A program made the translations under genes and the position numbers. Below the pieces are notes generated by a model, which worked only from the letters and a program-made list of their open reading frames with translations, made no database searches and was not told the DNA's origin. From assembly GCA_041640595.1 (NCBI GenBank), contig JBEPZY010000004.1:258373-322372 (forward strand): 64,000 nucleotides of DNA, written 5' to 3'. Shown here in pieces: positions 1-64,000 of the stretch. The number at the start of each line of letters is the position of its first letter. Position 1 is the first letter of the stretch. Origin of the DNA: Gemmatales bacterium (lineage in GTDB: Bacteria > Planctomycetota > Planctomycetia > Gemmatales > HRBIN36).

Positions 1-67
1 CCTGATTGCACAAACGTTCGCCGTCGCAGGTAGATGTTTGCGACTCGAAAAAACGTGCCGCGATTAC

Positions 68-279
68 CCACGGGGGGCTTACGCCCCCCGCTCCTGTGTT
101 GGTGTGCGGACGTCTGCCGGCGTAACAGCGACTTTTGCGATGCACAAACGCACGTCAGCAAGAGCGGCGGGCGTTAGCCCGCCGTGGGTCGCAATGGATC
201 GCGCCTGCAATGCCGAACGAAGCATGTTCGGGCAATAACGGCTGGCGAAACAAGACCGGTGGGCGTCAGCCCGCCGGGG
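68..279. repeat. REP-like palindrome cluster A (3 copies; probably continues left of the window)
   Basis: CCACGGGGGGCTTACGCCCCCCGCTCCTG at 68; inverted CAAGAGCGGCGGGCGTTAGCCCGCCGTGG at 159; degenerate copy at 251. Confidence 0.85.
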
Positions 280-335
280 AACGAAAGCGGGGAGAGCAAC
301 GGCGACGGTGAATGTTTCGGGCGAAGCGACCCTGG

Positions 336-2462
336 TCAATCGCCATCGCCCTCCAGACCGAGCAGCTGGCGGAGCACTTCCGGCGGAGCAGGGGCATAGC
401 GATACGGTTCCAGCGTATAGGAAGCCCGTCCTTGCGTGAGGCTGCGGACAGTATCGGCGTAATCGAACATGCGAGCCAGCGGCACATAGGCCTCGATCAC
501 CCGCAGATTGCCGCGAACATGGATTTGCTGAATCTCGGCTCGTCGCGCATTCAAGTCCGCCGTCACCGGCCCGAGGTATTGTTCCGGCACGGTTACTTCC
601 AGCCGCATCACGGGCTCGAGCAGCACGACGTTATTTTTCAGAGCTTTGCTGACGGCATCGGCAGCGGCGACCTGAAAGGCAAGTTCGTTGGAATCGGTGG
701 GATGAGTCTGGGCGGACAGCAGGGTCACTTTCACGTCAATCACCGGATATCCGGTCTCCCCCGACTGCAAGGCGCCGCGAATCGCCTGCTCGATGGCCGA
801 CACCCATGCCGGGGGCAGGATTTCCGGTGGCACGAGGTTGACAAAAGTTACCGGCTCACGACTGTGTTCGTGCTCGAATTGCACCTCCAGGCGGGCGAAG
901 AGTGATTGCGCGGCTGTCTGGCGGATACATTCTCCCCACACCCGAACCGGTCGGGCTATGGTCTCGCGATAGCTGACCCGGGGCTTGCCGACTCGCACTT
1001 TCAACCGGAAATCTTCGCGGATCCGATGCAGCTTGATCTCCAGATGCAACACACCCATGCCATTCATCAGTGTCTGGCCCGTTTCCCGATCCACACTCCA
1101 GCGGAAGGTCGGGTCCTCACGGGCAAGTATGGTGAGCACCTGTTCCAGTCGCTCTTTATCAGCGGAAGATTCCGGCTCGATCGCCATGCTCACCACCGTC
1201 TCGGCAAACTGAATGGACTCCAGCAAAATGGGATGCTGCGGATCGCATAAGGTGTCGCCGGTGATGCTCACTTTCGGCCCGATGGCGGCCACGATGTCAC
1301 CCGCGTAGGCAATTTCGACCGGTTCTTTGTTGGATGGGTCGGCGTGGACGTGGTACAGCTTCGTCAGAAACTCCCGCGCCTCCTTGCCCGGATTGAGTAC
1401 GCGGCTGTTGGCTTTCACCGTACCGGAATAGATGCGCAGATAAAACAACTCGCCATGCGGGTCAGCCTGGATTTTGAAGACCAGAGCCGCGAACGGTTCG
1501 TCCGGGTCTGGTTTGCGGATTTCGACCTTGTCGCGCTTTTTCGGGTGTACACCTTGCACAGGCGGTCGGTCGAGCGGACTGGGCAGATACCAGCAGATAC
1601 CGTCCAGCAACGGTTGAATGCCGATGTGTTCCCGTCCGGAACCGCAAAAGACCGGCTGAATTTCGTTGGCAAGTGTCCGTCGCCGGACCAGCTTCTGCAT
1701 CGCCTCCACCGCCAGCGTCTTTCCTTCCAGATAGGCGCTGGTAATCCAGTCTTCGGTGTCGGCTTCGGTGAGCACGTCTATCAAATGTTCGCGCCAGTTC
1801 CTGGCCACCTCTTCCAGAGCCGGGGGTATGGGTTCTCGCACTACGATTTTGCCATCGGGACGGTTGGGATCACTGGAGCGGAAATAGACCGCCTCCATGG
1901 TCAACAGGTCAATGACGCCTCGAAACGGCGTGGCGCTTTCCTTCACCGAACCGCTGCCAATGGGAATCGTCAACGGAACCGGGCGTCCTTCTAAGCGCTC
2001 GCGGATTTCCCGAAGGACATTGTCGAAGTCAGCGCCGACGATGTCCATTTTGTTGACGAAAACCAAACGCGGCACCTGGTACTTATTCGCCTGCCGCCAC
2101 ACCGTTTCCGACTGGGCCTCAACTCCCTTCTGCGCATCAAAGACCACCACACATCCATCCAGCACCCGCAGCGACCGTTCCACTTCCGCTGTGAAATCCA
2201 CGTGTCCCGGCGTGTCAATGAGATTGATAATGCAATCCTGCCAGCGAAACGGCACGCAGGCACTCTGGATGGTTATACCCTTTTCCTTTTCCAGCTCCAT
2301 CCAGTCGGTGTCGGTAGTCCCTTCATCCACACTGCCCAGACGATGGATCGCCCCGGCATAGTAAAGCAGGTGTTCGGTGGTCGTCGTCTTGCCGGCGTCA
2401 ATGTGGGCGATGATACCCAGATTGCGGAATTTGCTGATATCCGGTTTACGTTCTGCTGGCAT
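336..2462 (-). CDS. fusA: Elongation factor G paralog with canonical G domain and divergent domain IV (spdEFG2/recycling-type candidate)
   Basis: RNLGIIAHIDAGKTTT, KGITI, DTPGHVDF and NKMD motifs; C-terminal LLEPVM...RSLTQGRASY; start trimmed to MPAERK (ATG at 2462), about 708 aa. Confidence 0.92.
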   Translation of the reverse strand: MPAERKPDISKFRNLGIIAHIDAGKTTTTEHLLYYAGAIHRLGSVDEGTTDTDWMELEKEKGITIQSACVPFRWQDCIINLIDTPGHVDFTAEVERSLRVLDGCVVVFDAQKGVEAQSETVWRQANKYQVPRLVFVNKMDIVGADFDNVLREIRERLEGRPVPLTIPIGSGSVKESATPFRGVIDLLTMEAVYFRSSDPNRPDGKIVVREPIPPALEEVARNWREHLIDVLTEADTEDWITSAYLEGKTLAVEAMQKLVRRRTLANEIQPVFCGSGREHIGIQPLLDGICWYLPSPLDRPPVQGVHPKKRDKVEIRKPDPDEPFAALVFKIQADPHGELFYLRIYSGTVKANSRVLNPGKEAREFLTKLYHVHADPSNKEPVEIAYAGDIVAAIGPKVSITGDTLCDPQHPILLESIQFAETVVSMAIEPESSADKERLEQVLTILAREDPTFRWSVDRETGQTLMNGMGVLHLEIKLHRIREDFRLKVRVGKPRVSYRETIARPVRVWGECIRQTAAQSLFARLEVQFEHEHSREPVTFVNLVPPEILPPAWVSAIEQAIRGALQSGETGYPVIDVKVTLLSAQTHPTDSNELAFQVAAADAVSKALKNNVVLLEPVMRLEVTVPEQYLGPVTADLNARRAEIQQIHVRGNLRVIEAYVPLARMFDYADTVRSLTQGRASYTLEPYRYAPAPPEVLRQLLGLEGDGD

Positions 2463-2557
2463 ACTGGTATTCCCGTGGCTACGAAGGTGTTGCAAACAAT
2501 CGTATGGGAAAATCGCCCGGTCGGCGCTCTCCGTGACGGCTTCGCCGACGGCACGAC

Positions 2558-3832
2558 TCAGGGCGAACCCGCCGGCTGGCCGACCAGAAGCGGGCCCGCC
2601 TCCAGTACCACGAACGGTAACGCCGAAGACGGGCATTGCCCCATCGCCAGGTACAACCGCAACACCGACGGTTCGAACACCATGGTTTGCATGGTAAACT
2701 TTCCCTGATTGGCTCGATGCAGGGCTTGCTGAACCGCCTCTAGACTCACTTTCGGCGTATTGCCCAGCTCCAGCAACGCCGCCAAACGCGGCTCCGTTTG
2801 GTTGAAATTACCGTTAGTCCGCACCGCCAGACCCTCGGACAGGAAATGATTGGTGCAGGCGCATAGACCGTTTTCTAGTGTACGCATGACCACTTTCTTC
2901 GGGGTCACCTCCAGAACTCCACCGGTTTCTCGATCACACACGGCCAGGTTATAGTAACAGGTGCGCGGCAGGGAACTAATGAGCCTTTTTGCCTCGGCCA
3001 CAGTCCGGCATTCTTCCAGGATATGTCGCAGACATATAGCATACGGAATCCCTCGCGGATTAAAGGAAGGAGAGTCGTCGCCTGACTCATAAACCTCCAG
3101 CATGGCCACGCACAAACCGTGCTCGTTCATTCCCGACAACACCCCTACTAAACCCGGGAAACCAACCGCTACAAAGGCAAACTTTCCTTGGGGCTTATAG
3201 ACCATTATCAGGCTGTAATGATGCAGGTAGCCGAGAGTGGGAAAATCAAGGTTACGTCCCAGTATAGGCCCGCGAAGGTTCTTTTGAGGATCCTGCACCC
3301 GTTCGTGGCTTAGCACCACCGCCGAACAATGGACAACGCGCTTGATGTCAAATAAAGTGTTCCCGGCCAGCAGGCTATCGTGCCATTTTTCTGGCAAGGC
3401 CTGCCGCAGAGCTTGATATTCCCGCTTATAGCGTTCCGGAAGGTTGTTGATAAGCCTTTCCCCGGCCGCGAGTGTGTTGCGCCACAAGCGTTCTTTCACA
3501 GAATCGCCAAACCAGTCGGGCGTGACTGCGAAGAACAGTTCGCGCGGATAACGAGCTAATGCCTCGGCATGCTGCACGGCCAAACGGGCTACCGTAGTAC
3601 CTATCTGCTCCGGTGTACCTTCCACTTGCAGTACGGGCAGGTTATTTATATAGCGTAGCCGGCCGTGAGGTGCTTCCCCCGCGGGGTACCGGAAACCATT
3701 ATTCCCTATCCCCGCCACAAGCCATAAGCCAACCGCTGGGGAAATGATGAGCATTGCACCCAGCAGCCATTTTATGCATCTGGACCACGTTGCGGAAGGG
3801 TTCATTCTTACGAGCCAGTTGGCGATCTTCAT
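2558..3832 (-). CDS. C45-family autoproteolytic Ntn-hydrolase/acyltransferase (acid ceramidase-like), N-terminal membrane anchor
   Basis: H-CSAVV nucleophile context, GRNLDF, SGMNEHGL, CTNHF; hydrophobic N-terminal segment; start uncertain (3832 or 3805). Confidence 0.8.
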   Translation of the reverse strand: MKIANWLVRMNPSATWSRCIKWLLGAMLIISPAVGLWLVAGIGNNGFRYPAGEAPHGRLRYINNLPVLQVEGTPEQIGTTVARLAVQHAEALARYPRELFFAVTPDWFGDSVKERLWRNTLAAGERLINNLPERYKREYQALRQALPEKWHDSLLAGNTLFDIKRVVHCSAVVLSHERVQDPQKNLRGPILGRNLDFPTLGYLHHYSLIMVYKPQGKFAFVAVGFPGLVGVLSGMNEHGLCVAMLEVYESGDDSPSFNPRGIPYAICLRHILEECRTVAEAKRLISSLPRTCYYNLAVCDRETGGVLEVTPKKVVMRTLENGLCACTNHFLSEGLAVRTNGNFNQTEPRLAALLELGNTPKVSLEAVQQALHRANQGKFTMQTMVFEPSVLRLYLAMGQCPSSALPFVVLEAGPLLVGQPAGSP

Positions 3833-3834
3833 AG

Positions 3835-5502
3835 CTATATCCCAGTCGGTTTCCGCATACGAGACACGAAACGCCACAGATAATATACGGGGACGCCGGT
3901 CAGGACAATAAAAAGTCCCGGCCAGGTATAGTTCGGTCGAACTATAAGCAGGTCCAGCATAATCAAGGTGCAACAGCTAATATAGAATAGCGGCAGAAGA
4001 GGATAGCCAGGCACCTGAAAAACAGGCGGATCGGGATGCTTGCGGCGAATCACGAATAAACCTGCTACAGTCAGGGCATAAAAGAACAAGACCGCGAAAA
4101 TTACGAAGTCCAGCAACTCACTATAGGTGCCAGAGAATACTAATAACGCCGACCAGATTCCCTGCAAAATCAAACCAGCGGCTGGTACGCCGCGACGGTT
4201 GAGTTGACCGGCCACCGAGAAAAACAGGCCGTCTCTTGCCATGGCATAATACAGTCGGGCGCCCATCAAGGTCATGCCATTCACGCAACCGAACGTGGAA
4301 ATCATAATGGCGATGGCCATAAACGCAACACCAAAGCGTGGGGCGACCCGCTCCAGTACGGCTGTGCCCACGCGATCATCGAGGACACGGGCCAGCCCAC
4401 GCTGATACGGCGTGGCTTCTTTCCAGCGCTGTTCTAACTGGCGTTGCAAAGCGTGAGCTTCGTGGGACTGGCCTGCCGCGGTCAATTCAGCGATTTTTTG
4501 CTGGGTGGTGCGAATATAGTTTTCCAATTCGGCATCTGCCTGCACCGGCAAGGCCAGCAGATAGACGATGTTAGTCAAAATATAGATCACCATGACGAAA
4601 CCCACGCCGCTTAGCAAACTCCGCGGTAAGGTGCGCTGCGGTTCCTGTACTTCCAGGGCAGTAAAGGTGATGTTATTCCAGGCATCCGCGGCAAAAAGAG
4701 CTCCTACCATCGCACCGAGCACGACCATAAGGGCTGCCAAACTCTGCCACGGAATCAAGCCCGCCAGTTCCTGAAAACGGGGTGTCTGATAAATGCCAGA
4801 CCACAAATCACCGAAATTGGCCTGGATAGCCCGCAGATCGGGAGCGAGGGTCAGGCCAATTGCGATCAGCAGGATCAGCGCTGCCACCTTGGAGACGGTG
4901 AAAATATTTTGCACCCATTTTCCTTCGCGTACCCCTAAACAATTGATAGCCGTCAACACAGCAATTACCGCTACCGCGACGGCGTGTCCGGCGGTGATGG
5001 AATAGCGTTGTTTTTGCCAGATTACCCAGGGGGTTTCGCGCCAGGGTAAGGGGATTGCCAGAGAACGGTTAAAGTCCGGCCAATCGTAGAAAGTATAGGC
5101 TCCGGCGTCGGGATCCATTCCCAGTGCAGGGACTAATACGCCCAGGAATTTCGCAAAGGCGACCGCAACCGCTGCTATCGAGCCGGTCTGGATCACTAAA
5201 AAGCAAGTCCATCCATATAGAAAGCCGCACAAAGGATTCCACGCTTCGCGTAAATAGACATACTGACCGCCTGCCCAGGGAAGGCGAGCGGACAACTCGG
5301 CATAACAGGTGGCCCCTAACAGGGTCATCATGGCCGTGAGCAACCAGACCACTAATAGCCACCCGGCCGAACCGACATCGCGGGCTATGTCTGCCGAGAC
5401 AATGAATATCCCCGAGCCGATCATCGTACCGATGACCAGCAAGGTGGCATCCAACCAGTTGAGCTGGCGACGGAATCCGGTCTCCTGAACGACCGTGCTC
5501 AT
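3835..5502 (-). CDS. APC-family amino acid permease
   Basis: GTMIGSGIF, YAELSARLPWAGGQYVYL, AWNNITFTALEVQEPQRTLP; about 12 hydrophobic segments. Confidence 0.92.
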   Translation of the reverse strand: MSTVVQETGFRRQLNWLDATLLVIGTMIGSGIFIVSADIARDVGSAGWLLVVWLLTAMMTLLGATCYAELSARLPWAGGQYVYLREAWNPLCGFLYGWTCFLVIQTGSIAAVAVAFAKFLGVLVPALGMDPDAGAYTFYDWPDFNRSLAIPLPWRETPWVIWQKQRYSITAGHAVAVAVIAVLTAINCLGVREGKWVQNIFTVSKVAALILLIAIGLTLAPDLRAIQANFGDLWSGIYQTPRFQELAGLIPWQSLAALMVVLGAMVGALFAADAWNNITFTALEVQEPQRTLPRSLLSGVGFVMVIYILTNIVYLLALPVQADAELENYIRTTQQKIAELTAAGQSHEAHALQRQLEQRWKEATPYQRGLARVLDDRVGTAVLERVAPRFGVAFMAIAIMISTFGCVNGMTLMGARLYYAMARDGLFFSVAGQLNRRGVPAAGLILQGIWSALLVFSGTYSELLDFVIFAVLFFYALTVAGLFVIRRKHPDPPVFQVPGYPLLPLFYISCCTLIMLDLLIVRPNYTWPGLFIVLTGVPVYYLWRFVSRMRKPTGI

Positions 5503-5619
5503 ATCAAGGTCGTAGCCCGAATATAGGTCTATACCTGATCGCAGAAGACTTAGAGCTAAGCAGCAAGAGTCAACTCTAAGCGCCAGGCCGAGAATAGCGG
5601 TCGTGGCAGGCCTGTTCGA

Positions 5620-6723
5620 TTATGGTTTGGCCTTCGGCAATTCGGCCAGGCGAATGTTGCGAAAGCTCAGGTTTGTCGTGGGATCATGCCCTTGTAAGCT
5701 GATTGGTCCCGGGGTGAGTTTGGCTCCCTTGCGCGCGTTATCACTGGGCGGTCGGGCATCGGTGAAATCCACGGTCTGGTAGCCGTTCACCCAGATAGCA
5801 ATATGCCGGCCGCGGGCGACGACGGTCACGGTGAACCATTCGTTATCATCCGAGACGACGCGACGGGCCGCCTGCAGGTTATATAGTCCGCCCGTGCCGA
5901 AATCCACGGGCTGGCTGCGATCCTCGCCCTTCCACTGGTTGCGCACCTGAGCCTCGTATCCGCTCCAGAACTCACCGGGAACACACCGGAAGAAGACGCC
6001 GCTATTGAGATGCTTTCCGTGCGAAAAAATCTCCAGTTGCAGGACGAAATCGTCCCACTGGCCGACCGTCTGGATGTCGCCGGGCCCATTCTGGATATTG
6101 AGTTCTCCCTTGTCGGTCACGGTGAATTTGGACTTTTTGCCTGGGATTTCTTTCCAGCCATCGAGATTTTTGCCGTTGAAGATAGGTTTGAGACCGGTGG
6201 GCCGAAATTTGACCGAGTGTAACACAAGCTGGTGGTTGTCAGCAACGGAGAAAATGACACGAACGGCAGTGGCCTGCTCGGGAGGAGCAAGCGAACCGGT
6301 ACGCTGTTGCATTTTCGGGTCGGTAATACGCCAGGCGGTGGGTTTGCCGCCGGTCAGGGTGACCTGCAAGCTGTAAACGCCGTCGAGAGCAGCGTCGCCG
6401 GCCAGCGGAATGCCGACGTTGCCGAGCTGCAGTTGCGGACTGGTACCGATGAGTTGATATTGAGCATGCAATTCGCCGTCAGCCCAATCGGTAGTGGAAG
6501 TGATCCGCGAAGCTTTATTGCCGCCGACGATAAGCCGACCGCCGTTGACCACCACATCGCCTTCGCTTTGCCAGCCAAAAGTGGTTTCGCCATCGAAAAG
6601 CAACAACCAGCCGGCTTGGATCTCCTGGGGACTGAGTCGTTTGGCCAGGCTGGGATCGATCGCCCACAGGCTGGCTGCTGTTACACCCATAAGACCGGCC
6701 AAGATCAAAATGCTGCGTCGCAT
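5620..6723 (-). CDS. Secreted DUF1080 (3-keto-disaccharide hydrolase-like) protein with two domains
   Basis: Signal peptide; GWLLLFDGETTFGW and PIFNGKNLDGW; NSGVFFR, GYEAQ, GPISLQGHD...FRNIR. Confidence 0.88.
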   Translation of the reverse strand: MRRSILILAGLMGVTAASLWAIDPSLAKRLSPQEIQAGWLLLFDGETTFGWQSEGDVVVNGGRLIVGGNKASRITSTTDWADGELHAQYQLIGTSPQLQLGNVGIPLAGDAALDGVYSLQVTLTGGKPTAWRITDPKMQQRTGSLAPPEQATAVRVIFSVADNHQLVLHSVKFRPTGLKPIFNGKNLDGWKEIPGKKSKFTVTDKGELNIQNGPGDIQTVGQWDDFVLQLEIFSHGKHLNSGVFFRCVPGEFWSGYEAQVRNQWKGEDRSQPVDFGTGGLYNLQAARRVVSDDNEWFTVTVVARGRHIAIWVNGYQTVDFTDARPPSDNARKGAKLTPGPISLQGHDPTTNLSFRNIRLAELPKAKP

Positions 6724-6970
6724 GGGAGTCCTCCGCGAGAAGGTATCTGATGCTGTCGGCGATAGTTACGCAGGCAGTTTACACCAAGCACCGCCGCTTG
6801 CCAACGGGGCTTCCCAGAAATCTCCACCAACGGCAGAGCGGGATTGGGTTCGGCCAGGACAACGCATCGGAGCCGTCAGGACGGTAACGGCGACTTACTG
6901 CCGGGCGCGATTGCTTGTCGCCGGGATACAATTTGGCGATGATTTCCAGACGATCAGGCTGGAGCAAGCC

Positions 6971-7921
6971 ATGTCGCTGAGCGAATCGGCTGCTGTCGTG
7001 TGCGGAGCATTTGGTCGCGGTCGGGCTATCCTGGCCATTGCGGAAGTGGCGTTGCGACTGGTGTTCCGGCGAAAGGTGTTCTGGGTGTTTTACGCATTAG
7101 CAGCCTGCCATTTCCTGTCCTATTTTTTCGGCGTGTACCTGACCACGCAGCTGCGGGAAGCGGTAAGGCAACAGCAGGCCCAGATTCGTGTTCTTCCGTT
7201 CATGCGTGCAGCGAATCCGGGGCAGATGTTGCAGGTTTTCATCGGTCGGCTGGGGTTTGACGGTCGGCCGGCAATGTACCGCAACTTCGTCTGGTTACAG
7301 GGCTGGATCGTGGTCGTTGTGCTGGCACTGGCCGGGGCACTGCTGATCGGCCAGGATTACCAGAGCGGCGCGGTAACGTTTTACCTGGCCAAAGCCATTA
7401 CTCCGACCGATTATGTTCTGGGCAAACTGTCGGCCATAGCGGCGGTTTTGCTGGCGACGACGGTGATTCCTGCTCTGGGCGTGTATGTGCAATACGGCAT
7501 GTTCGAGGGCCCGGAGTATTTTGTCGAGCAATGGCGGGTGCCGATCGGTGTTCTTGGTTACGGACTGGTGCTGACAGCGGTGCTGGGTTTGCTAGTGCTG
7601 GCGACCGCCGCTTGGCTACGAAAAACGGTGCCGATGGTCATGGTCTGGCTGGGCATGCTGGTTTTCACCCGCACCTGGAGTCGAGTCCTCGTGGACGTTA
7701 TGGACCTTTCGCCGCGCTGGCGGTTGCTGGATCTGTGGAATGACCTGTACGTGGTGGGCTCGCGGTGTCTCGGAGTGGCAGCGACGTTGCCGGGCCGCAG
7801 ACCTAATCGCTCCGCATTGCAGCCGGACTGGGCAGAGGCGTTCCTGGTGCTGGTAAGCGTGTGCGTGTTTTCCTGGTGGTACGTGCAGCGAAAATTGCGG
7901 GCGGTGGATATCGTCGCGTGA
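6971..7921 (+). CDS. ABC-2 type transporter permease
   Basis: Multiple TM segments, G..TFYLAKAITPTDYVLGK motif; directly upstream of an ABC ATPase; start set at MSLSES. Confidence 0.8.
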   Translation: MSLSESAAVVCGAFGRGRAILAIAEVALRLVFRRKVFWVFYALAACHFLSYFFGVYLTTQLREAVRQQQAQIRVLPFMRAANPGQMLQVFIGRLGFDGRPAMYRNFVWLQGWIVVVVLALAGALLIGQDYQSGAVTFYLAKAITPTDYVLGKLSAIAAVLLATTVIPALGVYVQYGMFEGPEYFVEQWRVPIGVLGYGLVLTAVLGLLVLATAAWLRKTVPMVMVWLGMLVFTRTWSRVLVDVMDLSPRWRLLDLWNDLYVVGSRCLGVAATLPGRRPNRSALQPDWAEAFLVLVSVCVFSWWYVQRKLRAVDIVA

Positions 7922-7934
7922 TAGCGGGTGGCTC

Positions 7935-8876
7935 ATGGCACTCGTGGAATGGCGGGCGGTCACGAAGTGGTACGGACCGGTGCTGGCTCTGGATCAAGTC
8001 AGCCTTCGGCTGGGGCCAGGAATTACCGGACTGGTGGGGCCGAACGGCTCGGGCAAAACGACGTTGCTGCGTCTGGCCACCGGCCTGGCTCGACCAGATA
8101 GCGGCTCGGTCTGGGTAGCCGGTCTGCCGGCTGCGACTGCTCAGGCTCGGCGATATGTCGGTTATGTGCCCGAGATGGATGCTCTACCTCAGGATTGCAC
8201 GGGCCGGGAATTTTTGCGTATCCTGGCCGGTCTGAGCAGCAGAACTGCAGCAAGTCAGGTGGAAAAATGGTTGACCACGCTGGACCTGACTGCGGTAGCT
8301 GACCGGCGCATTGGCAGTTACTCGAAAGGGATGCGGCAACGGTTGAAACTCGCCCAGGCACTGCTGCACGAACCCCGTGTGCTGTTATGCGATGAACCGT
8401 TCAACGGCGTGGATGCTTCCGCTCGTCAGCAATTGCAGGCGTTATTTCGCCAGCTTGCCGGCCAGGGTCGAGCGGTGGTGCTTTCCAGCCACCAGCTGGA
8501 CGAACTGGAACGGTTGGCGGATCAACTGGTCATTCTGGGGCATGGCCGAGTTCTGGCGCAGGGAAGCTTGGCGGAGACACGGGCTTGCCTGGAAGCGTAT
8601 CCGTTGCGGGTGCAAATTGACACGCCCCAACCGCGGCAACTGGCGGGCTGGCTCTTGCAGTTACCCATGGTGCAAAGCGTCGAGCTAGCTGGAACCGCCA
8701 CTTTGCAAGTGCGGATTCGCCAACCGCAACAGTTTTTCCGCGACCTGCAACATCTCGTCCTGGCAAAATCGTGCGAGGTGAACGGACTGCAAATTCTCGA
8801 CGCTTCCGCCGAAGCCGTGCTCCAGTACCTCCTGGCTGATCGAATCGGCAAGACAGGCAACTGGCAGAAACAGTAA
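7935..8876 (+). CDS. ABC transporter ATP-binding protein
   Basis: Walker A GPNGSGKTT, signature YSKGMRQR, Walker B LLCDEP, H-loop SSH. Confidence 0.95.
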   Translation: MALVEWRAVTKWYGPVLALDQVSLRLGPGITGLVGPNGSGKTTLLRLATGLARPDSGSVWVAGLPAATAQARRYVGYVPEMDALPQDCTGREFLRILAGLSSRTAASQVEKWLTTLDLTAVADRRIGSYSKGMRQRLKLAQALLHEPRVLLCDEPFNGVDASARQQLQALFRQLAGQGRAVVLSSHQLDELERLADQLVILGHGRVLAQGSLAETRACLEAYPLRVQIDTPQPRQLAGWLLQLPMVQSVELAGTATLQVRIRQPQQFFRDLQHLVLAKSCEVNGLQILDASAEAVLQYLLADRIGKTGNWQKQ

Positions 8877-9166
8877 CGAAGGTAACGAAAACACGGCCAG
8901 GACACGGCCGTTCGCTGGTCGCGCTTGGCCGGTTCGCAGTTTCCTACCGCGATTCGCAGCCGATAGGCGGATAAAGGCGGCAGTAATGTCGCTTTCTGAG
9001 CGTGGTCAACGCAACCCGACCGGACGTTGGTGGCCGCAATATGCCCTTGACCTGATGAAACGCGGGACAGCTAACGATGCGGGGCAACTCAATAGCCGGA
9101 GCGCGATGGACTCGGTTTGGCCCAATACCGATACCGGAAACAAAACGTGTAGATTCCGCGACAGCG

Positions 9167-10084
9167 ATGGAGCAAATCAATCAGCGTCTGGGCCTGGCGA
9201 CATGGTCTAGCGTTTGGCAGGGAAGAAATCGTGCCCTGGCTAAGAATGGGGCTATCACGGTAGCGTTGTGCTGGCTGGTGGCGGTTGCCCTTACTTTGAC
9301 GCAACCCAGCGTTGGTTACGCCGATTGGCCTTATCGTGCACAGGCCGGGCCTTTCCTCGTTGCAGCCGATGCGCCGGTGGAAGGACTCGACAGCCTCGCG
9401 GAGGAGTTGCTGCAGCTGAGCGAACGGATGCAGAATGACCTGGCGATTCCGCTGCGGATCGAGCGAATCCGGTTATATCTGTTTCACGACCGCGAATTGT
9501 TCGAAGCGTTTTTGCTGCAAAACATGCCGCAACTGACGCCGCGGGACATTAATCGCCAGGGTTTGTTCGTGCTGCGTGGCAATACGCCGGTGATCGTGGC
9601 CATGACCGGGCCGGAATTGCGTCGCACGCTGCGTCATGAGTTTGTTCACGCTGTGCTCAACCCATCCCTGCCACAATTGCCGTTGTGGCTGGATGAAGGT
9701 TTGGCCATGTATTACGAAGTTCCCGATGGAAGTGGCTGGCAGGAACGGCTCGCCGATTACCTGGCGCAGGCGGCGCGAACGGGCTGGCAACCGGACCTGG
9801 CACGGCTGGAATCGCTTACACGGATGCAGCAGATGGGCCTGGCGGAATATGCCGAAGCCTGGTCGTGGACCTTCCTGTTGATGCGGGGCGGGCCGGAATA
9901 CCGTGAACGCCTGCGCAGCTACCTGGTAGAATTGCGTCGTGGGAGTAAACCGCGACCGTTGTCAGAACGCTGGACAGGTTCGGCCACATCCCCGGAAAAG
10001 TCCTGGCTGGTTTTTTACGGCTGGTCAACAGCACCCACGCGGCCACGGTTCTGGTCAGCCTTACGCCAGTGGTGGAATCGCTAA
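9167..10084 (+). CDS. DUF1570 / peptidase MA-like zinc metalloprotein, probably exported
   Basis: LRHEFVHAVL (HEXXH) followed by WLDEGLAMYYE and YAEAWSW; signal-like segment; start uncertain. Confidence 0.75.
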   Translation: MEQINQRLGLATWSSVWQGRNRALAKNGAITVALCWLVAVALTLTQPSVGYADWPYRAQAGPFLVAADAPVEGLDSLAEELLQLSERMQNDLAIPLRIERIRLYLFHDRELFEAFLLQNMPQLTPRDINRQGLFVLRGNTPVIVAMTGPELRRTLRHEFVHAVLNPSLPQLPLWLDEGLAMYYEVPDGSGWQERLADYLAQAARTGWQPDLARLESLTRMQQMGLAEYAEAWSWTFLLMRGGPEYRERLRSYLVELRRGSKPRPLSERWTGSATSPEKSWLVFYGWSTAPTRPRFWSALRQWWNR

Positions 10085-10091
10085 CCGGCCC

Positions 10092-11084
10092 TCACGGATA
10101 ATTCGTTCGCACCCTGGCCTGCAACTCCCGCCCACCCGGTTTACCAGAACCGCCAATCGGTGGCCGAACAACCACGTACACCAGTTCACATGCCGTCTGT
10201 CGTTGATACGCCTCAGCGGTTGCCGTTTCAATCCGGGTGCCGCGAATATCCAGCCGCGACAACCGCGGCAACGTCAATAGCGCTGGCAGGGACTGCGCGG
10301 TGATGGCAGTGCGAGCCAGGCCCAGTTCTTCCAGAGCCGGCAACGCCGCGATCTGGTCGGCGGCCTGATCGGTAATCCGCGTGCCATGCAAGCGAAGACG
10401 CTTCAGGCGTGGCAATTGCCGTAAAGCCGCCAGCCCGGCGTCGCTGATGGCCGTTTCGCTCAGGTCGAGTTCTTCCAGAGTGGCGAATTTGGTCAGTGCC
10501 TCCACGCCCGCGTCTGCAACGGCGGTTTGTCGCAATCCCAGCTCACGCAGGCGTTCCAGTTTCGGCAGGCTCTGCAACCCGGAATCGCTAACCCGCGTGC
10601 CATTCAGACACAGCACTTCCAGAGCCGGCCAAACGTGCAATGCCGGCAGGGCTCGGTCGGTAATGTCCGTATAAGCCAGCACCAGCTCCCGCAACTGGCG
10701 GTACTTGCGAAGGTGTGATAGTCCGGCATCGGTAATGGCATTGCCGGTGAGCACCAGTCGCCGCAGATTCGGCAGCTCGGGAAGCTGTGCCAGTTCCGCA
10801 TCGGTAATTCCTGTTCGTAACAGCACCAGGGTGTGCACGGCCGGCAATTGCCGCAAATCTTCCGGCCAGGTCGGCGACCAGGGCAGGTCGCTGAGATCAA
10901 CCCGCATTCCCGAGCCGATTTCCTCGTCGCAGCTAATCTTCGCTCCCGCCAACTCCAGCCGACGAACTGCACGGTCTGCTTCAGAAACTGGCTGACCGCA
11001 TCCGCTCAGCAACCACACCAGCAGGACCAGGATGGCTGCTATCTGCCGCAATGAAAATCGAAAATCTCTCGTCCGACAACCCAT
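10092..11084 (-). CDS. Leucine-rich repeat lipoprotein
   Basis: Lipobox LLSG-C; about nine 24-aa LxxLxLxxTxITDxGL repeats; start set at MGCRTR. Confidence 0.85.
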   Translation of the reverse strand: MGCRTRDFRFSLRQIAAILVLLVWLLSGCGQPVSEADRAVRRLELAGAKISCDEEIGSGMRVDLSDLPWSPTWPEDLRQLPAVHTLVLLRTGITDAELAQLPELPNLRRLVLTGNAITDAGLSHLRKYRQLRELVLAYTDITDRALPALHVWPALEVLCLNGTRVSDSGLQSLPKLERLRELGLRQTAVADAGVEALTKFATLEELDLSETAISDAGLAALRQLPRLKRLRLHGTRITDQAADQIAALPALEELGLARTAITAQSLPALLTLPRLSRLDIRGTRIETATAEAYQRQTACELVYVVVRPPIGGSGKPGGRELQARVRTNYP

Positions 11085-11140
11085 CCGCGAACCCGCTGGT
11101 TTCGGTGGGTGCAAAACGCGTTGCTGCGGTCGAGCCGATT

Positions 11141-11599
11141 TCACGCGCCAACCGGTTGCGGCGACCGCTGCCGTTTTCGCTGCCGCTGGAGCAAAGGCAA
11201 CTCGGCAGCTGCGCGTTGCGCTGGCCGGGTCGGATCGGGCATCCCTTCCGGCCAGATGTGGAAACCACCCCGTTGCGGTGGGGATTCGCCCGCGATCTCC
11301 CAGGTGCCCCAGATACCCTTGCCTTCGTTGAAGCCGCGATAATACACAGCATGCCGACCCACGTATTGTTTGATCCATTCGCAGCGTCCGCTGGCCAGGT
11401 CATAAGTTCCGTGCAAGCGAAAATCGCCGACGCAATCGCGACCTTCCCCTGTAAGCCGACCCTGGCGAAACGTCAAGATCAACTCCATTTCGTGTCGGCC
11501 CGGTGGCAATGCCGGCTGCAGAAAGAAACCCACCCACTTCCCGCTTGGAAAGCGCGGGTCGGTCTCCAGTTCCTGGCTCTGCGGCGCGTCTGCATTCAT
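11141..11599 (-). CDS. Hypothetical protein
   Basis: Globular Gly/Trp-rich ORF (FPSGKWVGFF...GIWGTW...GGFHIWP), co-oriented with the LRR gene. Confidence 0.7.
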   Translation of the reverse strand: MNADAPQSQELETDPRFPSGKWVGFFLQPALPPGRHEMELILTFRQGRLTGEGRDCVGDFRLHGTYDLASGRCEWIKQYVGRHAVYYRGFNEGKGIWGTWEIAGESPPQRGGFHIWPEGMPDPTRPAQRAAAELPLLQRQRKRQRSPQPVGA

Positions 11600-11703
11600 G
11601 CTCGCTGCTCCCAATCGGCAACCCTGTAACGGCAACCTCGCTAAGTCATTCTAGCCAGCCGCTAGTGCATTATAATGCTCTGGCCAGCTACGGAGCATTG
11701 AGC

Positions 11704-12321
11704 ATGAGCGACGAAGCTACCATCCCGCCACGGCAGGAAGGACACGAATGGATACGCTGGATTCAGGCGCAATACGGTGGTCCAGCTTTTATACGTCGCG
11801 GGAAACGCCTGCTGGATGCCCTTCACGAACTGGAACAATCCCTGGCTCGCTTACGTCAGCCAGGCCACGATGAAGATTGGCTGGCGATGGTACGTGTGCG
11901 TCTGGGTCAGCTATACGCACTGGCCGGCGGTTGGAAAAACTTAGAACCCCTCCTTGATTCGGCCAACCTCCATATAATCCAGCAACTTTACGCAGACCTT
12001 CAGCCACAACTCCGTTTGCCCCCTTCTCCGGATCCGCGGCCCGCCGTGCTCCGCTCTGCCCTGCGGGAGCTGCAGGAGGCCATCACCTATTTTAACCGTC
12101 GCTGGCTCCGCCATTTGCAAAATTTAGACCTAAGCCCCTATGAGCGCCTTATAGCCGACTATAACCGCTACTATGTCTTAGAAAAAGAATGCTTCCTGCA
12201 ATCGCCGCGCTTGGCGCGCCTGGGATTTAAGCCCTTACCGCCTCTTAGCTGGCAATCGCTCCTGGAGCGGTTTCCGCTTCTGCCGGTGCCTCAGTTGCGC
12301 GAACAAAAGCCAGACTACTAA
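11704..12321 (+). CDS. Hypothetical protein upstream of miaA
   Basis: Helical ORF with YGGPAFIRRG and YNRYYVLEKEC; ends 17 nt before miaA. Confidence 0.7.
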   Translation: MSDEATIPPRQEGHEWIRWIQAQYGGPAFIRRGKRLLDALHELEQSLARLRQPGHDEDWLAMVRVRLGQLYALAGGWKNLEPLLDSANLHIIQQLYADLQPQLRLPPSPDPRPAVLRSALRELQEAITYFNRRWLRHLQNLDLSPYERLIADYNRYYVLEKECFLQSPRLARLGFKPLPPLSWQSLLERFPLLPVPQLREQKPDY

Positions 12322-12338
12322 GCGTCGAGCTGTCTGCC

Positions 12339-13331
12339 ATGACTCCGGAACCATTCGTAGATTGTTTCATTCTGACCGGCCCCACAGCCACCGGAAAAAG
12401 CGAAGTCGCCCTGGTTTTAGCGCAGTATTTGCATGCCGAGATCATTTCTATGGACTCCATGGCGTTGTATAGAGGTATGGACATCGGTACAGCTAAACCA
12501 TCGCTGGCAGCGCGACAGCAGGTGCCTCATCACTTGATAGATGTATTAGAACCGTGGGAATCCGCGAGCGTGGCCTGGTGGTTACGTCAGGCGGCTCAAT
12601 GTGTGCGGGAAATTCGCAGTCGCGGTAAGGAGGTTTTATTTGTCGGCGGTACGCCTCTTTATCTCAAGGCCTTACTGTGTGGCATCTTCGAAGGGCCGGG
12701 AGCCGATCCGCAACTGCGCCAGCAACTGGAGCAATATAGTGGCAAGGAATTGCATGCACAACTGCTCAGCGTTGACCCGGCTGCCGCGGCACGCATTCAT
12801 CCTTCCGATAAACGGCGTTTAGTGCGCGCATTGGAAGTGTGGCACCTGACCGGTCGGCCACTTAGCTCCTGGCAACATCAGTTCGATACTCCCTGGCCCA
12901 GGCGTTATCCGCCCGTGTGGCTGGATTTACCCCGGCCGATCTTATATCGCCGGATTGAAGCGCGGGTGGATAAGATGATCGAGGCGGGTTTAGAAGAGGA
13001 GCTTCGCCGACTGTTGCAAAGACGGGATCACGGTGAACCATTAAGTCGTCAAGCACGCCAGGCTCTCGGTTACAAAGAACTTCTCGACTATATAGAGGGA
13101 CGTTGTAGCCGCGACCAGGCCATTGAGCGAATCAAGGTACGGAGCCGACATTATGCGAAACATCAACTCACATGGTTTCGGCATCTTCCGGGCTTAGTGC
13201 GGCTGCCTATCGAAGAGCACGAAGCTCCCGAACACATTGCCCAACGCGTCTATCACGTCTGGTTTCCGCCAGAGCAAGCTGAAGGAAAAACTGATTCGCC
13301 AACCGGCAGCCATACCCCTGACGACACATAG
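12339..13331 (+). CDS. miaA: tRNA dimethylallyltransferase
   Basis: GPTATGKS, DSMALYRGMDIGTAKPS, VGGTPLY, ALGYKE, YAKHQLTWFR. Confidence 0.97.
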   Translation: MTPEPFVDCFILTGPTATGKSEVALVLAQYLHAEIISMDSMALYRGMDIGTAKPSLAARQQVPHHLIDVLEPWESASVAWWLRQAAQCVREIRSRGKEVLFVGGTPLYLKALLCGIFEGPGADPQLRQQLEQYSGKELHAQLLSVDPAAAARIHPSDKRRLVRALEVWHLTGRPLSSWQHQFDTPWPRRYPPVWLDLPRPILYRRIEARVDKMIEAGLEEELRRLLQRRDHGEPLSRQARQALGYKELLDYIEGRCSRDQAIERIKVRSRHYAKHQLTWFRHLPGLVRLPIEEHEAPEHIAQRVYHVWFPPEQAEGKTDSPTGSHTPDDT

Positions 13332-13386
13332 ATTTCCGACCGAAACGATCAACAATCCCTTACGCCACTTGGTAAGGAAACTGCTC

Positions 13387-15240
13387 ATGCTTCGCGGAAA
13401 ATTTCTCCGGAGCTTAGGTCCCAACGTGTTAGAGGATGGACAAATCTGCTGGCGGGTGTGGGCACCTTTAGCCGAACGAGTAGAATTGATTCTGTTTCCT
13501 GAGCCCGGCAAGACTGCTTGCCTGACCATGACGCCGGAAGACCTCGGTTATTATTCCCTCGTTTTACCGCATGTCGAGGACGGTTTATGTTACGCTTACC
13601 GTCTCAATGGCGCTGAGCTTTACCCCGACCCGGCGTCGCTATGGCAACCGCAGGGAGTGCATCAACCGTCCGCGGTGGTTAGAACCGATCGGTTTTCCTG
13701 GTCGGATCATCGCTGGAAGGGAATACAGTTGCAGGACTTGATCATTTACGAATTGCATGTGGGGACCTTCACCGAGGCTGGAACGTTTACAGCAATCGTT
13801 GATCGTTTGCCCGATCTAATAGATTTAGGCATCACGGCTATCGAACTCATGCCCGTGGCACAATTTCCTGGCGAACGAAATTGGGGATATGATGGTGTGC
13901 ACCTATACGCGGTACAAAATAGCTACGGCGGACCGCATGCGCTGGCAGGGTTAGTAGATGCCTGCCACAGGCATGGCGTGGCGGTCATTCTGGATGTGGT
14001 ATATAATCATTTAGGGCCGGAAGGGAATTACTTAGACCATTTCGGCCCCTATTTCAGCGATCGGTATCGCACGCCGTGGGGCCCGGCTCTGAATTACGAT
14101 GGTGCCGGTTCCGATGAGGTACGCCGATACGTTTGCGACAATGTACGCCTATGGCTGGAGGAGTATCATATAGATGGCCTGCGCTTAGATGCCATTCACG
14201 CTATCTATGATATGTTGCCTCGGCATATTCTGCACGATATTCGCCAGGCCGCCGATGAGATAGCAGCTAGGCGTGGCTGGCCTGCTTTGTTAATCGCCGA
14301 AAGTAACCTCAACGATGTCCGTTTTGTCAAGCCCAGGGAGCAGTGTGGCTACGAACTGGATGCGCTGTGGAACGATGATTATCACCATGCCTTACATGCA
14401 TACTATACGGGCGAACGCAACAGCTACTATATAGATTTCGGCGAAGCACAGCAGATTGCTAAGGCCTGGGAACACACTTATGCATTGGACGGGGTCTATT
14501 CTAAGTATCGGCAACGGCGGCAGGGAGCGCCGGCGCGAGGAGTCAGTGGTGAGCATTTCGTGGTCTATTTGCAAAACCATGACTTAGTGGCTAATCGTAT
14601 CGGTTACCATCGCTTAGTAACCCGTTTAGAGCCGGCAACGTATCGGCAAGCGGTATGCCTGGTGCTGGCCGCGCCCTATATTCCGCTCCTGTTCATGGGC
14701 GAGGAGTATGGTGAAGATAGGCCGTTTTATTTTTTCACGTCGTTTCTCGATGCGGACCTGGCAAGAAAGGTTCAAGAGGGGCGTCGGGCTGAGTTACTGC
14801 GCATGGGCTGGGCTGGTCCGATTGCGGATCCCCAGGCGGTGGAAACGTTTTTGGCGTGTAAACTCAGCTGGGACTGGCCGGCGGGTTCCTTGCGGGCAGC
14901 CTTACGGCGAATGTATCGCGATCTGCTGAGCTACCGGAAAAGCTGGCCGGCGTGGCGGGACTTTGTAAATCGTCGGGCCATTCTCCATACACCGCAGGAG
15001 CCGAAGCTCCTGGAGTTGTGGCGTGGGGATGTTGAGGGCGGAACCGGGACGCGCTTGCTCTGTAACCTGACCGCGGAACCGCAGGCGCTGCCTGCTTGCA
15101 GGCCTAGTGAGGCACTGCTCTTCAGCAGCGAATGGGCCAGGTACGGTGGTGTGCGAAAGCCGGAAAGTGCTGGCGACGTGCTGTATCCCTGGGAGTGCGT
15201 AGTCTATGGCCCATCGGCGTGGTTAGCACACGGCGAATAA
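13387..15240 (+). CDS. treZ: Malto-oligosyltrehalose trehalohydrolase (GH13)
   Basis: YELHVGTFT, RNWGYDGV, DVVYNHLGPEGNY, GLRLDAIHAI, QNHD, LLFMGEEYGE; start at MLRGK. Confidence 0.93.
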   Translation: MLRGKFLRSLGPNVLEDGQICWRVWAPLAERVELILFPEPGKTACLTMTPEDLGYYSLVLPHVEDGLCYAYRLNGAELYPDPASLWQPQGVHQPSAVVRTDRFSWSDHRWKGIQLQDLIIYELHVGTFTEAGTFTAIVDRLPDLIDLGITAIELMPVAQFPGERNWGYDGVHLYAVQNSYGGPHALAGLVDACHRHGVAVILDVVYNHLGPEGNYLDHFGPYFSDRYRTPWGPALNYDGAGSDEVRRYVCDNVRLWLEEYHIDGLRLDAIHAIYDMLPRHILHDIRQAADEIAARRGWPALLIAESNLNDVRFVKPREQCGYELDALWNDDYHHALHAYYTGERNSYYIDFGEAQQIAKAWEHTYALDGVYSKYRQRRQGAPARGVSGEHFVVYLQNHDLVANRIGYHRLVTRLEPATYRQAVCLVLAAPYIPLLFMGEEYGEDRPFYFFTSFLDADLARKVQEGRRAELLRMGWAGPIADPQAVETFLACKLSWDWPAGSLRAALRRMYRDLLSYRKSWPAWRDFVNRRAILHTPQEPKLLELWRGDVEGGTGTRLLCNLTAEPQALPACRPSEALLFSSEWARYGGVRKPESAGDVLYPWECVVYGPSAWLAHGE

Positions 15241-15308
15241 AGTGATTCGTTGCCGCCATGCTGGGAGAATTCTAAAATCGGCCAAAATTACAAGCGGAGT
15301 CAGCGGGC

Positions 15309-16220
15309 ATGAAGGAACCGTGGCAGGTCTATATGCAGATGGGCGTGGTGCACGGGATGTTGTTCCCGGAATGTCTGGCCGGCACCGGGCCGATCCGCGA
15401 GACGCTGCAGGTGATTGTCGAGGATACGTTTTTTGAGGCCGTGGATGTGGGCGCGATCGAGGATGCTCAGCAGCGCTGCGAATGTGCTGCTTTATTGCGG
15501 GACAGTCAACTCAACGTCTCGTTTGCCTGTCAGCCGGCGCAGTTGCGTTTGCAGTTGGACCTGAACGCAGCTGATGCCGAGCAGCGTGAACATGCTTTTC
15601 GCACACTGGTAGCCCTGTTTCCGCAAGCGAAGGAACTGGGAGCACAGCGGATATTCGTCATGAGCGGCAAAAATGTGCCGGCGTCGGAACGGCGAGCGGC
15701 GCTGGAGCGGCTGGTGACGATGTTACGGCGACTGTGCCGCGAGGCCCGAGAACAGGTCGGTCTGCCGTTAGCGCTGGAAATCTTCGACCACGACGTGGAT
15801 AAGAAGGCCCTGGTTGGTACGTGCGAGACAGCGGCATGGGTAGCCCGCGAGGTTCGCCGCGATTTTCCTGATTTCGGTCTGCTGCATGATCTGAGCCACA
15901 TTTACCTGTGCCACGAACAACCGGAGCGGCATTTTCCGCTGATCCGCGAGTATCTGGTGGCGATGCACCTGGGCAACAGTGTATCCCGCGCCGGGCATCC
16001 GCTGTACGGCGACACGCATCCGCCATTCGGAATCCCAGGCGGGGATGTGGACGTTCCCCAGGTGCGGAACTGTTTGAAGGCGTTATTTGACATCGGGTTT
16101 CTGCGTGCGGGCCGTCGGCCGGTAGTTGCGTTTGAAGTGCGAACGCCTCCAGGCATGAACCCCCGGACGGTCATTGCCAACATGAAACGCACCCTGGCGC
16201 AGGCGTGGTGGGACTGGTGA
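15309..16220 (+). CDS. Sugar phosphate isomerase/epimerase family TIM-barrel protein
   Basis: LALEIFD, DLSH, HLGN, YGDTHPPFG, VAFEV metal-binding pattern. Confidence 0.75.
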   Translation: MKEPWQVYMQMGVVHGMLFPECLAGTGPIRETLQVIVEDTFFEAVDVGAIEDAQQRCECAALLRDSQLNVSFACQPAQLRLQLDLNAADAEQREHAFRTLVALFPQAKELGAQRIFVMSGKNVPASERRAALERLVTMLRRLCREAREQVGLPLALEIFDHDVDKKALVGTCETAAWVAREVRRDFPDFGLLHDLSHIYLCHEQPERHFPLIREYLVAMHLGNSVSRAGHPLYGDTHPPFGIPGGDVDVPQVRNCLKALFDIGFLRAGRRPVVAFEVRTPPGMNPRTVIANMKRTLAQAWWDW

Positions 16221-16230
16221 GGAACAAACA

Positions 16231-16995
16231 GTGGCTCGCAAAACGCAGGCAACCAAAGGCTCAACCCGCGCGAAGAAACAAGCTGGCACCGTCAGCGGTC
16301 GCCGACTCAGTCTGGCACAACGCCGCGAACTGGCCAACAAAGTTGTGGAGACACTCCGCCGGCTCTATCCGGACGCCAGATGCAGTCTCGACTATCGCAC
16401 GCCGTTGCAGCTATTGATTGCGACAATCTTATCGGCCCAGTGCACGGATGAGCGGGTCAACAAAGTTACGCCGGCACTGTTCGCACGCTATCGCAGTGCC
16501 GCCGATTTTGCCAGCGCAGACCCTCGAGAACTGGAAAATTACATCCGCTCCACCGGATTTTACCGCGCCAAAGCGAAAAACATTATCGCCTGCTGTCGGG
16601 CGCTGGTCGAACGCCACGGTGGCGAATTGCCACGAAGCCTGGAGGAACTGACGAAGTTACCCGGAGTGGGCCGAAAGACCGCCAACGTCCTTCTGGGCAC
16701 TGCCTGGGGCATTCCCGCAGGAATTGTGGTGGATACGCATGTTCGGCGTTTGGCTCGCCGCATGGGTCTGACTCAGCACACCGATCCCGACAAAATCGAA
16801 CGCGATCTGATGGAATTGATCCCGCAGGAGGAATGGATAGCGTTTGGCCATCGCATGATCTACCACGGTCGGCAAGTGTGTCTGGCACGCAATCCCCGAT
16901 GCGACCAGTGCGCCCTCAACTCGTTTTGCCCGAAAATCGGTGTGCAGACACGAAAAAGTCAGGCCACCCGAAAACGCCGTCAGGATGCCGATTAG
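16231..16995 (+). CDS. nth: Endonuclease III
   Basis: LSAQCTDERVN, HhH LPGVGRKTANV, VDTHV, FeS motif CLARNPRCDQCALNSFC. Confidence 0.97.
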   Translation: MARKTQATKGSTRAKKQAGTVSGRRLSLAQRRELANKVVETLRRLYPDARCSLDYRTPLQLLIATILSAQCTDERVNKVTPALFARYRSAADFASADPRELENYIRSTGFYRAKAKNIIACCRALVERHGGELPRSLEELTKLPGVGRKTANVLLGTAWGIPAGIVVDTHVRRLARRMGLTQHTDPDKIERDLMELIPQEEWIAFGHRMIYHGRQVCLARNPRCDQCALNSFCPKIGVQTRKSQATRKRRQDAD

Positions 16996-17876
16996 TAATC
17001 CTTGCGAGGCAGGGCGAGTAAAGCGTCGCGGAATTCCTGAGCGGTCTGGAAACGTTTATCCCGATCACGTTCGACAGCTTTGAGCAGGAACGCCACCATA
17101 GCTGGATCGAGATCGGGCCGAACATCCAGCGGATGTTTAGGCGGATCGTTGAGGTGGCTGAGCATGGTTTGCAAACTTTGCGTGCCTTCCCAGGGGAGTT
17201 TGCCGGTAATGGTTTCGTAGGCGGTAACGCCGAGAGCAAACAGGTCCACGCGGTGGTCGGTAGCTTGACGTTTGATCAATTCGGGAGCCATGTAGTTGGC
17301 GGTACCAGTGCGGTTGCCTGGACGAAGGAATTCCGGCCGATTGGGTATGGCCAGACCGAAATCAATCAGTTTGACCACGCCCTCATGCGACACCAGGATA
17401 TTGCGTGGGCAGATGTCGCGGTGCAGGTAGCCCTGACTGTGAACGTAAGCCAGGCCTTCGGCTGCCTGGATGAGGATACCGATTCGCTTGCCCCGCAGAG
17501 CCGGGCTATTGGTTTCGATGAGGTAATTCAGTCCAGCCCCTTCGATCAACTCCATCACCAAGAACGGTTCGCCCTCGGTGGTCATGCCGTACTCGTAAGT
17601 GGTAACGATGTTGCGATGGCGGAGGCTCAAACAAATGGCTCCTTCGCTGGGTTTGTGCAGCCCTACGAAGCGTTGCTCGAAGCGTTTGGTTTTTTCCTTG
17701 TCGAGGATTTTGAGGCAGACGGTTCGGCCGAGCTTGCGGTCGTAGGCCCGGAAAACGCGCGACATACTCCCCTGGCCCAACCGCCCCTGCAAAACGAAGC
17801 GGTCTTGAATCCGCACCGGTTTCTGCTTGTTTTTCGAGGAGCTGAAAAGTCCGAGAATCTTGTCGAGGATGCTCAC
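16992..17876 (-). CDS. Stand-alone Hanks-type protein kinase with atypical catalytic loop HRDICPRN
   Basis: GQGSMSRV, CLK, DFG, GTANYMAPE, DLFALG. Confidence 0.92.
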   Translation of the reverse strand: MSILDKILGLFSSSKNKQKPVRIQDRFVLQGRLGQGSMSRVFRAYDRKLGRTVCLKILDKEKTKRFEQRFVGLHKPSEGAICLSLRHRNIVTTYEYGMTTEGEPFLVMELIEGAGLNYLIETNSPALRGKRIGILIQAAEGLAYVHSQGYLHRDICPRNILVSHEGVVKLIDFGLAIPNRPEFLRPGNRTGTANYMAPELIKRQATDHRVDLFALGVTAYETITGKLPWEGTQSLQTMLSHLNDPPKHPLDVRPDLDPAMVAFLLKAVERDRDKRFQTAQEFRDALLALPRKDY

Positions 17877-18009
17877 GGTTGGACAGCGGGGCTGATTCCG
17901 CCGCTCCTGTTCCTCTGGAGCCCCGGCAGGCTAACGCCCGCCGCTTTTGCGATCGCTGGCGACCCAACGCCCAGTCTTCGTGAGTCCCACACCGGGCCGA
18001 TGGCCGCCA

Positions 18010-18834
18010 TCATTTGCCACAATAGTCAATCAGACGGGCCAGTTCGGTACGCAAATCCTTGCGGTGGACGATGCGGTCAATAAAGCCGTGCTGCAGGAGA
18101 AATTCGCTGGTCTGGAATCCTTCGGGCAGTTCGAGGCGAACAGTGGCCCAGATGGTGCGTTGCCCGGCAAAGCCGATCAGCGCTTTCGGTTCGGCCAGGA
18201 TAATGTCGCCGAGCGTGGCAAAACTGGCGGCAGCACCGCCCATCGTCGGATTGGTCAGCACCGAAATATACAGCCCGTTGGCCTGGTCATAGCGAGCCAG
18301 CGCCGCCGAAACCTTGGCCATTTGCATCAATGACAGAATTCCTTCCTGCATCCGCGCACCCCCGCCAGAGCCCGAAACAATAATCAACGGCAAGCGCAGA
18401 CGTGTTGCTTCTTCGATGGCGGCGGTGAGTTTCTCGCCGACTACCGAGCCCATGCTCCCGGCCATGAAGGCAAAATCGGTAACGCCGAACACCACGGGCC
18501 GACCGCGAATGTAGCCTTTACCGACCACGGCCGCCTCGGTCAGACCGGTTTTCTCCTGTTCCTTTTTCAACCGCTCTGGGTAGGGCATGCGGTCCACGAA
18601 GCCAATCGGATCGCAGGAATGCAGGTCGCTGAACCACTCTTCAAAACTATCCGGGTCGAGCAGTGAGCGAATACGGTCGCGGGCGGAAAGATAGAAGTGC
18701 CAATCGCATTCCGGGCAAACATTGAGCCGTTCTTCGACCTCTTTGCGATAGAGCGTGGCTTTGCAGGACGGGCAGAGAATCCACAATCCCGCGGGAATAC
18801 CACGCTTGGGTTTCTGCCTGTTTTTCAGAACCAT
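18010..18834 (-). CDS. accD: Acetyl-CoA carboxylase carboxyltransferase beta subunit
   Basis: C4 zinc finger [48 protein letters not shown]. Confidence 0.97.
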
Positions 18835-18888
18835 ACGCAAGCGCTCCTTCGGCTGACCGTGCCGATTCGGTCTGGGAAAAAGTAGGAT

Positions 18889-21800
18889 TCACGGCTTGCG
18901 GAAAGTGGCGACCGAGGTTTCCAGCAGGGGCAAAGTGGCCCCGGCATAGCTGGGATGATCGACTATGAGAATGCCCAGGCCAAGCTGACCATCCGTGTGC
19001 TGGTAGTAATAACCGCGCAATTGTTCGCCCTTATCAGTAATGAATCGGCCAGCGACGCGGGCAAATAGCCGACCCTGGATCAGACCACGTTCGATGCTCT
19101 TGTCGAATTCCCAGCGTCCGCCATTGTTAGGAATTTTCGCCACCATGCCCTGCACAATCTCATCCAGGGACATGCCGGCTAATTGCGTGTCCAGAGGCGT
19201 CAGGCTCACCATCAGTGTCGGGGCGACTCCGACATCCTCGTGCGGTGGGCCGAAGCAGTTTACCATGATTTCGCTGCCCAGGCCAGGCTTACCTGTCTCG
19301 ATCTTGTAACCGCTTGGCGGACGGAAAGCGAAGGGGCCAACCTTGGTTTCCCCGGCCAGTTGTGCGGCGAGTGCGGGGTCGGGTTGCCAGGGATCGCGAC
19401 GTGAAACTGGCGGCGTTTTTTCCGCTGGCTTGGTTTTTTCCATCGGTTTAACGGAACCGGGAGCAGGTGATAGCAGTTCCTGGCGGGCCTCGACACGGGG
19501 AGCTACCGTGTCCAGAGACGGGAGGGTTTCTCCGCCAGCCATGGTGCACAACGCCTTGAACACTTCGGGCGAAATATTGCGTGTGATATATCGCACGCTG
19601 CCATCTGCCATAACCACGAAGGTTCCCGGCTTGCCACCGTGAGTTGGCGCCAGAAAACCGTAGGGGCGACCGACATCGTTACCGGCCAGGCTGGTGCCGC
19701 GCATGGTGGATCCGCCCCCCTGAATCCAGGGCCCAGCCAGACGCGAATCCACCTGAATCATCAAAATGGTGTTGCTGGTGCCGTCGCGGATTTCGTCCAG
19801 ACGGGTTGGTGGCCGATAGGCCGGATCGCCGAAAATTCCGGCTCGCGGATCGTCCTTGCGGTAGAAAGGAGCGTCCGGACCAACGCCCGCCATGCCGACA
19901 AAGTGCGACAATGCCACGCGCATTTCGCGACCACCAGCTTTGGCTTCGCCGAAATATGGGGGAGCTCCGGGATGCAAAAATTGCGGCACCAGCACACGAG
20001 CCGCTTTCAGGTTTTGCCCATCGTACCACGGTTTGCTGGGGTCGATCTGGGTGTAAAGCATGCGGTATCGGTCATCGTCGAAGTAAGGCAACAACTCACG
20101 CAGGAAGGAAACGCGTTCATCCAGGCGAAGGTTACCGCGACCGCCGAAGGATTCATCTCGTGCTATCAGAGCTCCGGGCGGGAAGCTTCGCCCATGCTGC
20201 TCCGGATAAGCTGCCGCTGCCCGTCCCAGATCGTGGATACGAAAACCGCGACCGTGTAATTGCATTTCCCCACGTGCGTAAACGAGCTGGTCTTCGAGTG
20301 CCTGCAGCAGTGGCGTGGTCGGTTGGGTCAGTGTCAGGCCCACCTGGACGTATTGGTCAACTTGCTGGACGTATATGCTGAGAATGGGTTTATCGGGGTC
20401 AATGGTCACCTGGTCTGCCGGTAAGGGCGATCCGCCCGAGCCCGGTGCAGGCTGCACGATTCCTCCATCCGTTCGAGGAGCGCCGCCCGGTCCGCCTGGA
20501 GCACTTCCGCCTCCGGGACCGCCGCCGATATTCGGTTGAATCGGTTTGATTCCACCTGGCCCGCCTGGAGCACTTCCGCCTCCGGGACCGCCGCCGATAT
20601 TCGGTTGAATCGGTTTGATTCCGCCCGGCCCGCCTGGAGCACTCCCACCTCCCGGACCGACATCCGATTCTCCAGGTGCACCGCCACCACCTCGCGGCAT
20701 CGGTTGCCCCATCGGCGCGGAGCTGCCCTCTCCGCCTGGGACGCCGCCCGGAAGAACGCCTCCGCCTCCCGGCACCTGACCGGTGCCGCCGGGCTGATCA
20801 CCGCCGATGTCGGCTGCCAGTTCCCTGTCCAGGTCATGCACCAGCACATTGGTGTCGAGGGCTTTGGCGATCGTTTGGCGAATCAGCGGGAGATTGATGC
20901 GAAGGACGGTGTTTTTGATTCGTTCGGCTGCGGAAACTTCCGGAGCGTGCAAGGCAACACTGACGGCCACGGGAGCATCCGGCAGCTGCACCAGCGCAAA
21001 GGCCAGACCGTCCACCTGAACCAGTTCGCGCGTGGCAAAGCTGAACGATTGCGGTAACCATTGCAGCCAGGCCTGGAGTCCGGCCAGCAAATCCCTGGAC
21101 TGTTTCTGCGTTCGCCATTCACCGTACAGCAGCGTGTACGGCCCTTCGCGGTCGATGCGATCCACTAAAAGCCGGAAATCGCGTGGCAGGGTCAGGAAAG
21201 TAGCGAATTCGGCAATGGGTGCGGTGGCGTCGGCATTCGATTCGACACCTGCGACACGCCATTGCAGCGTCGGCGGCTTCTCCAGCCAGGCCGCCAGCAA
21301 TTCTTCGTGAGCGATGACCAGGGTCTTGCGGTCGCCGGCCAGATGCACGGCTGCTTTTTCGCTCAGCGAAGCCAGTGGAAATCTGTCTCCCAGCAGTTCA
21401 TTCAGAAACCGCGCCCGCCCCAGATAGTACTCTTTCCCGGCGCGAGTCTGCCGGCTATCGGGCTGAATCCGCAGAGCTGACTGCACACGTTCCCAAACGA
21501 TCGGCGTCTTGCTGGTTACGATGATCATGCACTGCTGCCGGGTGGTCAAACCGGCCACGACCAGATCGTTGATTTGCCCCAATTCCACTCCGAGTTGTTG
21601 CTCAAAGTCCTGCGGTTGGAATCCGGCCTGGTCAAAAATCACCTGCTGGGCGAAACTTTTGAGCAATCGCTCGACTGGCAGATACAAAAAGATTTGCGTG
21701 TCATTGGGCAACAGATTGGTGGCATGGGCTCGCCAGTTTCCCAATCGGACAATGCGAGTCCGCCGGATCGCAGAAATGGCTTCGGCCAGTTCCCGGCGAA

Positions 21801-22509
21801 GTTCGGCATTGACCCGAACCCCGCTCATGGCCAGTTCCAGAACGCGCAGGATTGGTGCCGGGTCCTGCTCCTGCTTGGCCAGTTCCAGAGCTTTTTCCCG
21901 CAGTTTCTTGAGCAGTTCCTGGCGTTGCTGGGGCGGGGAATTGTGAAGCATGCGTACCACCTGGCTACGGAGCTTCTGCACCTCCTGTCCCTGAGCCGCG
22001 AGCAATTGTTCGATGAGCTTGTCGGTGTTCCCTCCCGGTTGATTCGCTCGGGGTTGCCCGCCCAGGTCGCCGCTTGGTTGTGGACCGCCTCCGCCGGGCT
22101 GCGCCGGTATATTCTGACCGGGAACGTTCGCCGGTGGAACAGGATTCTGCGGAACATCGCTGGCCTGCTCCTGCGAACCGCCCGACAGCAAAAGCACAAC
22201 AATCAGCACCACCCCCGCCACCACCAGCAAGCCGGCTCCGATGAAAATCATCAAGCGCACCTGGCTTTGCTCAGCGGACTTTTTGCCCTTCTTTTTCGGC
22301 TTGGGGGATTCGGCTTCGGCTTCAACTTCCTCTTTCTTCGCCTTTTTGGACTGCTTGCTGGCTTTGCCTGACGGCGATGTGTCCTGAACCAGCACTGCCT
22401 TCCGGCATTTGGGACAGGTGATTTTTTTGCCAATCAGCTCGCGGTTCTTGATGATGATCGTGCCCTGGCATTCCGGACAGGTTTGCCGGATTTCCGATGC
22501 CGACGACAT
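18889..22509 (-). CDS. Large membrane-anchored DUF1559-domain protein with N-terminal zinc ribbon and Gly/Pro-rich linker
   Basis: CPEC..CPKC, one TM helix, DEIRDGTSNTI and VVMADGSVRYI DUF1559 motifs. Confidence 0.82.
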   Translation of the reverse strand: MSSASEIRQTCPECQGTIIIKNRELIGKKITCPKCRKAVLVQDTSPSGKASKQSKKAKKEEVEAEAESPKPKKKGKKSAEQSQVRLMIFIGAGLLVVAGVVLIVVLLLSGGSQEQASDVPQNPVPPANVPGQNIPAQPGGGGPQPSGDLGGQPRANQPGGNTDKLIEQLLAAQGQEVQKLRSQVVRMLHNSPPQQRQELLKKLREKALELAKQEQDPAPILRVLELAMSGVRVNAELRRELAEAISAIRRTRIVRLGNWRAHATNLLPNDTQIFLYLPVERLLKSFAQQVIFDQAGFQPQDFEQQLGVELGQINDLVVAGLTTRQQCMIIVTSKTPIVWERVQSALRIQPDSRQTRAGKEYYLGRARFLNELLGDRFPLASLSEKAAVHLAGDRKTLVIAHEELLAAWLEKPPTLQWRVAGVESNADATAPIAEFATFLTLPRDFRLLVDRIDREGPYTLLYGEWRTQKQSRDLLAGLQAWLQWLPQSFSFATRELVQVDGLAFALVQLPDAPVAVSVALHAPEVSAAERIKNTVLRINLPLIRQTIAKALDTNVLVHDLDRELAADIGGDQPGGTGQVPGGGGVLPGGVPGGEGSSAPMGQPMPRGGGGAPGESDVGPGGGSAPGGPGGIKPIQPNIGGGPGGGSAPGGPGGIKPIQPNIGGGPGGGSAPGGPGGAPRTDGGIVQPAPGSGGSPLPADQVTIDPDKPILSIYVQQVDQYVQVGLTLTQPTTPLLQALEDQLVYARGEMQLHGRGFRIHDLGRAAAAYPEQHGRSFPPGALIARDESFGGRGNLRLDERVSFLRELLPYFDDDRYRMLYTQIDPSKPWYDGQNLKAARVLVPQFLHPGAPPYFGEAKAGGREMRVALSHFVGMAGVGPDAPFYRKDDPRAGIFGDPAYRPPTRLDEIRDGTSNTILMIQVDSRLAGPWIQGGGSTMRGTSLAGNDVGRPYGFLAPTHGGKPGTFVVMADGSVRYITRNISPEVFKALCTMAGGETLPSLDTVAPRVEARQELLSPAPGSVKPMEKTKPAEKTPPVSRRDPWQPDPALAAQLAGETKVGPFAFRPPSGYKIETGKPGLGSEIMVNCFGPPHEDVGVAPTLMVSLTPLDTQLAGMSLDEIVQGMVAKIPNNGGRWEFDKSIERGLIQGRLFARVAGRFITDKGEQLRGYYYQHTDGQLGLGILIVDHPSYAGATLPLLETSVATFRKP
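20492..20660. repeat. 69-bp coding tandem repeat (about 2.4 copies; GGGSAPGGPGGIKPIQPNIGGGP)
   Basis: CCGCCTGGAGCAC at 20492, 20561 and 20630. Confidence 0.9.
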
Positions 22510-22879
22510 GTTTTTTTCTCCCGCAACTCGGTTTGGCCTCAGACCAGCACCTACTCTTTATCATAATCCGAGTTGAGGCAATATCAAAGTGGCGGATTAA
22601 GGAATTCCCCGAGCGAGTCTGGCCAGAGACAAATCCGTTCTGCGGGGAGATTTTGTCAGGCCGGTCATGGGCATAGCGGAACGGGGTCGCGGCTGTTATG
22701 CAAAACCGCTCTAGCGTTCTTCGCCAATGGTTGCTATACGTTCGGGCCGACAAGCCTGCTCGAAGACGTGATTGACGACACTTCGCCGACGCCGACCGAT
22801 GGCGAAACTGCCATCGTGCCCACTCGCGGGGAGACGAGTCCCGGCGTCCAGGTTGCCAATCTCCTCAAGGAGACGACCG

Positions 22880-24634
22880 ATGCACGGTAAGCCAAACTGG
22901 GGTTTATTGGCCGCCACGGTGCTGGCAACTGCAATTGCCACCCTGGCTGTGCTGGAATACCTCCACCGCCATCCCGACTGTCGCCTGGGTCGCTGGTGGC
23001 ACAGCGCCCAGCAAACCGTTTCGCCCACCGAGCCGGCCACACCTCGGCTGCAACTTCGCGCCTGGCAAAGCAGCGACTCATCGCCCACCGCCGAACCCGA
23101 TTCGCCTCCCTCCATTCCGCCCGACATACTGCAACAAAGCCTGCGCGAATTGCGGTTGCTCGACCAGTTTGCCTCGGGGTCTGCGGCGTCGGAACCGGCT
23201 GTAGCATCCGCCCCGGCAGTGGATGAGTTTTGTCCGGAAAAAATACCTGTGCCGCCCCGCTGTGTCCTGGCTGATGCCGACACACCGCAGGAACGCATCG
23301 CCATTCCCGATGGCCGAACCCTGGCTCCTGTCGTGAGCGTCGAAACGCTCCCGGTTGCGCCCAAACCGGTGATTCCGGAAAACACGCCGGATGACCTCGA
23401 TGACGACACCGCCACACAAACCGAACCGGCTGACGACACACCAGGCGATCCGGAGCAATCCGAACCAGCTGAGGAAACAGTGCCGGCTTGTCGGCAAAGT
23501 TCCGCCTCGCCGACACACAAATTCTCGACCGGCGGTGCTCGCGTGGTTGCCGTAGCCAACGGCCCCTGCTGTACGGATGTGGATATCGTGGTCGAGGTGC
23601 GAAACCAGCTGAACAATTTCCTCAGCTGGCTCTGCGGTTGGTGCCAGCCTACGGAAGACACCTGTTGCCGCTCCACTTTCCACACCCGAGTATCGAAGAG
23701 CGGGGATTGTTGCTGCCGATGTGAGCAAGCGAAAAAGCAAACCGATTGCGATACCGGAGATTCACCCGTAAAACCACACCATGCCCGCAACTCTGAAGCA
23801 GACCAATCGGGCCAGAATTGCTCACACCGTGCAGCCTCGCCACCGGTTCAGCAGAAGCTGGTGCTTCGGATTTATCCCGTGGCTGATCTCGTTGAGTCAG
23901 CAGAGGACGGCCTCGATCTCGAAGCCCTGGTGGCGAAGCTGTTGGGTAGCCAGTGTTGCCCTGACACTCGACTCCATTATCCTTGCCCTACATACAGCCC
24001 GCGCGACGAAGAGGCTTGGGTGGCTTATCACAATGGTTGTCGAGCTCTGGTGGTGATGGAAACATGCGAAAATCACGGCAGGATCGCGGCATTCCTCAGC
24101 GAAATGCGTAAAGCCGCCCGGATTAAGAGTGAACTGGAGCGTGCGCGTCGCTGTCAGGAAGCATCGGAGTCCACGCGAGAACTACCCTGCCCCGTCGGCG
24201 AACCCGAACGTGTAATCGTTGTGCCGATCGTCCGGCCGGTCCTCGTGCCGGTAGCCGTGCCTGTACCCGTTGGGGTACCCGATACAGAATTGCCGCCGCC
24301 ACAATTTCGCGTTCCCGATCCAGGCTCCGAGGACGAACATTGCCCTGAATGTCCGGCCCGGCGATTCGTGCTGCCCACTACGCCAGAACAACTCCCGGAT
24401 TGCCAGGGCATGCCTGCGGAAATTCTGCCCATGCTTCGCCAGCTCTTTGAACAGTTGCGCGGCGCGATTCCCAACGTAACACCGGCATGCCCGCAGTACC
24501 CGAAGCGAAGTTCCTGCCCGTCCACGCTTCCGGTGTTGCCATCCGACCAGGAAGATGGCGAGGATGATTGTCCGCCATACGACGACGAAGACCTCCAGCC
24601 TCTCGAAACCGATCTCTCCCCACCGATCGGCTAA
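22880..24634 (+). CDS. Hypothetical Cys/Pro-rich membrane-anchored protein with a secretin-N-like segment
   Basis: AAGGAG RBS before ATG 22880; N-terminal TM; RIYPVADLV...ALVVMETCENHGRIAAFLSEMR resembles the secretin-N-like motif of planctomycete proteins. Confidence 0.65.
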   Translation: MHGKPNWGLLAATVLATAIATLAVLEYLHRHPDCRLGRWWHSAQQTVSPTEPATPRLQLRAWQSSDSSPTAEPDSPPSIPPDILQQSLRELRLLDQFASGSAASEPAVASAPAVDEFCPEKIPVPPRCVLADADTPQERIAIPDGRTLAPVVSVETLPVAPKPVIPENTPDDLDDDTATQTEPADDTPGDPEQSEPAEETVPACRQSSASPTHKFSTGGARVVAVANGPCCTDVDIVVEVRNQLNNFLSWLCGWCQPTEDTCCRSTFHTRVSKSGDCCCRCEQAKKQTDCDTGDSPVKPHHARNSEADQSGQNCSHRAASPPVQQKLVLRIYPVADLVESAEDGLDLEALVAKLLGSQCCPDTRLHYPCPTYSPRDEEAWVAYHNGCRALVVMETCENHGRIAAFLSEMRKAARIKSELERARRCQEASESTRELPCPVGEPERVIVVPIVRPVLVPVAVPVPVGVPDTELPPPQFRVPDPGSEDEHCPECPARRFVLPTTPEQLPDCQGMPAEILPMLRQLFEQLRGAIPNVTPACPQYPKRSSCPSTLPVLPSDQEDGEDDCPPYDDEDLQPLETDLSPPIG

Positions 24635-24822
24635 CCAGTTTGTCCGGGGTGTGCCGTCGGCTCATACGCGCTGCCTCTTGAAACCGAACTGTACGCAGTG
24701 GTCGCCTGACCAGCTCCAGGGATCGCCTAACAGGAGAACCATCGCAAAAACGGTATCCGTTTTGCCGTCCAACTCCCAGGCTGCGAACTCATCAGCAGCA
24801 TCCAGCCCGAGCCGCTAGCGCC

Positions 24823-24948
24823 AGATCAAGCACCGTCGCCATTAGATGGAAAGCAGCTCGCGTCCGATCAAGAGCGGCTAACGTCGGATCAAGATCGGCT
24901 GACCGCAGATTAGAAACGGTTCGCGTCAAATCAAGAGCGGGGGGCGTC
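24823..24948. repeat. Degenerate 21-bp tandem repeat (6 units) running into a REP
   Basis: NGATCAAGAGCGG-like units start at 24823, 24844, 24865, 24886, 24907 and 24928. Confidence 0.7.
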
Positions 24949-25235
24949 AGCCCCCCGTGGTGTCGCACACGCTAGTGCACGTGCATTTCCAACACATTAC
25001 CGACAACGTTCGTACCACAGAACCATGGCGGGCTGACGCCCGCCGCTCCTGATTCGGTGGTCTGTTCGCCGAACATTATTCGCTCCGCTCTGCAGGCGCG
25101 ACCCGTTACCGAACCACGGCGGGCTGACGCCCGCCGCTCTTGATTCGGCGGTCGGTGTTCGCCGAACATTATTCGCTCCGCTCTGCAGGCGCGACCCGCT
25201 ACCAACCCACGGCGGGCTGACGGCAACCGCTCTTG
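24932..25235. repeat. REP-like palindrome cluster B (4 copies; duplicated ~92-bp module)
   Basis: REPs at 24932 (inverted), 25023, 25114 and 25207; linker TTCGCCGAACATTATTCGCTCCGCTCTGCAGGCGCGACCCG occurs twice. Confidence 0.9.
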
Positions 25236-25316
25236 TTTGTCGGTTCGGTTGTCGCTGAACGATGCTCGGTTCTCAACGTAGATATGGCAGACCTCTTAAG
25301 TTGCTTTTACGCCATC

Positions 25317-25563
25317 GGACAAACTTCCCGATTATCTGCCACCGGCCAATGATCACTGGCCACCGAATTTCGCTCCGTTAGCGCGCAAACTTTGCCGATG
25401 TCCGATCACTGGTTCCAGATCACTGACGACCGAATTTCTCTCCGTCAGTAGGTGAACTCTCCCGATAGCCAGCCACCGGCCACCGATCACCGGCCACTGT
25501 TCACTGATCACCGGCCACTGTTCGCTGATCACCGGCCACTGTTCGCTGATCACCGGCCACTGA
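25317..25563. repeat. Degenerate 67-bp repeats followed by a heptamer-based 21-bp tandem repeat (CTGATCACCGGCCACTGTTCR)
   Basis: GATCACTG..ACCGAATTTC.CTCCGT.AG at 25351 and 25418; about four 21-bp units at 25484-25563. Confidence 0.85.
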
Positions 25564-25600
25564 AGGCTAGCTGGGCTGGTGTCCAGCCATCCGGCGCGTG

Positions 25601-26968
25601 TCAGATGCGGCGGAGGTGATAAATCACACGTTCGGCAAACTCGCTGCTCGATGCTCCTGCTTCCGGGCCGTAACCAGGATACTGCCGGGCGATGTCGTAA
25701 GTAACGTAAAGTTTTTGACCCGGTCCGCGTGCGGCAATCTCTTCGCTCTCGGCAAAGGTCATTTCCAATCCGCGATAGACCAGATTGGCTGCTTCGTGCC
25801 AGCCGAGGTGCTCTAACAGCAAGGCCCCGGAAAGGATGACGGCACTGGGATTGGCCATGTTTTTACCCGTGTATTTCGGCGCAGTACCGTGAGTGGCCTC
25901 GAACATAGCAGCCTGGTCGCCGATATTGGCTCCGGCTGCCAGTCCGATACCTCCCACCAGAGCCGCCACTGCGTCCGACAGGTAGTCGCCATTAAGATTC
26001 GGCGTGGCAATGACGCTATACTCATCCGGCCGGAGCTGGATTTGCTGAAACATGCTATCGGCAATGCGGTCGTTGACCAAAACCTTGCCCGCACGCTCAG
26101 CTCCGCGAGCGACTTCCTCTTCCGTAACCACAAAGGGGCGGAACTCGGTTACGGCCACCTCGTAACCCCAATCTTTGAAGGCTCCCTCGGTGAACTTCAT
26201 AATGTTGCCTTTGTGCACCAGCGTGACGCTCGGCAGTTTTTTGTCAATGGCGTAGCGGATGGCCATTCGCACCAGGCGTTTCGTACCTTCGGGGCTGATC
26301 GGTTTGATGCCGATACCAGCCGAGAGCGGAATGTTGTAGCCCAGCGAATTGATAAACTCGATCACCTTGCGGGCACGCTCCGTGCCACTCTTGAACTCGA
26401 TGCCACAATAAACATCCTCGGTGTTTTCGCGGAAAATGACCATGTTGACCTGGTGGGCCCGCTTATTGGGAGCCTCGATGCCTCGAAAATACCGCACCGG
26501 TCGCACACACGCATACAGGTCAAAGCGCATCCGCAGATAAACGTTGATACTGCGAAAACCTCCACCGATTGGCGTGGTGAGTGGCCCTTTGAGTCCGACG
26601 CGGTAATATTCGAAGGCCCGCAGCGTGTCATCCGGGAGGTAAAGTTTACGCTGATCCTCCTCGCTCAGATTGTTGACCTCTTCGTCGCGGACATGGGGAT
26701 AATAACGCTCCCGGGCAGAATCTCCCGCGTAAATGTCGAACCAGACGATGCGGCGCCGACCGGCATACGCATGTTCGACGGCCGCATCCAGAACCCGCAC
26801 CGCACAGGTGGTGATCCCCGGCACCGTGCCGACATCTTTCCCGATTCCATCACCACGGATCAGACACACAATCGGATCGTCCGGCACCTGCCAGCGTCCC
26901 TGAGCATCCACCTGAATGCGATTTCCCTGACTCGGCGGCGTCAATCGTTCGAAAGTTGGAACGCTCAT
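25601..26968 (-). CDS. icd: NADP-dependent isocitrate dehydrogenase
   Basis: GDGIG, KGPLTTPIGGGFRSIN, FRENTED, VHKGNIMKFTEGAF, NLNGDYLSD, FEATHGTAPKY; start MSVPTF. Confidence 0.96.
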   Translation of the reverse strand: MSVPTFERLTPPSQGNRIQVDAQGRWQVPDDPIVCLIRGDGIGKDVGTVPGITTCAVRVLDAAVEHAYAGRRRIVWFDIYAGDSARERYYPHVRDEEVNNLSEEDQRKLYLPDDTLRAFEYYRVGLKGPLTTPIGGGFRSINVYLRMRFDLYACVRPVRYFRGIEAPNKRAHQVNMVIFRENTEDVYCGIEFKSGTERARKVIEFINSLGYNIPLSAGIGIKPISPEGTKRLVRMAIRYAIDKKLPSVTLVHKGNIMKFTEGAFKDWGYEVAVTEFRPFVVTEEEVARGAERAGKVLVNDRIADSMFQQIQLRPDEYSVIATPNLNGDYLSDAVAALVGGIGLAAGANIGDQAAMFEATHGTAPKYTGKNMANPSAVILSGALLLEHLGWHEAANLVYRGLEMTFAESEEIAARGPGQKLYVTYDIARQYPGYGPEAGASSSEFAERVIYHLRRI

Positions 26969-26978
26969 GATCGTTTGC

Positions 26979-27592
26979 CCCTTTGTCGCGGTTCTGCTTA
27001 GCGACGACCGGACAGAGCCACATCCCATCTTGGTAGCCGGGTCTGCTCAGCCCTTTGCCTGAAGTTCCGCTAAGCGACGACCGGACAGTCTATTGCACTA
27101 ATTTCCCTCCCCCTGTCAAGATAGCACCCGACAAGCCTGCCAGCACGTTGAGGAAAAGTACCGCGATTTCACCCGTTTCCCCAGCCTCATCTTCCAGTTC
27201 GATCCGACCGGCTGCCAGCACGTTCAGGAAAAGTACCGCGATTTCACCTCCCCGTGTCAAGATAGCACCCGGCAACCGGCAGTGCCCGGTAATTACCCTT
27301 CCGGTGATTCTTCTCCATTGCGCCAGCGTGGTGTTCCCCCCGAGCGCCAGACCGCTTATCCATGCGAATAGATCAACGCCATCCGGTAGAACCGGGCGCC
27401 AGACGAACCACATTTCGCAAACCACCGAAATCCTCACCGATAGTGGGGCTTCGATTGCAAGGCGCCAGACGAACCACATTTCGCAAACCACGGGCGACAC
27501 AATTAGCACAGTTGTGTTCCGAAGCTGTGGATGGAAAGGCTCGCCTCCTCCGTTGCCTGGCGACACGATTAGCACGGTGGCGTTCCGAGCTG
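26979..27592. repeat. Cluster of five different repeat-spacer-repeat units upstream of icd
   Basis: Direct-repeat pairs at 26979/27051, 27101/27241, 27137/27212, 27395/27461 and 27493/27559. Confidence 0.85.
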
Positions 27593-27898
27593 ACGCATCA
27601 CTGGGAAAGTTTGCCTAGTGACCATTTTGGGGACGAAAGCGGTGCGGCCGTGTTTTGGGCGAAACCCATTCCTGATGCCGTGCTGCCTGCCGCGGGCGAG
27701 AAGCATGGCAATGTTGCGTTCAGTTCGGTTGCGGCTGGAGATTGTCGCATGGCCGGCCGAGGGGCAAGTTGATTTCAGAATTTTCTGAACATATTGACGA
27801 ACTGCGTTGGGGTTGGTAAACTTGTCTGAGGATGCTGGACGCGGGTCGTTTTTCAACAACGAGACAGAAGCAGCAACGCTTCGAAATCGGCCAAGTGG

Positions 27899-28084
27899 AT
27901 GCACGGGGCTTGGCTGTATGGAAAGTGCGGCGGAGGGGCTGATCTGCACTACGCGGCCAGCCCATAGAAGTAATGCATGGGGCTTGGCTGTATGGAAAGT
28001 GCGGCGGCGGGGCTGATCTGCACTACGCGGCCAGCCCATAGAAGTAATGCACGGGGCTTGGCTTATCGAAAGTGCGGCGGAGGT
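27899..28084. repeat. 74-bp tandem repeat (three ~38-nt repeats, two near-identical 36-nt spacers)
   Basis: ATGCAYGGGGCTTGGCT...GAAAGTGCGGCGG at 27899, 27973 and 28047. Confidence 0.9.
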
Positions 28085-28185
28085 CAGCTAGACCCGAACG
28101 GCGAAGCTGCCCAAGTGAATACGCTGGCACCTGGCTGGGCGAAGCGGGATGATCGCCGATTATCTTTGCCCAAAGGGGGATTGCC

Positions 28186-29736
28186 ATGTTCCGCGGGCTG
28201 CACAAGCTGCCACCATTGACTGCAGCGTGGTTTGCGTTGCTATGCGTCTTGTTGCTGGCTTTGCGCAGCCTGGCCGATTACTCCCTCTCGCAACCGCATC
28301 AATGGTTCGACTTCGGACGCTGGCGCTGGCTGCACTGGCCGGACTACTTTGCTCTGGCCGGCAGTTTCGTTAGCGACGACTGGCAATTCCGTTTGCTAAC
28401 CTGGGGCGTATGGCCTGGGTATTTGCTCGTGCAGGGCCTGGTGGTCGTCATGCGGTTGCAGACGCTGCGTCTGCCGAAACGGTGGGTGCTGTTCCTTCTG
28501 GTGCCAGTGGTGAACCTGGTTTTCCTGCTTGTGCTAGTGCTGGTGCCCATTTTCCTGGAGAAAAGACTGCTGTCGGCACGACACCGCCCATCGGCCTGGC
28601 GGTTGCCCGAAACGAGTGGCGAGGTGGTACCGATGGCATCACCCGGCGAATCTCCGCCAGCTGCGACGCAGACCGGTACAGAAACTCCGACCGACGAACT
28701 GACCGCATTAGCTGCCGCATCGTCAACCAACCGCTGGCAAGCCTGGCACAAAGAGTCGGCTCGGCACAACCTGGTCAATGCGCTGATACTGACGCTTCTA
28801 CTGTTGGTTCCGCTGGGCTGGCTGCTGGTTTATGTCTCGGCAGACTTGAGCCAACAATACGGGATCACCTTATTCGTTCTGGGCCCATTCGTAGCCGGCT
28901 GGTTGACCGCGATGATCCTGCACCGGGCAGCGGGGGCGTCGCTGGGAGACTGTCTGTTGGGCTTTCTGATGGTGATGATACTCGGCGGGGCGGTTTTGCT
29001 GGCAGTGGGGATGGAGGGGTTGGTGTGCTTGCTGATGGCGTCGCCGCTGGTGATTACCGTGGGCATGGCCGGTTGCGCTATCGGCTACCTGTTCGCCCGG
29101 AGCACGTGGCTGGCCAATTTCCGCACCTGGTCGGCAGGCTTGCTGGTGATGGTCTGGCCGATCGGTCTGGCCACGGAAATCATCTCCTCGCCGGGACCCA
29201 CATTGCACGCCGTCCGCACGGAAATCATCGTCCAGGCTCCGGTCGAAGTGGTCTGGAAGGCGACCATCTCGTTCGAGGAATTGCCGGAACCCAGGGAAGA
29301 AATGTTTCGGCTGGGAGTGGCGTATCCGGTAGCGGCGAAGATTGCCGGACAAGGTGCGGGAGCGGTGCGTCATTGCATTTTCAACACCGGCAGCTTTGTC
29401 GAGCCGATTCAGGTCTGGCAACCGCCGTTTTTGCTCCGCTTTGCCGTGACGGATCAACCGCCACCTATGCAGGAACTTTCCCCCTGGCCAATTGATCCGC
29501 CGCATTTGCACGGCTGCCTGGTGTGTCGGCAGGGAGAGTTTCGCCTGGAGCCGATGGGTCCCCATCAGACGCGCCTGATTGGCACGACCTGGTACGAGTT
29601 GCACATGTGGCCGGAATGGTACTGGCATGTGTGGAGCGACTATTGCATTCACCAGATTCACAACCGTGTGTTGCGGCACATCGCCAATCTCGCCGAAACG
29701 CACGCGGCAGAAGATGCCGCCAACCCCCGGCCCTGA
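28186..29736 (+). CDS. Polytopic membrane protein with C-terminal SRPBCC/START-like domain (DUF805-like N-terminus)
   Basis: Many TM helices, MEGLVCLLMASPL motif, VRTEIIVQAPVEVVW...GAVRHCIF...IHQIHNRVLRHI. Confidence 0.78.
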   Translation: MFRGLHKLPPLTAAWFALLCVLLLALRSLADYSLSQPHQWFDFGRWRWLHWPDYFALAGSFVSDDWQFRLLTWGVWPGYLLVQGLVVVMRLQTLRLPKRWVLFLLVPVVNLVFLLVLVLVPIFLEKRLLSARHRPSAWRLPETSGEVVPMASPGESPPAATQTGTETPTDELTALAAASSTNRWQAWHKESARHNLVNALILTLLLLVPLGWLLVYVSADLSQQYGITLFVLGPFVAGWLTAMILHRAAGASLGDCLLGFLMVMILGGAVLLAVGMEGLVCLLMASPLVITVGMAGCAIGYLFARSTWLANFRTWSAGLLVMVWPIGLATEIISSPGPTLHAVRTEIIVQAPVEVVWKATISFEELPEPREEMFRLGVAYPVAAKIAGQGAGAVRHCIFNTGSFVEPIQVWQPPFLLRFAVTDQPPPMQELSPWPIDPPHLHGCLVCRQGEFRLEPMGPHQTRLIGTTWYELHMWPEWYWHVWSDYCIHQIHNRVLRHIANLAETHAAEDAANPRP

Positions 29737-29817
29737 TTCCACTCGGGGCCGACGATGAAGATGATTGGTCCGCAAAGCAGCACCTTGCAGCGACCCGGCG
29801 ATCCGGAGGCGGCCATC

Positions 29818-29968
29818 GGTAAGCGAAACGGACTCGGCGAACGATTACCTTAGACGAGACAGTCTAACCAGGATGTACCGACTGGTAAGCGAAACGGGCT
29901 CGGCGAACGATGCCATGCAGGTTGGGCCTGACCACAAACTCGGTACGCTGGTAAGTGAAGCGGGGTGG
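29818..29968. repeat. CRISPR-like mini array: 28-nt repeat x3 (third degenerate), two distinct 38-nt spacers, period 66
   Basis: GGTAAGCGAAACGGRCTCGGCGAACGAT at 29818 and 29884; GGTAAGTGAAGCGGG at 29950. Confidence 0.75.
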
Positions 29969-30285
29969 ATTAAGGCTGGCGGCGCAGATTGAAGATGACA
30001 GAAGCTGCTACGGGGCCGAGAAATGCAAGCCTGATGAACTGTTACCGGTGTGCGCTCCTGGCTCAGCTTTTGCAGGAGCTGCTATCGGTCTGAAAAACGT
30101 AAGCGTACTGAAGTGGTGAGCGGAGATGGGTACTGCCAGCAATAACGCTATTGCTTACGACATCGGGAAAGCCCGTGCATTGCAAGCGGCAAGACCGAAA
30201 ATAGGAGCCGTCAGGGAACAAACGCCGGGGCCATCTTCCGGGAACATGCAAACGTCCTCGGAATACAAAATGCGGAGATAGTTCG

Positions 30286-31029
30286 ATGTACGTGCCGGAA
30301 CTGCAAGGGGTCATCGCTCGCCGGTTGTTGCTCAATTACCGCGTAAGTCCGGAGGTGCTGGAGCGGCTTTTACCCGCGCCGTTTCGACCGAAGCTGTATC
30401 GCGGATATGGCATAGCCGGAGTGTGTCTGATACGGTTTCGGCAGTTGCGACCGCGTGGATTACCGGCCGTGTGTGGTTTTTCGTCGGAAAATGCGGCATT
30501 TCGCGTGGCGGTCTGCTGGCGAGAGAATGGCCGCGATCGTGATGGCGTTTTCATCTGGAAACGTCTGACCAACTCTCGATGCAATGCCTGGCTGGGCGGC
30601 TGGCTTTTCCCGACGGTGCTGCGTTACGCGCGATTCCGAGTCACGGAAACGTCCTCCCGCTTGACGATCAGCGTTTCGGAAAGCGGGGACGAAGATTTAC
30701 GCGTGGTGGCGGAGCGAGTCCAACAGTGGCAGGGAAATTCGGTTTTCGCACATTTACAGGAAGCCGCGGAGTTTTTCTGGCAGGGAGCGATGGGATATTC
30801 GCCGGGACTTGAGCCGGGGCGATACGAAGGGATCGAACTGCACTGCCCGCGGTGGGAAGTAGAACCGTTGCGTCTGCTGGAAGCTCGCTGTCGGTTTTAC
30901 GAAGCCCCGTCGCGTTTTCCCGCGGGTTCGATTGTGCTGGATAGTGCACTGTTGATGCGGGCCAAGGAGCATAGCTGGCAAAGTTTGCCGAGCATTTGCT
31001 GTAGCGGCAGGCAAGCAGCGGCAGTTTGA
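30286..31029 (+). CDS. DUF2071 (YqjF-like) family protein
   Basis: RRLLLNYRVSPEVLERLLPAPFRP, GVCLIR, SSENAAFRVAV, DSALLMR. Confidence 0.75.
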   Translation: MYVPELQGVIARRLLLNYRVSPEVLERLLPAPFRPKLYRGYGIAGVCLIRFRQLRPRGLPAVCGFSSENAAFRVAVCWRENGRDRDGVFIWKRLTNSRCNAWLGGWLFPTVLRYARFRVTETSSRLTISVSESGDEDLRVVAERVQQWQGNSVFAHLQEAAEFFWQGAMGYSPGLEPGRYEGIELHCPRWEVEPLRLLEARCRFYEAPSRFPAGSIVLDSALLMRAKEHSWQSLPSICCSGRQAAAV

Positions 31030-31082
31030 GCGAGAGGTCGGCGGCACTGCGCGTGCCGATGGGATACGGAAGTCCGGCGGGG

Positions 31083-33230
31083 CTACTCTTCTTCCTCTTC
31101 CTCAGCAGCGCGGGCAGCTTTGGCGACGATCTGTTGCTGAATATGGGCGGGCACCTGATCGTAATGGCTGAACTCCATAGTGTAGGAGCCCTGGCCCTGA
31201 GTGATACTGCCGAGCACTGCCGCATAACGAGTCACTTCCGCCAGAGGCACCCGGGCCCGGATGACTTGCAGGTCGCCGGGCAAGGTATCCTGGTTTTCGA
31301 TGCGTGCCCGTCGAGTGTTGAGGTCGCCGAGAATGGCTCCGGTGAACCGCGACGGAACGGTAACCTCCATCAGCACGATCGGCTCCAGCAGCACCGGTTT
31401 GGCGTTGAGCACGCCATTTTTGAACGCCACTCGCGCTGCCGTCTTGAACGCCGCTTCCGAGCTATCCACCGGATGATCCTTACCGAAATAGATTTCCACG
31501 CCGATATCCTGCATGCGATATCCGGCCAGGGCGCCTTTCTCCATGACTTCCATGCAGCCTTTGTAAACGGCGGGCATGAACTGGTTGGGGATCACGCCAC
31601 CGACAATGCAGTCCACAAAGGCGAAGTTGTATTCGGGATTGTAAATGCAAAACTCCTCGCGGATCTCTGGGAAACGCTCCTTGTTCATGAAGCGTTTGCG
31701 GCATTCCTCTTCGGTGGTGATGTCGCGCGGCAGGGGATAGACGCGCAGGTGCACTTCGCCAAACTGTCCGCGACCACCGGTCTGCTTCTTGTGGCGGTGC
31801 TGACCTTCGCCCATCGCGGTGACCGTTTCGCGATAGGGGATTTTCGGTTCCTTGGTAACGACTTCGAGGTCGAATCGCCGTTTCAGCCGGGCCTGGATGA
31901 TGTCCAGGTGCAACTGACTGACGCCGGTCACCACCAGTTCGCGGGTTTGCGGATCCCGGGTGACTTTGAAGGTGGGGTCTTCCTCGGCCATTTTGGCGAG
32001 GCTGACGGAAATCTTCTGCTCATCGCCGCGACTTTTCGGTTCGATGGCCAGGCCATACATCGGTGTCGGGAAGGTGGGCATGGGCAATTGCCAGCCATCC
32101 GGAGACAGGGTATCGCCGATTCGCAAATCCTCGACCTTGGCGACGGCAAAAATGTCGCCGGCAATGGCTTCGGTCAGCGGTTTGGTAGTTTTGCCATGCA
32201 CCTGCAACAAACCAGGGGAGCGCTGCGACTTGCCGGTGCGTGCATTGGCAATCGGCGTGTCGCTGCTCATCTGGCCGGAGAACAGTCGGATGAAGCTCAG
32301 GATGCCGACGAAGCGATCGTTGAGCACCTTGAAGACCTGACCCACCAGCGGACCGGTTTCGCTGGCTTCCAGTTTCAGGGTTTCAACCTGGCCGTTACGG
32401 GTACGGCTGGCCATACGCGGTCGGGCTTGCGCAGGCGAGAGGGCCCAGTCCACCAGGGCATCCATCAGCTCTGCCACGCCAACGTCCTTTTTGGCGGACG
32501 CAAACAGGATCGGAACGACCGCCCCGCTAGCCAGTGCCCGCGGCAGAACGCTCAACAACTCCTCTGCCGTCACCTCGCCCTCGGTGAGATATTTCTCCAT
32601 CAACGCATCGTCGGTTTCGACGATGGCGTCTATCAGCTGGCTGCGTGCGCTTTGGAAGTCGAGCAGCAAACCGTCGGGAATTTGCTGCGGTGGCTTCAAA
32701 AGATTAACCACACCGCGAAACTCGGAACCCAAACCGATCGGCACCTGGAACGGCACACATCCTTTGCCGAAGGTCTGTTGAATCTGCCGGAGCAGAGCCT
32801 CGAACTGAATGTTGTCGGCGTCCATCTTGTTGATGACGATCATGCGGGCCAGCTCCAGCCGTTTCGCCTCCTGAAAAAGCCGACGGGTGTTGACTTCGAT
32901 GCCGGCAGGAGCGTTGATGATCAGCACGGCTGTTTCGGTGGCATGCAATGCGCACAGGGCCTGGCCGATGAAATCGGGATAGCCGGGCGTGTCCAACAGG
33001 TGGAGTTTTTTGCCGCCGTATTCCAGCGTCAGCACCTTGGTGTCGATGGTGGCGCGGCGTTTCTTTTCTTCGTCGTCGTAATCGCAAAAGCTGGTCCCAT
33101 CGTCCACGCTGCCCCGCCGGTCCACCGCTTTGGCCCGGAAAAGCAGCGTGTCCAGCAGCGTGGTCTTACCCGAAGCGCTGTGACCCACGAACGCGACGTT
33201 CCGAATGTCCTCGACCCGGTATTTGCTCAT
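31083..33230 (-). CDS. fusA: Elongation factor G-like protein (EF-G II type)
   Basis: GHSASGKTTL, DTPGYPDF, NKMD; domain IV KKQTGGRGQFGEV and HPVDSSEAAF; switch I reads RRATI instead of RGITI. Confidence 0.92.
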   Translation of the reverse strand: MSKYRVEDIRNVAFVGHSASGKTTLLDTLLFRAKAVDRRGSVDDGTSFCDYDDEEKKRRATIDTKVLTLEYGGKKLHLLDTPGYPDFIGQALCALHATETAVLIINAPAGIEVNTRRLFQEAKRLELARMIVINKMDADNIQFEALLRQIQQTFGKGCVPFQVPIGLGSEFRGVVNLLKPPQQIPDGLLLDFQSARSQLIDAIVETDDALMEKYLTEGEVTAEELLSVLPRALASGAVVPILFASAKKDVGVAELMDALVDWALSPAQARPRMASRTRNGQVETLKLEASETGPLVGQVFKVLNDRFVGILSFIRLFSGQMSSDTPIANARTGKSQRSPGLLQVHGKTTKPLTEAIAGDIFAVAKVEDLRIGDTLSPDGWQLPMPTFPTPMYGLAIEPKSRGDEQKISVSLAKMAEEDPTFKVTRDPQTRELVVTGVSQLHLDIIQARLKRRFDLEVVTKEPKIPYRETVTAMGEGQHRHKKQTGGRGQFGEVHLRVYPLPRDITTEEECRKRFMNKERFPEIREEFCIYNPEYNFAFVDCIVGGVIPNQFMPAVYKGCMEVMEKGALAGYRMQDIGVEIYFGKDHPVDSSEAAFKTAARVAFKNGVLNAKPVLLEPIVLMEVTVPSRFTGAILGDLNTRRARIENQDTLPGDLQVIRARVPLAEVTRYAAVLGSITQGQGSYTMEFSHYDQVPAHIQQQIVAKAARAAEEEEEE

Positions 33231-33324
33231 GCTCGCATCCCTTCCACTGTCTCAGCGTGCCAAGCAAAATATGGCACTAGTATATGCTACGAATCGTTTG
33301 TGGAAACCGACACGGTGCCACCTG

Positions 33325-34047
33325 TCAGCAGGCAGATGGCGACTGCTTCAGGGCCTGGTGCAAATTAATGCGGCCTTCGTAGAGCGCTTTGCCGATGATG
33401 CACCCGGCCACTCCGGCGGCTTGCAGTTGGGCAAGGTCGGCCAGACTGCTGATCCCGCCCGAAGCGATTAGCGGTAAGCGGCACCGTTGCACCAGTGGCT
33501 GGAACCGCCGGGCATCCACGCCGCACAACATGCCGTCCCGGCCGATGTCGGTGATAATGAAACCGGCCAGGGGCCAATCCGCGAAACGTTCCAGCACCTC
33601 TTCCACTCGCAGGGTAGTGGTGTTCTGCCAGCCGTGAGTTGCCACCAGCCCATCCCGCACGTCCACACTCAGGTACAACCGCTGCGGATAGCGCTGCACC
33701 ATACTCTCGAACCAGGCCGGGTCCTGAAACGCTCGTGTGCCCACGATACACCAGCTGACACCACAATCCCAGGCAGCCTGCAAATCCGCTTCGCACCGCA
33801 GTCCACCTCCGAACTGGCAGGGAATACCCGCCTCGCTGACAATTCTCCGCACCACGGGCCAGTGTTGCGGCGAACCGGTCCGCGCACCGTCGAGATCCAC
33901 CAGGTGCAATCGCGGCGCTCCCGACCGGGCAAATTCCCGCGCCACGGCGACCGGATCGTCCGCGTACACCCGAACCTCGGCGAAATCTCCCTGCCGCAAC
34001 CGGACACACCGACCCGCCTGCAAATCAATCGCCGGAATAATCAGCAT
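33325..34047 (-). CDS. hisA: ProFAR isomerase
   Basis: IIPAIDLQAGRCVRLRQG, HLVDLDGA, GGGLR, TDIGRDGML, ASGG, GKALYEG. Confidence 0.96.
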   Translation of the reverse strand: MLIIPAIDLQAGRCVRLRQGDFAEVRVYADDPVAVAREFARSGAPRLHLVDLDGARTGSPQHWPVVRRIVSEAGIPCQFGGGLRCEADLQAAWDCGVSWCIVGTRAFQDPAWFESMVQRYPQRLYLSVDVRDGLVATHGWQNTTTLRVEEVLERFADWPLAGFIITDIGRDGMLCGVDARRFQPLVQRCRLPLIASGGISSLADLAQLQAAGVAGCIIGKALYEGRINLHQALKQSPSAC

Positions 34048-34079
34048 CGCGGTTTCCCCGTCTTCATCATGCAATCACG

Positions 34080-34645
34080 CCACGGCGACCTGACGCCCGC
34101 CGCTCTTGATGCTCGCTTCGCTGGTCGCCGAGTAATCTTCGATTCTCACGGCACATCGTCGGTACGTTACACCACGGCGGGCTGACGCCCGCCGCTCTTC
34201 GTGTGTGTGCGTATGTCCATCGACAATGTCGCTTTTTGCAGTGAGCGTAGCGTCATGCAGCCAAGAGCGGGGGGCGTAAGCCCCCCCGTGGCAAGATCAG
34301 TGTACCCGTTGGTGCGAAGCGCGTATCTGCAATGACATCCGCACATGCAGCCAAGAGCGGGGGGGCGTAAGCCCCCCGTGGTGCGCGAACGTGCTCGCTC
34401 CGGGAAAAACTCGCGCCATTGCAGATGCGTTTCGTTCCCACGGCGGGCTGACGCCCGCCGCTCTTGCTGCTCGCTTCGCCAGTCGCCGGACAATCTTCGA
34501 TTCTCACGGCACATCGTCGGTACGTTACACCACGGCGGGCTGACGCTCGCCGCTCTTGATGAGTGCGACTGCCTGCCGGTGAATTGCGGTTGACCATCCA
34601 CGGTTCGACACCATCGCCACGGCGGGCTGACGCCCGCGGCTCTTC
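34080..34645. repeat. REP-like palindrome cluster C (7 copies) between hisH and hisA
   Basis: CCACGGCGGGCTGACGCCCGCCGCTC-type at 34080, 34172, 34438, 34530, 34617; inverted GGGGGGC variant at 34262 and 34352. Confidence 0.92.
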
Positions 34646-34661
34646 GTGTGTGTGCGTCTAT

Positions 34662-35270
34662 TCAGCGCAGGGAGGCGAAATTGGCCAGCATCCGCAAGCC
34701 GACTTGCTGGCTTTTTTCCGGGTGAAACTGCGTGGCGAAAAGCCGGCCTCGCCACACTGCCGAGGTAAACCAGCCGCCATACTCCGTGCGTGCCGCTACC
34801 ACTTCCGCTTCGGCTGGCACCGCGTAGTACGAATGCACAAAGTAAACATAACTGCCGCTGGGCACCTCCGCGAACAGGGGACATTCCCCCGTGTGCACCA
34901 CCTGATTCCAGCCCATGTGCGGCACTTTCAGGCCCGGTACCTCGGCAAACCGCACCACTTCGCCACGCAAAATTCCCAAACCGCTGTGCTCGCCGTCCTC
35001 GTAACTTTTCTCGAAAAGCAGCTGCAATCCCAGACAGATGCCCAGAAAGGGCTTGTCGGCGGCGATGTGCTCGCGGATCGGTACGACCAGTCGGGCCTGA
35101 CGCAATCGGTTCATGGCATCGCGGAACGCCCCCACGCCGGGAAGGATCAATTTATCGGCCTGAGCAATCGTGTGCGGATCGGATGTAATGACGGCATGGT
35201 AGCCCAGTTTTTCCAGGGCTTTTTGCACGCTCCGCAGGTTTCCCATGCCGTAATCCACAATGGCAATCAT
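34662..35270 (-). CDS. hisH: Imidazole glycerol phosphate synthase glutaminase subunit
   Basis: [46 protein letters not shown]. Confidence 0.97.
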
Positions 35271-35398
35271 GCTCCGCAGCCCGTACCGAGACGCTCAGAG
35301 GCCATCGGTGGCACAAGTCCAGGCCCTCAGCCCTGCGTGCTTGCCGACCGATTACCATCATACGCACTGGTGAAACGCAGGTGCGACGGCGGCAGCGA

Positions 35399-36589
35399 TT
35401 ATTCTGCGGCCAGCACAAGTGCCACCATTCGCCAAACCAGTGCCAGCACCACTGCCAGCAGGGCGAAAGCGGAACCCAGCAAAAGCAGCAACGGCAAATC
35501 GAAAAGGACACCCTGCAACGGTCGGAGCAGCCACGAACCAGCCAGTTGCGTCACCAGTCCGCCGCCTGCTAGAAACGGGCCGAACGGTAACTCCCGGCTG
35601 CGAGCCGTAATCAGCAGAAACAACCCATAGCCCAGCGCCAGAAAGACACCTACCACCAGCGTCACCAGCACGCCCTGCCAGCCGACAAACGCACCGATGA
35701 GCATCATCAAATCGGCATCGCCGAGCCCGAGGGCTTCCTTGCGGAACGCCCACGAGAACAGTGCTCGAATGAGCCGCAACAACACCGTCCCGAAAAGCGC
35801 TCCCACCACAGCACTAACCAGTCCCGTCCACCAGGCGCCCGGCGGCAACCAGTTAGGCAAAGGAAACCAGAAGGGCCAGGGTTGCACACCCAGCGGCACC
35901 GGCAGGAACAACTCGTCCACCACTATTCCGCCATAACGCACCAGCTCCCGTTCCCAGGAGGACAAATTCGGCATCTCCGCAGCCAGGGGCCAGGGCCAGG
36001 AGGCCAGCGATCCGGCCAAACATCCCAGCAGCGTGCCGGTCACCGTCCACCGCAGCGGAATGGTCATGGTATCAATGTCGGTAAAGGTCGCCACCAGAAG
36101 CAGTGCCAGAAACACCACGTCGTAGAGCCAGACGCTCAGCAATCGCGCCGCCAGCTTTTCCTGCAGCGCCCGCAACCGTAACTCCGGTTCCAGTTGTTCC
36201 AGCCCCTGCAATTGTTCCCGGGAAAACAGCACTCCGCCCGGCTGGCGAGTAAAACCGTGGCCATCCCGCTGCACCACAAACCAGAAGCACGCCACAAACA
36301 GCACCGCTGTCAACAACTCCACCCAGAAATATCGCATCGAAAACGCCTGGCCACATTGCCGACATCGGCCACGCAAGACCCAGTAGCTGACCAGGGGAAT
36401 GTTGTCGTACCAGCGGATGGGCTGACCGCAACTGCCGCAACGCGAGCCCGGCCAGAAGATACTTTGTCCCGCCGGCAGCCGGTAGATGCAGACGTTCAGG
36501 AAACTGCCGACTATCGCCCCCAGTACAAACACTACCGCTGCCACCAGCCACGGATAATCCAGTACCAATCCGCCAATCAGTGCTGACAC
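35399..36589 (-). CDS. pilD: Prepilin peptidase (A24)
   Basis: GSFLNVCIYRLP, SRCGSC, WYDNIP..S...LRGRCRQC, DIDTMTIP, LGLGD, PFGPFLA; GTG start at 36589 after GGAG (uncertain). Confidence 0.9.
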   Translation of the reverse strand: MSALIGGLVLDYPWLVAAVVFVLGAIVGSFLNVCIYRLPAGQSIFWPGSRCGSCGQPIRWYDNIPLVSYWVLRGRCRQCGQAFSMRYFWVELLTAVLFVACFWFVVQRDGHGFTRQPGGVLFSREQLQGLEQLEPELRLRALQEKLAARLLSVWLYDVVFLALLLVATFTDIDTMTIPLRWTVTGTLLGCLAGSLASWPWPLAAEMPNLSSWERELVRYGGIVVDELFLPVPLGVQPWPFWFPLPNWLPPGAWWTGLVSAVVGALFGTVLLRLIRALFSWAFRKEALGLGDADLMMLIGAFVGWQGVLVTLVVGVFLALGYGLFLLITARSRELPFGPFLAGGGLVTQLAGSWLLRPLQGVLFDLPLLLLLGSAFALLAVVLALVWRMVALVLAAE

Positions 36590-36750
36590 AATCCTGCTCC
36601 CGGTGCGTGAAGACTTTTTCCTGTTCGAGCCGCAGCTGGGTTTTAGACCCCGGATGCCAGCGGTAGCAGAGCGGCACTCACCCGCCATGCCATAGCTGGC
36701 TTTACCAAGCATATTACATTTTTCGTCCCCCGAGAGCGACAACCTCTCCC

Positions 36751-36990
36751 TCGCCAGTCTTTTGTGCGAGCATTCGAAATTCGCAAGCCTCGGCATTGTC
36801 TTCGTCGCTAATTGCAAGGAAGTTGCCGGACTCTTGTACACGTGCGTTTGAAATTCGCAAGCCTCTGGGCTAGGCTTACGGGCACGACCACCACTCCATC
36901 GCCACTCTTGTGGACGTGCATCCTGGCGAAAAGCAGGAGTATGTCTGCAAGTTCACTGCGCTTCATCGCCACTCTTGTGCACATGCATTG
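36751..36990. repeat. Degenerate repeat-spacer units (periods 74 and 67) derived from a REP 3' flank
   Basis: GAAATTCGCAAGCCTC at 36776/36850; CATCGCCACTCTTGTG.AC.TGCAT at 36897/36964. Confidence 0.75.
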
Positions 36991-37035
36991 TCCGTTACAG
37001 ACGGCGATTCTGCGAATCATCGCATCGCCATCCAC

Positions 37036-37238
37036 CAGGAGCGGCTGACGTAAGCCAGCCGTGGGAAAAGATGCGTACTCGTTGGCGCGAAGCGCGTATC
37101 TGCAATGACATCCGCACATGCAGCCAAGAGCGGGGGGCGTAAGCCCCCCGTGGTGCGCGAACGTACTCGCTCCGGGAAAAACTCGCGCCATTGCAGATGC
37201 GTTTCGTTCCCACGGCGGGCTGACGCCCGCCGCTCTTG
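37036..37238. repeat. REP-like palindrome cluster D (3 copies)
   Basis: Inverted GGCTG variant at 37036, inverted GGGGGG variant at 37125, GGCGGG variant at 37210. Confidence 0.9.
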
Positions 37239-37272
37239 ATTGCTGCTTGCGGTGGGTTTGGACGGAGATGAT

Positions 37273-37570
37273 GGTGCGAACGGAATTGTTGCGATGGTTT
37301 TTTGCGAAGGAGAAAGGCTGAGAAATTAGCGGTCCGGAACGGCGCCGGTGCTATGGAAACTGTTGCGATGGTTTTTTGTGGAGACCTGGCATCAGGGCTC
37401 CGGTCGGGCGACGTGGGTAAAGCGATGGAAGCGGTTGCGATTGTGGCTTTTGCGTGGAAAGGTGCAATAATCAAAATGGAGATGTGCATGCTGAATGCGT
37501 GGATTTAGGATTTGTTCTGGGTCTTGGTCCCGCGGTGCAATAATCAAAATGGAGATGTGCGTGCTGAATG
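37273..37570. repeat. Two adjacent repeat-spacer units of the ~74-bp class
   Basis: GGTGC..GGAA..GTTGCGATGGTTTTTTG at 37273/37347 (degenerate third copy near 37420); 37-nt GGTGCAATAATCAAAATGGAGATGTGCRTGCTGAATG at 37461/37534. Confidence 0.85.
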
Positions 37571-37604
37571 GCGGGCATGGCTCTGAGCTGATGAGTGGGA
37601 AACG

Positions 37605-39269
37605 ATGACGGCGACACTGATCGTTGTGCAGGGGCCCTTGCAGGGCAAACGCTTTTGCCTGGACGGTCCGGTAGTTTCTGTTGGCCGGGATGCCAGCAAC
37701 CGTATCCGATTGCAGGACACTGAGGTTTCCCGACGCCATGCGGAGTTCCGTCGCACGGAACGAGGCTATGTGGTGGTGGATTTGGGTTCCAGCAACGGCA
37801 CCTGGGTCAACAGCCAGCGCGTCCAGGAACATTTGTTGAAGACAGGCGATCGGATTCGACTGGGTCAGACGGTGTTGCTTTACAGCGGCGGAGAATTGGC
37901 CAGCGACAACGACGTTGCCGAGAAAATCAATTTGATCAGCCGGGGTGAGCAAGAGCTGACCACCGCTTCCATCGTTCGCCGCATGCCCGAGGAAGAAGGG
38001 GCACGGGTTCTGGCGGAGCCGCAGAAAGCCGATAGCCTCTGGGCGAAAAACGCGCTGGTCAATCTGCGGGTGCTGTTGCAAGCGGCTCAAGTGGTCAGTC
38101 AGGTTCTGGATATTCAGCAACTTCTGGGGCAATTGCTGGGACTGATGCTGGAAAGTGTCCCGGCAGAGCGGGGCTGCATTCTGCTTCACCAGCCGGAACG
38201 GGGCGAATGGCAACCGGTGGTGGCACGCTGGCGGCAACCGCAAGCCGACCAGGAGCAGTTTCCCATCAGTCGCACCATTCTCGATTACGTGCTGCAGCAT
38301 CACGAGGGGATTTTGTTATCGGATGCACCACACGACGCGCGAATTGGCCCGGCTGCCAGCGTGGTGCGCTACGGAATTACCGAGGCGATTTGCGTACCCA
38401 TGAAAGGTCGGCACGAAACCGTGGGACTGGTTTATCTCGACACCCGCCGACCTCTCCAGGAGACCAGCGCGGAAAACAAACTCACGGAGGAGCATTTGCG
38501 GCTGGCGATGGCTCTGGCGCATCAGGCAGCCCTGGCCGTTGAGGAAACCCGCTATTACCAGGCCCTGGTTCAGGCGGAACGACTGGCCGCGATTGGCCAG
38601 ACCATCGCTGCCATCAGCCATCACATCAAAAACATCCTGCAGGGCTTGCGGAGTGGCATGGACCTGCTCGCCATGGGCATCCGCGACAAAAACGAAACCT
38701 TCCTGCAGCAGGGTTATCGCATCCTCGAAAAAAACCAGGCACGCATTTACGACCTGGTCATGGACATGCTCAGCTATTCCAAGGAGCGCGAACCCAGCCT
38801 GGAACCCTGCGATGTCAACGCTCTGATTCAGGATGTCATCGAGCTGGTCGCTGGTCGGATTGCGGAGCAGCAGGTGCAATGCCAGCTGGAACTGGCAGCT
38901 CTGCCCGGGCCGGCTCTTCTCGACGGAGAAGGAATCCACCGTTGTCTGCTCAATCTGGTCAACAACGCCCTGGACGCTTTGCTGGAAGTAGAACACAAGA
39001 CGCTGACCATCCGCAGCGAGCTCGATCAGGAACAGCGCCAGCTTCGCATTCACGTGAGCGATAGTGGGCCCGGCATTCCGCCGGATAAACTCAGCGAACT
39101 GTTCAAGCCGTTCGTTTCTACCAAAGGGGCTCGCGGAACCGGTCTGGGTCTGGCGGTCAGTCGCAAAATCGTGCGGGAACACGGCGGGGATATTCTGGTG
39201 CGTTCCGAACCGGGCCGCGGTAGCGAATTCATCGTCTGCCTGCCGTGGCAACCGGCCCGCAGCGGTTAA
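37605..39269 (+). CDS. FHA-GAF sensor histidine kinase
   Basis: FHA GR..SRRHA..SSNGT; GAF region; H-box AISHHIKNIL; N-box NLVNNALDA; DSGPGI, TKG..GTGLGL. Confidence 0.93.
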   Translation: MTATLIVVQGPLQGKRFCLDGPVVSVGRDASNRIRLQDTEVSRRHAEFRRTERGYVVVDLGSSNGTWVNSQRVQEHLLKTGDRIRLGQTVLLYSGGELASDNDVAEKINLISRGEQELTTASIVRRMPEEEGARVLAEPQKADSLWAKNALVNLRVLLQAAQVVSQVLDIQQLLGQLLGLMLESVPAERGCILLHQPERGEWQPVVARWRQPQADQEQFPISRTILDYVLQHHEGILLSDAPHDARIGPAASVVRYGITEAICVPMKGRHETVGLVYLDTRRPLQETSAENKLTEEHLRLAMALAHQAALAVEETRYYQALVQAERLAAIGQTIAAISHHIKNILQGLRSGMDLLAMGIRDKNETFLQQGYRILEKNQARIYDLVMDMLSYSKEREPSLEPCDVNALIQDVIELVAGRIAEQQVQCQLELAALPGPALLDGEGIHRCLLNLVNNALDALLEVEHKTLTIRSELDQEQRQLRIHVSDSGPGIPPDKLSELFKPFVSTKGARGTGLGLAVSRKIVREHGGDILVRSEPGRGSEFIVCLPWQPARSG

Positions 39270-39287
39270 CTCGGACAGGAGAGCCTG

Positions 39288-40952
39288 ATGTCGGCGGCAC
39301 AGGAGCGATTGCATCTCGGACGACGCTACCTGGTGGGCTTTCACTGGCGACGAACTCCGCATTACTTCACGGACATTTTGATTTTGGGAGCAGGTCTGGC
39401 CGGGTTGCGTGCAGCGCTGGCCGTGCCGCCTTCCCTGGACGTGCTGGTGGTTACCAAGGATCGCCTGCCGGAATCGAACAGTTTTTACGCCCAGGGAGGC
39501 ATTGCCGGAGTTCTCGACGCGGGCGACCGTTTCGAAGACCACGAACGCGACACTTTGCGAGCCGGCGACGGTTTGTGCGATGCCGAGGTGGTTCGCCGGG
39601 TGGTACGCGAAGCACCCAGGGAAATCGAAACACTCCAGCACTGGGGAGCCCGATTCGATGAGGAAGGTTCGGGCAAACTTAAACTGGCCAGGGAAGCCGG
39701 ACACAGTGCCGCTCGCATTGTTCATGTTGGCGACGCTACCGGGCAGGAAGTAATGCGTGTGGTCATTTCCCAGGCCCAGCAACGGCCTCACATCACCATC
39801 TGGGAAAATACTTTCACCCTCGATTTGCTGACAGCGGACGGGCAGTGTGTCGGGGCAGCGGTATTTCGCCACGGCGAGGTCTGGTTGGTCTGGTCGCGGC
39901 AAACGGTGCTGGCTACCGGTGGCGCTGGTCAGCTGTATCGGGAAACCACTAATCCCGCCGTGGCTACAGGCGATGGTTTAGCGATGGCCTGGCGAGCCGG
40001 TGCTCAGATCCGCGATATGGAGTTTCTGCAATTCCATCCGACGGTGCTGTATGTGGCCGGTTCGGCTCGCCATCTGATCACGGAAGCAGCGCGGGGAGCG
40101 GGGGCGATTTTACGCGATCGTTTCGGCCGACGCTTTATGCCCGATCTGGATCCTCGCGGTGAATTAGCGCCCCGCGACATTGTGGCCCGGGCAATTGTTC
40201 GGCAAATGGAAATCACCAACCATCCCTGCGTGTACCTGGATATGTCGCACCTGCCGGCCGACCGCATCCGCCAGGAGTTTCCGGGTATCGCTCGGGTCTG
40301 CGCCAGTTTCGGGCTGGACATTGCCCGCGACTGGATTCCGGTACGCCCGGCAGCGCATTACATGATCGGCGGAGTGGGTGTGGACCTGCGGGGCCGCACT
40401 TCCTTGCCCAACCTCTGGGCCTGCGGAGAAGTCTCGGCGAGTGGCTTACACGGTGCCAATCGCCTGGCCTCGAACAGTCTGCTCGAGAGCCTGGTTTACG
40501 GGCGCTGGTGCGGAGAAGGTTCGGCCGAGGCAGCCCAGCAAAGCCAGCAACAACCGCGACCGCTTCCCTTATCGGCCAGGCCCGGCGAATGCGATCCGAC
40601 CATCCGTCTGGACGACATCCGCAATGCTTTGCAGAGCCTGCTCTGGCGCAAGGCGGGAGTGATTCGCCACGGAACCGCTCTGAAGGACGCCCTGGCCGAC
40701 GTCCGCTTCTGGGCCGGTTATGTGCTCGCTCAGGAATTTCGCCAGCCCGCCGGTTGGGAATTGCAGAATCTCCTTACCAATGCCTGGATGCTCGTTTGGG
40801 CCGCACTGCAACGAGAGGAATCACGCGGCGTACATTACCGGGAGGATTTCCCGCACCGCGACGACGAGCACTGGCAACGCCATCTGACCATTCCACCGCC
40901 GCTGACGGCAACCGACTCTGGCTCCGAACCGGCCGACGGCATAAGATCGTAA
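39288..40952 (+). CDS. nadB: L-aspartate oxidase
   Basis: GAGLAG, SFYAQGGIA, REAGHS..RIVH, EFLQFHPT, ELAPRDIVAR, AHYMIGG, GLHGANRLASNSLLE, ESRGVHYR. Confidence 0.95.
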   Translation: MSAAQERLHLGRRYLVGFHWRRTPHYFTDILILGAGLAGLRAALAVPPSLDVLVVTKDRLPESNSFYAQGGIAGVLDAGDRFEDHERDTLRAGDGLCDAEVVRRVVREAPREIETLQHWGARFDEEGSGKLKLAREAGHSAARIVHVGDATGQEVMRVVISQAQQRPHITIWENTFTLDLLTADGQCVGAAVFRHGEVWLVWSRQTVLATGGAGQLYRETTNPAVATGDGLAMAWRAGAQIRDMEFLQFHPTVLYVAGSARHLITEAARGAGAILRDRFGRRFMPDLDPRGELAPRDIVARAIVRQMEITNHPCVYLDMSHLPADRIRQEFPGIARVCASFGLDIARDWIPVRPAAHYMIGGVGVDLRGRTSLPNLWACGEVSASGLHGANRLASNSLLESLVYGRWCGEGSAEAAQQSQQQPRPLPLSARPGECDPTIRLDDIRNALQSLLWRKAGVIRHGTALKDALADVRFWAGYVLAQEFRQPAGWELQNLLTNAWMLVWAALQREESRGVHYREDFPHRDDEHWQRHLTIPPPLTATDSGSEPADGIRS

Positions 40953-41176
40953 TGCCGGCACGGCTTGTCAGGCCGGTCAGAATCCCGGCCAGGCGTTCTT
41001 TTTGCCTGACGGACACGCTCGGCTGGTAAAGCGTGCCGGGGCATGCATACGATATTTATGGAAAGCCGGCCCCCGTAATCAGCGTCCGTGGGTCTCAGGG
41101 CTCGGCGTGTGAATCCGCTACAGAGAAAACGTCGGCCCACGGGGATCGGATCTGCTGGGGCATAATGCGGGCGCAA

Positions 41177-41282
41177 TGCCTGCGACACTCCTCGAAACTC
41201 GGCCCCTCAATCACCCTGACGCAAAATCTGACCGTCGTCGGTGGCGACTCGGTGGCTGCGACACTACCGAAACTCGGCCCCT
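41177..41282. repeat. Direct repeat pair (period 75-76) whose second copy contains the tRNA-Cys 5' end
   Basis: CTGCGACACT..CGAAACTCGGCCCCT at 41180 and 41256. Confidence 0.8.
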
Positions 41283-41349
41283 TAGCCAAGCGGCCTAAGG
41301 CAGCGGATTGCAAATCCGCCATTCCCGGGTTCGAATCCCGGAGGGGCCT
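41276..41349 (+). tRNA. tRNA-Cys (GCA); CCA not encoded
   Basis: Acceptor GGCCCCT/AGGGGCC with U discriminator; anticodon arm GCGGA-TTGCAAA-TCCGC; T arm CCGGG-TTCGAAT-CCCGG. Confidence 0.96.
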
Positions 41350-41405
41350 CTAACGTTATTGGTTCTGCCCCGCTGGACACCCCCCACCGTAGTTACAGCG
41401 CACCA

Positions 41406-41797
41406 CAAGAGCGGCTGGCGTGAGCCAGCCGTGGCAAAAGTAGCGTGCTCGTCGCTAAGAAGCGCATATCTGCAAAGACATCCGCACGTGCTGCAACCAA
41501 GAGCGGCTGGCGTAAGCCAGCCGTGGTGTTCGAACGTACTCGTTCCGGAAAAGAAACCCGCGCCATTGCAGATGCGTTTCGTTCCCACGGCGGGCTGACG
41601 CCCGCCGCTCTTGATTGCCGCTTGGCCGGTCGCCGAAGGACGTTCGATTCTGACCGCACGGCGTTTGTTTCCCGTACCACGGCGGGCTGACGCCCGCCGC
41701 TCTTGCTTGCCGTGTCGCTGGTCGCCGATCGATGTTCGATTCTGACCGCACGGCGTTTGTTTCCCGTGCCACGGCGGGCTGACGCCCGCCGCTCTTG
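41406..41797. repeat. REP-like palindrome cluster E (5 copies)
   Basis: Inverted GGCTGGC variant at 41406 and 41498; GGCGGGC variant at about 41585, 41677 and 41769 (92-bp module duplicated). Confidence 0.92.
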
Positions 41798-41868
41798 ATG
41801 CTCGTTCACCGGACCTACCCGAGTTTTACCGGGCAAGGTAAAACTGGTGGTGTTTCCGGAAGGCCGGT

Positions 41869-41965
41869 GTCGGTGTTCCTTGATGTTTCTGACTCATCCA
41901 AGCTGGACACTGTTCCACGTTGCCGTCTTTGCCCGTCGGTGTTCCTTCATGTTTCTGACTCATCC
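41869..41965. repeat. 31-nt direct repeat pair with 35-nt spacer (period 66)
   Basis: GTCGGTGTTCCTTSATGTTTCTGACTCATCC at 41869 and 41935, one mismatch. Confidence 0.88.
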
Positions 41966-42294
41966 CCAGTTTTGCGCGGGGTGCGGGAAAAATGGCGGTG
42001 CCTGCGAAGTCCTGTGTTCGTACATGTTTTGCTTGCCACATCAGAAGATGCCGCGTAGCATTTAGACAAGGGGTACAGGCAAGCGGCAACGCTTGGGCAT
42101 GGTCTATCGTGGGCGGGCCCCGATTGGTGGCTGGTGGTCAGCGCGGGCTGGCAGTCAGGTCTCGGCTTGTGCTGCCTCGACGGACACTTCCTCAGGGAAC
42201 GTCAAAACAGGGCGACACGAGTGCCCCGCAAAATTTATCCGCGGCACGGCCATGCACGAAAACTGATTCATCCCGCGTCGGTGAGGATGCGTAA

Positions 42295-42777
42295 ATGAGT
42301 TTCGGTGGCAAGGAACGAAGCGATTACCTCACAGCCCGAGGACGCGATTGGCCTAGTGTTCGGCAGTTCAATGTCTTTCTGGAAAACCGTGTCGGCATGT
42401 TGCTGGAACTGGTGCGGAAGTTAGAGGCATCCAACAACCGCATCGTGGCCCTGTCGGTGGACGATTCCGCCGACTATGCCATCGTCCGCATCGTGCTGCG
42501 CGACCCGGATCGGGCCAGGGAAACATTCGATCTGTCTGGCATCGCCTACGTCGAAAGCGACCTGCTGGTGGTGCAATTGCCGCCCGGCCCTCATCCCCTG
42601 GTGCAAATCTGCAAAGCTCTCCTGGAAGCCGAGATCAACATCCATTACGCCTATCCGTTGATGCTGGCACGAGAGCGACCAGCGTTGGCATTGCGCGTGG
42701 ATAACCACGAGCTGGCCGTGAACATCCTCCGGCAGGAAGGTTTTACGCTGCTCACCGAAGGCGACCTGGAAGATTGA
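42295..42777 (+). CDS. Tandem ACT-domain protein
   Basis: RQFNVFLENRVGML...IVALSV; second ACT AEINIHYAYP. Confidence 0.85.
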   Translation: MSFGGKERSDYLTARGRDWPSVRQFNVFLENRVGMLLELVRKLEASNNRIVALSVDDSADYAIVRIVLRDPDRARETFDLSGIAYVESDLLVVQLPPGPHPLVQICKALLEAEINIHYAYPLMLARERPALALRVDNHELAVNILRQEGFTLLTEGDLED

Positions 42778-42895
42778 CCCCTGGGCGCGACCTCGTTTCC
42801 GGCCGGGTTCGTATCCATAACAATCACGTTACCGCCGACTGCGCAGCAACTGTGGGAAGCCATCTGTTTGTGGGCGTGTTAAACTGGCTATCACG

Positions 42896-43723
42896 TTACC
42901 GCCGATCGCGCAAGTTCAGCTGCTGCATCAGGCGATCCGTGGCGGTGTAGGCTTCCCGAACCCACTCGACCACCTGATCCGGTTGGGGCGGATATTCCAG
43001 TTCGACGCTGATGCTTCCGTCTATGTTGAGGTTTTTGATTTCTTCGAGGTAAGGCAGGAAGTTGACCACGCCACGACCCGGTGGTAAATCGCCATGCTTC
43101 TGGCCATCGCAATCGCTGATGTGGACGTGAATCGCCCAGCCGCGAAGTTGGCGTAGTTCCTGGGGTCGCACTCCGGCCAGTTGCAGATGGGAAATGTCAA
43201 TATTAGCCCGCACGGCCGGATGATTGACCTCCTGCAAAAAGGCCAGTATCCGCTCTACGCTGTTCAGCAACGAGAGCCGAAACGGTTCCAGTTCCAGAGC
43301 GATTTGCAAACCGAGCTGTTCGGCAGCATCACCGAGCCGGCGAACGTTTTCCACGGCCAGACGCCACTGTTCTGCCGGTGGGATCACTTCCTGCTGCCAG
43401 AGGTATTCGCCCAGCACCAGAAGCACATTGCTGGCCTGGTACTCGTAAGCCAGCTCCAGATACGCCTGGCAGCGCTGCAGGTGAAACCGCTGCACCGACC
43501 GGTTGAAATCGGTCAATCCCAGCGCCACACAGGCGATGCTGACAATGGGCAGACCGACACGGTCGCATTCCCGCTTGATGCGACAGCGTTCACGGATGTC
43601 CATCTCCAGCGGATCGGCAAAGATGTCAATGGTGTCAAAACCGATCTCTTTGGTAGTGCGAATTCCCCAGGCGGTATCCCGTCCCGATTGTACCCAAACC
43701 GAATTGATCAACCCCAGCCGCAT
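42896..43723 (-). CDS. Sugar phosphate isomerase/epimerase family protein
   Basis: ALELEP, NIDISH, HVHISD, HGDLPPGRG, SVELE; GGAG RBS before MRLGLIN. Confidence 0.88.
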   Translation of the reverse strand: MRLGLINSVWVQSGRDTAWGIRTTKEIGFDTIDIFADPLEMDIRERCRIKRECDRVGLPIVSIACVALGLTDFNRSVQRFHLQRCQAYLELAYEYQASNVLLVLGEYLWQQEVIPPAEQWRLAVENVRRLGDAAEQLGLQIALELEPFRLSLLNSVERILAFLQEVNHPAVRANIDISHLQLAGVRPQELRQLRGWAIHVHISDCDGQKHGDLPPGRGVVNFLPYLEEIKNLNIDGSISVELEYPPQPDQVVEWVREAYTATDRLMQQLNLRDRR

Positions 43724-43739
43724 GGCAGCCTCTCCCGTG

Positions 43740-44678
43740 CTAGTGCAGTTGCAGGACGCGACGGAAATATTCGAGGGTGCGGCGCAAGCCTTCCTGCCGG
43801 GAAATTTTTGGCTCCCACCCCAGCAATTGCCGGGCTCGCGTGATGTCCGGTCGGCGAACGCGGGGATCGTCCTGGGGCAGTGGTCGGAAGACAATTTCGC
43901 TTTTCCCGCCACTCAGCGCCAGTATCTCCCGCGCAAATTCGAGGATGGTGACCTCCTCGGGGTTGCCGAGATTGATCGGCTCGGCATAATCGGTGTGCAG
44001 GAGGCGGACGATTCCTTCCACCAGGTCATCAATATAGCAAAAGCTGCGAGTTTGCGAGCCATCTCCGTACACGGTCAGTGGTTCGCCGCGTAACGCTTGC
44101 CCCATAAAATTCGGCAATGCCCGACCGTCGTCCAGGCGCATCCGCGGCCCATAGGTGTTGAAAATGCGGGCAATCCGCGTTCGCAACCCATGGCAGCGGT
44201 GGTAGGCCATGGTCATCGCCTCGGCAAAGCGCTTGGCCTCATCATACACCCCGCGTACTCCGATCGGATTGACGTGCCCCCAGTAATCCTCGGACTGCGG
44301 ATGCACCTGGGGATCGCCATAGACCTCGCTGGTGCTGGCCAGCAGAAATATCGCGTTCTTAGCTCGGGCCAGACCCAGAGCATTGTGCGTTCCCAGCGAA
44401 CCCACCTTGAGCGTCTGTATCGGATAACGCAGATAGTCAATGGGGCTGGCTGGCGAAGCAAAATGCAGCACCGCATCCACCGGGCCGTCCAGATACAGCG
44501 GCCGCGAAATGTCGTGGGCAATCAACTGAAACCGTGGCGAACTCAAAAACGCTTCAATGTTGGCGTAGGTGCCGGTAATGAAATTATCCACGCAGATCAC
44601 TTCGTGCCCATCCTGTAAAAACCGCTCACACAGATGCGAACCGATAAATCCCGCACCGCCGGTTATGACCACACGCAC
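43740..44678 (-). CDS. UDP-glucuronate decarboxylase family NAD-dependent SDR
   Basis: [52 protein letters not shown]. Confidence 0.93.
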
Positions 44679-45598
44679 GGTTCAAGCTCCTGCTCAGGGA
44701 CTGGCTTCGGTGGTGATTCGCAACCGGAATAGCTTTTCGCCATCCGCGTTCTTGCTGGCTACATGAGCACCGCTCCATCATTTTAGCATAGATTCGCTCG
44801 GCTTTTGCTCCCGCGTCTGGCTCGTTTGGAACCGACAAACCGAAGTTCGGCAGCCATTTTCGCTACGCTTTCCGCAACCAGCAGCCATGCCGGAGATCAT
44901 CCGGTCGGCTCTTCGGATACCGGCAGAATCTGCCGCTGGGTGAACGCTGACCGTCACTATCCGAAAACTGTTAACCGCCTCAGTTGCGGAACACCCGCTT
45001 CGCCATCTGCCACGTCGCTATTGAGCCACCAGCCGTCAAACGCAGGTGCGGTTCGCTTGCAGAGCTACCCGCCTTGCAATCTGCCACCGCCAATGTCTGG
45101 CTCGGCCTTACGGTGTCGCAAACACCCAAGGAAGCCGAAACGCCTGCATTGCCTGATGCTTCCGTGGGACGAAGATTTTTACGTGATCCGTCGGAAACGG
45201 CCAGGAAGCGGATACGCCTGCTGCTGGCCACACATTGTTTGATACCCTGTCGCCAGGAGTATCGGTAGAGTTGCTGGACAGACCAGGCCCGCAACCGAGT
45301 TTTTCCGTCACATTCTGGGCCCCACTGCCGGCGTGCCTGCAGCCTTGCCGAACTCACCAGGCCCGCAACCAGGCGCCCAGAAATGGTTATGCCGTGTCCT
45401 AATCCGATTGTGCAACGGGATGCCTGTCTGCAACCGGAGGGCGTAGGGATGCTTATCGAGCCCCTGGACTTTGCCGCCGGCACCATGCCAGTAACCGACC
45501 GGCGATGGTTGACAGGTTCTGCGTTACAAAACTGACCGGCGGTGAGTGATTACCGACAGGGACTCGCGCCGAAGCTGACCGCTATGCTTTCCAGATCC

Positions 45599-45783
45599 CA
45601 CCGGAACAAAATTGCCCGGCGTGCGGAAAGCGTCAAAAGCCCGGCGAGTGTGTTGCACACGGGTGGGGGAGCAGCTGGCAAGGACACACACCGTAACAAA
45701 ATTGCCCGGCGTACGGAAAGTCGCCAAAAGCCCGGCGAGTGTGTTGCACATGGGTGCAGAAGCAGCTGGCAAGGATCACACCA
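45599..45783. repeat. ~90-bp tandem duplication abutting the DUF1501 stop codon
   Basis: CACCG.AACAAAATTGCCCGGCGT..AAAAGCCCGGCGAGTGTGTTGCACA..GCAGCTGGCAAGGA at 45599 and 45689. Confidence 0.88.
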
Positions 45784-47185
45784 GGATAGAGCGAATGACC
45801 TTGCCGCGGCTGATGGCGAACGTGCGACCCTGGGCATCGCGGAATTCGCCATGCGGATCGAGACCCAGACAGTGGAAAATGGTGGCGGTCAAATCTTGCG
45901 GTTCGACGCGACCTTCCTTCGGATAGGCACCGCTTTTATCGGAGGCGCCATAAACCACCCCGCCGCGCACGCCTGCACCGGCCAGCGCTACGGAAAACAC
46001 ATGGCCCCAGTGATCGCGACCGGCCTGGCGATTGATTTTCGGCGTGCGGCCGAACTCGCCCATCCACACCACCAGCGTTTCGTCCAGCAATCCCCGCGAC
46101 TGCAGATCATCCAGCAAAGCGGAGCATGCCTGATCCATCGGTGGCATCAAAGCCGTCTTGAGTCGCTCGGCGTTTTTCGCGTGCGTATCCCAGACGGGAG
46201 CGTTGGACGAAGTGTCGTTCGGTTCGCGCGGCCAGTTGACCTGAACCAGACGCACACCCGCTTCGATAAGTCGCCGGGCCAGCAGCAGACTCTGCCCGAA
46301 CTTATGCTGTCCGTAGCGAGCACGTAGTTCGGGAGGTTCCTGCGAGAGATCGAAAGCCCGCCGCCCCGCAGCGCCCCGCAACAGGTCAAACGCTTTTTGG
46401 GTAACGTGGTCGTATTGCGCGAGCATGCCCGTGCGCTCGACCTGATCCAGGTGGCGATTGACCTGTTCCAGCAAACCCGCCCGCTGTTGCAAGCGTAGCG
46501 GTGGCAGTTCCGCAGGCAGGGTCAGTTCGGGAATCTGAAAATTCGGCCCCGACGGATCGCAGACCAGTAACCACGGATCCGCAGAGCGTCCGAGAAATCC
46601 GGCGTCCTGACCGGGCCAGGGAATGTTGGGATTGTTGATGATTCGTTCCGGCAGAGTAACGGCAGCCGGCAACCCTTTTCTGTCGCCGAGCAGTTTGCGT
46701 ACCACCGCGCCGACACAGGGCCAGTTATTCGGCGGCCCGGGCTTGGCATTTTCCTGATTCATCGGTTGATGCGGATAACCCGTCAACATCCAGTAACCGC
46801 TGGCCGAATGGGCATTATCATTGGTGGACATAGCACGCAGGACGGCCCAGAGATGGGCACGCTGAGCCAGTTGCGGCATGAGTTCGCCCACCTGGAGTCC
46901 GGGCACGGTAGTCGAAATCGCCCGCAATTCCCCGCGAATTTCTGCCGGTGCTTCCGGTTTCGGATCCCAGGTCTCGTGCTGAGGCGGCCCGCCAACCAGG
47001 AAAATGAGAATGCAACCTTTCGCCTTGCCAAAGGCGCGGTCACTGGCGTTTGCCCAGCCCGCCGATGGTGCCGCCAGGAATTGAGGCAACGACAAACCCA
47101 GGGTCGTCAACGCCCCGACCTGCAACCAGTCGCGTCGGGTGATACCATCGCAAAGCCGGCACGGTGAATCCTGCACCCGTAACAT
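45776..47185 (-). CDS. DUF1501 domain protein with Tat signal
   Basis: TRRDWLQVG, GGPPQHETWDPKP, LLARRLIEAGVR, WDTH, GEFGRTPKIN..GRDHW. Confidence 0.93.
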   Translation of the reverse strand: MLRVQDSPCRLCDGITRRDWLQVGALTTLGLSLPQFLAAPSAGWANASDRAFGKAKGCILIFLVGGPPQHETWDPKPEAPAEIRGELRAISTTVPGLQVGELMPQLAQRAHLWAVLRAMSTNDNAHSASGYWMLTGYPHQPMNQENAKPGPPNNWPCVGAVVRKLLGDRKGLPAAVTLPERIINNPNIPWPGQDAGFLGRSADPWLLVCDPSGPNFQIPELTLPAELPPLRLQQRAGLLEQVNRHLDQVERTGMLAQYDHVTQKAFDLLRGAAGRRAFDLSQEPPELRARYGQHKFGQSLLLARRLIEAGVRLVQVNWPREPNDTSSNAPVWDTHAKNAERLKTALMPPMDQACSALLDDLQSRGLLDETLVVWMGEFGRTPKINRQAGRDHWGHVFSVALAGAGVRGGVVYGASDKSGAYPKEGRVEPQDLTATIFHCLGLDPHGEFRDAQGRTFAISRGKVIRSILV

Positions 47186-47363
47186 GGCATTCGCTCCCTC
47201 GGCCACTTTTACCCCCGGCCGACAGCAAAAAGCAATGTCCGTAAGACAGCGCTCTGTCTATGAGATTGGCCACAGAGAGAGCGATGCTCCCCCTGTGGCC
47301 GTTTGTCTTTTTCGCAAGGGGTAACGAGCGCGTCGATCGCCAGTTTGTTGAATGCGCTCCGGT

Positions 47364-48683
47364 TTAGCCGATCAGGGCTTCGATAACTTTGCCTTCGCGG
47401 AAGAGCGGCATCGGTCGGCCCGTATTGGTGCGGAGTTCGTAATGCGGATCGAGACCGAGCAGGCTGAACATGGTGGCGCAGACATCGTCCGGGGTGCACG
47501 GATTGGTAGCCGGCACCATGCCCTGAGCATCGGTCGAGCCGTATACGAATCCGCCTTTGAATCCGCCACCCGCCAGGAGGACGGCCATAGACCGGCCCCA
47601 GTGATCGCGTCCGGCCCGCTGGTTGATCTTGGGTGTGCGGTTGAACTCACCGGCCACATAGACGATCGTGCTTTCCAGCAAGCCGCGCTGAGCCAGGTCT
47701 TCGATCAGAGCCGAGACCGTGCGATCCACCGGCGGGAGCAGTCGCTGTTTGAGCGAGGTGAAGTTATTGGAATGCGTATCCCAGCCACCAGTCCCAATAG
47801 TTACGAAGCGGACGCCAGCTTCGATCAGCCGTCGCGCTGCCAGTGCAGCCTGGCCGAAACTATCCTGGCCGTAGCGAGCGCGGAGCGCTGCTGGTTCCTG
47901 GTCCAGGTCAAACGCTTTCTTGGTCTTATCGGAACGCAGGATGTCGAGCGCTTGCTGATGGAAGCGATCCAGACCGGCGGCGAGGTCGGCAGCCTCGTCC
48001 AGGGTTCGGAAGCCACTGTCAATGGTTTCCAGCAACTTATTGCGATTTTCCAGGTCTTCCAGGGAAAAACCGGTCGGCAAGGAAATGCCGCGTACCCGCA
48101 TGTTCTTGCTGCCGGGCTGGCCTTCGACTTCGAATGGATTGTAAGCCGTGCCAAGATAGCCACCACCGCCGGCGTTGCCGTTGCGCAGCAGGCCGAAGGT
48201 TACGTAAGGTGGTACGCCTTTCGGCGTGGGCAGCACTTTGGCGCAGATCGAGCCGAGCGACGGGTATTTCAGCGACAACGACGGCCGGTTGCCCGTGGTC
48301 ATATACAGGGTGCCCAGCTCGTGGGCCCCGATGTTGTGATAGAGCGAGCGGACGATGGTGCACTTGTCCATGACCTTGGCCATCATGGGCAAATGCTCGC
48401 AAATTTCGATGCCCGGAACGTTGGTTTTGATGGGTTTGAACTCGCCACGAATGCCTTCGGGCGCTTCGGGTTTGAGGTCCCACATGTCAATCGTAGCCGG
48501 GCCACCGGCGAGCCAGACCATGATGATACTCTTGGCCTTGGCACGAGCACGGGATTGCGGCGAAGCCTGCGCTTCCAACCGCAGCAATTCCGGCAGCGTC
48601 AGTCCCAGCAGACCGGCCGTGCCAATCTTGAGAAAATCCCGGCGATGGAAACCTTCGCAGTCAGTCCAGGTACGAGCGGCCAT
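47364..48683 (-). CDS. DUF1501 domain protein with Tat signal
   Basis: RRDFLKIG, GGPATIDMWDLKP, ARRLIEAGVRFV, GWDTH, GEFNRTPKIN..GRDHW. Confidence 0.93.
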   Translation of the reverse strand: MAARTWTDCEGFHRRDFLKIGTAGLLGLTLPELLRLEAQASPQSRARAKAKSIIMVWLAGGPATIDMWDLKPEAPEGIRGEFKPIKTNVPGIEICEHLPMMAKVMDKCTIVRSLYHNIGAHELGTLYMTTGNRPSLSLKYPSLGSICAKVLPTPKGVPPYVTFGLLRNGNAGGGGYLGTAYNPFEVEGQPGSKNMRVRGISLPTGFSLEDLENRNKLLETIDSGFRTLDEAADLAAGLDRFHQQALDILRSDKTKKAFDLDQEPAALRARYGQDSFGQAALAARRLIEAGVRFVTIGTGGWDTHSNNFTSLKQRLLPPVDRTVSALIEDLAQRGLLESTIVYVAGEFNRTPKINQRAGRDHWGRSMAVLLAGGGFKGGFVYGSTDAQGMVPATNPCTPDDVCATMFSLLGLDPHYELRTNTGRPMPLFREGKVIEALIG

Positions 48684-48801
48684 GGTACAGTCCTCACTGG
48701 CCCTGGAGGGATAGCGGGATGGTGGGAGCAATTGGCCAGGGCTTTCCCGCATGCTCCCGGTTTGGCCGACCCCCAACCCGTTGGGGCCGGCAGGAGGGTT
48801 G

Positions 48802-51213
48802 TCAATGGTTCAGCACAAATTCCCGCGAATTCACCAGCGCCCAAAGCAAATCGCTGAAGGCCGACTGCCGGCCTCGCTTCGCCAAGTGCGCCAGCGCTTC
48901 GCTTTTTTCCCGTTCGGTCGGATAGCGACACAGCGTCGCCAGGAAGAGTTCTTCCACAATCTCGGCGTCAGGCTTATTGGATTTGAGTAGCTGCGGCAAG
49001 CGACCGGTTTCGATTTTCCGCAGCACTGCTGTCTCGGTCATCAAAAACAGGGTTTGCGGCAGGGCCGGTTCCGGGGAACGCTCGCATTCGCAGGTGGTCA
49101 ATCGCTGCGGCCTGCCGAAGACCCGGAAAGCTAACGCCGCGGTAGTGTTCTGAGTCAATCGGTTCGGCGCCACTTCGATGGCCTTGATCCCGCGAGGCAC
49201 ATCCGGCCCGAAGTCCTCGCTGGTACCCAGAGCACAATTCAGCACGTCCACGAACACCTCGGCCATCATCCGCCGCGGATAGGCACGGGAATAGTTGTTC
49301 CGGTCGTGGACGTTGTACTGGTTGGGCTTGCTGCTTCGCTGATAGGTCGCGGATTGCAAAATCGTGCGTTCGAGATGGCGGATGTCGAACTTGTGGGCAA
49401 TGAAATCCTGGGCCAGTGCTTGCAGCAGCTTTTCGTTGGCGGGTGGATTCGCGGCAGAGAAACTGTCCACCGGCTCGACCAGACCCACACCGAAATAATG
49501 GGCCCATACCCGATTCACAAACGATGGGGCGAAATACGGATTATCCGGTTGCACCAGCCAGCGGAACAACTGTTCGCGGCAGTCGCCATCGTAAGTGAAT
49601 TCCGGGCCACCCGGGGCTTTCGGCGGCAGCATGTCGTTGGTATCGGGATGCGGCAACCGTCGCAACGCTGTGTTATCTACGTAAATCTCCCGGATAGTCG
49701 GCAGCTGTTGCGGTTTGGCAGCACCCGCCTGTTTGCGAAGTTCCGCATTCGCCCTCTGGATCGCTTCTTGGGAGTCCCTGGGGATACCGAACTTCACCTG
49801 GGCAAAAATGTTGGCGTATTGCCGATAATCCACCTGCGACCAGCGGTCGAACGGGTGCTTGTGGCACTGGGCACACTCGATGCGAATGCCCAGAAATGCC
49901 GCTGCGGTATGTTCGGCCATCTCCTCGATCGGGAAATTGAAGTTGTTCCCCTGCACCCGCCGCCAGAACAGGTCGAGCGATTTGCGATCGGCATAGTTGC
50001 TCTCAAAGCCCTGACTGAGTTGCCGCTCGAATTCTACTGCCTTCTTGACATACTCCTCGGGCGGCAGACCATCGCGACTGGTGGCGCACAAAATACCGCG
50101 AACGATTTCGTCATAAGGAACATTTTCGGCAATGCGCTTGCGGAACCAGTCGTGCCAGGCTTTGGCTCGCCGTGGCCGCAGTTGAACCGGCTGCTCCATG
50201 CGATCCACGTTGTTGCCGGTAATATCGCAGAACTTGGTCGCCCACAGCGCGGCATGGAGCGGATGATGCAGCAACTCTTCGATCTTGCGGTTCCGCTTAT
50301 CGGGACTCTTGTCGGCCAGGAACTGCCGCACTTCGCCCGGCGTCGGCAACTGACCGATCGTGTCAATATAGACGCGACGCAGGAACTCCTCATCCGAAGC
50401 CAGTTCCGACGGCACCAGGTTCAGCTTCCGAAGTTTCTCCAGAACCAGCTCGTCAATGAAATTGTGCGTCGGCACCCTGGGGAAAACGAATCCTTTTTCC
50501 ACCGGCACCGGCAGGATCACTCGCGCTGTCGCCACCAGCCCGCGATAACCGACGATCACCACCGTGTCGCCCGGTCGCACGATTTTCACGACACCGCCAG
50601 GAGCCACTTCCGCCACATAATCGTCGAGGATGCGGTAGTCGGCAAACTGTGCCAGGTTTTCCTCGCTGCCGTCGCTGAAGCGAACCAGCAACCGGAACTG
50701 CTTTTCCTCACCGGGCTGAGCGAAAACATGCTCGGCCGGTTCCAATCGCATTCCCGCCACCTGTCGAGCACGGCTGGCCTGATCAAACGGTGCTCCCCGG
50801 GCAATCCATTCGCGGAAAATCCGATACTGCCAGGAGCCTTTCGCAAACCGCTGACTGCCCCCATGAGGAACCGCACCGGTGGCTTTCAGCAGCAGCAGGC
50901 TCTGATCAGGGTCCACGACATTGATTCGCCGACCGTTACCGTCCCGCGTGATGGCCAGGTAATCTTTCTCCGGCGAGTAACCGAACAGGCTCAGGAAGAA
51001 GCCACCCTTGCCCTGAAACGAACCGTGACAGCCGCCGGAATTGCAACCGTGTCGGCTCAGCAAGCCCATAATGTGTTTAGCAAAGTCCGGCTCCTGGACG
51101 GTAGTGCCATCGGGTAGTTGGATTGGTTCGGCAAAAAGCCTGTTCGGCACGCTCAGCCACACGACAGCCAGAATGGTCCCGGCCAACCAGCGTCCAACCG
51201 CAGCGTTTCGCAT
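48802..51213 (-). CDS. DUF1549/DUF1553 domain protein (planctomycete cytochrome-like)
   Basis: Signal peptide; GCNSGGCHG, EFLRRVYIDTIG, CAQCHKHPFDRW, VNRVWAHYFGVGLV, CECER, WALVNSREF. Confidence 0.93.
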   Translation of the reverse strand: MRNAAVGRWLAGTILAVVWLSVPNRLFAEPIQLPDGTTVQEPDFAKHIMGLLSRHGCNSGGCHGSFQGKGGFFLSLFGYSPEKDYLAITRDGNGRRINVVDPDQSLLLLKATGAVPHGGSQRFAKGSWQYRIFREWIARGAPFDQASRARQVAGMRLEPAEHVFAQPGEEKQFRLLVRFSDGSEENLAQFADYRILDDYVAEVAPGGVVKIVRPGDTVVIVGYRGLVATARVILPVPVEKGFVFPRVPTHNFIDELVLEKLRKLNLVPSELASDEEFLRRVYIDTIGQLPTPGEVRQFLADKSPDKRNRKIEELLHHPLHAALWATKFCDITGNNVDRMEQPVQLRPRRAKAWHDWFRKRIAENVPYDEIVRGILCATSRDGLPPEEYVKKAVEFERQLSQGFESNYADRKSLDLFWRRVQGNNFNFPIEEMAEHTAAAFLGIRIECAQCHKHPFDRWSQVDYRQYANIFAQVKFGIPRDSQEAIQRANAELRKQAGAAKPQQLPTIREIYVDNTALRRLPHPDTNDMLPPKAPGGPEFTYDGDCREQLFRWLVQPDNPYFAPSFVNRVWAHYFGVGLVEPVDSFSAANPPANEKLLQALAQDFIAHKFDIRHLERTILQSATYQRSSKPNQYNVHDRNNYSRAYPRRMMAEVFVDVLNCALGTSEDFGPDVPRGIKAIEVAPNRLTQNTTAALAFRVFGRPQRLTTCECERSPEPALPQTLFLMTETAVLRKIETGRLPQLLKSNKPDAEIVEELFLATLCRYPTEREKSEALAHLAKRGRQSAFSDLLWALVNSREFVLNH

Positions 51214-51413
51214 GGGAATCCTCCAGGCGGGTCAGTAAAGGCGGGATGGTTTGCGTGGATAGGAGGCGATATTGCTAAGGCAGCTCGCTTGGCAGTCCGA
51301 TCACTCTTTTGTATCTTAGTTCCTGGCGTTGCCAAGTCCAGTCCGGACACTTTTATCCGCTGTCTTTAACCCCATTCTCAGAAAAAAGTATCGGCAAAAT
51401 TTCCCTGGTCAAG

Positions 51414-52619
51414 TCAGCGAAGCGAGTAGCGCAGTTCCAGCCGTTTTCCGTTACGCAGCACCTGCAGGGTAATGGTGTCGCCAACCAGATAATTCTGCCG
51501 CACGTAGGCCAGGAGATTTTCGCCTGGCCCCTGGAGGGTAACACCATCCACGGCCAGCAAGACATCGCCGGGCTGCAGACCGGCCCGGATCAGCGATTCG
51601 TGCAACCGCCCGACCAACCGTAACGCGGCCTGCTGCTGTCTCAGTCCCAGCTGAGCTTTTTCCCCAGGCGAAAGGTCTTCTCCCGCTATGGGTAATGCTG
51701 GCAACAAATCCAGCAACGACGGTCGCCAGGTGATATTGGTCTTGCGCCACCCAGCTGAGACCCGCAATTCACCTTGCTGCACGTGCCCGTTTCGCTCCCA
51801 GATAATCGGAATGCTGCCCTGAGCCGGAGCTTTGTGCAGGGCATAGCTGACATCGGCAAAGGAAGCGACGGTATAGCCGTTGAGTCGAACGAGGCGATCT
51901 CCAGCACGCAGACCAGCACGAGCTGCCGGCGAATTTTCCAGGACCGCTTCAATTCGATCGCCGGCATCGTTGTCCAGCACCAGACCGACATTCTCCGGCA
52001 ACGGGTAAACCCAGATACTGTCGCGTTGCCAGGTTCCGGCGGCCGATTCGGCGGCGCGGCGAAATTCGTTGATGTTGTGACAGTGGATGCAACCGCGATG
52101 CTGTTTGGCTGCGGGATAATCTTCAGCACGCAGCGGGCGGCCTGCTAAACGTGTTGGCGGAGGTGGCTGCCGATGCTGCTCCAGCGCCCGTTCCATTGCG
52201 TAGCGCAGCCCTTTCCAGGAAAACCGTGCTTCCGCGCCCCGCGCGTCTCGACCACCGTATCGCCCGTAAATGGTTTCGTCGGCGTTCAGGAAAAACGCAT
52301 ACCAGGTGACATCGTAATCGAACTCGAAGCGGCGCAGGTCCATTCCTTCGATGCGCGTCAGACGCACGCGCACGAACTGCCGGGCCACTTCCGCAATTTC
52401 CGGATGCAGACGCACCACCTGGGCGTCAATCTCGGCGCAGTCCGTTCACGGCTCACAGCGAAACACCAAAAAGATCGGTTTGCCCGTCCGTCGCGCTTCC
52501 GCCAGCGCTGCTGGGTAACTCGTCAACCAGCCATAGCGACCAGCGTCCGGTTTCGCTGGCGCCAGGTTTCCCGCCAGGATCGCACAATAGCTGAAGATGG
52601 CAGCGTGAAAACAGCTCAT
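51414..52619 (-). CDS. Thioredoxin-like/PDZ selenoprotein (CxxUxxC, CxxCH, two PDZ-like domains), 401 aa with Sec at codon 58
   Basis: GGAG RBS and ATG at 52619 give MSCFHAA...ALAEARRTGKPIFLVFRCEP-TGA-TDCAEIDAQVVRLHPE, in frame with the 334-aa ORF; TGA at 52446-52448. Confidence 0.88.
52399..52445 (-). promoter_or_regulatory. Putative bacterial SECIS element
   Basis: 3' of the UGA: GACGC-CC-AGGU-GG-U-GCGUC hairpin with apical loop 25 nt from UGA; possible lower stem GGA(C)UGC/GCAUCC. Confidence 0.65.
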
Positions 52620-52707
52620 CGTCTGACTCCGGTCGGAAAGTATTTGCCCGGGTCAGAGGCGCCATTTGTTGCTGTTGGGCCGCCCTCTCGTTTCGAGTAG
52701 TTTCGGT

Positions 52708-53391
52708 CTAAGGTTTGTCCTTTTTCTGGCCGGAATCCAGAACTTCCAGGCGCACGATGGCCGGGCCGTGTCCGGTTGCCACCCATTCCAGGTGTACCTT
52801 CGCCCCCACGGGAGCAGCTCGCACAGCCGCCAGCACTTCAGGGATCGGTGCCTGCAGTTTCGGATCGAACTGCACGAAGTAGGCGCGGGGTTTTTCTTCG
52901 CCGGGAGCCAGCACCTCGATCACCACGTTTTTGCCCTGCTCTTTCTTGCTGCAAATGGTGCCGGTCACTTTGCCCGAACGCTGTCCGGATGGACTAACTC
53001 CAGTCGCTTCCGGTTTGCCCTGGCTGTGGTGAGGCGAATCAGCTTTCTTCAGGATCTCGAGTTTGACCACCCGCGGTCGTTCCTCGAACTCCCATTCCAG
53101 ACGCACGCGGCTGCCGACCGGCGTGGCCCGAATATGTGCCAGCATCTCCTTATCGAATCCACCTCCCTGAGCAGGAGTTCCACCGCGCCAGTGCGGGACA
53201 TAACGCCGGGCTTTTTCTTCACCGTCGGCCCTGACCTCGATCCAGTTGTCCCCCTTTGCAGTAACTACGCCGACGACCGTGCCCTTGCGGTGAGGCGGTT
53301 TGTCGGGCTTGTCTTTCGCGGCGTCCGCTTGTGCCAGCAGCAAACCGGCGCCGCTCAGCAGAACCGATAGCACCACGGCAATCCGCAGCAT
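52708..53391 (-). CDS. Secreted hypothetical protein with an internally duplicated beta-rich domain
   Basis: AGGAG RBS, signal peptide; two copies of G.V.G...K....IEV.A.GEEK.R.Y...LA..RA.PVG..V.LEW....P..V.LE.L. Confidence 0.78.
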   Translation of the reverse strand: MLRIAVVLSVLLSGAGLLLAQADAAKDKPDKPPHRKGTVVGVVTAKGDNWIEVRADGEEKARRYVPHWRGGTPAQGGGFDKEMLAHIRATPVGSRVRLEWEFEERPRVVKLEILKKADSPHHSQGKPEATGVSPSGQRSGKVTGTICSKKEQGKNVVIEVLAPGEEKPRAYFVQFDPKLQAPIPEVLAAVRAAPVGAKVHLEWVATGHGPAIVRLEVLDSGQKKDKP

Positions 53392-53554
53392 GGGTGGGAC
53401 TCCTTGTTCGGGAGAGAATGCTGAGGCTATTGGGGCGGGACTCAGGAACATTTTAGCAAAACGGACGACCGGTCGGAAAGGGCGGCCGCTCTCGGTCGCC
53501 ACGACGGCGGCCGTGCGAAATATGCGTACTGCATCTGTGGATTCGAGACGTTGG

Positions 53555-54089
53555 CCACGGTGCGCTGACACCCGCCGTTCTCGGGGGTGTCCGCTTGCCG
53601 CCAAAAGTCGCATTTTCCCCCGTAATCGTGCACCTCGCCAACCACGGTGGGCTGACGCCCGCCGTTCTTGCGAACGTGCGTTTGTGCATCGCAAAAATCG
53701 TTATTTCGCCGGCAGACGTTCGCACTCCAACACAAGAGCGGGGGGCGTAAGCCCCCCGTGGCGCCTATAAACGCAATTGCAACGGCCATCCACGCACACG
53801 CACACCGTCGGCGATCTGCCGACGAACGACGCTCCTGTCCGCCGATACGCATTTGCCCGCCCACGGCGGGCTGACGCCCGCCGCTCTTGCGAACGTGCAT
53901 TTGTGTACCGCGAATGTCGTTATTTTTCAGCCGACCGGCACCGTGCAACAGGAGCGGCTGATGTAAGCCAGCCGTGGGAAACGTACCGAATCCGCAGATG
54001 GAAACGTGCCCGATCCGCAGGTGGAATACGCATATCACGCGCGGCGATCGCATTCCCCAACAGGAGCGGCTGCCGTAACCCAGCCGTGG
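53555..54089. repeat. REP-like palindrome cluster F (6 copies)
   Basis: REPs at 53555, 53642, 53733, 53861, 53949 and 54061. Confidence 0.9.
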
Positions 54090-54171
54090 TTTGCCGGTCG
54101 AATCCGCCAATCGTGAGAAGCCGTCGGTCATTGCAGCGTGACTTCGCGGCATCGTAAAGCGCAAGCCGGCG

Positions 54172-54480
54172 TCATTCAACCGCCACCTGGATTTCGTCGC
54201 CGACGACACGCACCGGATAGGAACCGATTTTCAGTCGGGGGTTGTCGGCCCAGGCACCGTCGGCGAGACGGAAGCGCCAGGCGTGCCAGGGACAGGTAAC
54301 AATGCCTTCCTCGACATAACCTTCCGCCAGCGAAGCCCCCATGTGCGGACAGGTGTCGTCAATGGCGAAGTATTGTCCGGCATGGCGAAAAACGGCGATT
54401 AACTTGCCGTTGACCTCGACGACACGAGCCGATTCGTCCGGCAGGTCTTCGACACGGAGCACGGAGCGAAATTCCGGCAT
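54172..54480 (-). CDS. Rieske (2Fe-2S) ferredoxin, NirD-like
   Basis: CPHMGASL and CPWHAWRF; GGAGG RBS before MPEFRS. Confidence 0.92.
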   Translation of the reverse strand: MPEFRSVLRVEDLPDESARVVEVNGKLIAVFRHAGQYFAIDDTCPHMGASLAEGYVEEGIVTCPWHAWRFRLADGAWADNPRLKIGSYPVRVVGDEIQVAVE

Positions 54481-54517
54481 CTCCACCTCCGAATCCGGGC
54501 CCATCTTGCCCGACCAG

Positions 54518-55846
54518 TTACGATTCCGCAACCGGTACGGTCTGGCCGATCAGGTAACCACGCAGGTCCTGGTAGATTTTATCGCAATACTCCTGCCAGC
54601 GCGGCAAGGGCATGCGGCCGATGTAGGTGATGAGCACTGTGACCAGTAACCGCGACTGTTGTTCGGAGGCAGAGCGGAGGTGAAGCTCGACCTCAAACGG
54701 TTTGCTCGAACGCCCAAACAGTCGGCCGAAAAAGCCCACCTGATCGGAGACATCATAGGGCGAATTCTTTCCGCCCAGCCGCAGGATGAGTTGATCGTGG
54801 GAATGCCAGGCCAGTTCGCCATGGACGTCCTGCACGAAGCCGCGAATTTTGTGGGCAGCCAGGGCCGAAGGCATCCAGGCGATCAGCGTGTACTGCCGGC
54901 AGAACGGCGATCGCGGTGCACGCACCGGTGCAGCAGAACCAACGGAGCCCGTCGCCAGGACTGACTGGTGCTCATCCGACGAGTGTGGCTGCGGTTCGCG
55001 GGCTTCCTGCAATGCCTGTTGAAACCGGCAGGCGACTTCCCAGGCGGAAGCGGGACGGTCTTCCGGACGTTTGGCCAGACAGCTGCGTACCACCGCTTCG
55101 ATCTCAGGAGGGACAAACACTTCCTCGCTGCTCATCGGAGGCGGATCTTCGTGCGTGTGGGCCAGCAACACGTCAATGGCCGTCTCTCCGACGAACGGCA
55201 AGCGACCGGTCAGCATCTGATAAACAATCACCCCCAGACTGTACAGGTCCGCGCGATGGTCGAGCGGTTCGTTGCGGATTTGTTCGGGGCTCATGTAATT
55301 GGGGGTGCCGACCAGGGCCGATTCTGCTCCCTGCGCTGCCAAACTACCCGCCCAGCGAAACAGCTCCGCCAGGCCGAAATCCAGAATTTTCACCTTTTCG
55401 TAAGGCGTGCTGGCTTCCACGAGCATGATGTTGCTCGGTTTCAGATCGCGGTGGAGAATCCCGTGATTATGAGCTGCCTGCAGCACCTCGCAGAGTTGCC
55501 CGAGCAATCGCGCGACCCGACCGGGTGAAAAACGTCCCTCGCGCTCTAAAACCGCATCCAGCGGTTGGCCACGCACATATTCCATCACCAGACAGGGGCC
55601 CTCCGGCGTATCCAGAGCGGCATCGTAGAGTGTAACGGCATAGGGATGCTGAAACCGCGCCAGCAAATACATCTCCTGCTGAAACCGTTCCCGAAAACCA
55701 GGATCGTGGGCCACTTCCTCGCGCATCAGTTTCAACACTACCGAGCGCGGCAAATCGAGCTGTCGGGCCAGATAGACCCGCCCCATGCCGCCGCGACCGA
55801 GTTCCTGAACAATCTCATATCGCCCCAGCACGATCTGCTGCTGCAT
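54518..55846 (-). CDS. Ser/Thr protein kinase
   Basis: GRGGMGRVY, VLK, HRDLKPSN, DFG, GTPNYMSPE, DLYSLG. Confidence 0.95.
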   Translation of the reverse strand: MQQQIVLGRYEIVQELGRGGMGRVYLARQLDLPRSVVLKLMREEVAHDPGFRERFQQEMYLLARFQHPYAVTLYDAALDTPEGPCLVMEYVRGQPLDAVLEREGRFSPGRVARLLGQLCEVLQAAHNHGILHRDLKPSNIMLVEASTPYEKVKILDFGLAELFRWAGSLAAQGAESALVGTPNYMSPEQIRNEPLDHRADLYSLGVIVYQMLTGRLPFVGETAIDVLLAHTHEDPPPMSSEEVFVPPEIEAVVRSCLAKRPEDRPASAWEVACRFQQALQEAREPQPHSSDEHQSVLATGSVGSAAPVRAPRSPFCRQYTLIAWMPSALAAHKIRGFVQDVHGELAWHSHDQLILRLGGKNSPYDVSDQVGFFGRLFGRSSKPFEVELHLRSASEQQSRLLVTVLITYIGRMPLPRWQEYCDKIYQDLRGYLIGQTVPVAES

Positions 55847-56382
55847 GAGTTTTCCGCTGGCGAAATTGTGTTATCGTGATCCAGGCGACGCTGCTTTCTC
55901 GCGTTGCCAGTAACCTGCACGATGCGTACAAGTATAGCTCAGCATTTCCCCGCTGGTCGGGAACTTCCCTTGGTTCTCCCTAGAGGCAAGCGTTACGGCG
56001 TGCCCGAAACCTGCGTCCGTTCTGGTGGCCGTGATCGCTGGCAGATGGTAAGTCAAGGCGAATGTGTGGGTGGCCGAAGTGGCGTCGCCACTTTGCAACG
56101 GTGGACGCCAGGTGGTCAGCGGAGGCTGTTTACCAGTAACTTTGATCAGCGGGCTGAACAGCCGTGATCCGCTGCCGGGATCGGCGGAGGTCGGGCAATA
56201 GATGAATCGTTACTGGCGAGAGCGTGGTTGCACTTCCGCCAGGTGGCAGCCATTGTAAAATGGTACGATTCAACGCGAAATTGTGTCCCGGCGATAGGCC
56301 GGCCAGTCCACGCACACCTGCTTGTGTCGTGCCCCCTTCTTGCGGCACAAAAAGCAGCGGCGATTGCTAGGCGAGGTCTGTC

Positions 56383-57381
56383 ATGGCTCAAACCAGCGCA
56401 ACCGGAACCCGGCTGCGAATCCTCTCCGGTGTCCAGCCGTCGGGCAAACTGCATCTCGGCAATTATTTCGGTGCCATCAAGCAGCACATCGAGCTGCAGG
56501 ACGAAGGCGAATGTTTTTACTTCATTGCCGATTTGCACGCTCTGACCACCATCCAGAATGCCGAGGAACTGCAGGCCAACGTCCGCGATGTCGCCCTCGA
56601 TTACCTCGCCCTCGGGCTGGACCCGAAGAAAACCGTCTTCTTCCGCCAATCGGACGTTCCGGAAGTAACGGAACTGGCCTGGATTTTTTCGACCGTCACG
56701 GGGATGGGCTTGCTGGAACGTGCCCATTCCTACAAGGACAAAGTGGCGCGAGGCTTGCCGGCCAGCGTCGGCTTGTTCTTCTACCCCGTGCTTATGGCAG
56801 CGGACATTCTGATTTACCGTTCTCACCTGGTGCCGGTCGGCCAGGATCAGGTCCAGCACCTGGAAATCACCCGCGACATTGCCGGCTATTTCAACCGTAC
56901 CTACGGCGAAATTTTTCCGCTGCCGGAATACCGACTCGGTCAGGCACCGGTGGTGCCCGGCCTGGACGGAAAAAAGATGAGCAAATCCTACGGCAACACC
57001 ATCGAAATTTTCGCCGAGGGCAAGGAACTGAAAAAGAAAGTGATGAGCATCGTTACCGACAGCACACCGCTGGAAGCCCCCAAAGACCCCGATAAGTGCA
57101 CCGTTTTCAAGTTGTATTCGCTCTTCGCCACACCGCAGGAACAGCAGGAACTGGCCGAAAAGTATCGTGCCGGCGGTTTCGGTTACGGTCAGGCCAAACA
57201 GATGCTTTACGAGAAGATCGAGCAGTACTTCGCAGCGGCACGCCAGCGACGCCGGGAACTGGCGAAAGAGCCGGGACTGGTCGAAGAGGTGCTGCGTCAG
57301 GGCGCAGCCCGTGCTCGTGCCGAAGCTCGCGCCACTATGGCCCTGGTCCGCCGTGCCGTCGGCCTCAACCCACCGCCGTAA
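56383..57381 (+). CDS. trpS: Tryptophanyl-tRNA synthetase
   Basis: SGVQPSGKLHLGNY, IADLHALT, YPVLMAADIL, VGQDQVQHLE, KMSKSYGN. Confidence 0.97.
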   Translation: MAQTSATGTRLRILSGVQPSGKLHLGNYFGAIKQHIELQDEGECFYFIADLHALTTIQNAEELQANVRDVALDYLALGLDPKKTVFFRQSDVPEVTELAWIFSTVTGMGLLERAHSYKDKVARGLPASVGLFFYPVLMAADILIYRSHLVPVGQDQVQHLEITRDIAGYFNRTYGEIFPLPEYRLGQAPVVPGLDGKKMSKSYGNTIEIFAEGKELKKKVMSIVTDSTPLEAPKDPDKCTVFKLYSLFATPQEQQELAEKYRAGGFGYGQAKQMLYEKIEQYFAAARQRRRELAKEPGLVEEVLRQGAARARAEARATMALVRRAVGLNPPP

Positions 57382-57525
57382 ACCATCCGCATGCTCCGGC
57401 AAAACAAAATCAACGGCTAGACCTGGACAATTCAACCCCCTCCGTAAGCCATCCGCACTCGCCGTCGCTTGCTTATTCCCCGACTGGGTTACTGAACCAT
57501 TCACCTCCTCTCTAAACCAACCGCA
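57365..57525. repeat. Three degenerate ~27-nt copies of the trpS 3' end spaced 66-68 bp apart
   Basis: TCAACCCACCGCCGTAAACCATCCGCA (57365), TCAACCCCCTCCGTAAGCCATCCGCA (57432), TCACCTCCTCTCTAAACCAACCGCA (57501). Confidence 0.75.
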
Positions 57526-57616
57526 CCCCCGGACTTAGTTGCTCGAACAACAGGTTAGCCGTCGGCCCGCACCGATCTCGATAAACCTTCCGTACCTCCA
57601 GGCCCAACCGCTTCAC

Positions 57617-58416
57617 CAGAGCCGCCAGCGTGAGCCAGCCGTGCAACAGCGAGCATCATCGCAAATCGCAAACGCATGTCCGTAACGATCCTCGTGCATG
57701 CAACCAGGAGCGGAAGGGCGTAAGCCAGCCGTGGCACACTGAGTCCGTTGCGAATGCGTTACACTGCCACTTGCGAACGTGCGTTTCTGCATCGAAAAAT
57801 CGTTTTCTCGCCGGCAAACGGTCGCACTGCACCAAGAGCGGGGGGCGTAAGCCCCCCGTGGCGCCTATAAACGCAATTGCAACGGCCATCCACGCACACG
57901 CATACACACCGTCGGCGATCTGCCGACGAACGACGCTCCTGTCCGCCGACACGCATTTGCCCGCCCACGGCGGGCTGACGCCCGCCGCTCTTGCGAAGGT
58001 GCGTTTGTGCAGTGCGAATGTCGTTTTTCGCAGCGAACGAACGTCGTGCAACCAGGAGCGGGGGGCGTAAGCCCCCCGTGGCATGCACTCCGCACGCGAG
58101 ATCCAAACGCCGATGTTCGTCGCACTGCACTTGCAGATGCGGTTCCGAAAACCACGGCGGGCTCACGCCCGCCGCTCTTGTGAACGTGCGTTTGTGCACC
58201 GCAAAAATCGTTTTTTTCGCCGTTAGACATGCGCATTGCAACACAGGGGCGGGGGCGTAAGCCCCCCGTGGGAAACAAACCCCGGCGCAAGTGCGTTACA
58301 TTACCACCGCGGGCTGACGCTCGGCGCTCTTGGTGGCGTTCATTTTCCGGTGAAAGTCGCAGTTCCACCGTAATCGCGTTTCGCTTACCACGGCGGGCTG
58401 ACGCTCGGCGCTCTTG
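57617..58416. repeat. REP-like palindrome cluster G (about 9 copies)
   Basis: REPs at about 57617, 57705, 57833, 57965, 58053, 58152, 58244, 58304 and 58388. Confidence 0.9.
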
Positions 58417-58699
58417 TAAATGTGCGTTTGTGCAGCGCGAATGTCGTTTTTTGCACGGAAAGCCGGTGCGCACTGCGGGTAGCGTTCTTCTCCTGCGAAC
58501 CCAGGCTGTGCACCGGGGGTGGTCTTTTTCTCCAGCGAACTGAGGTTGTGCACTAACAGCGACCGGAGAAGGATTGCCGGTGTTGGTAAGTGTAGCTAAA
58601 ATTCAAGCAAGGGAGCTGTCTCTGTAGTCACTTCGCTCGGGTTTGCTGGTCTCTCGGACTCAGGGTGAAACTGGAACTTATGGTAAGCGAGCCGTCTCG

Positions 58700-59263
58700 A
58701 TGCCCACCACGCCATATACCCTGTTACAACGGGCCTGCCTGTTAGACCCGGCGGCATGGGACCGCTTGTGCGCCTTGTATGGGCCTATCGTTTACGGCTG
58801 GTGTCGGCAGCGAGGCTTGCAGGAAAGCGACGCTGCTGACGTTGTTCAGGAGGTCTTCCGTTCCGTCTTCCTGAACCTGAGCCAGTTCGTGCGGCAGGGC
58901 GGTGTCTTTCATGCCTGGCTGTGGACAATCACCGCGAACCAGATTCGGCTGCACTTTCGCCGCGCCAGGCACCAGCCGACCGTAGCGCTAGGCAGTCAGG
59001 ACCAAGAACTGGCCGACCCGCAGCTGATGGGCGACAGCGAACCGGAACCCGAAACGACACGGCAGCGGGTCGTTCACCGTGTTCTGGAGCTGGTGCGCGG
59101 TGATTTCCAAGATCAAACCTGGCAATGTTTTGTCCGTACCGCACTGCGAGGGGAATCCTGTACCGAGGTAGCGGCAGCACTGGGCATGACCGCCAACGCG
59201 GTTCGGCAGGCTCGTTTCCGCGTACTGCGGCGGTTACGGGAAGAACTCGATCAGTTGCTGTGA
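58700..59263 (+). CDS. ECF sigma-70 family RNA polymerase sigma factor
   Basis: AWDRLCALYGP, DAADVVQEVF, FHAWLWTIT; region 4 EVAAALGMTANAVRQARFRVLRRLREE. Confidence 0.92.
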   Translation: MPTTPYTLLQRACLLDPAAWDRLCALYGPIVYGWCRQRGLQESDAADVVQEVFRSVFLNLSQFVRQGGVFHAWLWTITANQIRLHFRRARHQPTVALGSQDQELADPQLMGDSEPEPETTRQRVVHRVLELVRGDFQDQTWQCFVRTALRGESCTEVAAALGMTANAVRQARFRVLRRLREELDQLL

Positions 59264-59358
59264 GCGTTCCCGATCGTTTTTGCGTAACGCCCGCGCATCT
59301 TGCCTTATAGAAGGTCGTTTACCGACAAAGGCCATTTACGAACAACAAGGAGCCGGTC

Positions 59359-62300
59359 ATGCCCGAGCCACGTATGCCCGATGAGGCGCAGCTTGACCGC
59401 CAGCTGGCTGAGCTGGACGAAAACCCTGGCGCCCCTGTGGATTCCACAATCCGCCAGCTTCACACGGAGCTGGAAAGGCTCGCCAAAAGTCTGCAAGAAC
59501 CGGTGTCTCCTGACCCGCACGAGAAGGAATCGGGTTGTCGGCGCGCTGTTGAGCAGGCCCAGGCTCTGGCCTTCGAAATGACCACGCTGAACCCAGTGGC
59601 GGCTTGTCCACCTGCGGCGGACGTTCCGCTTCCGGAACGCCTCGAGCATTTTCGCATCCTCAGCATGCTGGGCCAGGGAGGCATGGGGGCGGTTTATCTG
59701 GCCGAGGACACACGGCTGGGCCGGCACGTGGCGCTCAAGACACTGCGTCGTGAACTCGCTGCCAAACCCCAGGCCAAGGAGCGATTTCTGCGTGAAGCCC
59801 GCCTGGCCGCCGCTGTGGAAAACGACCACATCGTTCCTATCTACCACGTTGGAGAAGATGCCGGGACTCCGTACTTGGCCATGCCCGTGCTGCAGGGACA
59901 AAGTCTGGAGGATTTGCTCCGGCAGCGCAGGGTACTGGCAGTACCCGAGGTGCTGTTCTTGGGTATTCAAATTGCTGAAGGGTTAGCTGCCGCTCACGAG
60001 CGTGGCCTGATCCACCGCGATATCAAGCCAAGCAATATCTGGGTCGAGCCGATCGGTGGCGGGCGTGTGAAAATTCTCGATTTCGGGCTGGCCCGTTCCA
60101 GCCAAACCGACACCTGCTTGACGCAAGCGGGCGCGATCGTGGGCACCCCCTCGTACATGGCCCCGGAGCAGGCTCGAGGGGACAAGCTCGATGCCCGCGC
60201 CGACCTGTACAGCCTGGGGGTCGTCCTCTACCGCCTGGCGACCGGCGAATTGCCCCTCAAGGGTGTCGATACCATGAGCATGCTCCTGGCCCTGGCCATC
60301 AACGAGCCGACGCCCGCTCACGTGGTCAACCCCGAGGTGCCGGCCGAATTGTCGGTTCTCATCATGCGGCTCTTGGCCAAGGAGCCGAGCGAACGCCCCG
60401 CCTCCGCACAAGACGTGATGCGGCAACTGCAAGCGCTGCAAAAAGCGCCCGCCGAAACCAACCATCAAACGCAACCGCTCCCTCACCGTCGCGGCCCGGA
60501 AAAAACAACTGCCGCTCGCGGCTCCGAAAAGGCAACTCCCGCTCGCGGCTCGGGTCCGCGCAGCCGCTGGCCTCTTGTCGCCGCCGGGTTGCTCTTCGCC
60601 TTCTTCGGCGGCGGACTGCTGCTCCAGCAAATCATTCTCCGCATCACCGACAAGGAGGGCAAGACCCGCGAGATTGAACTGAAGCCGGGCGACCGGATCG
60701 AGATCGTGGAGAAATCCGCTCCAAAACCTGATCCCACCACGACGCCGCGGAAGAAAGAACCGGAAATCAAGATCACCGCCGGCGACCCCGACCGCCGCGC
60801 CGCCGAGTATGTGCTGTCGATCGGGGGGCACGTGCAGATCAACGACAAGGACCAGTGGCTCATCGCCGCCCCTTTGCCGAAAGAGCCGTTCCGCCTCACG
60901 GCGGTGACCCTGAACGTCAATCCCAAGGTGACGGACGCCGGGTTGGCTCATTTCATGGACTGCAAGTACCTGACGCACCTCCACCTGGACTTCACCCAAG
61001 TGACGGACGTCGGCCTGGCCTACTTCAAGGGCTGCAAGAACCTGACGCATCTCTACCTGGGCAACACGCAAGTGACGGACGCCGGTCTGGCCTACTTCAA
61101 GGAATGCAAAAACGTGACGCATCTCAGCTTGCGCGAGACCAAGATCACAGACGCGGGGCTAGTCCCCTTCCAGGACTGCAAAGACCTGACATACCTAGAC
61201 CTGACCGGCACACGGGTGACGGACGCGGGGCTGGCCCACTTCAAGAAGTGCAAAGGCCTAACGCATCTCTACTTGGGCAACACGCGTGTGACGGACGCCG
61301 GTCTGGCCTACTTCAAGGAATGCAAGAACCTGGCGGGCCTCACACTGCATGGAACGTTGGTGACGGATGCGGGTCTGGCCCACTTTCAGGAGTGCAAAGG
61401 CCTGACGCATCTCGACTTGGGCAACACGCGTGTGACGGATGCCGGTCTGGCCTACTTCAAGGAATGCAAGAACCTGGCGGGCCTCACACTGCATGGAACG
61501 CTGGTGACGGATGCGGGTCTGGCCCACTTTCAGGAGTGCAAAGGCCTGACGTACCTCACCCTGGGGGGCACGCACGTGACGGATGTGGGTCTGGCGCACT
61601 TCCACGGCTGCAAGAACCTGACGTATCTCAGCCTGTACTCCACGCGGGTGACGGACGCCGGGCTGGCCCACTTCAAGGACTGCAAGGGCCTGACGCAACT
61701 CTACCTGGAGGGCACGCAGCTTACGGACGAGTCCCTTTCATGGATCGGTGGCCAACTGAGACTGAACCGCTTGGCCATCTCCGGCACCCGGATTTCGCTC
61801 TTAGGCTACGAACACCTCAAGGCCGCCTTGCCGAAGTGCAACATCACCTGGTCCGAGCCGAACCGCAGCGTCGCCGAGAGCGTGCTGGCCCTGGGCGGGA
61901 CGGTGGAGATCGGTTTCAAGGGCCAGCCGGCACGCCCGGTCAAGAGCGCGGAGGAACTGCCCAGGGAGCTCTTTCAGGTCCGTCGGGTGTCGCTGACCGG
62001 CGTCACCAAGCCGCTCGACAATCTGCCCGATTTGCTTTCACAACTGAGATTCAACGAGTTCGACCGGTTGGAAAAACTGGACCTGACCGGTATCAAAGGG
62101 CTGAATTACGCATTCCTGGCTCCCTTCGCCGGCCTGGAAGAACTGTCGCTGGCCAACGCGGGCCTGAACGACGCCTCGCTGGGCCAACTGCCGAAACTGC
62201 CCGCGCTCAAACGGCTGGTGCTCGACGGCAACGACATTCGCGGCACCGGTCTGACGGCCCTCAGCACCCAGCCGGCACTCGTCGATCTGTCGCTGGGCTG

Positions 62301-62523
62301 CCCGACCCTGACCGATCTCTATGCGAAAAACCTGGCCGAGCTGAAGCAGCTCAAGCGGCTGTCGCTGGCCGGCAGCAGCATCAGCGACGCTGCCATCCAG
62401 CACCTCGAAGGCCTGACCAATCTCGAAATGCTCGACCTGAGCCGGACGAAAATCACTCAGGCCGGCGTCGAACGATTGCGAAAAGCGCTACCCGCATGCA
62501 CGATCCAGTGGGCCGCAAACTGA
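59359..62523 (+). CDS. Receptor-like Ser/Thr kinase: kinase, TM helix, leucine-rich repeats
   Basis: AAGGAG RBS; GQGGMGAVY, VALK, HRDIKPSN, DFG, GTPSYMAPE; TM WPLVAAGLLFAFFGGGLLL; more than 15 24-aa LRRs. Confidence 0.94.
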   Translation: MPEPRMPDEAQLDRQLAELDENPGAPVDSTIRQLHTELERLAKSLQEPVSPDPHEKESGCRRAVEQAQALAFEMTTLNPVAACPPAADVPLPERLEHFRILSMLGQGGMGAVYLAEDTRLGRHVALKTLRRELAAKPQAKERFLREARLAAAVENDHIVPIYHVGEDAGTPYLAMPVLQGQSLEDLLRQRRVLAVPEVLFLGIQIAEGLAAAHERGLIHRDIKPSNIWVEPIGGGRVKILDFGLARSSQTDTCLTQAGAIVGTPSYMAPEQARGDKLDARADLYSLGVVLYRLATGELPLKGVDTMSMLLALAINEPTPAHVVNPEVPAELSVLIMRLLAKEPSERPASAQDVMRQLQALQKAPAETNHQTQPLPHRRGPEKTTAARGSEKATPARGSGPRSRWPLVAAGLLFAFFGGGLLLQQIILRITDKEGKTREIELKPGDRIEIVEKSAPKPDPTTTPRKKEPEIKITAGDPDRRAAEYVLSIGGHVQINDKDQWLIAAPLPKEPFRLTAVTLNVNPKVTDAGLAHFMDCKYLTHLHLDFTQVTDVGLAYFKGCKNLTHLYLGNTQVTDAGLAYFKECKNVTHLSLRETKITDAGLVPFQDCKDLTYLDLTGTRVTDAGLAHFKKCKGLTHLYLGNTRVTDAGLAYFKECKNLAGLTLHGTLVTDAGLAHFQECKGLTHLDLGNTRVTDAGLAYFKECKNLAGLTLHGTLVTDAGLAHFQECKGLTYLTLGGTHVTDVGLAHFHGCKNLTYLSLYSTRVTDAGLAHFKDCKGLTQLYLEGTQLTDESLSWIGGQLRLNRLAISGTRISLLGYEHLKAALPKCNITWSEPNRSVAESVLALGGTVEIGFKGQPARPVKSAEELPRELFQVRRVSLTGVTKPLDNLPDLLSQLRFNEFDRLEKLDLTGIKGLNYAFLAPFAGLEELSLANAGLNDASLGQLPKLPALKRLVLDGNDIRGTGLTALSTQPALVDLSLGCPTLTDLYAKNLAELKQLKRLSLAGSSISDAAIQHLEGLTNLEMLDLSRTKITQAGVERLRKALPACTIQWAAN
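60900..61740. repeat. 72-bp coding LRR tandem array with a near-identical 144-bp duplication
   Basis: GTGACGGAYGCSGG recurs every 72 bp; 61261-61404 nearly equals 61405-61548. Confidence 0.9.
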
Positions 62524-62592
62524 TGGTGTCTCCGTAGGGCAACTGGCCGCCCTCCCCAACGAGAAAATCGGCGTTTCGCTACCGCCTGCGCG

Positions 62593-63284
62593 TTCCCAGC
62601 AACCACGGCAGACTGACGCCGCAGTAGTGGCAGCCCCCGCCTGGCGGTTCCTCATGTCTTCTCGGCACCACGGCAGACTGACGCCCTCCACCGCTTCGAC
62701 TGTCGCTGTGCCCCGGACACTATTCGATTAATTCGCCGTCAACCAGTCAGATCACCGACCACGGCGGGCTGACGCCCGCCGCTCTCGGTCGCGTTCCCGG
62801 TAAAAGTCGCAGTTCCAGCGTAATCGCGTTTCGCAAACCACGGCGGGCTGACGCCCGCCGCTCTTGCGAACGTGCGTTTGTTCATCGCAAAAATCGTCAT
62901 TCTTCCAGCGGACGCTCGTTGTACCGGCGCCGAGGAGCGGGGGGCGTAAGCCCCCCGTGGAACACACTCCGCATACAAGCACGAAACGCCAAAATTCATT
63001 GGATTGCACTTGCAGATGCGGTTCCGAAAACCACGGCGGGCCGACGCCCGCCGCTCTTGAAAACGTGCGTTTGTGCAGCGCGAATGTCGCTTTTCACTCC
63101 GAACAAACGTCGTGCAACCAGGAGCGGCTGGCGTAAGCCAGCCGTGGTACGCTGACCCCGTTGCGAATGGGTTAGACCGCCACCTTCCACCTCCGGCGCG
63201 GCTTTGGCTTCGGCCATCCGTGTCGCGGTGACTCTGTTGCGAATCCGTTACACCGCCACCGCTGGCTGACGCCCGCCGCTCTTG
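62593..63284. repeat. REP-like palindrome cluster H (6 copies plus two half copies)
   Basis: Half REPs at 62603 and 62668; full REPs at 62759, 62837, 62932, 63031, 63119 and 63256. Confidence 0.9.
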
Positions 63285-63374
63285 TGAACGTGCGTTTGTG
63301 CAGCGCGAATGTCGTCTTTTTGGCATTGAAAGCCGATGGCAAGCGCGAAGGACGGTTTCTTCCACCGAACCAGT

Positions 63375-64000
63375 TTACAAAGCGACGAAGCGGCGTTCGG
63401 CAGCGGAACGGTAGATGGCCAGGATGATTTCGACGGCCACACGACCTTCCTGGCCATCCACGAGCGGTCGCGTGCCGGTTTCGATTGCCCGCAGGAAATC
63501 CGCCAGTTGTCGGCGGTGATACTCATGCGAAATCGCGGCCGGGTGCGAAGCCCCGCCGGAAGCCCCCACCTTCTGGGCAAAGCGGGCGCGAATCTGCTCG
63601 TCTTCGGGTCGCGGCTCGGCAAACTCCCAGCGGAGCACATCCTCCTGTTCCACGACCACGCTGCCCCGATCGCCGTGAATGGCGATGGTTTTCGGCAAGC
63701 CGGGCCAGATGCTCGTCGCCGCTTGTATGACGCCCAAAGCACCGTTGGCGAAACGCAAGACCGCCACGGCAGTATCTTCGACCTCGATACGCTGATGGGC
63801 CAGCGTGGCCGTGATCGCCGCCACCTCCACCGGCCGACCCATCATCCAGTACAGCAAATCCACGTTGTGGATAGCCTGGTTCATGAGTGCTCCGCCGCCG
63901 TCCAGCGCTTTGGTGCCTTTCCAGCCGCCCTGATCGTAATACTCCTGCGAACGCCACCATTTGCAGGTGGTTTCGCCCAGGGTCAGCCGACCGAACCGCC
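63375..64000 (-). CDS. Gfo/Idh/MocA family oxidoreductase (5'-truncated by the window edge)
   Basis: WWRSQEYY..GWKGTKALDGGGALMNQAIHNVDLL, EVEDTA, DGQEGRVAVEIILAIY. Confidence 0.9.
   Translation of the reverse strand, partial: RFGRLTLGETTCKWWRSQEYYDQGGWKGTKALDGGGALMNQAIHNVDLLYWMMGRPVEVAAITATLAHQRIEVEDTAVAVLRFANGALGVIQAATSIWPGLPKTIAIHGDRGSVVVEQEDVLRWEFAEPRPEDEQIRARFAQKVGASGGASHPAAISHEYHRRQLADFLRAIETGTRPLVDGQEGRVAVEIILAIYRSAAERRFVAL

What the first reader, a model, noticed from the sequence alone, without database searches (positions are those of the whole stretch)
25317..62686. Window-wide family of repeat-spacer-repeat scars with CRISPR geometry but a different, locally derived repeat at every site
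Seen: at least 15 intergenic direct-repeat pairs or triplets of 28-38 nt (some degenerate) flank ~35-40 nt inserts. Periods fall into two narrow classes. 65-68 bp: 25351/25418, 27395/27461, 27493/27559, 29818/29884/29950, 36897/36964, 41869/41935, 57376/57442/~57510, 62593/62659. 72-76 bp: 26979/27051, 27137/27212, 27899/27973/28047, 36776/36850, 37273/37347, 37461/37534, 41180/41256, 45282/45356. The cleanest units measure 31+35, 31+35, 37+36 and 37+38. The repeats are unrelated to each other, and several copy functional local sequence (icd RBS, tRNA-Cys 5' end, trpS stop codon), so they behave like long target-site duplications. Divergence runs from zero to many mismatches, implying events of different ages. 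Established: Cas1-Cas2 inserts a fixed-length spacer by staggered attack one repeat length apart, which duplicates the target; off-target integration outside arrays is known; ~30-nt and ~37-nt repeats are common CRISPR length classes. Inference: a ruler-type integrase (two Cas1-Cas2 systems or an unknown analogue, encoded outside this window) has repeatedly inserted short DNA into non-coding sequence, leaving many single-spacer neo-arrays. They could be a genome-wide DNA record or a route to new arrays.
Basis: partly seen in the sequence, partly recalled or inferred. Interest (0 to 1): 0.92.

Follow-up and report, generated by a model that had tools for sequence, protein, structure and literature searches.

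The report
Misplaced CRISPR spacers across the genome
The scattered repeat-insert-repeat units are scars left where this hot-spring bacterium's two CRISPR spacer-inserting enzymes pasted spacers, some of them from viruses, into ordinary DNA instead of the CRISPR arrays, hundreds of times, giving a rare natural record of an error known mainly from laboratory E. coli.

Summary
Outside the true arrays, direct repeats 25-250 nt apart pile up at 65-68 nt (148 of 1629 hits) and 72-76 nt (205), against about 2-5 per lag elsewhere. Duplicated lengths peak at 29-31 and 36-38 nt.

The genome has exactly two Cas1-Cas2 modules and two large arrays with these dimensions:
- type I-B: 30-nt repeat, 35-38-nt spacers;
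- reverse-transcriptase-linked Cas1: 37-nt repeat, 35-39-nt spacers.

Scar repeats (252 clusters of 288) and inserts (277 of 288) are almost all unique.

- **Empty sites:** a relative's contig lacks one 66-nt unit inside the window. 21 scars have insert-free paralogues.
- **Insert origin:** seven 66-class inserts match two viral contigs that 50 array spacers also hit, and the array's protospacers carry a CCN PAM.
- **Site preference:** scar repeats weakly share the strand-symmetric positions of the canonical repeat (p=5e-11).

The process is known from E. coli experiments (Nivala 2018, not read). It is new at this natural scale and for these two systems. The scan had already noted it in this genome and in others.

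The parts
25351..25448 (.). 66-class scar, old: repeat 25351-25381 / 25418-25448 (27/31), insert about 36 nt
   Evidence: Similarity trails on to 38/49, so the geometry is ambiguous.
26979..27088 (.). 74-class scar: about 37-nt repeat holding the icd ribosome-binding site (core 26991-27015 / 27064-27088, 23/25; CCCTTTG at 26979 / 27051 with a 1-nt indel between)
27137..27248 (.). 74-class scar: repeat 37 nt (36/37), insert 27174-27211 (38 nt)
   Evidence: (D16). Present in L016.
27395..27491 (.). 66-class scar, youngest in the window: repeat 31 nt (31/31), insert 27426-27460 (35 nt)
   Evidence: (D19). Present in L016.
27493..27588 (.). 66-class scar: repeat 30 nt (26/30), insert 27523-27558 (36 nt)
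27899..28083 (.). 74-class unit amplified to 2.5 copies with identical inserts. The related strain L016 has 1.5 copies.
   Evidence: (D10).
29818..29977 (.). 66-class neo-array of two units: repeat 28 nt at 29818 / 29884 (27/28) and a decayed third copy at about 29950. Inserts are 29846-29883 and 29912-29949, and they differ.
   Evidence: L018 lacks the first 66-nt unit but has the second.
36755..36865 (.). 74-class scar, old: core repeat 36767-36791 / 36841-36865 (22/25). Strain L017 carries one more, diverged, 74-nt unit.
36894..36988 (.). 66-class scar: repeat 28 nt (25/28), period 67
37273..37383 (.). 74-class scar: repeat 37 nt at 81% (27/32 core)
   Evidence: (D18).
37461..37570 (.). 74-class scar: repeat 37 nt (36/37), insert 37498-37533 (36 nt)
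   Evidence: (D15).
41177..41289 (.). Probable 74-class scar: the repeat covers about 23 nt upstream of tRNA-Cys plus its first bases (12/13 + 15/15 with a 1-nt indel, period 75-76)
   Evidence: One contig of run X2 lies on 41191-41266 twice, meaning one extra 76-nt unit (table 8, record 14).
41869..41965 (.). 66-class scar: repeat 31 nt (30/31), insert 41900-41934 (35 nt)
42823..42912 (.). The second copy overlaps the 3' end of ORF 42899-43912 (minus strand).
45256..45370 (.). 74-class scar, old: 41 nt at 73% (core 22/26)
   Evidence: (D17).
57370..57526 (.). 66-class scar with two decayed units (periods 66 and 68; 19/22 and 19/24). The first copy holds the trpS stop codon.
62602..62685 (.). 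Doubtful member: 19/19 at period 65, but the repeat is a variant of the dispersed hairpin element
   Evidence: (D3).

Best explanation
The units are scars of off-target ('non-canonical') spacer integration by the cell's own two Cas1-Cas2 integrases.

Each integrase makes two staggered attacks one repeat-length apart: 30 nt for the type I-B module and 37 nt for the reverse-transcriptase-linked module. It joins a prespacer of 35-39 nt between them, and gap repair then duplicates the target. The result is a local sequence copied on both sides of a spacer-sized insert, with a period of about 66 or about 74 nt.

What is shown here:
- the two-class geometry and its match to the two resident arrays;
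- the uniqueness of repeats and inserts;
- insertion polarity, from empty sites;
- a viral or own-genome origin for some 66-class inserts, and the same PAM beside several of their protospacers;
- a weak preference for sites that share the strand-symmetric positions of the canonical I-B repeat (G0 T1 ... A11 C12 C13 .. G16 G17 T18 ... A28 C29).

What is inferred:
- that Cas1-Cas2 (with Cas4 for the PAM) is the catalyst;
- that most scars are neutral and survive in non-coding DNA;
- that later unequal recombination between the two copies changes unit number;
- that a neo-repeat can be hit again, so a scar can grow into a small array.
For: 1. **Geometry.** Orphan periods outside the arrays are 65:25, 66:62, 67:41, 68:20 and 72:40, 73:51, 74:55, 75:44, 76:15. 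The array periods are 30+35..38 nt (36/165/108/26 spacers) and 37+35..39 nt (12/81/99/38/11). Duplicated lengths peak at 29-31 and at 36-38 nt, then fall off sharply.

2. **Cognate enzymes.** There are two Cas1 and two Cas2 genes, each pair next to one array.

3. **Unique repeats and inserts.** Repeats form 252 clusters of 288. Only C3:328836 and three on C20 resemble a canonical repeat. Inserts form 277 clusters of 288.

4. **Empty sites.** L018, 80-90% identical, has the older unit at 29884 but lacks the 66-nt unit at 29818 that the window, L016 and L017 carry. 21 scars have a paralogue spanning the site without the insert, after 4 coding leucine-rich repeats were dropped. One example is C1:321599 against two 90%-identical copies.

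5. **Insert origin.** 7 of 288 inserts, all 66-class, hit two IMG/VR contigs at E<=1e-4. 50 of 341 I-B array spacers hit the same contigs, and 0 of 246 spacers of the other array do. 3 more inserts hit contig C15, which 33 I-B array spacers hit. The insert of C2:174386 overlaps a true array spacer's protospacer, shifted by 2 nt.

6. **PAM.** 64 of 83 array protospacers carry NGG on the 3' side in the stored orientation, which is 5'-CCN. The control count, CCN on the 5' side, is 8 of 83. The insert of C1:321599 (34/35 to the virus) has CCG directly 5'. C2:174386 has CGG 3'. Three own-genome inserts have GG at +2,+3 if the repeat is taken as 30 nt. These come from a porin-like gene (100% of 33), the 23S rRNA gene (33/34) and a 1300-aa ORF (34/36).

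7. **Site motif.** 122 repeat ends of the 66 class match the 12 strand-symmetric positions of the I-B repeat 4.04 times on average, against 3.01 in random non-coding 20-mers (p=5e-11). They do not match those of the other repeat (p=0.22). For the 74 class and its own 4 positions the figures are 1.36 against 0.94 (p=8e-5).

8. **Relatives.** G003 has both Cas1 types. It has 9 unique scars at 66-68 / 72-75 nt and none at other lags between 55 and 88 in 240 kb. G027 has no Cas1 and none in 200 kb.

9. **Not an assembly artefact.** Independent metagenome contigs L016 and L017 carry the same scars.
Against: - No experiment ties the scars to Cas1-Cas2. The link rests on dimensions, PAM, shared targets and a weak motif.
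- For the 74 class there is no protospacer, no PAM and no sign of RNA origin. The evidence is only geometry and a 4-position end preference, and that class also scores slightly on the I-B positions (p=1e-3).
- Having the system is not enough. G002, of the same genus, has a homologous 37-nt array and Cas1. It shows at most one candidate (period 77, 32/37) in 650 kb, where about 42 would be expected at this genome's mean density.
- The scars are very unevenly spread in this genome. There are 7-23 per 100 kb on C2-C5, C9, C10 and C12, but almost none on C1:350-900 kb, C6, C7 and C13. This is unexplained and tracks a dispersed hairpin repeat.
- Over the whole repeat length the scars are no more like the canonical repeats than random DNA.
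- A PAM is visible next to only about 3-4 of the 7 virus-matching inserts. The 'GG' reading for own-genome inserts depends on setting the repeat to 30 nt.
- Measured duplications vary (28, 31, 32, 34 nt), and boundaries blur in old scars.
Confidence: 0.9

Rival explanations
1. Ordinary tandem duplication by replication slippage or unequal crossing-over, followed by decay of part of the unit, with no integrase involved.
For: Some loci are whole-unit tandem repeats. 27899-28083 is 2.5 x 74 nt at 94-97%. L017 has an extra diverged unit at 36776. 25351/25418 keeps weak similarity past the repeat (38/49). Unit number varies between strains.
Against: Slippage has no ruler, so it does not explain two sharp period classes equal to the two arrays. 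It also does not explain duplicated lengths that stop at 30-31 and 37-38 nt. In clean units the insert is unrelated to the flanks. Several inserts come from viruses or distant genes. The empty site in L018 lacks insert plus one repeat copy exactly.
Confidence: 0.03
2. Another ruler-type integrase or transposase (a casposase-like or unknown enzyme), not the CRISPR Cas1-Cas2 modules, inserts short DNA with long target duplications.
For: Catalysis was not tested. G002 has a homologous array and Cas1 but almost no scars, so some other factor differs between lineages. The scars co-vary with an unrelated dispersed repeat.
Against: Only two Cas1 homologues were found in a 95%-complete genome, both in CRISPR loci. 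Two independent length classes each match one array in both repeat and spacer length. The 66-class inserts share viruses with the I-B array spacers, and several of their protospacers carry the same PAM. Their repeats also share that array's symmetric repeat positions.
Confidence: 0.04
3. The units are decayed remnants or transferred fragments of true CRISPR arrays, or copies of a small mobile element.
For: Four units do carry canonical-like repeats (C3:328836 at 92%; C20 at 85%). Some whole units exist as paralogous copies.
Against: 252 of 288 repeats are unrelated to each other and to the canonical repeats. The repeats are continuous with local functional sequence: the icd ribosome-binding site, the tRNA-Cys 5' end and the trpS stop. 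Inserts are unique, with no shared termini. Empty sites show a single native copy.
Confidence: 0.02
4. Assembly or binning artefact.
For: The record is a 42-contig assembly with an uneven repeat landscape. Short-read contigs of other runs break at the repeat copies.
Against: Two independent metagenome contigs (L016 99.5%, L017 97-98%) carry the same units base for base over 17998-37241. 20 runs from 14 studies hold half or more of the sampled words of 26000-35999. The same phenomenon is seen in G003.
Confidence: 0.01

Closest known systems
Non-canonical (off-target) spacer integration giving 'neo-CRISPR' loci in E. coli type I-E (Nivala, Shipman and Church, Nat Microbiol 2018). The paper is not held. 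It is known here from passages that cite it (10.1101/148544; PMC7054753) and from recall.
   Same: A spacer-sized insert at a non-CRISPR site is flanked by a duplication one repeat-length long. The new unit can serve as a seed for further acquisition. The citing passage says circumstantial evidence was found in two other species.
   Different: The events here are natural and fixed, with about 290 clear and up to about 500-600 detectable loci in one wild genome. They did not arise from over-expressed Cas1-Cas2 in culture. Two systems act side by side, type I-B and an RT-linked module, with 30- and 37-nt duplications instead of 28. Many scars are old: the two repeat copies are identical in only 13 of 159. 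Some scars are shared between lineages.
Canonical type I-B adaptation (Cas1-Cas2-Cas4, PAM-selected prespacers, leader-proximal integration, repeat-internal motifs as ruler anchors). The ruler-anchor work in Haloarcula is recalled, not read.
   Same: 30-nt duplication, 35-38-nt inserts, CCN PAM, the same target viruses, G...C ends and a central ACC..GGT preference.
   Different: There is no leader, no canonical repeat and no neighbouring cas genes. Sites share only a few positions with the repeat.
Spacer acquisition by reverse-transcriptase-associated Cas1 in type III systems (Silas et al., Science 2016). Seen only in a reference list; the content is recalled.
   Same: The 37-nt array lies next to cas2, a group-II-like RT and cas1. 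The 74-class scars have its dimensions.
   Different: RT and Cas1 are separate genes here. Nothing shows that the 74-class inserts come from RNA, and no protospacer was found for that array or its scars.
Isolated or orphan CRISPR arrays (Shmakov et al., CRISPR J 2020). The paper is not held. A citing passage lists off-target spacer acquisition as one of three proposed origins (PMC13142298).
   Same: Repeat-spacer units lie away from cas genes and are ascribed to off-target integration.
   Different: By my recollection those arrays are multi-unit and have repeats resembling a known CRISPR repeat. Here almost every unit has its own local repeat, and most have a single insert.
Ectopic spacer acquisition inside arrays (Streptococcus thermophilus, PMC7999890; search listing and abstract start only)
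   Same: Integration happens at the wrong address.
   Different: That is still within a canonical array, at a canonical repeat.

Membership tests
Off-target Cas1-Cas2 spacer integration (neo-CRISPR units) | Target duplication equal to the length of the resident CRISPR repeat | tested here: met
   Duplicated lengths peak at 29-31 nt (period 65-68) and 36-38 nt (period 72-76). The canonical repeats are 30 and 37 nt.
Off-target Cas1-Cas2 spacer integration (neo-CRISPR units) | Insert length equal to the resident spacer length | tested here: met
   Clean window units have inserts of 35, 35, 36, 36, 38 and 38 nt. Array spacers are 35-38 and 35-39 nt. The period distributions coincide.
Off-target Cas1-Cas2 spacer integration (neo-CRISPR units) | Cognate Cas1 and Cas2 encoded in the same genome | tested here: met
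   Two Cas1 and two Cas2 genes, each pair beside one array.
Off-target Cas1-Cas2 spacer integration (neo-CRISPR units) | The flanking repeat is native local sequence, present once at the empty site | tested here: met
   L018 lacks the 66-nt unit at 29818. 21 scars have insert-free paralogues. Repeats include the icd ribosome-binding site, the tRNA-Cys 5' end and the trpS stop.
Off-target Cas1-Cas2 spacer integration (neo-CRISPR units) | Inserts are prespacers of the same kind as array spacers (same sources, same PAM) | tested here: met
   This holds for the 66 class only. 7 inserts hit the two viral contigs that 50 array spacers hit, and 3 hit C15. CCN is adjacent for C1:321599 and C2:174386 and for three own-genome inserts. 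For the 74 class it is inconclusive, because no protospacers are known.
Off-target Cas1-Cas2 spacer integration (neo-CRISPR units) | Dependence on Cas1-Cas2 catalysis | not testable with these tools
   Needs integration assays or genetics.
Canonical CRISPR array | Several copies of one conserved repeat shared with the cas-linked array, preceded by a leader | tested here: not met
   252 repeat clusters of 288. Whole-length similarity to the canonical repeats equals the null. 257 of 271 chains have a single insert.
Plain tandem duplication (VNTR) | The whole unit, insert included, is repeated, and no preferred length is expected | tested here: not met
   This is met only at amplified loci such as 27899-28083. 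The bulk have unrelated inserts and two fixed periods.
Miniature mobile element with target-site duplication | A conserved insert sequence with defined termini at many sites | tested here: not met
   Inserts form 277 clusters of 288.

The most novel reading that the evidence does not exclude
In this lineage, and in its relative G003, the two CRISPR integrases need only a short palindromic anchor in the target (roughly GT-N9-ACC-N2-GGT-N9-AC for the I-B enzyme) and no leader. The non-coding genome has therefore become a second, distributed spacer archive. It has been written over a long time, it holds viral and self fragments, and new arrays are born and grow from it: 14 multi-unit scars, one of them with its newest unit absent in a relative. 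The sharp contrast with G002, and with scar-free stretches of the same assembly, would then point to a lineage-specific loss of an integration-fidelity factor. Alternatively it could point to a chromatin or DNA-structure feature shared with the dispersed hairpin repeat.
Probability: 0.3. Interest if true: 0.9.

Novelty: new variant of a known kind. Interest (0 to 1): 0.8.

Why it matters
Off-target spacer integration has been shown mainly in E. coli that over-produces Cas1-Cas2. Whether it happens in nature, how often, and whether it seeds new arrays are open questions. The passage read says so explicitly.

This genome offers hundreds of fixed natural events from two different adaptation modules. 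They come with empty sites, identifiable viral sources, a PAM and a site preference. That makes several questions testable on real data:
- what a Cas1-Cas2 integrase minimally recognises;
- how faithful leader-directed integration is in the wild;
- how CRISPR arrays originate;
- how much this process adds to intergenic DNA.

It also warns annotators that small 'CRISPR arrays' called in such genomes may be scars. Three full-text searches found no paper describing a natural genome-wide set of such scars. The two key papers could not be read, so overlap with their natural-genome analyses cannot be excluded.

Tried and rejected
1. **Read laying.** I laid contigs of four runs (X2, X3, X4, X10) on 25450-45449. 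The contigs mostly break at the repeat copies, and the joint table was cut (102 rows not shown). No clear empty-site joint could be read, so this was inconclusive. One X10 contig starts at 41935 with 55 unaligned letters that I could not inspect.

2. **Same-genus species representatives.** G001-G003 are only 72-78% identical in genes and are not syntenic, so orthologous intergenic sites could not be compared.

3. **Whole-length similarity of scar repeats to the canonical repeats.** With best register and both strands, this was no different from random once the 4 canonical-like repeats are set aside. Only the fixed-register test on strand-symmetric positions gave a signal.

4. **Proximity to the dispersed hairpin repeat.** 57 of 233 non-coding scars lie within 500 nt of a copy, against 32.3 +/- 4.9 for random non-coding positions. 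The median distance is 5.7 kb, so this is a loose association, not a targeting rule.

5. **Contig C15 as a recognisable phage.** It has no PHROG hits (0 of 9 ORFs). It has only a sub-threshold protein-primed polymerase match and a metallopeptidase domain. No relatives were found in viral contigs.

6. **Rfam on the window.** Only tRNA-Cys was found, and no family covers the scars or the hairpin repeat.

7. **A 24-nt match of the C9:139927 insert to the cas1b gene (23/24).** I judged it too short to interpret.

8. **Papers.** Nivala 2018 and Shmakov 2020 are not held. No supplements were consulted.

Full report

Tandem Repeats Finder and the repeat finder already show part of the pattern.

The cleanest pairs are:

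| Pair | Repeat identity | Insert (nt) |
|---|---|---|
| 27395/27461 | 31/31 | 35 |
| 27493/27559 | 26/30 | 36 |
| 41869/41935 | 30/31 | 35 |
| 29818/29884 | 27/28 | 38 |
| 27137/27212 | 36/37 | 38 |
| 37461/37534 | 36/37 | 36 |

In these, the sequence after the second copy does not resemble the insert. They are therefore repeat-insert-repeat units, not 2-copy tandem repeats.

Older units are degenerate: 25351, 26979, 36767, 37273, 41177, 45271 and 57370.

- 27899-28083 is one 74-nt unit amplified to 2.5 copies with identical inserts.
- 25351/25418 keeps weak similarity beyond the repeat.

- the icd ribosome-binding site (icd = 25601-26968, minus strand);
- the 5' end of tRNA-Cys (41276);
- the trpS stop codon (trpS = 56383-57381, plus strand).

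**2. More than chance, and genome-wide**

The window is G000:C4:258373-322372 in a 4.45-Mb, 42-contig assembly. I collected all local direct repeats with a 12-mer seed, ungapped extension, length of at least 18 and distance 25-250.

Two true CRISPR arrays dominate the raw spectrum. After removing them, 1629 hits remain:

| Lag range (nt) | Hits |
|---|---|
| 65-68 (4 lags) | 148 |
| 72-76 (5 lags) | 205 |
| 88-93 (6 lags) | 211 |
| 55-64 (10 lags) | 28 |
| 77-87 (11 lags) | 50 |

Part of the 72-nt lag is coding leucine-rich repeats, such as window 60923-61714.

Of the hits in the two classes, 135 of 148 and 153 of 205 have the repeat-insert-repeat form. Of those, 112 of 135 and 121 of 153 lie mostly outside ORFs of 150 aa or more, by a crude ORF map.

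The more sensitive fixed-lag scan gives 279 and 334 merged loci, against 19, 27 and 47 in three control lag sets.

**3. The ruler matches two resident CRISPR systems**

| | Array B | Array A |
|---|---|---|
| Location | C8:2-21081 plus C10:65228-end | C1:359749-377936 |
| Repeats | 344 of 30 nt | 247 of 37 nt |
| Spacers | 35-40 nt: 36, 165, 108 and 26 at 35-38 | 33-40 nt: 12, 81, 99, 38 and 11 at 35-39 |

The genome has two Cas1 and two Cas2 genes.
- Next to array B lie cas2, a type I-B cas1 (TIGR03641, 1e-127), cas4, cas3, cas5 and cas7, followed by cmr1-6.
- Next to array A lie cas2, a 550-aa group-II-intron-like reverse transcriptase and cas1.

The orphan periods (65:25, 66:62, 67:41, 68:20; 72:40, 73:51, 74:55, 75:44, 76:15) have the shape of the array periods. 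The duplicated length peaks at 29-31 nt in the first class and at 36-38 nt in the second, with a sharp drop above.

**4. Repeats and inserts are local and unique**
- The 288 repeats fall into 252 clusters. Only C3:328836 (92%) and three on C20 (85%) resemble a canonical repeat.
- Inserts fall into 277 clusters of 288.
- 14 chains have two or more consecutive units, mostly with unrelated inserts. Some scars have therefore been hit again.
- The two repeat copies are identical in only 13 of 159 well-sized units. They are below 95% in 113, so most events are old.

**5. Direct evidence of insertion**

A protein-anchored search of metagenome contigs returned three informative relatives of the window:

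| Locus | DNA identity | Window range covered |
|---|---|---|
| L016 | 99.5% | 17998-34460 |
| L017 | 97-98% | 28352-37241 |
| L018 | 80-90% | 28970-34940 |

L016 and L017 carry the window's scars. This also rules out an assembly artefact.

L018 has the repeat, the second insert and the decayed third repeat of the 29818 locus. It lacks exactly the 66-nt first unit, a 38-nt insert plus one 28-nt repeat copy. That unit was therefore inserted, with target duplication, after the lineages split, and it landed on the repeat of an older unit.

Unit number also changes by recombination. L016 has 1.5 copies where the window has 2.5 (27899). L017 has one extra diverged unit at 36776. One contig of run X2 lies on 41191-41266 twice.

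Inside the genome, 21 scars have a paralogous copy that spans the site without the insert. This count excludes 4 coding leucine-rich repeats. At C1:321599, two copies that are 90% identical show a single repeat where the scar has repeat + 35 nt + repeat.

**6. Where the inserts come from**

37 of 288 inserts have a second match in the genome, and many of those are paralogous copies of whole units. The informative ones are:
- The insert of C2:174386 overlaps a true array-B spacer (30/31).
- Three inserts match own-genome DNA: a porin-like gene (100% of 33 nt), the 23S rRNA gene (33/34, confirmed by Rfam) and a 1300-aa ORF (34/36).

Contig C15 is 9.6 kb with 49.8% G+C. 33 spacers of array B hit it, mostly the leader-proximal ones, and 3 orphan inserts hit it too.

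A 31-nt pattern common to the array spacer and the orphan insert found two IMG/VR contigs. I fetched them whole.
- 50 of 341 array-B spacers hit them, and 0 of 246 array-A spacers do.
- 7 of 288 orphan inserts hit them, all of the 66 class.
- Over these contigs and C15 together, 64 of 83 array protospacers have NGG on the 3' side in the stored orientation, that is, a 5'-CCN PAM. The control orientation gives 8 of 83.

PAM next to the orphan inserts:
- The viral match of C1:321599 (34/35) has CCG directly 5'.
- The protospacer of C2:174386 is the array spacer's site shifted by 2 nt, read on the other strand, with CGG 3'.
- The three own-genome protospacers have GG at +2,+3 if the repeat is set to 30 nt.
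- For the other virus-matching inserts the PAM is unclear.

The G+C content of inserts equals that of array spacers (0.547 against 0.551; 0.576 against 0.570). In the 66 class it is below that of the flanks (0.579, p=0.0014).

None of the window's own inserts found a source.

**7. What the integrase reads in the target**

Over their whole length the scar repeats are no more like the canonical repeats than random DNA.

Repeat B is partly palindromic. Read from either end it has G0 T1 A5 A6 T7 C8 A11 C12 C13 G16 G17 T18. Profiles of scar repeat ends that use both strands show:
- G at position 0 (55%) and T at position 1 (36%);
- A at 11 (41%) and C at 12 and 13 (about 40%);
- G at 17 (43%);
- a G-rich native flank.

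In a fixed-register test that excluded the canonical-like units:
- 122 ends match these 12 positions 4.04 times on average, against 3.01 for random non-coding 20-mers (p=5e-11).
- They do not match the symmetric positions of repeat A (p=0.22).
- The 74 class matches its own four positions (T1 C4 A5 A6) 1.36 times, against 0.94 (p=8e-5).

The positions were defined from the canonical repeats alone, but I had seen the profiles first.

**8. Controls in relatives**

All samples were scanned with the same script.

| Genome | Relation and Cas1 content | DNA sampled | Result |
|---|---|---|---|
| G003 | same genus; both Cas1 types; array-B-like repeat | 240 kb on 20 contigs | 12 of 24 local repeats at 66-68 or 72-75 nt; 3 are its true array, 9 are unique scars; none at other lags between 55 and 88 |
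| G002 | same genus; one Cas1 and a homologous 37-nt array | 650 kb | its array fragments and at most one candidate (period 77, 32/37) |
| G004 | same family; one Cas1 | 200 kb | one candidate (period 73, 32/37) |
| G027 | same order; no Cas1 found | 200 kb | none |

Some of the G003 contigs were chosen because they matched repeats of the window. For G002, about 42 scars would be expected at this genome's mean density. All of these are samples, not whole genomes.

**9. Open problems**

The scars are unevenly spread. There are 7-23 per 100 kb on C2-C5, C9, C10 and C12, and almost none on C1:350-900 kb, C6, C7 and C13.

A dispersed 29-nt hairpin element has the same skew. It has about 1001 copies at up to 6 substitutions, often in tandem at 88-89 or 92-93 nt. 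It was not found in the G002, G004 and G027 samples but is present in G003. The link to scars is loose.

Why the same genus holds scar-rich and scar-free genomes, and why one assembly holds both kinds of region, is not explained.

For the 74 class the case rests on geometry and a weak end preference only.

**10. Comparison with what is known**

The process is the off-target integration described for E. coli by Nivala, Shipman and Church (2018). I could not read that paper. Passages that cite it say three things:
- it spawns 'neo-CRISPR' arrays;
- it was seen with over-produced Cas1-Cas2;
- it is unclear how common it is in nature, with circumstantial evidence in two other species.

A citing passage lists off-target acquisition among three origins proposed for isolated arrays, referring to Shmakov et al. 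2020, which is also not held.

Three full-text searches found no report of a natural genome-wide set of such scars. In the listed titles and abstracts, 'ectopic' acquisition refers to events inside arrays.

Other agents of this scan had already reported the same reading for other windows of this genome, and for at least nine genomes in all. I reached it independently before looking. My additions are the empty site in the window, the viral sources, the PAM, the site motif and the controls in relatives.

**11. Verdict**

- Observation: confirmed.
- Classification: a natural, large-scale, two-system variant of a known process.
- Confidence in the mechanism: 0.9. It is lower for the 74 class taken alone.

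Noticed in passing
window 25017-25249, 34074-34659, 37036-37160, 41406-41811, 53555-53684, 58298-58430, 62753-62880: A dispersed 29-nt hairpin element (core CCACGGCGGGCTGACGCCCGCCGCTCTTG, on both strands) has about 1001 copies in the genome at up to 6 substitutions. It often sits in tandem at 88-89 or 92-93 nt as part of a unit of about 92 nt. Copy number differs between strains (L016 is 91 nt shorter near 25110; L017 is 536 nt shorter in 34111-34617). It has no Rfam family. It was not found in the G002, G004 and G027 samples but is present in G003.
   Followed up: partly
G000 contigs C1:350000-900000, C6, C7, C13 versus C2-C5, C9, C10, C12: Both the scars and the hairpin element are almost absent from about 1 Mb of the assembly, which also has lower G+C in places. 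They are dense elsewhere. This could reflect recent acquisition, a separate replicon or a binning problem, and it is unexplained.
   Followed up: partly
G000 contig C15 (L121, 9585 nt): A low-G+C (49.8%) contig binned with the genome is hit by 33 spacers of the I-B array, mostly the leader-proximal ones, with a CCN PAM. It looks like a current invader. It has no PHROG hits, a sub-threshold protein-primed DNA polymerase match (PF03175, E=7.8e-4) and an M10 metallopeptidase domain.
   Followed up: partly
G000 C3:328780-329010: A single-spacer unit has repeats 92% like the I-B repeat, and its spacer matches C15 (31/34). The unit is itself bracketed by a roughly 32-nt direct duplication about 133 nt apart, as if a repeat-spacer-repeat fragment had been inserted as one piece.
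   Followed up: no
G000 C10:38659-38830: A chain in which a 75-nt unit (repeat 34) is followed directly by a 67-nt unit (repeat 28). Both integrases may have used overlapping targets.
   Followed up: no
G000 C8:21882 and C8:24708: Two 66-class scars lie within the type I-B cas locus and leader region itself. The insert of C8:24708 matches the viral contigs 33/34.
   Followed up: no
window 25481-25562: A 21-nt tandem repeat (3.9 copies) varies by one unit in run X2 and in L016.
   Followed up: no
window 59359-62520: A 1054-aa Ser/Thr kinase with 11 leucine-rich repeats of 72 nt. This coding repeat inflates the 72-, 144- and 216-nt lags and must be removed before counting scars.
   Followed up: yes
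window 51417-52418 (minus strand): An ORF matching the Trx7/PDZ (seleno)protein family (NF041199, 3e-112) from profile position 41 on. The true start, possibly with an in-frame TGA, may lie upstream.
   Followed up: no
G000 C9:139927: The first 24 nt of a 74-class insert match the cas1b gene (23/24) and then diverge. This is too short to interpret.
   Followed up: no
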